Part shown: positions 1 to 52,788 of the stretch, one piece after another
How positions within the stretch are numbered: the stretch's first letter is position 1
Layout of the letters: every line of letters begins with the position of its first letter
Assembly (NCBI RefSeq): GCF_004010195.1
Contig: NC_057755.1
Coordinates: forward strand, 11,370,351-11,423,138
Reading direction: 5' to 3'
From: Chiloscyllium plagiosum
Taxonomy: Eukaryota
DNA length: 52,788 nucleotides
The notes under the pieces: generated by a model
The model's input: only the letters and a program-made list of their open reading frames with translations
What the model was told of the DNA's origin: nothing
Databases searched by the model: none
Translations under genes and position numbers: made by a program

Positions 1-364
1 CTCACTCTGTGACTCTATGACACTCCTGCTGTAATCAGACTCCTGTGGGAACACAGTTTAAAGCACTCCTCTCCAGGTTAGCTGCTCTGTCTGTGTCCTT
101 CTTAAGAATAAGATGAAAACATGTTGATATTTTTACTGACCAGAAACAAAGTCAGACCAGTGAGGCAGACTGATTCCCTGGTTAAAAATTAATGAACCAA
201 TCTTGTTTATCTGTGATCTGTTTATCTTCCTACCTTGCCCTGCCTTTTTCTGGAATCTGTTTATAATGTTGCTGCTGGAATCAGGAAATGAAACTGAAAG
301 TATTTCACTGAACACTGATCACCATTTTACTTTGAGCACAAAGCACAGAGATTAATCCTTCACG

Positions 365-706
365 ATGGAAGATGATCTTTCCTGTGCTGTCTGCCATGAT
401 CTGTATAAAGATCCTGTCTTACTCGACTGTGATCACAGCTTCTGTCGATCCTGTGTGACCCAGTACTGGGAGAAAGCTGACACTGCCTGCTGTCCTGTCT
501 GTAGAAAGGAGACTTCCTCCAGGACCCTGAGAGCCCACCGCATTCTCTCCAACATCGTGGAGACATTTGTGAAAAGCGGTGGAGGTGGTGAAATTCAGCA
601 GGAATACAGCCGACACAAGGAGAAACAGAAATTATTCTGTGTTAGAAACGAAAATCGCTTCTCAATAATCGCTCTAGACAAATTCAGGAAAACAAAGTTT
701 TATTAA
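365..706 (+). pseudogene. TRIM-family (TRIM35/39/nuclear factor 7-like) RING + degenerate B-box exon; truncated ORF, probable pseudogene
   Basis: Intact C3HC4 RING (CAVC-x11-CDHSFCRSC-x12-CPVC) in TRIM context (EDDLSC, DPVLLDC, RILSNIVE). The B-box reads YSRHKEKQKLFC..FSIIA, with Zn ligands lost, then TAA. The normal exon end (LEE..AEAYK|gt) continues frameshifted to about 764. Confidence 0.8.
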
Positions 707-1599
707 CAAGTCAAGTCTGCAGAGTCGGGCACCCTTGAAGAAAAGGCGCGCTGAGGCTTACAAAGTCTCCATTATATATAGCACAAGTCCCTCCTCTCCT
801 TGGCTCCAACAAGCCATGGGGTTCACATTCTTAAAAACATCATTATTTTTATCACAAAGTCTGCAACAAATGTTTTCAGAGTCTCTAAAGTTGTTGTTTT
901 TCTCACCCTGTAGTCTTATCAGTCAAAGACTTATTCTTCTCTGTCTGTGCTAGCAGTCTTATCAGTCAAGGACTCATCCTTCCCTGCCTGTGTTAGTGGC
1001 TTCATCAATCAAGAGCCTGCTTGTTTTTACTCTGTTCACAAGTTGTCAGCATTCTGCACAATTTAAACTATTCTACTTTTGAGTATATAAAATGGTTGTT
1101 AGAAAAGAAACAAAAGTTTTGTCTTTTATTATAGATCAGTCTGTGGTCCAGGCACATCTTAAAGTTTAAACCGAAATTACCTCTCACAGTGTGGTCACTA
1201 ATAAATCGAAGCACCTCGAGTATTATTATAAAGGACCAGGCAACTAATTTGTAGCTGTGGGTCTTCTGACTGACTCCTGCTGTTGAAAGGTTAGTGGAGG
1301 TGCTGAGGATGGTTTGCTGGAGGTTGTGCTCTGAGCTGCTTCAGACATTCAGGCAGACCTGAGCATTTGGTGATGATCCAACTCTGGATGGAACATGGCC
1401 ACTGTAGTTACAGCATCTGGGTCTGCAACATGAACAACAAATGGAGCAGAGACTGCAGAGAGGGGAAGCTCTGAAACCACGGAGTGAGTGTGTGTGGGGG
1501 GAAAGGGATCTGCTGTATCCAGCACAGGTTTTCCAAGAACAGCTTCCCAAGCTACAGTTAACCCAGGAGCAGACTGTGAGGCAACCCTGATTGTATAAA

Positions 1600-2300
1600 G
1601 TTAAAAATCACACAACACCAGGTTATAGTCCAACAGGTTTAATTGGAAGCACACTAGCTTTCGGAGCGACGCTCCTTCATTCGGTGATTGTGGAGGGCTC
1701 GATCATAACAGAGAATTTATAGCAAAAATTTGCAGTGTGATGTAACTGAAATTATACATTGAAAAATTAACTGTCTGTTAAGCCTTTCATCTGTTAGAAT
1801 ACAGTGATAGTTTCACTTCTTTCATGTGTAAATCACAAAACCCTTTTTTTAAAGTTGCATTCTCGGGTTAGCTGTTAACAATGGTGATAGCTAGACAATA
1901 TGTTGAAGTGTTAGCCCCCCCGTGTTCTCTGTCTATGACCTGATGTTTAGATTGATTCTAATCTAAAAAGTGAGATAACAGAGTTTTACATAAATTCATG
2001 CAGTTTTTGAGCTCAGAGTTCTACATGAATTTTTGCAGTTTTTGAGCAAAGTGCAATGTAACTCTGCAAGTACAAATTCACCCCACAAAATATATGTGTG
2101 CATGTGCGTCTTTGTCTGTCTGTGTGTGTGTGTCTGGGGTAGGGGTTGTGAGTGTGAGAAAGTGTGTGTGTGTAGTGAGTACAGAGTGTCTTAAGTCTGT
2201 GAGGGGGTGCATGTGTGGGAGTGTGTGTGTCTATAAGGGTGTGTGTGGGTGTCTGTGTGCGTGTCTGTGTGTACCTGTGTCCGTGTGTATGTGAGATTGT
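1600..2300 (-). mobile_element. Penelope-like element terminal repeat (family with AAAAATCACACAACACCAGG end) with (GT)-rich microsatellite
   Basis: The same terminus recurs at 7278 and 19076. It carries a hammerhead-like motif at 1652-1686 and a TG-rich tract at about 2090-2295. Confidence 0.6.
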
Positions 2301-3436
2301 CACATGTATGCAATGTTTTCTCGCTCAGAAGGGAACTTCTGGATGAATTCTTGTTTTCCCAGTATAGTGAAATTCCCGATAGTGTACATGGCTCTGGGAG
2401 GTTCCCTTTTCAATCTGGGAGATGATGGATATGTCACCCACTCCTGCCTGGTGGACAGTTAGAGGAACTGAAGGAACTCTCGTTCAGTTAATGTTGCAGT
2501 GTCACCAAGCACAGTATATAATGTTGGTGAATACCCACTCTCCTGGCAGCAGCCACAGCCTCTTCATTCAGAAGCAGTCAGCCATTTCCATCGTCTTCGG
2601 GTCTCCATATAGAAAGAAAGGATAAAGACCATCCCTTTGATACACAGCTCAAACAGTTTCTCCCTAATTACTCCCCGCTACCAACCAATCACATCAAAGT
2701 ATCCCATGCGTACTGAGAACAATGGAGCCACTGGGAACATCAGGGAGCAGACCGTCAGGCAGATGGAGCAACACTTCCGATATCTGAATGGGTCAGAGTG
2801 AACACTCCAGTAGACACTGTATCACCAAGTCCTACAATCTCTCTCCATTTCAGTAGCATTCTGACTTCCATTGTTCCTGAAAAACAAAACATGACAAGTG
2901 ATATCACATTATATTGCACCTGCCAAACTATAATCCATTGACTTTATCTGTTTATATCCATTTCAGACTCACCAATTTCTCTTCATAGTTTAATTTCCGG
3001 CTTCTCTTAATATTATCACCATACTGAGTTGCAGTCCATCTGTTCCACTCCTCCAAATAATTGATATCGATTGTAAATAGTTGTGGATCCAACACCGGTC
3101 ACTGTGTGTCTCCACTTGATGTGTTCTGTCAAATTGATCAAAACTGACTTATCCTGAGTATCTGTTTGATAACCAGTGCCCCATCTACTTCCCCTCCCCC
3201 ATTCCTCTACAGCACGTTGGAAGGGTTGAATATGAACGAGGCACATCAGTCTGCAATTCAGGCCCTCGAGCCTGCTGCACCATTTAATGTGATCATGGCA
3301 GATGTCGGCTCGGCCTCAGTTCCACTTTCCTGCCTGCTCTCCATATCCCTTCATTTGCTCATTGTCCCAGCTTCCACTACATTCTGGAGTAAGGAATTTG
3401 AAACAATTAGGTTATCCTCACCCCTGTTTTAAATAG

Positions 3437-3680
3437 AGTCATAGAGATGTACAGCACGGAAACAGACCCTTTGGTCCAACCTGTCCATGCCGACCAAATA
3501 TCCCAACCCAATCTAGTCCCACCTGCAAGCACCTGGCCCATATCCCTCCAAACCCTTCCTATTCATATACTCATCCAAATGCCTCTTAAATGTTGCAATT
3601 GTATCAGCCTCCACCACTTCCTCTGGCAGCTCATTCCATAAATGTACCACTCTCTGTGTGAACAAGTTGCCTCTTTTATA
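3437..3680 (-). mobile_element. CR1 LINE 3' end fragment
   Basis: AGAGTCATAGAGATGTACAGCACGGAAACAG is the reverse of the (GACTCTAT) tail; a similar copy is at 48420. Confidence 0.7.
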
Positions 3681-3756
3681 TTTTTAAATCTGCCGAACCC
3701 TGTCCTAAAAGTATGATCTGGATGTAAGTTTGCTCGCTAAGCTGGAAGGTTCGTTT

Positions 3757-3796
3757 TCAGACATTTCATCACCATATGAGTTAATATCATCAGTGA
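3757..3796 (-). ncRNA. Degenerate type I hammerhead ribozyme motif in a Poseidon-type PLE terminal repeat fragment (about 3710-3810)
   Basis: Minus strand reads UCA-CUGAUGA-U-AUUAAC ucauau GGUGAU-GAAA-UG-UC-UGA. Helix I UCA/UGA pairs; helix II and the palindrome are decayed. Confidence 0.5.
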
Positions 3797-3804
3797 GCCT
3801 CCGA

Positions 3805-4258
3805 TGAAAGATTTCTTGTTTTGGAATGAGGAAATATCCACTCTACATCTACGTTGTCAATCCCCTTCAGCATCTTACAGACCTCATGAGATCTCCTCTC
3901 ATTCTTTCAACTCCAAAGAGTTTAGGCCTGAATGGTCAAATCTCTCTTCAAAAGACAAATTCCTCATCTCTGTAATCAATCTAGCGAACCTCTCCTCTAC
4001 TGCCTCCAATGCAACAGCATCCCTCCTCCAGTCAATGCAACAAAGCTGAACACAGTACTCCAGTTGTGATCTCACTACTGCCTTACATAATTGTGGCAAC
4101 ACTTTCCTACTTATATACTCTCCCCTTTTAGAAATAAACACTGAAATTGCACTTACCTTTCTCATTACCTGCTGTACCCGCAAGCCGGTTTTCTGTGATA
4201 TGTACGGGGACATCCAGATCCTTCTGCATCTAAACACTTTGAAGTTTCCCTCCATTTA
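3805..4258 (-). mobile_element. CR1 LINE ORF2 C-terminal fragment
   Basis: ORF 3899..4255 contains LCKAVVRSQLEYCVQL..ALEAVEERFARLI, the CR1 C-terminal motif (LVRPHLEYCVQFW). Confidence 0.8.
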
Positions 4259-4276
4259 GACAACCATTAGTTGCAT

Positions 4277-4579
4277 GCACGGTGGCATAATGGTTAGCCT
4301 TGCTGCCTCACAGTGCTGGAGACCTACCTTCAATTCCCGCTTCTGGCGACTGACTGCGTGGAGTTTGCACATTCTCCCTGTGTCTGCGTGGGTTTCTTCT
4401 GGGTGCTTCGGTTTCCTCCCACAGTCCAAATATGTGCAGGTTAGATGAATTGGCCATGCTAAATTGTCCGTAGTGTTAGGTGAAGGGGTAAGTGTAGAGG
4501 GATGGGTTGCTCTTCGGCGGTCGGTGTGGACTTGTTGGGCCGAAGGGCCTGTTTCCACACTGTAAGTAATCTAATCTAA
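4277..4579 (+). mobile_element. HE1-type tRNA-derived SINE
   Basis: tRNA-like head with A/B boxes, conserved core TGGAGTTTGCACATTCTCCC, CR1-like tail GGCCGAAGGGCCTGTTTCC and (AATCT)n. Confidence 0.85.
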
Positions 4580-4779
4580 GTAGAGTCAACCAGCAGGATC
4601 ACCAATCCTAGCCTGGTGAGTCGGCAGTTACAAATACACTTTTGAACAGGAATTGGTACTCTTCTTATTGACCAATCAAATCATGATTTCATGATTTAGC
4701 AATATAACAAATATAACATTCTGGTCTTCCTACATTCCAGTCTCGATAGCTGGAATGTCCTGCTTTGGTTCCTAAGTAA

Positions 4780-5320
4780 GACTCCAGGTCTGCTTGCCCT
4801 CCTCTTATTGATGTGTAAGAGGCGTGAGGACTTATGACATCTTCCTGTTGCTGTATAACAGTTTGAGGGGTTGAAGGGCCTCTTCATATTCCCCCATACT
4901 GAATGGTCTACTCCTGCATCCCTGAATTGGAATTGAGAGAGTGATTTGTCTCCTCCTGTTCCCATACAACAAATACGTAGCTGAATTCACTTCTGCTTTC
5001 CCATTAAACCATCTCAAATAATTTTATTACCTTCGCCAATTCGCATGCAACAGGCTAGGTTTGCAGAATGGCCTCCTCTTATTCCAATGTACCAAGCCCC
5101 AGTCATTTTGTGATCTCTTCCATTTCCTGTGTTACTGACTGAGGAGACTGAATGGATAGATCGTGTTGCTGTGTAACAGGATACTGGTGCTGGATAGCCT
5201 ACTCTGGGTCCAGTGTTATAGGCTCATGGGGCTGATTGGCCTCTTCCTGTAACTGTATATCAGGCTTCAGGGGCTGAATAGCTTTGCCCTATTCTGGTGT
5301 AACATGATCGAAGGCCTGAG
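4780..5320 (+). repeat. Degenerate ~40-bp tandem repeat derived from the CR1 3' tail
   Basis: Recurrent units of the form AGGCT..GGGGCTGAATGGCCTC.TCCTGT..CTGT.TAAC. Confidence 0.5.
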
Positions 5321-6880
5321 TATATCTCACCCAAATCTACTATCAATCTCCCCAGAGCTCACATCACTCAGATTCCATTGAATCTGGGAAGGTGGAGGTT
5401 AGAAACAGCAAGGAGAAGCAAACATTGGTGGGAGTTATATATCAAAGTCAAAGTTGCAATAGAAATGTTGGGCATGTTACAAAATAGGAAGTTGGATGTA
5501 CAAGTTTATGGGTACTGCAGTAATAAGGGATGAACTCAAGTTACATCTGAACTGTGTTAACCCAAGTGAATGCTAATGCTGGGGAAAATGTATTTCATGA
5601 GGTGGTTTGTTATAACAATATGTTGTTGTGTGATCAGAAGAGCTAATTGAAAACCTTGCTGCAAAGGAGTTTTTGGGAGTAGTGATTATAATATATTGAA
5701 TTTTATAGGATGCATGAATATAAAATGGATTTTGTTCATTTTCGAAGTTCCAGTCATAAACCATGAAGGTGTGAAGGGCAGGTTGGCTTCAGTGAGTTGG
5801 AAAAGTACATTAAAAGATTTAATGAAAGACAGACATTATCTGTTATTTATAGAAACACTGTAAGATGAATAATATACAAATATCCCTCCAAGGTGCTAAC
5901 AGAAAAGGTAAAGATGATTAAGAAAAGAAGTTAAAGATTGCATTAGATCAAAGAAAGCAGCTTATAAAACTGCCAGACATTGCGGTAAGCCAATAGATTC
6001 ACAGAAATTAGGATGCAGCAAAAGAGGGCTAAGACGTTGATAAAATCAAAAAGAGAACATGAATACAAACTAACAGGAAACATAAATACGTCTGAAAAGC
6101 TTGCATTCAAATTTCAAAGGGGAAATAAATGCAAGGCTAAATGTGGAAAAGTGAATGAACGGACAGAATAATTTATTATAGAGAATAGAGAAATACAGGG
6201 AAACGCAACAGTAACTTTGTGTCTGTCTTCATGGAGGAAAATCTCCCAGAAATCCCACGTGTCCATGGGACTTGTGTAACTAAAGACTAAAATCATTCAT
6301 GTCAGCAACTAAGTAGTTAAAAATCACACAAACCAACCGACTCCCACAGCTACCTGGACTACACCTCCTCCCATCCTGCCCCCTGTAAAAACGCCATCCC
6401 ATTCTCCCAATTCCTTCGTCTCCGCCGCATCTGCTCCCAGGAGGACCAGTTCAAAATACGTACAACCCAGATGGCCTCCTTCTTCAAGGACCGCAATTTC
6501 CCCCCCGACGTGGTCGACGGTGCCCTCCACCGCATCTCCTCCACTTCCCGCTCCCCCGCCCTTGAGCCCCGCCCCCCCAACCGCCACCAGGACAGAACCC
6601 CACTGGTCCTCACCTACCACCCCACCAATCTCCATGTACAGCGCATCACCCGCCGTCACTTCCGCCACCTCCAAACAGACCCCAGCACCAAGGATATATT
6701 TCCCTCCCCTCCCCTATCAGCTGTCCGTAGAGACCACTCCCTCCGCGACTCCCTTGTCAGATCCACACCCCCCACCGACCCAACCACCACTCCCGGCACC
6801 TTCCCTTGCAACCGCAGGAGGTGCAACACTTGCGCCCACAGAACAGCACAGCAGGTCAGGCAGCATCTAGGGAACAGAAG

Positions 6881-6916
6881 ATTCGACGTTTCGGGCACAT
6901 GCCCTTCTTCAGGAAT
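6881..6916 (-). ncRNA. Minimal type I hammerhead ribozyme
   Basis: Minus strand reads AUUC-CUGAAGA-A-GGGC augu GCCC-GAAA-CG-UC^GAAU, with intact core and 4-bp helices I and II. Confidence 0.8.
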
Positions 6917-7183
6917 GAGCAGAGAGTGTTCAGCAGGAGAAGATAAAAGGTAGGGAGGAGGGACTTGGAGGAGGGGAGTTGGAAGTGGAGGAGATGCGGT
7001 GGAGGGCACCGTCGACCACGTCGCCTTCCTGACCTGCAGTCTTCTTGTTGACCTCTCCGCCTCCATCCTACTCCGACCTATCACCCTCACCTTGACCTCT
7101 TTCCACCTATCACATTTCCAACGCCCCTCCTCCAAGTCCCTCCTCCCTACCTTTTATCTTCTCCTGCTGAACACTCTCTGCTC

Positions 7184-7219
7184 ATTCCTGAAGAAGGGCC
7201 TGTGCCCGAAACGTCGAAT
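7184..7219 (+). ncRNA. Minimal type I hammerhead ribozyme
   Basis: AUUC-CUGAAGA-A-GGGC cugu GCCC-GAAA-CG-UC^GAAU; predicted cleavage after C7215. Confidence 0.8.
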
Positions 7220-8279
7220 CTCCTGTTCCCTGGATGCTGCCTGACCTGCTGTGCTGTTCCAGCAATAAAGTTTCAACAAAAATCACACAACAGCAGGTTA
7301 TAGTTCATGGGGTTTATTTGGAAGTAAGAGCTTTCGGAGTGTTTCTAAATGTACTTGTATAGTAGCTGTATAGATGGACTATAGCCTGTTGTATGATTTT
7401 TCACTTTGCCCACCACAGTCCAATGCTAGCACCTTGACATCATGGCAACCTGCGATGAGGTAATACTTGAAAACATAACCGGATTGAGGATTTAAAAGTC
7501 TGAACGAGCAGATGGACTTCATACCAGGATTTCGGAGGAAGTAGCAATAGATGAATGCATTCTATTGGGGGTCACTATGCTATTTTTGAAACATTCTGCA
7601 AAAGCAAAAAACTATTCTGGATAAGAAGGTTACAAACGTAACTCAACTAGTTTAAAAGGGAAGGAGAGGGAGAGTGACGAACTGCAGACCAGTTAACTTG
7701 TCACCTGCAGTAAGTAAAGTGTTGTAATCTAATATAAAGGATGTGATATTGGATATTTAGAAAGTAATAGTGAAATTGTAAAGAATGATAATGCATCTCT
7801 GCAAAGAATCATAACTGGCAAACTTTTGTTGAAATTGTTTGAATATATTTCTTGTAGACATAGGCAATGGAGAATCACCGGATGTGGTACAGCCAGATAG
7901 TCAAGGGGATATTTTTCAGAACTCACACAGTGAATTAATACGTAAAATTTAAATGAAGGGTATCAGGATGTACATTGCAAACTGAAATGTTAAAGTGAAT
8001 TTGACCTTCAATTTAAAGAGATTCGGAATATAGAAGTAAAGACGTCCTGTACCAATCGCAGTTGGTGAGACTGTGCCCAGAGTATTGTGTACAGTTTTGG
8101 TGTTCCAATACAAGAAAGAATGTACTGAACACAAAGGAAATATAATGGAATTACTGTAGATTAATGCCCTAGACAGCAAGAATGAGGAAACTCGGTCTGT
8201 TTTGTTGAGAGTTTCAAAGAATAAATGGTAATCACAGTAAAACTAAGCAAATTCACACAGAGGGGACTAATACAGGGTC

Positions 8280-9950
8280 ATGGAGAAATGTGAGCAGGCA
8301 AGGTTCAGGAAATCCCCAAGATATTCTGCAAGTACATCAACTAGACCAGGATAACCAGAGATCAATTAGCTTCCATTAGAAACCAAGGGGGAAATCTGGG
8401 GTAAAGCTGGAGAACATTGACAGATTGTTACACGAGTGCTTTGCAAATGTTTTGCTTGCGACAAGAAGGATGCAAGTACAGAATTCGAGAAGATGGACTG
8501 TGAGGCTCTTGAGCAGATTGCTGCATGATGCAATTGCGGATTAATATAAAATTGGTCAAATCCTCCAGATGAGTTTTATCTCAAGGGGCTACTGGAGACA
8601 AGGGAGAAAGCTCACTGACCCAAATTTTAATTAGAATCTAGCCACAGGGTAGGTACCAAAGGATTGGAGAAAAGCTAATGTGGTTCCACTTTACAGGAAG
8701 GATGACAGAGATAGCCCAGGGAACGATAGATCAGTGAGTATCAGATCAGTGTTAAGGAAACTATTGTGGAAAATAGGGAAAGTAGATCACCTTTAGACTG
8801 GCACAGTTTAATCAGGGATAGTCAGCATGACTTTATCAGAGCGAAGTCATGGCAAATGAATTTTATTTATATTTTTTCAAGGAGATCATTTAAATCATCA
8901 AGGCCTTTGACAAAGTTCCACATGGGAAACTGACAAAGAAAGTAAAATCTCATGGTGTCAAGGGTAACTTTGCAAGTTACATCCAAAATTGTCTTAGTGG
9001 CAGGAGCCAGAGGGTGGTGGTAGAAGGTAGTTTGTGTAACTGGAGACAAGTGGCTGATAGTGTACCACAGGGATCCATGCAGTGTCCCTTATTATTTGTG
9101 GGAATCGTAAATAATGCAGATGTGAATGTGGATGGAGGTGTGAGGAGTGTGACAAGTAAGTTTGTGTTTGACATAAAGATTGACAGAGTGGTTGGCAGTG
9201 AGGAGTAAGATTGTATATTGCAGGAAGATATAGATGGAATGGTCAGGTGAGCAGATCAACGGCAGATGGAATGTAACCCTGATAAATTGGAAGATGGGCC
9301 CACAAAGAGGCAGCACGCTAGGAAGCTCAGAGGGTGCTTCTCCACAGATCCCTGAATGTTACTGGACAGGGTAATAGGCTGCTTAAGAAGGCATAGCGGA
9401 CTGTAGGGCATAGGCACAGCTTGTATTCATCGAGGCACACTTTACAAGAGCTGTACAGACATTGGTTAAGCCAAGATGGAATACTGTGTGCAGTTCTGGG
9501 AGCCACATTACAGGAAGTATGTGATTGCACTGGATGGGATGCAGCAGAGATTCACCAGGATGTTCCCTTGAATGGAACATATCAGCTATGAAGGGAGGCT
9601 GGATAAGTATGGATTGCTTACTTTGGAGCAGAGGAGACTGAGTAGGGTGTGATTCAGAAGTATAAGATTATGAGGGGCATGAACAGGCAGCAGCTGTTCC
9701 TTTTAGAGAAAGGGCCAAGAACAAGGGAGCACACTCTTAAAGTGAAGGGTTTGAGGTTTAGAGAGGATTTGAGAATTGCTTTTCAGCAGAGGCTGTTGGG
9801 GTTGGAAATGCAGCTCCTGAGAGGATAATTGTCACGGGTAAGCTCACAACTGTTATAAGGTACTGGGATGAGCACTTGAAGTGTCATAACATTCAAGGCT
9901 GTGAGCCTTCTGTCAGAATGTGGGACTAATGCAGATCGTCCTGTACTTCT
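8280..9950 (+). mobile_element. CR1 LINE ORF2 RT fragment to 3' end
   Basis: VPQGSMQCPLLF (ORF 9014..9208), AFDKVPH-like motif near 8900, C-terminal EYCVQFW.PH motif near 9480. Confidence 0.8.
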
Positions 9951-9989
9951 GATGGCACCAGAGTTATGTGGTTTGTTTATGGAAGGGAG

Positions 9990-11400
9990 CAGCATAAGAC
10001 AGGAATTGATGGGTTTCTGAAGAGTATATTAACAAGGGCTATAACAGTGAGCTGTCATAACTTCTGCAAGTATGCCAATGGGAAAGGTTAGAGAAAACAA
10101 GTGCAGCTTTCTTACAGACTGAAACCAGAGAAAGGAGAGCACAGAGGTTGCACAGAAAAAAAACCAAAAAAAATCTTTCCAACAATACGAGGAAGTTTAA
10201 ATCTGGTGAGAAAAAGAGAATAGAAAGAAATTAATCAATAACAGTTTTGCAGAAATTATTTTAACTGAAAGGAACGGGCATAGACAAAATCAACATACAT
10301 TTGTGAATTGGGAATCATATTTGAGAAACGAACTACTCGATGAATTATGAAGAACAATGGATGCAATGCATTTGGATTTTCAGAAAGATTTTTGATAAAG
10401 ACCCAAGCATAGTGTACAGAATCAAACCTTACGGGATTGTGGCTAATATATGGACATGGTTTTAGAATGGGACAGGTGACAGAAAACAGTGAGTAGACTT
10501 TGTGATGCTGGTTTTATTGTCAGGTATATTTTACAGTAGAAATGCAGTAAAATACAGTGAAACACTTTAATTTGTCACTATAAAATGGTGAACAATTTAA
10601 GAAAGCTGCAGCTTGAAGCGTGATCATTGGTCCTGAGCCAACTCATCACCATTAAAGATGCCTGGACTGCCATCATTCCACAACCGCTTCACCACTAGGC
10701 TGATACTCCTCTACGATCACCTCATTGTGCCCTGCACCAACCCCATCATTGTCAGATTCTTATCTCTCACCTCTAGGCCAACCTCATCGATGTTGCTGTG
10801 ATGCCCTTCCACCATCACTTTGCCACCACCAGCGTTGGACTGAACAAACAAAGAGGTCACTGATTCTCAGACAGCATATTTTGCCACTGGGCCTATCTCA
10901 CTGCTGTCCCCTCTGTTGCTGTCGCAGCCACCAATTCCAGGTGCCGTGCTTGTTCTGGAAAAGCATTCTCCTCTGGCCTCGGTCTGGCTTGAGGTCCACT
11001 CCCTAGACCCCAGACAAAGTCTGCTCCCTGGGCCCAACTTGAGGTCTGCTCCCTGGGCCCTGCTTGAGACCACTGAAGAAGTGTGTTTTGGGGTCTCGCC
11101 ACTGCCGATAATGTCCAAGGTCAGTAAGTTAAATAAAAGAAGAGAACAAAAGTTACATTAAAAAAGCCCTACTCCAATGCCATCTTGGACCAAAAACATT
11201 GGAATAAAAGGTGTGGAGGGCACTTGGGGTATTGCAGTGATCTGTGCTTGGGCCTCAGTTATTCCCAATATATATCAAACATTTGGTTGAGGGAATCAAA
11301 TGCAATATTTCCAAGTCTGCTGATGGCACCAAACAATGTTACAATGTGAATGGTATGGAGGATGTAAAAAAGCTCCAAGGTGTTGAGACAAGTGGAGCGA
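9990..11400 (+). mobile_element. Old CR1 RT fragment split by the 10508-11192 insertion
   Basis: LDFQKxFDK-like stretch near 10370; LGPQLFPIYIKHL..KSADGTK near 11250-11330. Confidence 0.6.
10508..11192 (-). mobile_element. Short non-autonomous LINE derivative (L2/Rex-Babar-like ends)
   Basis: Minus strand starts with CCAAGATGGC and ends with ...ACTGTATTTTACTG...TGACAATAAAACC. No RT is present, and it interrupts a CR1 fragment. Confidence 0.4.
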
Positions 11401-11579
11401 ATGAGTCAAAACCTTATGGGGAAGCATTTCATTTGGGGAGGGGTAATTGCAATGCTACTAGGCAGAAACTGTCAAGCATAAACTGGGAACACATATTCTC
11501 AGGAAAATGCATGACAGAAATGTGGAGGTTGTTTGGGGAGCACTTGCTGCGAGTGCTGGATAGGTTTGTCCTACTGAGG

Positions 11580-12199
11580 TGTTACGTCATGACGGTGAAC
11601 CATTCTGTTAATTAAACCAAACACAGAAAAGCTCACCTGACCTCATAATCTGCTAAAATATGAGAGACAGAGAACTCCCAAATTCCACTATTTAAAGAAA
11701 ATAACATCAATTTATTTTTTAACACAACAACTATTCACAACTCTAAGTCTCCTTTCTCTTAACTGCTTATTATCTGCTTCCAACTCTGTAACAATATGCT
11801 GTTCCAATAAGACATTTATTAAAATTACATCAACATAATTTCAACACCACACAGCCACTATCATTTTCGGTGTCTGTCTTCATCCGGCTGAGGATCTCCC
11901 TGAGTCGTCTTCTTCCTTTTTACTGCAAACATGTTTTCTTTGATAGAGAATATTTCCTAATTTCTTGAGTTTCTCTCGATGGTAGTTGCTCTGTCCCTGA
12001 TTGGTTAAATTTGAATTGTTGTCAAAACAGGAACCAAAACTCAGAAATCCATTTATCAGACGAATGTTACATATTTTCAATTTTCCAGTACACTTTGAAA
12101 CTGCCATCTAGTCATATATGCACGTGTTTGTAATCTCTCAGTTCAGAATAGCAGTCTCTCTCTCTTAAAGATACAGTACAAGCCTACAACTTCATAACA
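11580..12199 (-). mobile_element. 3' LTR of a Gypsy element
   Basis: TGTTA...TAACA inverted termini; polypurine tract AAGAGGAGG (minus) immediately adjacent at 12200-12208. Confidence 0.75.
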
Positions 12200-13370
12200 C
12201 CTCCTCTTAAGAAAAAAAGAACCATCATAATGAAAAGATTACATTTTTCTAATTCTTAATCCAATTGCAATGAAATAGATGCATCATTAATCTAAATTAT
12301 ATGTCCATATTAATTTCTGCAAATGTTAATATAACATTCTTAATGCCATTACAATGAAATGCAAAGGTCATTCATCTAAATAATTTTTTCAGATTAATTT
12401 CTGCAAACGCATATATAAAACATTGCAATCTGTCCCATCTTATCTATACTTTGCCTTTAAATCCACAATAATATATCTGCTATCACATTTTCACAATCTG
12501 CAACATATGTGTCTTTGTAAATTTAAAGTCTTTAACATAAGACTGCAGCGAAGTAGTCTCATAATTCTGTCTTTGGTTCTGTCATTGTCGGTTTCAGTGG
12601 TTGAGACCATTCTTCCTGAGAAGGAAGATTGTTTTCCATTACTGCTGATCTGAAATATTAACACTTGTATACAGCAGTCTCAGGTAGTTAACATTTCTAT
12701 TGCACGTTGTGGCTAGACTCAGACACTTCGGTGGGCAGTAGACATTACTGATGTGTATTCTCTCCCCCAAGCCTTAAACTAATAATTTATGCTCTGTGTC
12801 TACTGTGCTGGTATCCTGTTAGCCTCAGGTAGTATCTGTGTATGCTTTGCCGTATTTTTCCATGTAATCGCTCAGTGGCCATCTTGTGTGCTAACAGATC
12901 AATTTATGGCTCAGCGGCCATCTTGTGTCTGTGTGCCCCATGTCAGCGTGTCCCATGCCAATTCCCACTTCACGACATGACCTTCCAATAGTCCACACAA
13001 AATCATTGAGTCCTGTCAGGTTTGGGAACTAATACGATCAACGAACTCTGTGATTAATTTCAATGATATCTTCGTTGAGCATCGCATCCAATTCCTTCTG
13101 GACCTGTGTGGCATTGAAAAGATTAAGTCTGTAGGGGTGTTGTTTGATCATAACAGCACTGCCTACTTCCACCTCATGCACAGCAGCATTAGTCCTCCCT
13201 ATCTTATTCCTGCATATGTTGTCTGACTGCTGCAATAAACTTTCAGTTGCATTCTTTGTTCCTGAGACAGATAGTTTACAAACTGATCCCACTCCTCAAG
13301 GACTTCCTAATTGTTTAATGTATTTTGAAGCACATCAAACTCCACAACATCTGGATTTGTTTTCTTAGTC
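12200..13370 (-). mobile_element. Gypsy (probably Gmr1-like) pol remnant: RT N-terminus and RNase H C-terminus
   Basis: IKQHPYRLN..VQKELDAMLNEDIIE (ORF 13038..13292), IVLVPKPDRTQ*FCVDYWKV (about 12980-13040), ENVIAD (about 12475-12495). Confidence 0.75.
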
Positions 13371-13391
13371 TGTGGGATAGAAACTAATACT

Positions 13392-13490
13392 GAGTTTTGA
13401 GAAGATTTGTAGCTCAGATTAGGGTTTTGGATGTAGGTTTGCTCGCTGAACTGAAAGGTTCATTTCCAGGCGTTTAGTTACCTTACTAGC
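13392..13490 (-). mobile_element. Poseidon-type PLE terminal repeat fragment
   Basis: TTGAGAAGATTTGTAGCTC..GGTTTGCTCGCTGA matches the ends at 20870-20935 (reverse) and 29935-30000. Confidence 0.6.
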
Positions 13491-13742
13491 ATGAGGGATC
13501 TGGATTTGTTTCAAGTCTTGGGTGACTGTCTCTGTGGAGTTTGCATGTTCTCCCTGGTGCTCTGTTTTCTTCCCACAATCCAAACTTCTGCAGGTTAAGT
13601 GAATTGGTCATGGTAAAGTGCCCACAGTGTAGGTTATTCATCAAGGATAAATATAGAGGTCTGGGTGGATTACTCTTTGGAGGGTTGGTGTAGACTTGTT
13701 GGGCGAAGGGCCTGTTTCCACATTGTAGGCATTCTAATTCTA
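13490..13742 (+). mobile_element. HE1-type SINE, 5'-truncated and diverged
   Basis: Core TGTGGAGTTTGCATGTTCTCCC and tail GAAGGGCCTGTTTCCAC. Confidence 0.7.
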
Positions 13743-13889
13743 CTTCACCAGAGCCTGCATCCATGCACACAATCACATAACTTTCCTGTTTAATCAGCAG
13801 TTCCAACCCACCCCCTTTTCCTTGTTGCCTGTATAACCTGCAACCCACTGATTCCAATCCAGAAAAGCTCTGCTGACCAATCTCGAATA

Positions 13890-14330
13890 AATTTACACTC
13901 TTCTGGAAAGAAGATGATGAAAATTGCACAGTATAAGACATGTGATCTCACCAATTCCGTGCACAAATGGTGCAGAATGTCCTTACATTTATGGTCAATG
14001 TCTGTCACAAAAAGATTGTAACCCATTAGCTTTCTTGACTACAATGGTGTATCTGCATCATAACTCTGAGACTAATGCTTTAAATCCCCTGCATCTTGCA
14101 ATTCTGCAGTCATTCTCCATTTAGGCAAATTAAGCTCTTATTTATTCTTTCTGCCTAAGGGAATGACTTCACATTTTCCTGCATATTACTCCATCTACAA
14201 GGAAATTTACCTATTCACTTAAACCTATTCACTCCTGTCTGCAACCTCATTATGTCCTCTGTATAACATATTTTTCCATCTTTAGCTGCCATGACTTTAT
14301 TCCCCTGTTTAATTGATTTATGTAAATTCT
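13890..14330 (-). mobile_element. Old CR1 ORF2 C-terminal fragment
   Basis: LCTELVRSHVLYCAIF in ORF 13790..14026. Confidence 0.6.
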
Positions 14331-14624
14331 AAAAGGTTAGGTATTAGACCTAACCATTTACAAGAGGGGCAAGAGACGCTGGGAATAAAGTTTTTTTCCC
14401 CCCCAGAATTGGTGGTACTGCCGAGTGTTCTGAATTTATGGTTGGAAACGAAGAGAATCAATGAGTCATGTCGGCCAACATACTTCTTTCTGTGCCATAA
14501 CGAATCGCGGGCTGATATCTGCAGCCTGGACTCATAATCAAGGAATCAATAGGATAATTCTGCACTCCGTCCCAGAAAGTTCCACAGTCCCTCTTTCCTC
14601 AGACCTGGACGCATCAAAAGCTCA

Positions 14625-16025
14625 TAGAATCCCGACAGTGTGGAAACAGGCTATTTGGTCCAACAAATCCACACTGACCTTTCAAAGAGTATCCCATCCA
14701 GAACCACTGACACTTCCCTATCACTTTACATAGAACATAGAACAATACAGCACAGAACAGGCCCTTCGGCCCACGATGTTGTGCCGAACATTTGCCCTAG
14801 CTTAAGCACCCATCCATGTACCTATCCAATTGCCACATAAAGTTCGCCAAAGATTCTGACTCTACCACTCCCACAGGCAGCGCATTCCATGCCCACACCA
14901 CTCTCTGGGTAAAGAACCCACCCCTGACATCTCCCCTATACCTTCCACCCTTCACCTTAAATTTATGTCCAATTGTAACACTCTGTTGCACCCGAAGAAA
15001 AAGTTTCTGACTGTCGACTCAATCTATTCCTCTGATCATCTCATAAACCTCTATCAAGTCACCCCTCATCCTTCACCGTTCCAANNNNNNNNNNNNNNNN
15101 NNNNNNNNNNNNNNNNNNNNNNNNNNNNNNNNNNNNNNNNNNNNNNNNNNNNNNNNNNNNNNNNNNNNNNNNNNNNNNNNNNNNNNNNNNNNNNNNNNNN
15201 NNNNNNNNNNNNNNNNNNNNNNNNNNNNNNNNNNNNNNNNNNNNNNNNNNNNNNNNNNNNNNNNNNNNNNNNNNNNNNNNNNNNNNNNNNNNNNNNNNNN
15301 NNNNNNNNNNNNNNNNNNNNNNNNNNNNNNNNNNNNNNNNNNNNNNNNNNNNNNNNNNNNNNNNNNNNNNNNNNNNNNNNNNNNNNNNNNNNNNNNNNNN
15401 NNNNNNNNNNNNNNNNNNNNNNNNNNNNNNNNNNNNNNNNNNNNNNNNNNNNNNNNNNNNNNNNNNNNNNNNNNNNNNNNNNNNNNNNNNNNNNNNNNNN
15501 NNNNNNNNNNNNNNNNNNNNNNNNNNNNNNNNNNNNNNNNNNNNNNNNNNNNNNNNNNNNNNNNNNNNNNNNNNNNNNNNNNNNNNNNNNNNNNNNNNNN
15601 NNNNNNNNNNNNNNNNNNNNNNNNNNNNNNNNNNNNNNNNNNNNNNNNNNNNNNNNNNNNNNNNNNNNNNNNNNNNNNNNNNNNNNNNNATTTCTCACTA
15701 TCCCATGCCTCCTGACTTTCCGCATAAGCCTACCATGGGGAACCTTATCAAATGCCTTACTAAAATCCATGTATACTACATCCACTGCTCTACCCTCATC
15801 CACATGCTTGGTCACCTCCTCAAAGAATTACATTTCCCCTGACTAACGCACCTAACCTACACAGCCCTGAACACTATGGGTAATTTAGCATTGGCAATTC
15901 ACCTAACCTGCATGTCTTTGGATTGTGGGAGGAAACCCCAGCAGACACTGGGAGAATGTGCAAACTCTACGCAGGCACCCAACACTGGAATCCAACCTGG
16001 GTCCCTGGCGCTGTGAGGTAACCAG
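14625..16025 (-). mobile_element. SINE (14625-14729 and 15830-16025) split by a young CR1 3' fragment (14730-15826) that spans the assembly gap
   Basis: CR1 tail TAGAACATAGAACA and FFTQRVVWAWNALP; VDVVYMDFSKAFDKVPHGRL after the gap; SINE halves on both sides; TTACAT at both junctions. Confidence 0.8.
15085..15689. other. Assembly gap (605 N)
   Basis: Run of N. Confidence 1.
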
Positions 16026-16339
16026 TGAGCCATCAGGACTGCATCCTTCAGGATTATTTTGCGCACGATTTTGAATCTCTCGGAGCTTTTCCAGTGATAC
16101 TAATCTCAGAAATCTTGTGCAATAGACAAACGTTTTCATTCGCACGGTGCAGTGTTGGTCAGTGGTGTGACTCTGTTTGATCTTGCTGTAATATCTGGTT
16201 TGAATTGATCATCTGGAGATACTTCCCATTCAAAAGTGCGAATAGAAAAACCTCTTCCCCTTAGTCTAGGACAGAATAGGATGGCTTCTGTGAACTTCCA
16301 TCGCAAGCTTCACTCACAATTCCAGACAGGCCTGTCATT

Positions 16340-16510
16340 CACTGATTGGTTGGAGCATTAACTTACCTTAGGCGTTAGTTTGGTGGAATAACCCGCCCCA
16401 TTCCCACTGACTGGTTGAGGATCAATCCGCCCCATTCCCTTTGATTGATTGGAGGATCATCCCGCCCCTTTTCCCTCTGATTGGTTGAGGGCCAGCCCGC
16501 CCAATTCCCT
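16340..16510. promoter_or_regulatory. Tandem ~34-bp units each with a GC box and a CCAAT-like box; candidate promoter (continues at 17267-17370)
   Basis: CCGCCC at about 16393, 16427, 16462 and 16497, interleaved with CTGATTGG/ATTGG motifs. Confidence 0.5.
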
Positions 16511-16516
16511 CAGGCC

Positions 16517-17265
16517 CAAGGTTAGAGTGGTGCTGGAAAAGCACAGCAGGTCAGGCAGCATCTGAGAAGCAGGAACATTGATGCTTCAGGCAAAAGCCCT
16601 TCATCAGGAATGGAGGCAGGGAGCGTCCAGGGTGGAGATTTAAATGGGGGTAGAGGGGTGGGGAGAAGTAGCAAAGAGTACAATAGGTGAAGTGGGGTGG
16701 TGATGGAGGTGATAGGTCAGAGAGGAGGGTGGAGGAAGGTAGCAAAGAGTAGAATGGGTGGAAACCCCACATACGGGGGGATTCCACCCATTCTACTCTG
16801 GCACAGTGGCACAGTGGTTAGCACTGCTGCCTCACAGCGCCAGAGACCCGGGTTCAATTCCCGCCTCAGGTGACTGACTGTGTGGAGTTTGCACATTCTC
16901 CCCGTGTCTGCGTGGGTTTCCTCCGGGTGCTCCAGTTTCCTCCCACATTCCAAAAAAAATGTGCAGGGTAGGTGAATTGGCCATGCTAAAATTGCCCCTA
17001 GTGTTAGGTAAGGGGTAAATGTAGGGGTATGGGTGGGTTGCGCTTCGGCGGGTCGGTGTGGACTTGTTGGGCCGAAGGGCCTGTTTCCACACTGTAACGT
17101 AATCTAATCTAATCTAATCATTCGAGACACCACCCAGGCCCTCCACCTCCTTCAAGACTTCCGGTTCCCCAGCCCCCAACTCCTCAACTTTGCCATGGGC
17201 ATCCAATCCCTATACACCTCAATCTGCCATGACCAGGGCCTCCAAGCCCTCCGTTTTTTTCCTCA
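16517..17265. mobile_element. Neptune-type PLE insertion (minus pLTR plus RT fragment) with nested SINE
   Basis: GTGGTGCTGGAAAAGCACAGCAGGTCAGGCAGCATC terminus; 17119-17265 encodes IRDTTQALHLLQDF..IQSLYTSICHDQGLQALRFF (PLE RT motif A region). Confidence 0.75.
16800..17119 (+). mobile_element. HE1-type SINE, full length, young
   Basis: GGCACAGTGGCACAGTGGTTAGC..GGTTCAATTCC boxes; (AATCT)4 tail. Confidence 0.9.
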
Positions 17266-17676
17266 TCCCGCCCCATTCCCTCTGCTTGTTGCAGGACCAG
17301 CCTGCCTCTATTCTGTCTGATTGGTTGGAGGACCAAGAGATCTGACTTAGTTTCCCCCCAACCCCGCCCTTTGTTTTCCACTGGTGGAACCGTCATCAAT
17401 CCGGCTGACAGTGTGTTGGAGCATTCCTCGGAATCGCGAGCTGGATTGAATGATCTCAATACCATGCGTGATGGCCGGAAAGAAATGTTCATCTATCTCG
17501 TACGCAGGCAGTGAGTAAAGGTAAAAGCCAGCATTTGTTGTAATATTACAGAAAGAAGAATTAATGACTGCTCAGTTTTGGTTTCAAACCCAAAAAATGG
17601 GTTTTTGGGGCCCATCATTTGAACCGCAGAAACGCTCATGGTTCTTCCCAGAAACAGGTCTCTCGGAAGCAATTTT

Positions 17677-17980
17677 TTAGATTACATGACAGCGTGGAAA
17701 CAGGCCCTTCGGCCCATCAAGTCCACATCGACCCGCCGAAGCGCAATCCACCCATGCCCCTACATTTACCCCTTACCTAACACTACGGGCAATTTAGCAT
17801 GGCCAATTCACCTGACCTGCACATCTTTGGACTGTGGGAGGAAACCGGAGCACCCGGAGGAAACCCACGCAGACACGGGGAGAACATGCAAACTCAACAC
17901 AGTCAGTCGCCTGAGGCGGGAATTGAACCCGGGTTTCAGGCGCTGTGAGGCAGCAGTGCTAACCACTGTGCTACCGTGCC
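17677..17980 (-). mobile_element. HE1-type SINE, full length
   Basis: Reverse complement of the 16800 copy. Confidence 0.9.
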
Positions 17981-18614
17981 ACCCACAGGTTCGTCTATGG
18001 GGATAATGTCATCACAGTAATTGGGTGATGCTGTGTTGCTGTTCCCCCTGGTTCCCAAGGTCCCTCTCTACCACCCCTTCGACCCCCCCCCCCCCCCACA
18101 CACACACACCCTGTTCTCCCCCTCCGTTCTCAATCTGACCTCAATGTCCCCATCTGTGGCTCTGCTGGTTTGTTTGATTACTCCTAGTGGAGAAAAGTGC
18201 AAATGAAGGGGAGTTGGAGCTGGATGTGATAAAAAGCAGCAATCCCACTCGAATCCAACCCCCTGTAAACTTGCAAGTGTCTTAGCAGCCTGATGTCTGA
18301 CTGAATCCTTCCTGCACATGAAGCAGGGGCATACTCTGTCCCCGGTGAGACTGCACCATTAGCTGGCGAGCTCAAGTGGGGAACTGTATACCTGTCATTG
18401 TCCTGATATTTCCACAGCATCTCCATAGTGTCTCTTCTCGTTCAATCATTAGATAAGTTCTAATAAAATGGACAGAACATCCACATAGTTTCTTTCAACT
18501 GTATGCGGCGTGATTTTGTTTCATGCTCAATGAAAGCTCTTTCCACAGCCAATTCACTGGAACACACTCACTCAGGCTGTGTAACTGTATCAGCTCTCTC
18601 TATAGGCGAAAGTG

Positions 18615-18828
18615 GGTACTGCAGACATTGGAGATTCGAGGCAAGATTAGAGTGGTGCTGGAAAAGCACAGCAGGTCAGGCAGCATCCGAGGAGAAGGAA
18701 AATCAATTTTTCGGGCAAAAGCCCTTCATCAGGAGTGAGGTAGTGAGCCTCGGGGTTGGAGAGATAAATGGGAGGGGGGGTAGGCTTAGGGGTTGGTAGC
18801 TGAAAGTGGAATAGGTGGATGGTGATTA
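18615..18828 (-). mobile_element. Neptune-type PLE terminal repeat fragment
   Basis: Same terminus as 16517; decayed hammerhead CTGATGAAGGGCTTTTGCCCGAAA on the minus strand. Confidence 0.75.
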
Positions 18829-18924
18829 ATGAAACAAAAGTAAATTTAACACAGTACATTTTAAAAAAAGTAAGAAATCCGCTGTCTGTATCGTACCACT
18901 CACAGAGGTTGCCGTGTCAGCAAC

Positions 18925-19072
18925 TGACATTGGCGTATGAACAGGGACTTCGGCATGGACATCGGCGCATGTGCAGAATGGCATAAACACTGAGGTGGAT
19001 ATTGGCGCATGTACAGAATGGCAGAAAGACTGGCAGTGGCACGTGCACAAAATGGGAAAACATTGGCGGAAG
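18925..19072. repeat. Degenerate ~35-42-bp minisatellite containing GGCGCATGT(G/A)CAGAATGGCA
   Basis: Units at about 18928, 18958, 18998 and 19037. Confidence 0.55.
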
Positions 19073-19075
19073 CAT

Positions 19076-19280
19076 TAAAAATCACACAACACCAGGTTAT
19101 AGTCCAACAGGATTCTTTGCAAGCACTAGCTTTCAGAGCACTGCTCCATCATTAGGTGGTTGATAAAGGAGCAGCATTCCAAAAGCTCGTGCTCCCATGT
19201 AAACATATTAGACTATAAACTGGTCTTGTGCAATTTTTAACTTTGTGCACCCCAGTTCACACCAGCATCTCCAAATCATG
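19076..19280. mobile_element. Fold-back unit made of two inverted PLE terminal repeats (family of 1600)
   Basis: TAAAAATCACACAACACCAGGTTATAGTC at the left end; GACTATAAACTGGTCTTGTGCAATTTTTA at the right end; centre lies at the decayed hammerhead core. Confidence 0.7.
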
Positions 19281-19479
19281 ATTCCCAAACAATGTACATA
19301 TCCCTTAGTGTGATTAACCATTAAAAACAAAACAAAACGGGAACTGCACTATACCCCTCAGCTCTTCAACTTTGCTCCCCGGTTCAATCGAATGATGGCT
19401 GATCCTTTATCTCCACTCCAACCTCCAATTCTCTCTCCATCCAATGAAGCAGCGGCTGATGAAATTAAACAACTCTATT

Positions 19480-19705
19480 CCAGGAACCAGCAAAACAAAC
19501 GTCATTTACAAAATACTATGCAAGGCCTGTAAATAACCAAACAACATCGAACAGACTGGCAGGAAACTAGCCACCAAGATACACCACCACCAACTAGCCA
19601 CCAAAAGACATGGCCAGCTGTCACTGATATTCTTACACACTGACGAACAAGGACACCACTTTGACTGGGACAACCCATTCATCCTAGGATGGGCTAAACA
19701 GAAGA
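19480..19705 (+). mobile_element. Decayed Poseidon-type GIY-YIG fragment
   Basis: NVIYKILCKACK*..IEQTGRKLATKIH, homologous to 20430-20640. Confidence 0.7.
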
Positions 19706-19929
19706 ATGGATGTCATTTCGGAGGCCTCCAAAGGCATGGAGAGAGTTGACTCTTCTATAATAAAGTTGTGCACAGTTTGTGGAATTGTCATTAATTCAGA
19801 CAGTGGGCACCTATCAAAGTTATCAGGAAACAATTTTTAAACTGCTGAGAATACCATTTATTCTCCCAATTAAACTCTCCACTTCAATAACTGAGCTCAT
19901 TTTGCATTTGTAATCTGGGCCTGATCTCG

Positions 19930-20125
19930 TTTAGTACACTGCTCCTCCAATATGATATGCAGCTCTCATTCACACAGGCAGGTTTGGAATGTGATGTCTT
20001 TGGAACCTGGTTGACTTGTTGCAGTAAATTTTATAAATACTGCGCATTTTCCCCACTGTGCTTCGATGGAGGGTGTGCATTCTGGAGATCTTAGATGAAA
20101 TGTTGGTCAAGCATGTCCTGGATGT
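19930..20125 (-). mobile_element. L2/CR1-group LINE C-terminal fragment
   Basis: MHTLHRSTVGKMRSIYKIYC resembles the SLHHRR.VA..C.IYKMHC motif of such LINEs. Confidence 0.4.
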
Positions 20126-20129
20126 TGCA

Positions 20130-20935
20130 TCAAGACACTGTTCAAAAGGGCCACAACACACTGCAGCACACCAGAACTGCAAAAAGAGGAAGAGGAACAC
20201 CTATACAAGGTATTCGCAAAAAACAGATATCCTCGCAATTTCAGCAACAGATGCCTAAGGGAGAGACAACAGAACGAGGATATGCCGCAATCCAAAGGAC
20301 TAGCCACACTACCATACATCAAGAACATCTCGGAAATGATAGCCAGAATACTGCGACCACAGCACACAAACCAGCAGCCACTCTCAGACAACAACTCACC
20401 AAAACGAAGGACCCGATACCCAGTATGAGCAAAACTAACGTAGTGTACAAAATCCCATGCAAGGACTGCACAAAACATTATATAGGACAAACAGGAAGAC
20501 AGCTAACGATTCGCATCCACGAACATCAACTAGCCACGAAACGACACGACCAGCTATCCCTAGTAGCCACACACGCAGACGACAAGGAACATGAATTTAA
20601 CTGGGACAACACTACCATTATAGGGCAAGCGAAACAAAGAACAGCCAGGGAATTCCTAGAAGCTTGGCACTCATCCACAAACACCATCAACAAACACATA
20701 GACCTGGACCCAATATACCGGCCACTACAGCGCACAGCTGAAACTGACAACCGGAAGCGGCAGGGACAGACCACTATAAATGCCGGAGGAAACACCACAG
20801 AAGCGCTTCACAGGAGGCTCCCAAGCACTGAGGATGTCACCTAGACAGGGGACGAAACGTTTGCAACAAAAACTTCCAGCTCGGCTAACAGAACCACAGC
20901 AACGAGCACCCGAGCTACAAATCTTCTCACAAACT
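20130..20935 (+). mobile_element. Poseidon-type Penelope element, 3' part with intact GIY-YIG endonuclease frame and terminal repeat
   Basis: NVVYKIPCKDCTKHYIGQTGRQLTIRIHEH...AREFLEAWHS...INKH. The true frame runs from about 20360 to 20844; upstream sequence is frameshifted. Confidence 0.92.
20825..20864 (+). ncRNA. Minimal type I hammerhead ribozyme
   Basis: GCA-CUGAGGA-U-GUCACC uagaca GGGGAC-GAAA-CG-UU^UGC; one mismatch in helix II. Confidence 0.7.
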
Positions 20936-20959
20936 TCTTCAGTTTTGTTAAGACTGTAT

Positions 20960-22610
20960 TAATCCAGGTAACAACTTAATCAGGATAAGAAGGAGGTGAT
21001 GCATTTTGGGCGGGCAAGTGAGTGAAAGATTTATGTAATGTATGCTAGTTTCCGCGATAGTATTGAGCAGCAAAGATATTGTGTCGTACAATTCCATACA
21101 TCCCTGAAGGTATCAACAGAGGTAGGCGGGTTGGTAAAGAAGAGATCCAAGATTCATGCCTGCATTAGCTGGGTCATAGAATTTAAGAGCACAAAGTAAT
21201 ACATGGGAGTTTGCAGGGATCAGTTGGTTGAACCTCAGCTATTCACAATGCACATCAAACATTTGGTTGAGGGAATCAAATGCAATATTTCTAAGCATGC
21301 TGATGGCATGAGGCGATGTCGGATTGTGAATTGCAAGAAGGATATAAAAAATCTCCACGTTGATTGAGACAAATGGAGTGAATGGGCAAATATGCGGCAG
21401 ATGAACAGCAATGTGAATAGATGCGAGGTTGTGCACTTTGGTGGGCGAAATGGAAGGCTAGCCTATCTTTTTAAAAGTGTTTAGATGTAAAATATTGATC
21501 TGAAAAGGGACTTGCGCTACCTTTTTTGTTTACTTCTGCGCAGACCTCTGACCTACATGTGCAGCAGCAAGTTCTGAAGCCAGAGGTCAACATTGGGAAT
21601 AGTATTGCCATGCCGATCAGAGACCCCACCAAGTGGTAGCTGCAACATTGGAAGTCATCTGGATCTCCATTGTACTAGTCACTGAAAGCGAATTTGCAAA
21701 AGTATGAGGAAGAGAAATGTTATGTTGACCTTCGTTTCAAATGGATTTGAGTGGAGGAGGAAGGGTGTCCTACCATAGTTGTACAGGGCCTTGGGTAGAT
21801 CTGGTCTCAAACATTGCACAGTATTATGTGCAGTTTTGGAATCTTTACCTAATAAATGACAAACTGAAATTCAGGGAGTGCAGCGAAGGATGATAAGACT
21901 GATCTCAAGGACGACAGGCTTGTTGTGAAAACAGAGATTGGTCGACTGGCATTGTTAGATTAGATTACTTACAGTCTGGAAACAGGCCCTTCGGCCCAAC
22001 ATGTCCACACCGACCCTCCGAAGAGCAACCCACCCAGACCAATTCCCCTACATTTACCCCTTCACCTAACACTACGGGCAATTTAGCATGGCCAATTCAC
22101 CTAACCTGCACGTTTTGGACTGTGGGAGGAAACCCACGCAGACTCAGGGAGAATGTGCAAACTCCACGCAGACAGTTGCCTGAGGCGGGAATTGAACCCG
22201 GGTCTCTGGCGCTGAGGCACTGTGCCATGGAATTCCATGAGGCTTAGGACTATGAGTGGAGATCTCAGTGATATCTATAGAACTCTGACAAGCCGAGACA
22301 GATTGGAAGAATAGATAATTATGCCCCTGGCTGAGAAGTCTAAAACAAGGCGACACATTATTAGGGACAGGCAGGCCACTTTGCATTGAAATGAGAATAA
22401 ATGTCTGCACTCAGACACTTGCGAACCAAGGGAATTCTTTGCCCCTTAAGGCTGTTGAAGCCCAGGCATGAGTACAAATAAGTATTTCTAGAGACTAAAG
22501 ACTTGGAAAGAGAGCAGGATTATGTAGTGGAAATGAAAGATCAGCCATAATTATACTGAATGAGTTGCAAAGGCGATGGTCCAAGGCACGACTGCAGTCG
22601 ATATTTTATA
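20960..22610 (+). mobile_element. Old CR1 RT/C-terminal fragments interrupted by a SINE
   Basis: CEVVHFG motifs near 20995 and 21423; CAGTTTTGG near 21830. Confidence 0.6.
21955..22227 (-). mobile_element. HE1-type SINE
   Basis: TTAGATTAGATTAC tail, conserved core and B box GGGAATTGAACCC. Confidence 0.88.
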
Positions 22611-22759
22611 TTTTTGTCTGATGTTTACTCACTCTAAGAAATATGCACATTATGAGAGGAAAGTGCACTGAAGAGATGTTTGGCCATGAACTAGAATGGG
22701 GCAGGCTCAATGTATTGAGTAGTATACTACTTTTCCAATGTTTCTCTGTACTCTGGGGC

Positions 22760-24050
22760 AAAGCTCTGCAAATGTTGTCACCACCTCTCAGATGTTAAGA
22801 AGGATGCCACTGCAGGATGGTCAGGACTGTGTTTCCCCTTCGCTTTTACTGATACTGAGGCCGCTGTTGGATGGTCTGCATGTTTCTTTCCTTTAAGACC
22901 TCAGAGCAGTTTGATACAATTGAGTGTCTTGTTTGACCATTTCTGAGCCCATTGAAGAATGCATAATATTTCTGTCTGTCTGGAGTCAGTTTTAGGCCAG
23001 ACCAGGAAAGCATGGAAGATTTCCTTCCTGGAAGTACTTTGGTCAAGCAAATTGGTGTTTACAACCAACACTGGCTGCAAGGTCACTATTGCTAACACCA
23101 GATTTTGAATATCGATACTTTATTAATTGATTTTCATTTCCAGCATCTACTGGAGAATTAGCCTGGTGTCAATTAGTAATCCAGAGACATTTCCACAAGC
23201 ACCATCTCCAAATGGGGACCTACTGGAACCTACACTGAGCAGGTTATTTCTGTGCTGCTTGACAGCTCTGTCAAAAAGAACTTCCACCGATTTGACTATC
23301 TCGAGGGGCTGAAGTGGTGTCAATTATTCAGTTTGTAATTATTCTCCTCTTAGTGGACTGGACGTATTTGAGTAAGTTTCACATTGCCAGGTTGATGTCA
23401 GAGTTGGAGCTGGAATGAAACAGCTTCTCCAGGGACACGGGTTGTTGTGCAGCACAAGTCTTCAGTCCCATTGCAGGAAGGTTGTCAGGGCCCATTGCCT
23501 TTGTCGTATCTCCTGTTTGTGGTGTCATGTGCAGAGAATCGAATTAGTGAGTGGCATCTGTGAGTCAGTGGGCATCATGATGAGAGTGAATTGGATCACC
23601 AACACAGCACATCTGGGTGAGGATGGTGCAGAAACTGCAACCTCGTCTTTTACATCGATGTGCAGGGCTATTCCATTATTTAGGATGGGGATATTTATGG
23701 AGACCATTTTGCCATTGAATTGTTTAATAGTCATTCAACATTTATTATTTCATATGGCCAAAGTGCAGAGGTTAGATATGATCAGTTTGTCTTCGAATCA
23801 TTTCGTTCTCTCTGAGATGTTATTCCTGCTGATTGTAGTACAAGCAATAAAATGCAGTAGCTTTAACACATTGTCATCATGTTTACGTACACATGGTACT
23901 GACCCTGGAATGTTCACCAGTACTCATCATTGAACGATAGAGCACCCTGATGCTGATGGTAGACTGAGGGATTTTCATGGGCCAAAAGTTCATTTTATGG
24001 TTGAATTCAGTTCTGCCTCTGCTGCAGTTTACAGCACTACATCAATGTAA
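22760..24050 (-). mobile_element. Old L2/CR1-group LINE fragment with SINE-like segment
   Basis: Decayed VSINIPILNNGIALHI..KDEVAVSAPS.P.C stretch; recognised only weakly. Confidence 0.4.
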
Positions 24051-24164
24051 GGGATTCACTATTCAAGGAAGTTAAAAGAGCTAGATCATTTAAAGTATTT
24101 AAAGAGGTTTTTTGATGTGGAAATGATTTGAGGTCTGCAAATAATTATTCATGGAAGAGGCGTG

Positions 24165-25610
24165 CGAGTCATAGAATCTTATAGTAATACACTGTGGAAA
24201 CAAGCCCTTCAACCCATGTCGAACAGTTTTCTTAAAATGAACTAGTGCCATGTGCCTGTGTTTGATCTATATCTCTCTAAACTATTCCTATCCATGTACC
24301 TGTCAAAATGTCATTTAAATGCTGTAATTGTAATTGCTTCTACCACTTCCTTAAACTGCACACAATACATCAGATATGATCTCAGTAATGTTCCAATGAT
24401 TACATCTGATAAACCTTGCCAAAAAAAAGACATCATTCCATATCACTTCCTGGCTATTTGCTGCAGATGCAAACTAACTTTAGGTGAACTGCGTGCCAGA
24501 ATACACATATCCCTCCTGTACCGAGTTCTGCAATATCTCTCTATGTTACTGTTACTTTCTCATTCAATAAAAGCACAAACATTCCAGAACCCACGTTACA
24601 CTCTATCTGATAAAGGTTTGCTCAACACCTTTCCATGCCTATGGCACATTGCAGATTTACAACCTCTGCTTGGCAATTTTTGAATGCCTGTCTTGATATA
24701 TAAGCTAAATGATTTCCAATCAATTCAGCTCTTCCAAATCATTTGCATTGATTTTAATCATTGATGCACTCACATTAATCCCAGAGGCACTCCACTGGTT
24801 ATAGCTTTGCAAACTGAAAATAAACATTGATCTCCCTCTGTTTTCCCTCTTGGCTAACTAAGGCCTCCAATGTCCCTATATAGAAGCCAATAAAGGTTGA
24901 ATGGTTTCATCCTGTGCTGTGTAATGTCCACTACTGGCTGAATGACTTCATTCTATTCCTGTGGAACTCCGTCACAGGACAGAATAGTTTTCCCCTTCTG
25001 ATTGTAAGAACCTGAATGGCTGAATCGGATCTTCCTCCACCGTTGTAACTGCATCAAAAATTTGAATAGAGAACAACACAAGTTGGGAACATTGGTAGAT
25101 CATTCAGTCCCTCATTCACAATGCTCGTGGTTGACCTAATTGTGGCTGAACAGGACTTTCCTGTTTACTCCAAATAATCTTTGACTCACCTGTCTGTCAA
25201 AAATCAGTCGAGCTCAGGCTTGAATATCTTTAGCAATCAGTCTTCACTGTTCCCTGGAAACAAAAACACCACAAACAGCACAATTCCAAGGAGAATGAGA
25301 CATTTTTATATCAAATTTATTAAGCATTATCTTTAACTTTTAAAGTGTGGCAAATTCATGACAATCCACTAACTCTTTTGAAACAGTAGGACATAAGAAT
25401 TAGGAACAGACAAAGACCATTCAGTCCCTCAAACATGTCCCACAACGACTGTCCCTACACTGGATTGTTGGAACACATTTCAAGTTAACACCTTAAGAGC
25501 ATTGAAAATTGGATCAGAATTCAGTCATTTGGCCCACCAAGTCTGCTCTGATGATCGATAATGGCTGAAATGTTTCTCACTCCCAATTCTCCTGCCTTCT
25601 CCCTATAGAA
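24165..25610 (-). mobile_element. Stack of decayed CR1 fragments and 3' ends, with CR1-tail-derived tandem repeat at about 24880-25070
   Basis: Repeated CCATTCAGTCCCTC / TCATTTGGCCCAC tails at about 25100, 25420 and 25525. Confidence 0.55.
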
Positions 25611-25614
25611 CGTG

Positions 25615-25870
25615 ATGTGTGTAAAAATCAGCGACTTGTCAAATTCTGTACTAAAGATCCTACAGTCTCGTTATGGCAGTTTATGTGTGTGCACGTGTTG
25701 TGTTTATGGTTATGTGTATGTGTGTCTATATCTGTGCTTGTGTTTTTGCCTGTGTCCTTGCATATGTCTTTGAATGCCTCTAGGTGCATGTCTGTCTATC
25801 TGTCTGTATGTAATATGTTTAAGTGTATTAATCTATGTATCTTTGTGTCTGCATCGCTGCACAGTTAGAT
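25615..25870. repeat. Decayed (TG)n/(TGTC)n simple repeat
   Basis: TG-rich low-complexity sequence. Confidence 0.7.
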
Positions 25871-25944
25871 CTGTGTTGTTTTTGACCGAATCCGTTGAGA
25901 TGGGGATAAATCTGTCTGTCCATTTTGTGTTGAAGTAATGGTAT

Positions 25945-25963
25945 GTCACCCTCTGCTGGCAGC
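25945..25963 (-). promoter_or_regulatory. CTCF-like binding motif
   Basis: Minus strand GCTGCCAGCAGAGGGTGAC resembles the CCA(G/C)(C/T)AG(A/G)GGGC consensus; it lies in a short non-repeat island. Confidence 0.35.
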
Positions 25964-26129
25964 TCCGCACCACTACCGACGCCACGGGTTTTTAATATAA
26001 AAATCGCAAGTTACAGGTCAATCTCTTCACCTGAAGTTGGAGCAGCACTCAGAAAACTTATGATTTCAAACAAACCTATTGGACTATAACCTGGAGTTGT
26101 GTGGCAACACCAACACCTCTACGTACTGT

Positions 26130-29035
26130 CGTTGAGCCCTACAGTGCAGAAGACCCTTGCCACAAAACTGGTCCATGCTGATCAAAATGTGCATCCATGC
26201 TAACCCCATTTCCCCGCATTTTGTCCATATCCTTCTAAACCTTTCCTATCCACGTATTCATCAAAATGCCTTTTTATTAGGAGAAAGTGAAGACTGCACA
26301 TGCTGTAGGTTATAATCGAAAAGTGTGGTGCTGAAAAAATAAGCTGGTCAGGCAACATCCAAGGAGCAGGAGAGTTGACGTTTCAAGCATGAACTCTTCA
26401 TCAGGAATTATGGGGTATCCAAGGGGGCTGACAGCTAAATGGGTGGATGGTGGGGCTGGGGGAAGGCAGCTGGGAAATAGGTGGAAGATGAGAGGTGATG
26501 GTGGTAGGTCAGGGAGAAGAGTAGAACGGATAGGTGGGGAGGTAGATGGACAGGTAGGACAGTTCAAGAGGGTGGTGCCAAATTAGATGGTTGGATCTGG
26601 GATAAGGTGGGGAGAGTGGAAATGAAGAAACTGGCGAAATCGACATTGATGCCGTGTGGTTTGAGGGGCCCAAGGCTGAAAATGAGTCTTTCTTCCTCCA
26701 GTTGTTGGGTGGTCAGTGTTGGCAAGTTAAATTCTTCAGCCACAGAGCAGTGGCATTATTTAGCGCGTGGCCTAGAGCTGGTCTCTGAAGCATTCCGCAA
26801 GTTGGCATCCTATCTCCCCAACTTAGAGGAGACCACATCAAGAGCAATGGACACAGTTGATGACATGTGTGCAACTATAGGTAAATCTCTGTCAGACTGT
26901 GGTGAGTAGGTGTGGGCGCAGGTTTTGCACTTCTTGCGGTGGCAGGGGAAAGCGCCGGCAGTGAATGGTGGGTTGGTGGGGTGGGGTGGGGGGGGGGGGG
27001 GGGGGGTTGTGGATTAACGCAGGAGTCATGGAGGGAATGGTCTCTGTTGAACTCAGATGAGGTGGTGAGGGACATATGTCTCTGGTCGTAGGGTCTGTTT
27101 GGAGGTGACGGAAATGGCGGAGGATTCTTCCCCACCATTTATCTCTCAGCCCCCTTTGGCCATTCCTCTCATTCCTGATGAAGAGCTTATACTTGAAATG
27201 TCTCCGAATCCTCGGATGCTGCCTGACCAGCTGTGCTATTCCATCACCACACTTTTCGACAAATGCCTTTTAAGTGTTGTTAACGTACCCACCTCAACCA
27301 CTTTGGCTGGCAGCTCATTCCACATGCGTGTGCACAAAACGTTTGTCTCAGGTTCCTTTCATTCTTTCCCTTCTAATCTTAAATGGATGCCCTCTAGCCC
27401 TTGATTCTCCAACTGTGTGAAAACGACTGAGTGTTGTCACCCAATGCATGCCTTTCTTGATGTTATATATTACTACAAGGGATTCCCCCCTCCATCTCCT
27501 ACACCCTAAAGAAAACAAATCCTAAGTTGTCCAATCTCTTGCTGTAACTCAGGCTGTTGGGTCCAGACAACGTCCTTGTAAATTTAATTTCACTCTTTCC
27601 AATTTAATAACGTCCTTCCTATAGCACGGTGACGAAAAAATAAATACAATACTGCAACTGGGCCTCACTAATGTGTTGTGCGACTACAACATAACTTCCC
27701 CACTTCTATGCTCAGTGCGCTGACTGATGAAGGCCAGTGTGTCAAAAACCTTCTTCACTGCCCTGTCTACCTGTGAGACCAATTTCAGAGAACTTTGCAT
27801 CTGAACTACAAGGTCTCTTGCTTCACTACACTCCTTGAAGCCCTACGATTCACCAAGAAACATCTGCCTTGATTTGACACTCCAAAATATAAGATATCAC
27901 AATTATCACACTTGCCATTTCTTGGCCGACTTCTCCAGCTGATGAAGGTACTGCTGAAATTTCTGGTAACCTTTATCATTATCCAGAGTATATCCAATTT
28001 TAGTGTCATCTGCAAGATTACTAATCATGCCATGTACATTCTCATCCAAATCATGCATTTAAATAACAAACAGCAATGGGCGCAGCACCTACCCATCTAC
28101 TAATCACAGACCACCAGTCCAAAAATTATTCTTTCACTATTACCCTCTGCTTCCTATCTTCAAGTCAATTCTATGTCTAATTTGAGAGCTCCTCCTGAAT
28201 TCCATATGACCCAACCTTCCAAAGCAGCCTACAATCTGGAACCGTATCAAAGGCCTTACTGAAATTTGTATAGATGATGTCTACCGCTCTGCCCTTATCA
28301 ACCTTCCTTGTCACTTCACCAAAAAAATCTAACAAATTTGTAAGGCATGATCTCCCACACACAAAGCCATGTTGACTAGTCCTAATGAAACACTCTCTTT
28401 ACAAATGTATGTATATCTTTTCTCTAAGAGTCCTCTCAAGTATCTAACCTACCACAGATGTTAAACATACTGATCTATGATTCCCAGGTTTTTCTCTGGG
28501 GCGCTTCCTGAATAAGAGCACATTTGTTACGCTACAGTCTTCTGAGAAATCGCCCGTGGCCATTGATGATGCAAAAATATCCAACCACGTCCCCCTCAAT
28601 GTCTTGTCTAGCCACTTGCAGTGTTGTTAGATATTTCTGTTCAGGACCAGGAGATTAATCCACCTTCATATATTCTAATACATATGAAACCTCCTCTACT
28701 GTATATGGGCTGTCTCCAAGACATGACCACCAACTTCCCAAGGTTCCAAAGTCTTTCTTCACAGTAAGCACAGAAGAGATATATTCATTGTGGATTTCGC
28801 CCACATCCAGCAGTTCTCCACATACGTGTCCGCTTTGGTCCTTGAGCGGTCCTAGTCTCTTTCTGTTTATTTATTTCCTTTAATATACTTTGAGAACTTC
28901 TACAGATTCACCCTAATCTTCACAGCCAAGGCTATCTCCTGCTCCTTTTCGCCCTCCTGATTTCCTTCTTCAGTAACTTTCTGTACCCCCATATACCCTG
29001 AGGAACACCCTTGATCCCAGCTCCTTATAGGTGAG
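26130..29035 (-). mobile_element. CR1 LINE ORF2 (RT to 3' end) interrupted by a PLE
   Basis: GRSCLTNLLDFFGEVTRKVDKGRAVDIIYTNFSKAFDTVP (ORF 28177..28362); 3' tail near 26130. Confidence 0.85.
26279..27260 (-). mobile_element. Neptune-type PLE insertion with inverted terminal repeat and 11-bp TSD
   Basis: GGAGAAAGTGAAGACTGCA terminus; GIY-YIG remnant; inverted pLTR at about 27130-27260; AAATGCCTTTT at 26264-26274 and 27261-27271. Confidence 0.8.
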
Positions 29036-29094
29036 ATATATCTCCCACTTTTCTGTTGAAAGCCTCCATCCATCTCAAATGTAAATGCTTTCAT

Positions 29095-29930
29095 TGATCT
29101 AGGCTCCACAACTCCCTGGGGTTAGAGATTTCCAGGTATTCACTATGTTTTGGGAGAAGAAATTTCTTTTCATCTCGGTTTTAATTGACGTCACTTTTTC
29201 CATATCTATGACTCCGCTCAGGATTGGAAGCATTTTCTCAATATCTATCTTGTCAATCCCTCTCTGTATCTTGTAGTATTCAGTAATATCACTCATCACA
29301 CATTTCAACTACACTGAATAAATGGCTAACTACTTTAGGCATTCTTGATAAATCAACACTTTCTTCCCAGGAATCAGCTTCAGACATCAGCCTAGATACT
29401 TGCTGCACCAGCAGGCTAACTTTGTGTTTTATACTCAGGACCTTCCTAATCGCTAAGTACTGCTCTTTTGTCAGTGCTCCACGTTAAATAACAGCCTGCT
29501 TGTGGTTCTTAGTGCCAAATTGGATGATATCAAACTTCCTTACAATAATATCCATTTGCAAGTGGCGACACTTCGTGTTTAAAATGTAAAACAACACTTT
29601 TCACAGTATTTAGGTAACCGTGAGAATAAACACAAACCTAAAATCGCACTGACATTTTCTATATCACCTTTCAGAATCTTTGCTTCCACATTATACCATG
29701 CACTTACACCAATCTTTGTATCATTTGCAATCTCCTTTATATGGAACTCAGCTCCCTAAATTGTAAATAACTTATGCCATAGGACTGATATTCTAGCAGA
29801 TACACCATTTTAACCTGATAAAGACCCATTAATCCCGACTCTCATTCTTCTGTATGTTAACCATTCTTTATTCCATGCGAATACGTTGTTTGTCATAAGG
29901 TGAGTTCCGTTTGTGTGTAATAAAATTTTC
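29095..29930 (-). mobile_element. Old CR1 fragments
   Basis: KRNFFSQNIVNTWKSL (ORF 29099..29308). Confidence 0.6.
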
Positions 29931-29934
29931 GCAG

Positions 29935-30935
29935 GGTTTGTGAAGGTTTGTAGCTCAGGTTGAGGTTTAGGGTGTAGGTTTGCTCACTGAGCTGTAGGTT
30001 TGATATCCAGACGTTTCATTACCTGGCTCGGTAACATCATCAGTGGCGACCTCCAAGTGAAGCGAAGCTGTTGTCTCCTGCTTTCTATTTATATGTTTGT
30101 CCTGGATGGGGTTCCTGGGGTTTGTGGTGATGTCATTTCCTGTTCGTTTTTGAGGGGTTGATAGATGGCATCTAGATCTATGTGTTTGTTTAAGACATTG
30201 TGGTTGGAGTGCCAGGCCTCTAGGAATTCTCTGGCATGTCTTTGCTTAGCCTGTCCCAGGATAGATGTGTTGTCCCAGTCGAAATGGTGTTTTTTTTCAT
30301 CCGTGTCTAGGGCTTACAAGGGAGAGAGGGTCGTGTCTTTTTGTGGCTAGCTGGTGTTCATGTATACTGCTGGCTAACTTTCTTCCTGTTTGTCCTACGT
30401 AGTGTTTGTGGCAGTCCTTGCATGGAATTTTGTAGATGACGTTGGTTTTGTCCATGGGTTGCACTGGGTCTTTTAAGTTTGTTAGTTTTTGTTTGAGAGT
30501 GTTGGTGCTACTAGAATTCCGAGGGGTCTCAGTAGTCTGGCTGTCATTTCTGAAACTTCTTTGATATATGGTAAGGTGGTTAGGGTTTCTGGCTGTGTTT
30601 TGTCTGCTTGTCGTGGTTTGTTCTTGAGGAATCTGCGCAGTGTTTTTTGAGTATCCCTTCTTCTTGAATACGTCATATAGGTGGTTCTCCTCGGTTTTTC
30701 GAAGTTCGTCTGTGCTGCAGTGTGTAGTGGCTCATAGTGTTCTGATACAGCTTCGTTTGTGTGTGTTGGGATGGTTGCTGGTGTAGTTGAGTATTTGGTC
30801 AGTGTTTGTCAGTTTTCTGTATATGCAGGTTTATAATTCTCCCTTGTTTTTTCCTTCTACTTATCATATATCAAAGAAGTTTCAGAAATGACAACCAGAA
30901 TACTGAGACCCCTCGAAATCCTAGTAACAACAACC
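29935..30935 (-). mobile_element. Poseidon-type Penelope element, 3' part, with short inverted piece at about 30850-30935
   Basis: TLTTLPYIKEVSEMTARLLRPLGI; GIY-YIG region homologous to the 20130 copy. Confidence 0.88.
30007..30046 (-). ncRNA. Minimal type I hammerhead ribozyme
   Basis: Minus strand reads CCA-CUGAUGA-U-GUUACC gagcca GGUAAU-GAAA-CG-UC^UGG; fully paired helices (one G-U). Confidence 0.78.
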
Positions 30936-31409
30936 AAACTTCCCCTGATCTATTTTCAGATCCCACTTACGACAAGGTCTGCATTTTAGATCTTTGGTTC
31001 TTTTCAATCATTCCAGGGGAGCTTCCTCACATGCTGAACACATGGTCAGCTGAGAGTGACACCATTCTCGTAGATTCTATTCTACTGGGAAGCCTCTGAA
31101 ATGACCTATTTTCTCCTTCATCGAGATTTTAGTACCACCTCACGCTTGTGGTCCTGCCCTTTAGTTGTAACTGACCCATCTCCTGCGCTTCTGCCTATAC
31201 CCCTTCCCCTACTTCTGAGAGCAATAGCACAGATTTCCTTGTCCTTACATTTCAGTGTGTTAGTCTCCGTTTTCAAATAACCATCTACTTCCAGCACCTC
31301 CAGTGGCACAATACAATCAACCTGATCATCCCCTCCTGTCCGCTGTCAGCAATTTACAGGGAACGTTCTTTCTGTGATACCCTCCATCACCCAATCACTT
31401 ACCCAGGGA

Positions 31410-32665
31410 GTAGATTGCCGAGACTTTGGCTTTGATGTTTTTGTCATCATTGACTACGGGAAACATGCCTGAAGACTGGAAGATAGTAAATGTTGTCCCC
31501 TTGTAGAAGAATGGGAGTTGAGACAGCCCTGGTAATTATGGACCAGTATCACTTAGACTCTAAGCGTTAGCTCTTTTCTCTCCAGAGATGTTGCCAGACC
31601 TGCTGAGATCTTCCAGCATTTTCTCTTTTCCTTTCAGATTCCAGCATCGGCAGTAATTTTCTTTTATCCAATGTTCATCCTGTAGTTCAGTTAATCGTGG
31701 TGTATCACGAGGATCTGTTTTGGATACACAGGTGTTTGTCATTTATACAAATTACCCAGATGAAGGCACAGAAGGGTGAGTTAGTAAATTTTTGGATGAC
31801 ACTAAGGTCGGTGGAGTTGTGAATATTGATATTGTAGGTTACAGAGGGACATAGACCAATAGCAGAGCTGGGCTGAGATTAAGCAAATTGAGTTTAATGC
31901 GGAAAAGTTGTATTCACTTCGGAAGAAGTAACAGGAATGCAGAATAGTGGGCTATTGGTAAGATTCTTGGTAGCATAAATGAACTGAAGTATCTCATTGT
32001 CGATGGACATAGACCCTGAAAGTTGCCAACCAGGTTGATACGGTGTTGAGAAGGTGTGTTAGATTTTATTAGTAGAGGGATCGAGTTTCAGAGCCATGAG
32101 GTCATGCGACAGCTATACAACTTTTTGGTGCGACCACACTTTGAGTATTGCATACAGTTCTGTTCACCGCATTATTGGTTTAGAAGCTTTGGAAAGGGTT
32201 GAGAGGAAATTTACTCCTATGTTGCCTGGTATGGAGGGAATGTCTTAAGAGGAAAGGCTGAGGACTTGAGGCTGTTTTCGATAGAGAGAAGAAGGTTGAG
32301 ATGTGACATAAATGGGAACTATAAGATAATCAGAGGGTTAGATAGAGTGGGCAGTGAGAGTCTTTTTCCTCGGATGGTGATGGCTAGCACGAGGTGATGT
32401 AACTTTAAATTTGGGTTGATAGATACAAGACAGATGTCTGAGAAAGTTCTTTTCTTGCTTAGAGAGCAGTAGGGGCATGGAACAGCCTCCCTGTGGAAGT
32501 AGTAGACTCGACAAATTTAAAGGAATTTAAATGGTCATTGGATAGACATATGGATGAAAATGGAATAGTGTAGGATAGATGCGCTTCAGATTGGTTTCAC
32601 AGTTGGAGCAACATCAAAGGCTGAAGGGCATGTACGGTGCTATAATGTTCTGTGTTCTATGTTAT
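31410..32665 (+). mobile_element. CR1 LINE RT to 3' end (PLE terminal repeat fragment inserted at about 31555-31670)
   Basis: EDWKIVNVVPL, SKFLDDTK, LVRPHFEYCIQF and the TGTTCTGTGTTCTATG tail. Confidence 0.8.
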
Positions 32666-32709
32666 AACTACCCTGCCAGGAAGGGAACTCTAGACCTCCA
32701 ACAGGCTCT

Positions 32710-33500
32710 GGCAGGTTGAAGGGCAGAGGTGCGGGATGTGGATGAGATGCGTTGGAGGGAATCTTCAACCACATGAGAATGGAAATTGTGATCTCTAAAG
32801 AAGGAGGCCATCTGGTGTGTTCTGTGGTGGAACTTGTCCCCCTTGGAGCAGATACGTCGGAGGTGGAGCAATTGGGAATACGGGATGGCATTTTTGCACG
32901 AGGTTGGGTGGGAAGAGGTATAATCCAGGTAGCTGTGGGAGTCAGTGGGTTTGTAAAAAATGTCAGTGCCAAGTCGGTCTTCATTAATGGATGTGGAGTG
33001 GTCCAGGAAGGGGACGGAAGTGTCAGAGATGGTCCAGGTGAATTTAAGGTGGGGGTGGAATGTGTTGGTGAAGTTGATGAACTGCTCAACCTCTTCGCGT
33101 GAGCATGAGGTGGCGCTGATGCAGTTGTCAATGTAGTGGAGGAAGAGATGTGGAGCATCGCTGATGTAACTACAGAAGATGGACTGTTCTATGTTGCTGA
33201 CAAAGAGACAGCCATAACTGGGGCCCATACGGGTGCCCGTGGCTACCCCTTTGGTCTGGAGGAAGTGGGAAGATTCGAAGAGAAATTGTTAAGGGTGAGG
33301 ACCAGTTCAACAAACGAATGAGAGTGGCAGTGGAAGGGTACTGTTGGGGACGTCAGGAGACGACAAAATGGAGGCCTTGGCTGCCCTGGACATGGTGGAT
33401 GCAGGTGTAGAGGGATTGGGTGTCCATGGTGAAGGTGAGGCGTTGGGGGCTGGGGAAATGGAAGTCTTGTAGGAGGTGGAGGGCGCGGGTGGTGTCTTGA
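32710..33500 (-). mobile_element. Neptune-type PLE reverse transcriptase fragment
   Basis: GVATGTRMGPSYGCLFV...LFLHYIDN (YIDD mutated)...FYKPTDSHSYLDYTSSHP...LRRICS. Confidence 0.92.
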
Positions 33501-34039
33501 TGGTTAATATTTATCAGTCTTACATTCTATCTGCCTTTGATCTTACCATCTGACTATACTATTAATACCTTCGTCACTGCCAGCCACCCAGCCACTGTTT
33601 ATGTCAAACAAAGTCTTATTTACCACACCACCCCATAACCCCCTTCACATTCACATCTCCATTATTAATGGATATCACAAATGATAGTGGACAGCACTAA
33701 ACCAAACTGAAAAAAATCCCGAAGCGGAAGAACTGGCCACTGCCCTTTCATTGATTTTTAAAAAAATAAAAACCTGAAAGTCTTTTCCCTAATTGTTACT
33801 CTAGGCAGTATCTGTTAGCCATAATCAAAGTGGCCTAATCACAGATAAATCGGAACTTTTGCCTTTTTTCAACCCCTTTTGGAAAAAACCAAGGACCTCA
33901 TAACATTGTTAAAGGAGCAGCATTATTACACTATACATTGCCTGCTGGTTGTTGCATCTGAACGTTAGAGTTTTATTGGGGTGTACCCATAACGCACAAT
34001 CCTCACATTCGCCTGCGTCCGGTGGGCCAAATCATATGT

Positions 34040-34735
34040 ATCATCCTCCGTCATTTCCGCCAGCTCCAAACAGACCCCACCACCAGGGATATATTTCCCT
34101 CCCCACCCCTATCAGCGTTCCAGAGAGAACATTCCCTTGGCGACTCCCTCGTCAGGTCCACACCACCCACCAACCCAACCTGCACTCCCGGCACCTTCCC
34201 CTGAAACTGCAAGAAGTGCAAAACTTGCGCCCAAACCTCCCCCCCACCTCACTCCAAGGTCCCAATGGATCCTTCCATATCCATCGAAAATTCACCTGTA
34301 CCTCCACACACATCATTTACTATATCTGCTGCACACGATGTGGTCTCCTCTACATTGGGAAGACAGGTCGCCTACTTGCGGAATGTTTTATGGAACACCT
34401 CTAGGACACCCGCACCAACCAACCCCACTGCCCCGTGGCTGAACACTTTAACTCCCCTTCCCACTCTGCCAATCTTCTTCCCGACCTCTCCGCCCCCACC
34501 CCTTCTCCAGCCTATCACCCTCGCCCTCACCTCCTTCCACCTATCATATTCCCAGCGCCCCTCCCCCAAATCCCCTCCCCCCTACCTTTTATCTCAGCCC
34601 GTTTGGCACACCAGCCTCATTCCTGAAGAAGGGCTTATTCTCCTGCTACTCGGATGCTGCCTGGCCTGATTTGTTTTTCCAGCACCACATTTTTCAACTC
34701 TGGTCTCTAGCATCTTCAGTCCTCACTTCCTCCTG
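34040..34735 (+). mobile_element. Neptune-type PLE 3' fragment with Zn-finger linker and GIY-YIG
   Basis: CKKCKTC; FTCTSTHIIYYICCTRCGLLYIGKTGR; ends with CCTCACTTCCTCC. Confidence 0.9.
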
Positions 34736-35430
34736 GGTACATATATTATGGTCCGTTTGGTTTGTCTTGTGTGTTGTTTTCGGTGATGATGATGATTCCA
34801 ATGAAGTAGATCTCTATTATTTCCTTGTGGTCATAGTTGTCTTGGGAGAGATCACGGTTGTTTGTGTTGTTATCCTTGTCTAATGTCTGAATAATTTAGA
34901 ACATGTGTAATGCATGTCCCCTAATCATCCCCAATTTTTAAATTTAATTCTGGAATGTTAATTCGGGTTTAGAAGTCTGGTGGGTTTCAACTTCTATTTC
35001 TAGCGGTAGGGGTTTGTAGTTGTAAATAGCCTGACCGTGGAGTAGTTACAAAATTTATGATCCACGAATTAAATGTGAAGACGAAGTTAAGATTGTGCTT
35101 GTGGCTATGGGCAGAATCTGATATGGGGATTATATCCAGTGAATGACACTATGAAAAGTGAAGAATTGTAACCAGGTTAATCCATCAGCGTGCACAGGAT
35201 TAAGAGTTGGTCCCACTGGGACTACCGAGATGTGTGAAAGCGCATATGAGTTCGGACCATCAGAAACAGTGACACCTCATTCTGGGTGGCTATCAGGAGC
35301 TGTTTCATCATCTGTATTAATGAGTTGGTGCATTCGTTTAAATAGGCTCCCAACAGAGACTCATCTGTTTTTGGGTCCTTGGCAATATTGTATCCTCCTG
35401 GTTTCCTGTGTCGTTGTTCTGTTGCTCCCT

Positions 35431-36830
35431 CTATCTCACCCCATGGCTGTGTAAGGTGGAACTGAGGCCCATTGCTGAGTTCCCCTCACTTCCTTCATTT
35501 CTCCACACTGGACCCTGTTTGAAGGTTCGGAAAAGAAGCATTTTCCCTTCTTTCTCAGTTTTACTTTCGCTCGGTTCATCCCACAACTGGGATACTCTCC
35601 TCAGAACCCGTACCTCATTGTGGATTGGCTCTGTGGAATCGAAGTTCACATACATCTTCCAGGGAAACCAAGATCCTATCCCACTTAGCTGAGTCCGCCT
35701 TAAACAACTGACCCCTGTTTAAGTATCCGTTTACTCACGAAAAGTGCACCCTTAAACGTCTGAAAGTAGCATTCGGGTGTTTCCCCTTTTTCTACCTTCT
35801 TGTTTAACCCATCTATGGGGTTTCCTTCATTGTACCCAATTGCCATTAGAATCACTTTGTTCATATTGGCAAGGGATCTTTCACGTACATTTAGCTGGGT
35901 TGGGATTGCAGACTGCAGTAACTGGCTCAGACACATTATGATAAGTCTTACCTCCTCTTGTTCACCTAAGCCATGATATCTTACCCTTTCAAAGAATACA
36001 AATGGATCAGCCAAAGGCTCAAAATCTGGAACCTTTTTAGCGATTTCTGATAATTGTGCCACTGTGAATGGACTTGTGTAGGTTATTGCTGGGACAGTGG
36101 CATCTGTCTTTCAGTGGTAATTAGATTCATTGCGACAGGAAGCGTCTTCAGGGGTGCCGAAGTAGTTGACTCCTTTGGGAAGGGTCACCCCAATCCTCCC
36201 TGCACATGGCGTCCTGCTGCGTGTCTTCCCTGAGCTCATCCCACTGTACCTCCCGTCCTTCTCCCTTTTTAACTTCTCCATTTGCGTACATTATTGAGAG
36301 TGGGGCTTTTAATTTCTCAATCTCCTGCAGCCACTTAGTGTGGTCTGTGGCTGCCTGTTTCTTCTCCCTATCTGCCTGATGCATTACCTTTTCTGCTGCT
36401 TGTAAATCTGCACCTTTACTTCTTAACTGCCTCACTTCACTCTCAGCAGTCTCTTTACCTGACACTGTGCGCTGGGTGTCCTGGTAAGGTTTCTCACACT
36501 GGGTTTGGAATTGCCCCATATGCAGGTTTGCCTGATTTCTTTGGTCCTGAGTTGCGTTTTTCAGTTGCAACTCAGTTATTTCTTTCTTTGCGTCCTCTAA
36601 TTCTTTATGGACCATTTTCAATTTCTGCTCTGTCCCAACAATTGTAGCACATCATTGCTATGACCTTTAAGTTTGGAAGCCTGCTTCCCTTGAATTTTTC
36701 TGAAATCCTCCCAATAGTTTTGTCCGAGGAATCCTGGACCCTTTTCATCATTACAGCAAAAGTTTGCACATATGGGCCACTTTTTTTACCCCATGGGACA
36801 GTCTTCTACTCTGACACCTTTATCTGCCAT
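35431..36830 (-). pseudogene. Frameshifted gag-like ORF of an LTR retroelement
   Basis: ATG at 36830; coiled-coil segment (36148..36621); capsid-like PFTVAQLSEIAKKVPDFEPLADPFVFF...GETPECY (35700..36062); lies downstream of the PBS at 37462. Confidence 0.65.
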
Positions 36831-37092
36831 TCTCAATTAACTAAGGGGTATGGTGGTATCACTTTTGCTCTGTTCAAGTACTAATCCCACCAACTTTCCG
36901 GTGACTTTAGACATTTGACCTTACCTATTCTACAAGGGACACACACACCTACACACCACATACTTTGTGTCTTAAAGAAGGGCTTTTGCCAGAAATGTCG
37001 ATTTTCCTGCTCCTCGGATTCTGCCTGATCTGTTGTGCTTTTCCCACACCACACTCTCGACACACCCTGTTGGCTTTATGCTTTAATGAACA

Positions 37093-37310
37093 AGAGAAAG
37101 TGAGGTCTGCAGATGCTGGAGATCAGAGCTGAAAATGTATTGCTGGAAAAGCGCAGCAGGTCAGGGAGCATCCAGGGAAGAGGAGAATCGACGTTTCGGG
37201 CATAAGCCCTTCTTCATTCCTGAAGAAGGGCTTATGCCCGAAACGTCGATTCTCCTGTTCCCTGGATGCTGCCTGACCTGCTGTGCTTTTCCAGCAACAC
37301 ATTTTCAGCT
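37093..37310. mobile_element. Fold-back PLE terminal-repeat unit with 90-bp arms and 13-bp TSD
   Basis: Arms 37127-37216 and 37221-37310 with loop TTCC; TSD GCTTTAATGAACA at 37080-37092 and 37308-37320. Confidence 0.9.
37216..37251 (+). ncRNA. Minimal type I hammerhead ribozyme
   Basis: AUUC-CUGAAGA-A-GGGC uuau GCCC-GAAA-CG-UC^GAUU. Confidence 0.72.
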
Positions 37311-37461
37311 TTAATGAACAGGTCAATGTAGATCTTTACTTGAATTCCTAGCCTTTGTGTGGGACAGCTGTCCTTTTTAACCACTGGCTCAGGTAAATTT
37401 AAAGGAATATGAGGGTTCCAAAGGATTCAATAATAGAATGACAAAGTCACTTCTTATTGAG

Positions 37462-37479
37462 GTCCCATCTAGCGTGCCA
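37462..37479 (-). other. Primer binding site, tRNA-Arg(CCU)-like
   Basis: Plus strand GTCCCATCTAGCGTGCCA versus the recalled tRNA-Arg(CCU) 3' end GTCCCATCTGGGGTGCCA; 3 nt from the LTR end (TGT at 37483). Confidence 0.65.
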
Positions 37480-37482
37480 AAT

Positions 37483-38543
37483 TGTTGTGCCTGCCACAAT
37501 GTATTTTTAACTCTTATATCTAACAATGAAGCTGCAGGTCGACTCTTATTAATAAGAAACAATTATATTTATGTATTTTCCACAACTCTTATAATAAAAA
37601 AAACTTTTTTAAAATGTATAAATCTAATCAATTGTCTTACACTTTAACTTAACTCTGGATGATTATATATCAGCACACTAGATCTTGGCCTTCATCCATG
37701 TGGCAATGATAATCTGATCATATTTTACTGGTGATCTCAGGTGTGTTTTCTCTTCGCTGTGGTTGGTCTTGAGTTACTGTTCCTGCAGGTTGTGTTGTGG
37801 TGATTCTTATACTTAGAAGTCTTCACGTCCATGTGAGAGGGCCTTCGATCTCCACCCTCGATCACGCTGTTGACTTGTCATGACAGGGCATCCATTCCTG
37901 AAAGTGTTTAGATTAGATTACTTACAGTGTGGAAACAGGCCCTTTGGCCCAACAAGTCCACACCGACCCGCCGAAGCGTATGCTACCCAGACCCCTACAT
38001 TTACCCCTTCACCTAACACGACGGACAATTTAGCATGGTCAATTCACCTAACCTGCACATTTTTGGATTGTGGGAGGAAACCGGAGCACCCGGAGGAAAC
38101 CCACGCAGACACGGGGAGAATGTGCAAACTCCACACAGAGAGTCGCCTGAGGCGGGAATTGAACCCGGGTCTCTGGCGCTGTGAGGCAGCAGTGCTAACC
38201 ACTGTGCCACCGTGCTGCCGTGTTGGGGCATGTCGGTCAGGTAGCCCTCTCCAAATAAGGGTGTGAATTGCCCCTGTGTCTGGTCAAGAACACGATGTTT
38301 CTGATTGCCCAGGGGATGGCATTTAGGTCGATTCCAATCCATTCAGATTCAAGTGTATATTGTATTGTCTGCAGCTGCTGGCTCAGTTGTAAACTGTCTG
38401 TAGCTGCAGCCTATCTGGATTCTGCAGCTTGTTTATTTCAGAGTCTTTGAGCGCAATCACTTTTGACCAAAACTTGTCTCAATTTCCAATTTCGTTTACT
38501 CTCCATCATAAGTGCATGATTTTGAGTTGCCCGTTCAGCCACA
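37483..38543 (-). mobile_element. 5' LTR of the gag-bearing element (outer boundary uncertain: 37885 or 38543), with SINE insertion
   Basis: TG start adjacent to the PBS; TATA-like TATAAG on minus near 37806; candidate CA ends at 37885 and 38543. Confidence 0.5.
37909..38215 (-). mobile_element. HE1-type SINE, full length
   Basis: Near-identical to the 16800 and 17677 copies. Confidence 0.9.
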
Positions 38544-38649
38544 CCCATCTGCAAACATGTGATCCCATGAGTAAAGAGCCAAAGTAGGGCATCCGAGGAG
38601 CAGAACAATCGACGTTTCGGGCAGAAGCTCCTCATCCGAAACGTAGATG

Positions 38650-41562
38650 GGAACCAGAAGAGAAGACGAGCTGACAGTGAGGTGGAAACTAGAGACTGTA
38701 AGGATCATGAATTTCTCATCATCAAGGGGAAGAGTAGGCAGAGAGCAGATGAACACAAAAGGACTGGCGGCCAGAAGTGCATATGATTTAATGCAAGGCG
38801 TATAGCGGGTAAGGCAGATATACTTAGGGCTTCGATTGGTGTCTGGGAGTACGACCTTATGGCAATCACAGAGACTTGGTTCATGAATGGCATGATTGGC
38901 AACTAAATGTTCCAGGATATAGATGCTTCAGACAGGACAGGGAGGGAAGAAAAGGAGGGGGGGTGGGGGAGGAGGAGTTGCATTGCTGGTCAGGGATGAT
39001 ATCATGACTGTGTTAAAAGAGGACACGATGTAGGGCTCGAGCAGTGAGGCATTATGGATACAACTGAGAAATAAGAAGGGTGCAGTTACATTATTGGGAC
39101 TGTATCACAGGCCTCCCAACAGTGAGGTAGAAGTACAAATAGGTGAACAGATTATGGAAAAATGTAGAGGCTGGTGGTGATGTGGGATTTTAATTTTCCC
39201 AACATTGAATGGGATACACAGTGTCAGAGGTCTGGATGGGACAGAATTTGTAAGGAGCATTCAGGAAAGTTTTCTAGAACAGTATTCAATAGTCTGATGA
39301 GTTAAGGGACCATATTGGACCTGTTGTTGGGGATTGAGCTAGGCCAGGTGGAAGAAGTTGCAGTGGGGGATTTCTTCGGTAATAATGACTACAATTCTGT
39401 AGGTTTTAGAATACTCGTAGACAAAGATGAGAGTGGTCCTAAAGGAAGAGTATTAAACTGGGCCAAGGCCAATTATATCAAAATTCTGCAGGAGCTAGGA
39501 AATGTGGATTGGGAGCAGCTATTTGAAGGAAGTCCACATTTGAAATGTGGGAGGCTTTCAAAGATAGTTTGAAGATAGTGCAGGAAAGTCATGTCCCTTT
39601 GAAAATAAGGGATAGAAAGGCAAGATTCTTGAATCGTGGATGACAGGAGAAATCGTGCAACTAACCAAGAGGAAAAGGAAAGCATACATGAGGTCCAGGC
39701 AGCTAAGAACAGAATGTGCCTTTGCGGAATATCGGGAGAGTGGGACGAGTCTTAAACAAGTAATCAAGTGGGCTAAAAGGGGTGAAGAAATAACTTTAGC
39801 GAGCAGAATTAAAGGGATCCCAAGGAATTTTATTCACTATGTAAGAGACAAGAAGGTAACTAGAGAAGGGATTGGTCCACTAAAGGATAAGGAAGGAAGG
39901 CCTGAGAAAATGGGTGAGATTCTCAATGATTTTTTGCATCACTGTTCACTGAGGAGAGGGATATAATGAATGTTGAGATTAGAGACAGAAGTTTTTTACT
40001 CTGGATCACATTGACATAAGCGGGGAAGATGTGTTGGGTAGACTAAAGGATATTAAGGTGAACAAATCTCCAGGATTGGATAGGATCTATCCCAGGTTGC
40101 TGAGGGAGGCCGAGAGGGGAAATAGCTGTGGCCCTGACAAATATCTTTGTAGCATCTTTAAAAACAGGTGAAGAGCCAGAGGACTGGAGGGTTACTCATG
40201 TTGTCACCCGTACAAGAAGGGATATTCTATGTAACTACAGACCAGTGAGCCTGACATCAGTGGTGGGAAAGTTGCTGCAGAAGGTACTGAGGGATGAAAT
40301 GTATTCATATTTGGATTGGTGATATGCAGCATGGTTTTGTGCGAGATAGATTGTGCCTTACCAACTTAATAGAGTTATTTGAGGAAGTGACCAAGTTGAT
40401 AGATGAAGGAAGGGCTGTAGATGTAAGGCTTTTGATAAGTTTCCCCATGGTAAACTAAAGGAGAAATTGAAGTCACATGGTGTGCAGGATGTTCTGGATA
40501 GGTGGATAAAGAACTGGTTGAGCAACAGGAGACAGAGAGTAGTAGGTGAATGGAGTTTCACGAAATGGTGAAAGGTGACCAGTAGTGGTCCACAGGGATC
40601 AGAGCTGGGGCCACTATTGTTTGTGATATACATAAATGATCTGGAAGAGGGCATTGTTGGTCTGATCAGTAAGTTGCAGATGACGCTAAAATTGGTGGAG
40701 TAGCAGAAAGCATAGAGGACTGTCAAAGAATATAGATAGACTGAAGAGTTGGCCGAAGACGTGGCAGATAGAGTTCAATCAAATAATTGTGAGGTGATGC
40801 ATTTTGCAAAATCTAATTCTGGAGTGAACTAATTCTGGAAGAGCCTTGGGAAAAGTTGATGGACAGAGAGATCTGGGAATTCAGGTCCGTTGTACTCTGA
40901 AGTGGTTGCACAGTTGGATAGAGTGATCAAGAAGGCATATGCTTGCCTTCATCGGATGGGTTTTGAGTATAAGAGCTGGCAGGTCATGTTGAAATTGTAC
41001 AAGACTTTGGTTCGGCTGCATTTAGAAAACTGTGTACAGTTCTGGTTGCCACATTACCAAAAGGATGCAGACAGTTTGGAGAGGGTGCAGAAAAGGTTTA
41101 CGAGGAAGTTGCCTGGTATGGAAGGTGCTAGCTATGATGAGAGGTTGAGAATGTTCGGATTGTTTTCATTAGAAAAAAACAGATGGGGTGGGACGTGATT
41201 GAGGTGTACAAAAGCATGAAGGGTATAGACAAGGTGGATAGAAATCAGCTTTTTTCCATGGTGAAGGATTCAATAATGAGAGATCACGTGTTCAAGGTGA
41301 CAGGTGAAAAGTTTCAGGGGGATACACGCGGAAAGTACTTTCCACAGAAGGTGGTAGTTGCCTGGAATGTGTTACCAGCAGAGATAGCGGCAGGCACGGT
41401 AGATTCTTTTAAGGTGCGTCTGGACAGATGGATGAGTCGGTGGGGAGCAGAGGAATACAGATCCTTAGGAATTGGGCTATAGGTTTAGACAGTGGATTTG
41501 GATCGGCACATGCTTGGAGGGGTAAAGGGCCTGTTCCTGCGCTGTAAATTTTATTTGTTCTA
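38650..41562 (+). mobile_element. Near-full-length CR1 (HER1-like) ORF2, decayed
   Basis: APE start FNARRIAGKADILRASIGVWEYDLMAITETW; NYRPVSLTSVVGK; PQGSELGPLLF; LYKTLVRLHLENCVQFW; TTGTTCTAT tail. Confidence 0.92.
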
Positions 41563-42189
41563 TCTCCAGCATCTGCAGACCTCACTTTCTCCATTCAGCC
41601 CCTTGAGCCTGCCCACCATTTAATAAGGGTGTAGCTGATTTGTTTATCATTTGAATTGCACATTCCAGTCTACCACCAATAATGTTTGAGTCCTTCTGTG
41701 TCTACCTTAAGAATAATTACTGATTCTGCCTCTACTAGCATGTGAAGCAGAGTGCTCTGAAGTTGCACAAGCTCCTAATCTGTCTGAAACTACCCTTTTT
41801 GTTCCCTACCTGACCCTTTACCAACAGCCCTAAAACCCATCATCTTTACACTTCAAATCTAAAGAAGTGTCAGATAATGCTAACTGTCTTTCTCTCCATC
41901 AATACACTTGCAGGCACCATTATTTCTGTGAGTCGCTGTAATGAATGGTGCTTTTATGTGTGGGATGTGTGTTGACAGGGTCCTACATAAATTGACCTTG
42001 CAATTGGTACAGTACTGTGGAACAAAATGTAAGGAGCCAATTCCTTGCTCAGAGGTTGCATAGGATGGCTATGTGGTAAGTTGAAATGTCACATGAATTA
42101 ATGTTGGAGTTTGGGGATTAAGTCACATGAATGAAACATTGTGGAATAAATTCACATTCAATCCAGTTTCTAGTTTCAATAGCATTTAC

Positions 42190-42885
42190 TGAAAGCAGGG
42201 GATACCTATACAATTATACTTAATCAGTCATTTCCCTGTTTTTCACTGTATGCGTTCAACTTCATCTATGGTGAAACCACGTTTGTCCTCGCTAATCTTC
42301 TGCTTTTTCACATACTTAAAGGTGCCTTTCCAGTCTGCCTTTTTGTTATTGCATCAGATCAAAGGATGTAGCTTATAACTTGACTAGAAAAAGCGGTAAG
42401 ACTTAGGTATGGGAGTAACTTAGAATCTAGCAAAGGGTGGCCAAGAAATGAAAAGCCAGGGATAGCTATACAATTTTTACTTACTCAGTCATTTCCCTAT
42501 ATACTTTCAACTTGATCTGTTGTGAATGCACGTTTATCCTCGCTAATCTTCTGCTTTTTCACATACTTAAAGGTGCCTTTCCAGTCTGCCTTTTTATTAG
42601 TGCTCTCTTGCATTTTTTTTTTCCTTTTTATTATTTTCTTGGCCACCCTTTGCTAGATTCTAAGTTACTCCCATATCTAAGTCTTACCGCTTTTTCTAGT
42701 CAAGTTATAAGCTACATCCTTTGATCTGATGCAATAACAAAAAGGCAGACTGGAAAGGCACCTTTAAGTATGTGAAAAAGCAGAAGATTAGCGAGGATAA
42801 ACGTGCATTCACAACAGATCAAGTTGAAAGTATATAGGGAAATGACTGAGTAAGTAAAAATTGTATAGCTATCCCTGGCTTTTCA
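42190..42885. repeat. Nested direct and inverted duplication of a CR1-derived segment (X1-Y-X2-spacer-Y'-X2')
   Basis: 42449-42595 is the reverse complement of 42739-42885; 42345-42448 is the reverse complement of 42635-42738. Confidence 0.92.
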
Positions 42886-43257
42886 CAAGCTTGCTTTATC
42901 CCAACTCACTTTTACAAAAGACCTATATTAATATGTGTTTTCGCTTATTGAAAAAAATCCGAAGAGGATTTTCACTTTTAAGGAGAACAAGCTTAATATA
43001 AGTTGATAAATTGGCAATTGCTTCTTTGCTTTACAGCTTATGAAAGATTTCATCGGATCGCTCTACTTTCATGTAGTGGGGGAAACCTGTATTGTTTTTT
43101 CACACAAACAATGGAGAAAATCTCACAGTAAGGCTATGGAGCAAAGGAACATGTGAAAATGAGGAACTGAAAGAAATTAGCATTAATAAAACAGGAAAAC
43201 TAAAATAAAACAAAAAAATGCATTAAAGTTTGGTAAATTTCCTGCGTCATGGGAATT

Positions 43258-43580
43258 AAAGTTGAAAAAGTGTGGCGCTGGAAAAGCACAGCAGGTCAGG
43301 CAGCATCCAAGGAGCAGGAGAATCGACGTTTTCGGTATAAGCTCTTCATCAAGAATGTGGTTTGTCGGGCTGGGGGGGAATATATCTTGGCAGACAGTAG
43401 GTAGATGCAGGTAAGGGTGTGACGATGATAGGTTGGAGGGGAGGCTGGAGCAGATAGGCAGGAAGGAAGATGGACACGTGAGACAGTTCAAGAGGGTGGT
43501 GCCCATTTGGAGAGTTCGATCTGGGTAAGGGGGGGGGGGGGGGGAGATGAGGAAACTGGTGAAACCTTGTGGCCCTGGAA
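43258..43580 (-). mobile_element. Neptune-type PLE 3' fragment
   Basis: GCTGGAAAAGCACAGCAGGTCAGGCAGCATCC terminus; decayed hammerhead. Confidence 0.8.
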
Positions 43581-43899
43581 GCCATTTTCATTTAGACTTC
43601 AAACATAGCTAGGTTAAAAATCGTTTGTGAAAGAAATTTGTGACCAACACCGTGACAAGCATTATGTGTCACTGTCTGACCAGACCTTGTAAAGGAAAAG
43701 ATTAAGTTTTTATCCATTAGAAAAAAAAACATTATTGAAATTTAACAGTTTTCTGCATTACTCACGAAATACTTTATCTATGGAATATCATTAAACCAGC
43801 AATGTAACAATAAATTATTTACACAAACTTAAAACAATAAATCTTTTAAACGTACATTGTTGGCCAGACCTCCAGTTTATCCAATGCAAGGCAAGTAGG

Positions 43900-45465
43900 C
43901 CATCTAGTGACTAATTGTAGTATTGTGTCCTGTGTTTCTGAAACTTTCTGCGACAGGACGACCAGAAATAGGGATATATTGGATCGGCTGTAGCCAGGTT
44001 GGTACCAATCCATGAAGAGGCTCCAATTTTCCCCGATCCCAGTTCTTAATCAGGACAAAATCTCCAGGTTCTACAGTAGGGTAATATCCGTCTCTCCATG
44101 GCTTTGGGAGCAGGGACATTCCAAAGGGACCCTGGCGTTTTATTAAGGAGAGTGAACCAATCAAACAAAATGTAACCAAATTTTGTCAAATTTTGGCTCG
44201 GTTCAATCCATGGCATAATGAAGGAGCATCGACTAGCCCCACATAAATTCCACCGGAGAAGTTCCCATCTCAACTAAAGCAAATACTGACATTAATAGTA
44301 TTGTTAAGGACGACCAGAAATGGGAGTAAATTGGATCGGTTGTAGCCAGGTTGGTACCAATCCATGAAGAGGCTCCAATTTTCCCCGATCCCAGTTCATA
44401 ATCAGGACAAAATCTCCAGGTTCTACGGTAGGGTAGTCTCCCTCAAATGAATCAACTTCTCGATAGGCTCAGTGCACCTGTGAATGAAAGCTTTGAAGTG
44501 TTTGGGTTAACTTAGGCAGATATATTCCCATTTCCTCTTCAAGAGTGTGCATATTCAATCTTTTAGGAAGGGTAGGTCTGAACATTCCAGATCGCCATGA
44601 GGTCCAGATCGGCTTCCCACACACAATCTCATTGGGAGATAGCCCTGTTTTACCTGAGAGGATAATCCTCAGGTGGAATAGTGCCAAATGTAGGTCCTTT
44701 AACCAGTTCACTCCTGTTTCCTCTGTTAACTTGGCCAACTTATTCATTTGCTTATTTCACTTACCCAGCTATCTTTGGGTGGTGACTACAGTGGAACTGT
44801 TGCTTTATCACCAACTCTTTGCAGACCTCTTTGTTTATTTTACTGTTACTATTTCTAACTAGGTTTTGCTGGGAACCTAATGGAACCAGAAGCTCGGGGT
44901 GTCAGGCCACCTTCTTAGCAGCAGCATCTACCATCTTATTGCCTAGGGAGACTGTATCTGTTGCACCAGTGAGAGCCGATGATTTGATAACAGCCAGACT
45001 GGTTGGTAATTGCAAGGCCTTTAAGAAGTTACGCACAAAAGTAGCATTACTAATAGCTGTCCTGTACAAATTAAAAATCTCCGGTGTTCCCACTAGGCTC
45101 CGTAATTGTGGGCAACACACAACGCATAACGGGAGTCTGCATACTGTATATGTCTGTTGATTTTCCCTTTGCTAATATGCAAGCACGAGGGAGGGTGAAC
45201 CATTCAGCGATCTGTGCAGAAATTAAGGTTTCGAAATACGCTTGCTCTAAAATGTCAGCGTAGGTGGCAACCACATATCCTGACAACATTGTCCTGTGGG
45301 TACAATAAGGAGCTTCCGTCAACAGAAAGGATTAATTCTGCATTCAGAAATGGCATGTCAACCATATTCTCACAGACAATAGCATAAAGGTGGTTGCTAA
45401 ATAGGCAATCGTGCTCAGGGAGGGAGAGGTCATGTGGTAGCTCTGTCAAAAATGTAGCAGGTGGT
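43900..45465 (-). mobile_element. Class I (gamma/epsilon-like) endogenous retrovirus pol remnant: RNase H and integrase C-terminal half
   Basis: LSVDGSS, SGYVV..SAQIAEWFTLPRACILAKGK, GNKMVDAAAK, QQFHCSHHP, KLAKLTEETGVNWLKDLHLALFHLR..TGLSPNEIVCG, PGDFVLIK. Confidence 0.85.
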
Positions 45466-45977
45466 GCACCGCCACGTGGTTGAACATTTCAACACCCCCT
45501 CCCACTCCGCCAAGGACATGCAGGTTCTGGGCCACTTCCACTCCCACTCCCTCACCAGCTGACGTCTGGAGGAAGAACGCCTCATTTTCCGCCTCAGAAC
45601 ACTTCAACCCCAAGGCATCAATGTGGTCTTCACCAGTTTCTGCGTTTCCCCACCACCCACCTTACCCCAGTTCCAAATTTCCAGCTCAGCACCACCCTCA
45701 TGAACTGTCCCACCTGTCAATGTTCCTTTCCACCTATCCGCTCCACCCTTCTCTGCAAACTATCACCTTTACCACTTCTCCATCCACCTATTGCACTCCC
45801 AACTACCTTCTCCCCAGCCCCACTCCCAAGGCTTCCAGCCTCACTCCTGATGAAGGGCTCCTGTCCGAAGTATCGATTTTCCTGTTCTTAGGATTCTGCC
45901 TTACCTGCTGTGCTTTTCCAGCACAACTCTAATCTTGACTGTCATCTCCAGCATCTGCAGTCTTCATTTTCACCTAG
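45466..45977 (+). mobile_element. Neptune-type PLE 3' fragment
   Basis: RLEEERLIFRL.TLQPQGINV (GIY-YIG C-terminus); ends with CTCCAGCATCTGCAGTCTTCATTTTCACC. Confidence 0.85.
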
Positions 45978-46029
45978 GAGGCAGGTATCAGTCAGCAATA
46001 CTGTGTGTTACATGGAAAACAAATTGCAG

Positions 46030-46770
46030 TGCTCTTCCCTAGAAGGAGGGGAAACAAGGTCTTGTAGAGAGCCTGCATAAGGTTTTAGAGGGACAGATAG
46101 CCAAACAGTTTGGAAATGAAATAAGTTTCAAGGAGGACGGTGAGATGCAAAGAGGTAATTCTGGATCTTGGGGCTGAGGCAGCTTAAGGTGCAGCCAGCA
46201 GTGATAGAGCATTGAAAATTGGGAATGTGTAAGAAGCTGGGATTGAAAAAGCTCACATATCTCTGATAGGGACATTACAGAGATAAAATGGGCGAAACCA
46301 TGGTAGCAATCTGATCACCAGGATTTTAAAGTCTGGATGTTGCTTGAGTGGCACACCAGTGTGGGTCAGTGAACACTGGAGTGACAGAGGAATGAAAACT
46401 GTTGCACGCTATCAACAACAAAGTTTTACATGGCTTCAAGTTTACAAACGGTAGAATGTGGAAGATCATTGAGCTCAGCATTGAAGCGGTTTAGTCTGGA
46501 AGGAATGGAAGATGTGGGTTTCAGCAGCAACTGCACTGAGTTAGGGATAGGATGGAATGAGATGACAGATGTGGATACAGGTAGACTTAATGCTGACACA
46601 GATATGACATCATAAACTCCACTCAGATTCAAAAGAAATACCAAAATTTTCAACAGCATGGATGAATCTCGATGATTAACAAGGGAGAGAGATGGAGGCA
46701 GGATATCAGGACTGAAGATTGGAGCAGCTTCTGAAAATAATGGCTTAATTCTTCTGTGCATTTAATTGGA
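46030..46770 (-). mobile_element. Old L2 LINE 3' fragment
   Basis: Minus strand CTTAAGCTGCCTCAGCCCCAAGATCCAGAATT...CTCCTTGAAAC, a typical L2 C-terminal signature. Confidence 0.5.
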
Positions 46771-47829
46771 GTTAATTCATCAGCATGGAGATACTCAGCA
46801 GGTGGATGGGAACCTGAATTGTAGCTCCATTGCACAGGAGGTTGAGTTAATAAAGAAGGTTTCAAGGTCGCAGGAGAGTACCAGCAGGCAGGATATTCAT
46901 TTGAAGTGTGTCGACTCCAATGCCAGGAGCGTCCAGATAAAGGTGGGTGAACTTGCAGCATTGTTTGGTACCTGGGACTTCGATGTTGTGGCCATTTCGG
47001 AGAAATGGATACAGCAGGGACAGAATTGTTGCAGGTTCTGGGGTTTAGGTGTTTCAATAAGTACAGGGAAGGTGGTAAAAGAGGGGAAGATGTTGCATTG
47101 TTAGTCATGGACAGTATTACAGTGGCAGAAAGGATGTTTGATGATGATTTGTCTGCTGAGGTAATAAGGGCTCAGCTTAGAAACAGAAGAGGAGAGGTCA
47201 CCCTGCTGGGAGTTTTCTATATGCCTCCAAAAAGCACCAGATATGTAGAGGAAAGGATAGCAAAGATGATTCTCGGTAGGAGTGAAAGTAACACAGTAAT
47301 TGTTATGGGGGCTTTAACTTTACAAACACTGACGGTAAATATGGTAGTTCAAGCACTTTAGATGGGTGATGGGTCACTTTTTATTCAGTGTGTGCAGAAG
47401 GTATGACACAGGATAGAGACGCCCAAGAAGGGGCAAGGACATATTGGGATTTGGTATGGGTAATGAACCAGTGATAGATTTGGAGGTAGTTGAGCACTTT
47501 GCTGAGAGTGATCACAATTCAGTTACATTTACTTTATTAGGGTAAAGTGAGAGGTATATACGGCAGGGCAAGAAGTAGAGTTGGAGATTTAAAGGCAATT
47601 ATAATGCAATTAGGCATGACTTTGGATGGATAGGATGTGGAAGGGAAGTGCAGGGTATGGGCATATTTGAAATGTGGAGCATGTTCACGGAACAGCTTCT
47701 GCGTGTGCTTTATAAGTATGTACCTGTCAGGCAGGCAGCAACTGATTGAGCGAGGGAGTCGTGGTTTACTAAAGAAGTTGATAATCTCTGGCCAAGAGGA
47801 AGAAGAAGGCGGCCTGGTTTCAGTGGAGA

Positions 47830-48090
47830 GCACGGTGGCACAGTGGCTAGCACTGCTGCCTCGCAGTGCCAAAGATCCGGGTTCAATTCCTGCCTCAGGC
47901 GACTGTCTGTGTGGAGTTTGCACATTCTCCCCGTGTCTGTGTGGGTTTCCTCTCACAGTCCAAAAACGTGCAGGTTAGGTGAATTGGCCGTGCTAAATTG
48001 CCTGTAGTGTTAGGTGCAGGGGAATGGGTGCGGGTCGGTGTGGACTTGTTGGGCCGAAGGACCTGCTTCCACACTCTAAATAATCTAATC
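47830..48090 (+). mobile_element. HE1-type SINE
   Basis: A/B boxes, conserved core and TAATCTAATC tail. Confidence 0.88.
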
Positions 48091-48419
48091 TTATGATGCT
48101 GAGACGTGAAGGCTCAGTTAGGGCGCTTGAGAGTTACAAGTTAGCCAGAACGAGAGAGTTCAGAAAAGCCAGGAGGGTTCATGAGAAGTCTTTGGGAGTA
48201 GGATCGAAGCAAACCCTAAAGGTATATCAGAAATAAAAGAATGATTAGAGTTATTAGGGGGAATTTATGCGTGGGTCTGAGGAGATAGGAGAGGAGCTAA
48301 ATGAAAATTTTTGTCAGTATTCACACTGGAAAAAGACAATGTTGTGAAAGAGAATACTGAGATATACACTATTAGACTAGACAGGATTGGGGTTCATAAG
48401 TAGGAGGTGTTAGCATTTG

Positions 48420-49120
48420 TAGAGTAATAGAGGCACAGAGATGTACAGCATGGAAACAGGTCCTTCGGTCCTACCCGTCCATGACGACCAGATATCCCAA
48501 ACCAATCTCGTCCCATCTGCCAGCACCCGGCCCAATGTCCTTCCAACTCCTTCCTATTCATATAATCATTCATATGTCGCAATTATACCAGCCTCCAACA
48601 AATCCTCTGGCAGCTCATTCCATATATGTATCTCCCTCTGTGTGAAACATTTGCCCTTTGGGTCTCAATTATATCTTTCCCTCTCACCCTAAACCTATAC
48701 CCTCTAGTTCTGGACTCCCCGAACCTATTTATCCCTGTCTATTTATCCTATCCATGCCCCGCATGATTTTGTAAACTTCTGTAAGGTCACCCCTCAACCT
48801 TCGGCGCTCCAGGGAAACAGCCCCAGTCTGTTCAGCCTCTCCCTATAGCTCAACTCCTCCAATCCTGGCAACATCCTTGTAAATCTTTTCTGAACCATTT
48901 CGAGTTTCACAACACCTTTCTGATAGGAAGGAGACCTGAATTGCACGCAATATTCTAACAGTGGCCTAACCAATGTCCTGTGCAGCTGCAACATGTCCTT
49001 CCAACTCCTATACTCAATACTCTGACCAATAAAAGAAAGCATACCAAACTATCCTATCTACCTGCGACTCCACGTTCAAGGAGTTATGAACCTGCACTCC
49101 AAGATCTCTTTGTTCAGGAA
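48420..49120 (-). mobile_element. CR1 3' fragment inserted antisense in another CR1
   Basis: LVRPLLEYCVQFRSP..VQKRFTRMLPGLEELSY (ORF 48794..49042). Confidence 0.88.
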
Positions 49121-49570
49121 TACTCCCTTGTGAAAACAGATATTTCCCTAGGGCCGTATGGCATTGATCCTAAGATTCTCCGGCAAGCTAAGGAGATTAC
49201 AGAACCTTTGACTTTGATCTGTATGTTGTCATTGTCGAAAGGAATTGTGTCAGAAGACTGGAGGATAGCAAATGTTGACCCCTTGTTCAAGAAGGGGAGG
49301 AGAGACAATCCTGGTAACTATAGACCAATTGTGGGTAAAGTGTTGGAAAGTGTTATAAGAGATAGGATTTATAATCATCCAGAAAGGAATATGTCGACTA
49401 GGGATAGGCAATACGGTTTTGAGAAGGGTAGGTCATGCCTCACGAAGCCTATTGAGTTCTTTGAGATGGTGACCAAACAGGTGGATGAGGGTAAAGCGGT
49501 TCATGTGGTGTAAATAGATTTCAGTACAGGATTTGATAAGGTTTCCCGCAGTAGGTTATTACAGAAAATA

Positions 49571-49766
49571 GGAGAAAGTGAGGACTGCAGATGCTGGAGA
49601 TCAGAGTTGAAAATGTGTTGCTGGAAAAGCGCAGCAGGTCAGGCAGCATCCAAGGAGCAAGAGAATCGACTTTTCGGGCATGAGCACTTCTTCAGCTTCC
49701 TGAAGAAGGGCTCATGCACGAAACGTCGATTCTCCTGCTCCTTGGATGCTGCCTGACCTGCTGCGC
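49571..49766. mobile_element. Fold-back PLE terminal-repeat unit with two opposed hammerhead motifs and 14-bp TSD
   Basis: Arms 49628-49695 and 49700-49767; TSD TATTACAGAAAATA at 49557-49570 and 49767-49780. Confidence 0.9.
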
Positions 49767-50889
49767 TATTACAGAAAATATGCAAGCATGGAATTGAGGG
49801 TGATTTAGTGGTTTAGATCAGAAAATGGCTAGCTGAAAGTAGACAGAGCAGGCGGCTGATGGGAAATGCTCAACCTGGAGTTCAGTTAATAGTGGTATAC
49901 CGCAGAAATCTGGTTTGGGGCCAATGCGTTTGTCATTTCTATAAATAACCTGGATGAGGGTAAAGAAGTATGAGTTAGTAAATTTGCAGGTGACACTGGG
50001 TTCAGGGGAGTTGTGGATAGTGCTGAAGGATGTTGCAGGTTACAGAGGGACGTAGATAAGCTGCAGGGTTGGGCTGAGAGGTGGCAAATGGAGTTTAAGT
50101 GTGAGGTGGAAGGAATAACAGAAATAAAGAGAACTGGACAAATGGTAAGATTCTTGGCAGTGTAGATGAGCAGGGAGATCTCGGTGTCCAGGTATACAGA
50201 TCCTTGGAAGTTGCCACCCTGATTAATAGGCTTGTGAAGAAGGCATACAGTGTGTTTGCTTTTATTGGTTGAGGGATTGACTTTCAGAGTCTTGAGATCA
50301 TGTTGCAGCTGTGCAAAACTCTGGTGCAGCCGCAGTTGGAGTATTCATTGCAATGTTCGTTAGAGAGAAGAAGTTTGAGAGGTGACTTAATAGAGGCACA
50401 TAAGAAGATCAGAGGATTAGAGAGGGTGGACAGATGGTGATGGCACAAGGGGCCATCACTTTAATTTGAAGGATGATAGATATAGGACTGATGTCAGAGG
50501 TAGTTTCTTTACTCAGATTGGATAGGGAGAACCTGTTAACCCTGGTACATCGAGAATAAGAGTGTTGATTTCAAGTACATTACAGGAGAAGGGAATGTCA
50601 GGTGAGAAAGAAACTTCACACAGTGAGTGCCATAATTAGATTTGGAATACATTGTGTGGAACACTGGTTTGGGAAGGTTTAGTGAAGGCGTGAGATGATT
50701 GTTTGATGATAAAAAGAATAGGCAAATTAGAAGGAAACATAAGGAGAATGGCCTGCTTCTGTGGGTTAGCCATTCAATGGTTCACAATTGCTCATTGAAT
50801 CACCACACAATCATTTATGAACATCAGGCTAACATCTGCTATTCTGTATGGCCAGTCAGATATGATTAATCAGCTCATTGTTCTGTGAA

Positions 50890-51505
50890 ATTTAATGGCT
50901 GGGGTACTGCTGGGATTGGTACTAAGAAATCAGCTATTGATAATATGTCAATGACATAGATGCGAGAATGCACTGGAATATTTCAAAATTTGCACAAGAC
51001 ATAAAGCTGGGTGGATGGATGTGCTATGAGGAGGATGTAATGTAATCCAGATAGGCTCAATGAGTGGGCAAATGCATAGCAGCTGCGGTTTAGAGTGGAA
51101 AATGTAAGGTTATCCACTTTGGAACAAAAATAGGAAGGCGGATTATTTGAATGGCTGTAAATTTGGATTGGAAATTTACACCAAGCTCTGGGTGTCCTTG
51201 TGTACCAGTCACTGAAATAAAGTGTGCAGGTTCAGCAAGCAGCATCGAAGGCAAACGATATGTTGGTGTTCATAGCGAGAGGATTCAAGGACGGGAACAA
51301 GGCTGTTTTGCTGCAATTATACTGGGCTCTGGTGAGGCCACACTTAAAATACAGTGTGAAGGTTTGGCAGCCTTATTTGGGGAAGGACGCTCTTAATATG
51401 AAGGCAGTGCAGCGAATCCTAGGAATGATAGGACTGCCATACGAGGGCAGATTGAATCGTTTTGGATTGTATTCACTGGACTTTAGAATAATAAGGAGCG
51501 ATCTT
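50890..51505 (+). mobile_element. CR1 ORF2 C-terminal fragment
   Basis: LLQLYWALVRPHLKYSV (ORF 51224..51580). Confidence 0.8.
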
Positions 51506-51889
51506 TCTCACAGCATTCAGAAGTATTCCATAGTGTGCCATCAGAAAATTGGGAAAAAAAGGCTCACAGCTAAAAGCTAGCAGAGTCAGGTGGAAATCAA
51601 TGGTCATTCAGGCTATTCTCTTCTTGAGGTTGGGAGATAAGTGAAAAAAAAAACTCACCATTTAATGATCTGTTCAGATGTTAAACATTGTATTCAGAGC
51701 AGAAGATGGCCACTTGGTCCATAGATCCTGCTGTACCATTTAATCACAACACTGACCATACATTTCAATATCTTCTTTACACTTAAACAATGACTAAGCT
51801 TCCACATCCCTCCAGGGTAGATGGCTTCAAAATCTGTGGGCATCTAATAGGAGGGAGAGCCAGAAAAATGGGGTGTGTGTGCAAAGGGT

Positions 51890-52192
51890 AACACTGTGCT
51901 CACTGCATCAGGGATAGGTTTCTAGCCTCGGGAGAATGTCGGTATGTACATTCTCCGCTTGTCTGCGTGGATTTCGTCCGGATGCTCCAGCTTCCTTCAA
52001 AAGATTTGTAGGTCAGGTGAATTGGCAACGCGAAATTGTCCATAGTGTACAGGGATGTGTAAGTTAGGTGCATTAGCTAGGGAGTATGTAGAGTAATTGG
52101 CTAGGGGAATGGGTCTGGGTGATTTGCCCTTCAAAGCGTCAGTGTGAACTTATTGGACCAAATGGCCAGTTCCAACACTATTGGGATTCTAT
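51890..52192 (+). mobile_element. Old HE1-related SINE
   Basis: ACATTCTCC..GTCTGCGTGGATTTC..GGTGAATTGGC core; GGGATTCTATG tail. Confidence 0.65.
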
Positions 52193-52519
52193 GAAAAAAT
52201 GGTGGAGTAGTGGCACAAAATGTGATGTGGGTGTACAAAAATGGAGGGGGAGCAACATTTCGGAGATGTCAACAGTTGGGAGTGGGTGAGTGAGAAATAT
52301 TGGCGATGGGGGAAGAGTCACCCAGTGTCATGATTTTTGGGGCTGTGAATTCTGAGGGGAGCACAGTCATGGGAGAGGTGCAAAACATCAGGACTGGAAA
52401 ATGGGGGGATGTGATGGCTTACAGAATATTTCTGGGGTACAAAATTGTGGGGGTGCAGTTGCATAATTAGGGTGGATGCAACATTTGTAGAGGCGATAAT
52501 TGGCGAGGGGCCGCAATTT

Positions 52520-52788
52520 CTCAGTAGAGAGCGGCGCGAGCTGGGCGGAAGTGAGGTTGGAGCACAGAGCTGGTCGGGAAGGTAAGTGATTGATATTTGA
52601 ATGGGTGTGTTCTAGACCCAGGCCCTACATAGTAGGGCCTCCCTCCCATCCTCCTCCTCTAATCTAACTTTAAAGTTCACAGGTAAGCTACTCAGTGTTC
52701 TTGTTTGGAGATGAGGTGTAGAGTAATGGCAGCGCAGGCAGTGGAATGTTCCTCCTGCAGGATGTTTGAGGTAGGGGTGACCACCGAT
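52520..52788 (+). mobile_element. 5' UTR and ORF1 start of a CR1 LINE that runs off the window
   Basis: From 52726, MAAQAVECSSCRMFEV is the first half of the CR1 ORF1 N-terminal zinc finger; CpG-containing 5' end. Confidence 0.75.

Follow-up and report, generated by a model that had tools for sequence, protein, structure and literature searches.

Minimal hammerhead motifs in three Penelope-like element families of Chiloscyllium plagiosum, and a probable record of copying from uncut RNA

The role of the hammerheads that Penelope-like elements (PLEs) carry has been called unclear (PMC8557442). In a 52,788-nucleotide stretch of the Chiloscyllium plagiosum genome (contig NC_057755.1; hereafter the window), a first-pass annotation listed about 20 such motifs, which raises the question of whether these copies act as ribozymes, and what their ends record of the RNA from which they were made. 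The analysis reported here identifies minimal type I hammerheads in the terminal repeats of three PLE families, present mostly as decayed stubs, which were probably reverse-transcribed from uncut RNA up to a likely capped 5' end in front of the fold.

Hammerhead-bearing ends in the window

All 20 listed sites are hammerhead-bearing PLE ends, from three families (A, B and C). Their coordinates are correct, the five copies named as best read as described, with C7215 preceding the cut site, and the remaining 15 are all recognisable family copies. I re-implemented the published descriptor (PMC4209133, Fig. S7), in which CUGANGA and GAAANNUH boxes flank helix II and a helix I of at least three pairs closes the motif. 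It matches only 4 of the 20 sites (3757-, 6881-, 7184+ and 30007-). Among the five best copies, 6881, 7184 and 30007 pass while 37216 and 20825 do not; 3757, which had been placed among the decayed copies, passes although its palindrome is lost. The descriptor matches are not due to chance: 300 dinucleotide shuffles gave 2 matches in total; on 1.17 Mb of sequence the descriptor found 33 sites, and none in reversed or complemented controls. All core bases are intact in 10 of the 20 sites, and both core boxes together with a fully paired helix II are found in 8. The label of self-cleaving motifs was thus overstated, as the core is broken in half of the window copies. Five remnants (7328-, 13469-, 19188+, 26059+ and 31549+) had been missed. 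The features are as follows.

1652..1686, minus: family C motif with damage in the first core box and a TATA box upstream
3757..3796, minus: family B stub, descriptor passed, palindrome gone, begins at the family's short-copy edge
6327..6851, plus: PLE RT-thumb and CxxC-linker fragment, ended by the inverted pLTR (72% identity to the L145 RT frame)
6881..6916, minus: intact family A minimal hammerhead, carried by the inverted pLTR of the insertion that also holds 7184..7219 (descriptor)
7184..7219, plus: intact family A minimal hammerhead with a helix I of 4 bp, cut predicted after C7215
7184, plus: A7184, commonest start position of short copies (boundary counts)
13466..13483, minus: family B remnant, newly found
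16576..16611, minus: decayed family A motif, with breaks at A15.1 and in helix I
18701..18736, minus: family A motif, core boxes kept, palindrome gone, helix I of two pairs
19124..19191, both strands: two decayed family C motifs lying head to head, the plus arm newly found
20095..20844, plus: Poseidon-like C-terminal frame with GIY-YIG motif (E=0.017, under cut-off), no CxxC linker visible
20825..20864, plus: family B motif, intact core, A-G mismatch in helix II, overlaps the stop of the GIY-YIG frame
26028..26062, plus: older family C variant, decayed, newly found
26373..26408, minus: family A motif, intact core, broken helix I
27171..27206, plus: family A motif, core boxes kept, helix I gone
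30007..30046, minus: family B minimal hammerhead, intact, 3' of GIY-YIG fragment 30137-30671 (descriptor)
31549..31620, plus: truncated remnant resembling family E (the U3-A8 family), without core, newly found
32713..33499, minus: PLE reverse transcriptase fragment, family A type
34619..34640, plus: family A motif, 3' half deleted, 3' of linker and GIY-YIG fragment 34040-34473
36975..37003, plus: family A stub, truncated within the core
37093..37307: two family A stubs, one long-tailed and one short-tailed, forming a head-to-head palindrome
37080-37092 and 37308-37320: 13-bp target duplication around that palindrome
37216..37251, plus: family A motif, intact core, helix I of two pairs and U-U, descriptor failed
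38607..38637, minus: family A stub without C3
43321..43356, minus: family A motif, core decayed
45843..45878, plus: family A motif with a broken second core box
49571..49766: two family A stubs forming a head-to-head palindrome
49664-49695, minus, and 49697-49731, plus: motifs of that palindrome, both damaged
49557-49570 and 49767-49780: 14-bp target duplication around that palindrome

A further site, 27939, matches core and helix II but has no family flanks, and was taken as a chance match. An Rfam search of the window up to E=10 returned no hammerhead family, in agreement with the earlier statement that standard annotation misses these motifs; its miRNA-like matches are the palindromes, all under the gathering score. 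The extra base described after A9 is supported: one unpaired base lies between A9 and 10.1 in 113 of 115 sampled core-plus-helix-II sites, 111 of which have G at 10.1. In its intact state helix III is a palindrome, ACGU or AGCU, in family A and likewise in each other family, worn down at CpG in old copies. Folding z-scores of -0.8, -1.9, -1.3 and 0.1 show that energy does not set the motifs apart from shuffles, and together with the weak helix I of most family A copies this makes the fold marginal.

The host fragments have the EN+ PLE order, with RT followed by a C-terminal GIY-YIG domain and catalytic motifs visible, although Pfam matches are weak and under cut-off (RVT_1, E=0.006; GIY-YIG, E=0.017 and 0.065), and a structure search matched no solved structure to the endonuclease fragment. 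The hammerhead lies in sense 3' of coding sequence in each family: behind RT, CxxC linker and GIY-YIG in A and C, and behind GIY-YIG in B. Families A and C have a CX2-5CxxC linker between RT and EN, and none was seen in B. This linker is the criterion separating Neptune/Nematis from Penelope/Poseidon (PMC8557442), and clade names used here rest on it. The order motif, tail, ATG is seen in one long copy (L058: motif from 676, C17 at 708, open frame from ATG 845). The optional tail of 30-40 bp, adjacent inverted copy and target duplication (13 and 14 bp in the window) of EN+ PLE pLTRs are all found, and no long intact element with both pLTRs was seen in 8 genomic regions, which contain assembly gaps. 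One copy of a family D has a TATA box 29 bases before helix I.

Helix variation and abundance

Covariation of helices I and II, reported in the first-pass annotation, appears to hold between families and between B subfamilies, but not within family A, which has hardly any compensatory change (no single pair shows more than 2 paired double changes). Nor does helix I keep its pairing in most of family A: of 103 copies, 81 have U-U as the third pair and 10 have U-A, and the commonest subfamily, with a two-pair helix I, fails the descriptor. Core damage in this family falls mostly at CpG sites, and its subfamilies differ at N7, loop II, one helix I base and the tail, with the core unchanged. The core itself covaries in family E, where C3-G8 is replaced by U3-A8 (A8 in 100 and U3 in 95 of the 100 matches listed). 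Active lineages have very probably been selected to retain the catalytic fold.

The very high density claimed for this genome is real. Genome-wide, one family has 79,576 exact core-plus-helix-II matches, one descriptor-passing subfamily has 12,061 exact matches, and the U3-A8 variant has 2,258; extrapolation gives roughly 50,000-70,000 descriptor-type copies overall. This kind of motif has been in print since 2014 (Cervera and De la Pena, PMC4209133), but its abundance here is unusual: that paper gives far fewer copies, about 9,000 in Xenopus and 4,000 in coelacanth. It describes PLE minimal hammerheads alike in core, extra base after A9, G10.1-C11.1, palindromic 15.2-16.2 and short helix I. 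Its copies, too, are mostly solo and derive from truncated PLEs, some are paired on opposite strands, and a U3-A8 variant is known, there in Schistosoma mansoni. The parts covered here contain no analysis of 5' boundaries, and cartilaginous fish are absent from Table S1 and Fig. S3. Unlike the motifs of that descriptor, the commonest subfamily here has a two-pair helix I.

Insertion boundaries and head-to-head pairs

I anchored 198 sampled copies on their tail and recorded where each begins. The 5' edge is sharp, at 31-32 bases before the cut site, and starts do not pile up at the cut site itself: 54 of the 198 start 30-34 bases upstream of it, 3 start at 35 bases, 16 over the next 45 positions together, and 5 within 2 bases of the cut site, with 67 boundaries between edge and cut site. 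Genome-wide, 9,981 copies start at the edge, while starts with a purine before the cut site number 934 against 753 at a matched control position; the edge and cut-site patterns are unequal in strictness, and the ratio between them is approximate. A second boundary peak near -87 proved to be a reference artefact.

In three families the edge lies about 30 bases behind a TATA-like box, which in family A is an AT-rich box at -30, with no canonical TATA. In small samples, none of 45 family C boundaries falls between TATA-4 and +31 and 17 fall at +32 to +44, and none of 31 family B boundaries falls between -20 and +28 and 4 fall at +29 to +32. The edge precedes the motif by 4 bases in A, 7-10 in C and 18-23 in B. 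By eye, the base before the edge is G in 56 of the first 100 matches listed (27% expected) and in 19 of 39 unrelated flanks (p=0.003); comparison of G and A at the edge with one base further out was not significant (p=0.16). The extra G is only moderate evidence for the reading given below, part of it being templated by the inverted arm. A preceding TG is present in a few copies and is not general.

Head-to-head pairs hold 98 of 207 sampled family A copies (49 pairs), so that in a transcript the motif would meet its own antisense and pair with it. Direct tandem pairs within 700 bp number 7, and no arrays were seen in the sample. In 42 of the 49 pairs one tail is long and the other short, with a tail of ~36 bp on one arm; 25 have a flank duplication of at least 10 bases, and short homologies were used at many junctions.

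Because many copies start just before the fold and not at the cut site, they were likely copied from the start of uncut RNA. The sharp edge would, with good probability, be the transcription start. By analogy with in vitro work on the anole element, priming by RT is probably internal, at one site ~63 bases and another ~99 bases behind the cut site, and uses both nicked strands of the target; the pair of short cDNAs would then join head to head.

Readings of the edge and the fold

A reading that follows the first-pass annotation has the genome full of active ribozymes, which cut as dimers through the helix III palindrome and so process host and element RNA. Every family retains the palindrome, two copies of 7184-7219 or of 30007-30046 cofold through it, and low dimer activity has been reported for a Schistosoma motif (PMC4209133). 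The 4-base duplex is worth only -1.7 kcal/mol, however, direct tandems are few beside head-to-head pairs, the damaged cores noted above weigh against general activity, and copies starting at the cut site show no excess; this reading is improbable. I consider it unlikely, too, that the edge is something other than a transcription start, whether its position came from an endonuclease that cut the donor or the cDNA at a site like ATT, from self-priming with antisense as the template, or from RT that stalled at the folded ribozyme. ATT, which the anole enzyme prefers (PMC11167929), is also how the family A edge begins, antisense-RNA self-priming has been proposed for head-to-head palindromes (PMC3846280), and many junctions have short homologies. 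Yet the B and C edges have no initial ATT and still lie 30-33 bases behind a TATA box, an RT moving 3' to 5' should halt at the 3' side of the helix and not beyond the whole fold, and the extra G is present in unrelated flanks too.

It is also possible, if doubtful to much the degree of the dimer reading, that the sequence is kept as a downstream core promoter or protein-binding site, its hammerhead likeness being a catalytically dead relic. The motif occupies +1 to +36 of the inferred transcript, and downstream promoter elements lie in the corresponding region. Penelope of D. virilis has such an element (PMC2377424), catalytic mutants were without effect on insertion in vitro (PMC11167929), and helix I is weak in the commonest subfamily. 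Against this, the double change from C3-G8 to U3-A8 follows the ribozyme fold, N7 and loop II vary freely beside a fixed core, helix sequences differ per family yet pair, and the unequal distances in A, C and B show that the spacing from motif to start is not fixed.

Copying from the start of uncut RNA, the preferred reading, has a close parallel in Poseidon PAc of Anolis carolinensis (Frangieh et al. 2024, PMC11167929). There the tail is defined by the two internal sites from which RT starts, extension takes place on both target strands, RNA that has not been cut serves as the main substrate, and the cut site is neither the beginning nor the end of any RNA read. Those data are in vitro and the PAc frame starts inside helix II, whereas here the ATG of family A follows the cut site by 137 bases and the evidence comes from a genomic record of tens of thousands of insertions. 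The pLTRs of EN+ PLEs (Arkhipova et al. 2013, PMC3846280; Craig et al. 2021, PMC8557442) share the head-to-head inverted ends, tail on one side, target duplications, and TATA and initiator-like motifs; here, unlike in those, the unit shrinks to ~200 bp and both arms end at or inside the hammerhead. Non-LTR retrozymes (bioRxiv 10.64898/2026.07.22.740005) resemble the stubs in being small, non-coding, equipped with a type I hammerhead and related to PLE pLTRs, but form direct tandem arrays, a definition under which the solo or inverted stubs do not count as retrozymes. The literature outside Repbase reports and most subscription papers gave no description of shark PLE hammerheads, of 5' boundaries or of twin priming in PLEs.

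Published minimal motifs cut poorly alone (PMC4209133) or needed the element's protein (PMC11167929). The fold may, on balance, cut in vivo, probably slowly and helped by the element's protein or a second copy, which would remove a 32-base capped leader. Poly(A) single-cell reads (set X23, putatively of the same species as the assembly; 1,743 and 1,742 reads on two stretches, both strands) come from a library that cannot show 5' ends, and so neither support nor oppose cleavage. They have no concentrated molecule starts or ends, and 86 loose ends at 7184 mirror genomic junctions; a second set, X24, gave 0 reads.

The insertion ends in this genome indicate that cut RNA is rarely the template, which backs the anole in vitro result and counts against a simple cut-and-circularise model. 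There is perhaps an even chance that the hammerhead is the first structure of a capped PLE transcript, and that insertion in vivo takes uncut RNA as its template, as recorded by tens of thousands of cDNAs of strong-stop type, often joined head to head once both target strands had been primed. If so, the ribozyme would be a conditional decapping device or off switch, and not the maker of template ends. The families supply natural test pairs (4-bp against U-U helix I; C3-G8 against U3-A8), and the genome adds scale and a natural record of the insertion mechanism.

Hammerhead families in the window and the genome

The window covers 52.8 kb of a 3.56-Gb genome, and LINE, SINE and Penelope-like element (PLE) fragments are plentiful in it; the repeats suggest that the genome is probably that of a shark. 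The first-pass annotation listed about 20 minimal hammerhead motifs; its five best copies have the sequence it gave, and the 15 remaining sites are recognisable relatives of the hammerhead families. I re-implemented the published minimal-hammerhead descriptor (PMC4209133, Fig. S7), which matches 4 window sites, against 2 matches over 300 shuffles. Dropping the helix I requirement gives 9 sites, 8 of them on the first-pass list and 1 by chance. An Rfam search of the window, run to E=10, matched none of the hammerhead families. The window motifs are real, abundant and of an already known kind; they were correctly named, but their integrity, within-family covariation and activity were overstated. 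The helix II mismatch of the family B motif at 20825-20864 is common to its subfamily (three sampled relatives) and is not decay of that copy.

Hammerhead families and family E sites
Family A: helix II GGGC/GCCC; sense, behind RT, CxxC linker and GIY-YIG sequence
Family B: longer helix II; behind a GIY-YIG frame, no linker seen
Family C: GGAGC/GCUCC, AGCU palindrome; behind a second linker-bearing frame
Family D: helix I AGUU/AACU; found in the genome sample, tail relates it to A
Family E: core U3-A8; found in the genome sample, tail relates it to A
Contig C1, 1750-1784 (-): example of a family E hammerhead, U3-A8 core, self-complementary helix I strand
Window 31549-31620: remnant resembling family E

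By the linker criterion alone (PMC8557442), families A and C would be of Neptune or Nematis type, and B of Poseidon type. The family B motif at 20825 overlaps the stop of its GIY-YIG frame. The U3-A8 variant is known from Schistosoma, and the account of it in PMC4209133 mentions no vertebrate example in the parts consulted. A decayed family C stub (a short PLE end copy bearing the hammerhead) adjoins the 3' end of a family A copy in opposite orientation, at window 7260-7360.

The sample, which joins the window to 120 10-kb pieces drawn from 17 contigs (1,169,952 non-N bases in all), holds 115 core-plus-helix-II sites, 33 with a helix I of at least 3 pairs and 61 with exactly 2; reversed and complemented sample controls gave 0 matches. 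Genome-wide, the family A core together with its helix II and two bases of helix I has 79,576 exact matches, the family A subfamily that passes the descriptor has 12,061, and family E has 2,258. Sixteen spread regions (764 kb) contain 16 descriptor matches. Scaled directly or via the family A pattern, these counts suggest a rough genome-wide total of ~50,000-70,000 descriptor-type motifs; PMC4209133 gives totals of ~9,000 in Xenopus tropicalis and ~4,000 in coelacanth. The window does not stand out: one region of contig C1 holds 12 descriptor matches in 178 kb.

Other window features
356-706 (+): frame encoding a RING finger (zf-RING_UBOX in Pfam, E=7.5e-11)
35700-36651 (-): two adjoining frames of 136 and 167 aa, coiled-coil look
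42241-42885: large nested inverted repeat with 208- and 155-nt arms (complementarity 95-99%)
4277-4577, 16801-17109, 17673-17986, 21955-22214, 37908-38216, 47823-48091: SINE-like repeat, many copies

The RING-finger frame resembles exon 1 of a host gene of the TRIM type. The inverted repeat, with a MIR5048 match below gathering score, is possibly a non-autonomous DNA transposon or foldback, and the two adjoining frames, without a match in a Pfam search, may be what is left of a broken gag-like frame or of a LINE ORF1. CR1/L2-like RT fragments are also present.

Covariation within and between families

Covariation is seen between lineages and is scarce within family A. Across 103 family A copies, 1-6% depart at any one non-CpG core position and 11-22% at a CpG position; what separates the subfamilies is N7, the tail, one base of helix I and three of loop II. 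U-U occupies the third pair of helix I in 81 copies and U-A in 10. No pair shows more than 2 paired double changes, which leaves little covariation within this family. Helix I covaries among family B subfamilies (GCA/UGC, CCA/UGG, UCA/UGA), and the pair at its base switches from C-G to U-A between A and D. With positions 3 and 8 left free, the first 100 listed family E matches have A8 in 100 and U3 in 95 (by eye). Covariation between lineages is clear in these comparisons, from few independent events and uncorrected for kinship.

Boundaries of the copies

The family A tail, used as anchor with the core excluded from the query, gave 242 matches, of which 207 passed score and flank filters and 198 remained once 9 with N at the junction were removed. 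Homology ends 30-34 bases upstream of the cut site in 54 of these 198, versus 3 at 35 bases and 16 across the next 45 positions; it ends still further upstream in 38, between this edge and the cut site in 67, and behind the cut site in 15, while 5 copies end no more than 2 bases from it. The peak coincides with the base that opens helix I. Across the genome, the base directly before this one is foreign in 9,981 copies and the element's own C in 28,239, and in the latter class 4,676 copies diverge one base further out. A purine replaces C17, the residue before the cut site, in 934 copies. The matched CpG control, three bases upstream, gives 753, which leaves no real excess of copies starting at the cut site. 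I found no literature description of shark PLE hammerheads or of this boundary pattern, though Fig. S2 of PMC11167929 may already show anole 5' boundaries.

In L058, a long family A copy, the order is edge (676), C17 (708), tail, ATG (845) and open frame. The long family A tail ends in a pyrimidine tract, for example at window 37093-37115 (-) and L058:785-810; in L058, the one long copy, AG follows the tract, resembling a 3' splice site. Raw poly(A) single-cell reads on two stretches showed no spliced joint to match it. Assembly gaps, such as ~600 N at window ~15080-15690, are frequent within PLE-rich regions, and long elements are therefore probably under-assembled.

The edge follows a TATA box by 30-33 bases in families C and B, and none of the 45 and 31 copies, respectively, has its boundary in the interval. 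Family A has an AT-rich box at -30 to -32, and its edge base sits in what I take to be an initiator-like context. Of the first 100 family A copies listed, 56 have G just before the edge (by eye; 27% expected), and an extra G there is what a copied cap would give, as in work on L1, for which a literature search returned no direct reference. This signal is weakened because inverted arms template part of it: with unrelated flanks only, G is found in 19 of 39 (by eye), and G against A, edge versus next position, is not significant (p=0.16). The edge in family A could instead be shaped by endonuclease cutting at ATT, or by antisense self-priming (PMC3846280). One third of boundaries fall inside the motif and the hammerhead fold is marginal in energy terms, both of which count against run-off on uncut RNA. 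I infer that the edge is the transcription start of the RNA, and the insertion record points to an uncut, probably capped RNA as template.

Insertion and its implications

Pairs of family A copies within 700 bp, among the 207, comprise 49 head-to-head, 5 tail-to-tail and 7 direct. One long and one short tail are combined in 42 of the 49 head-to-head pairs (p ~2e-7), and in a crude search 25 have 10-16 bases of flank duplicated. The two window palindromes are flanked by 13- and 14-bp duplications. Given such duplications, each palindrome is likely one insertion event; palindromic copies would be locked in long hairpins.

Frangieh et al. (PMC11167929) showed in vitro, for an anole PLE protein, that it nicks and extends both strands and that its RT starts at two internal positions, which set the extent of the tail. 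It acted chiefly on uncut RNA, and hammerhead cleavage needed the protein. The anatomy and boundaries of the stubs, read directly from the copies, fit this scheme. RT would prime downstream of the cut site, at ~63 and ~99 bases, presumably on both strands, copy through the uncut hammerhead and run off at the RNA 5' end; any cleavage by the motifs themselves is likewise presumed. Active lineages are likely under selection for the hammerhead fold, and most copies in the genome are passengers that decay at their CpG sites. Their value lies in the record of insertion that they keep, pointing to uncut, probably capped RNA as the template.
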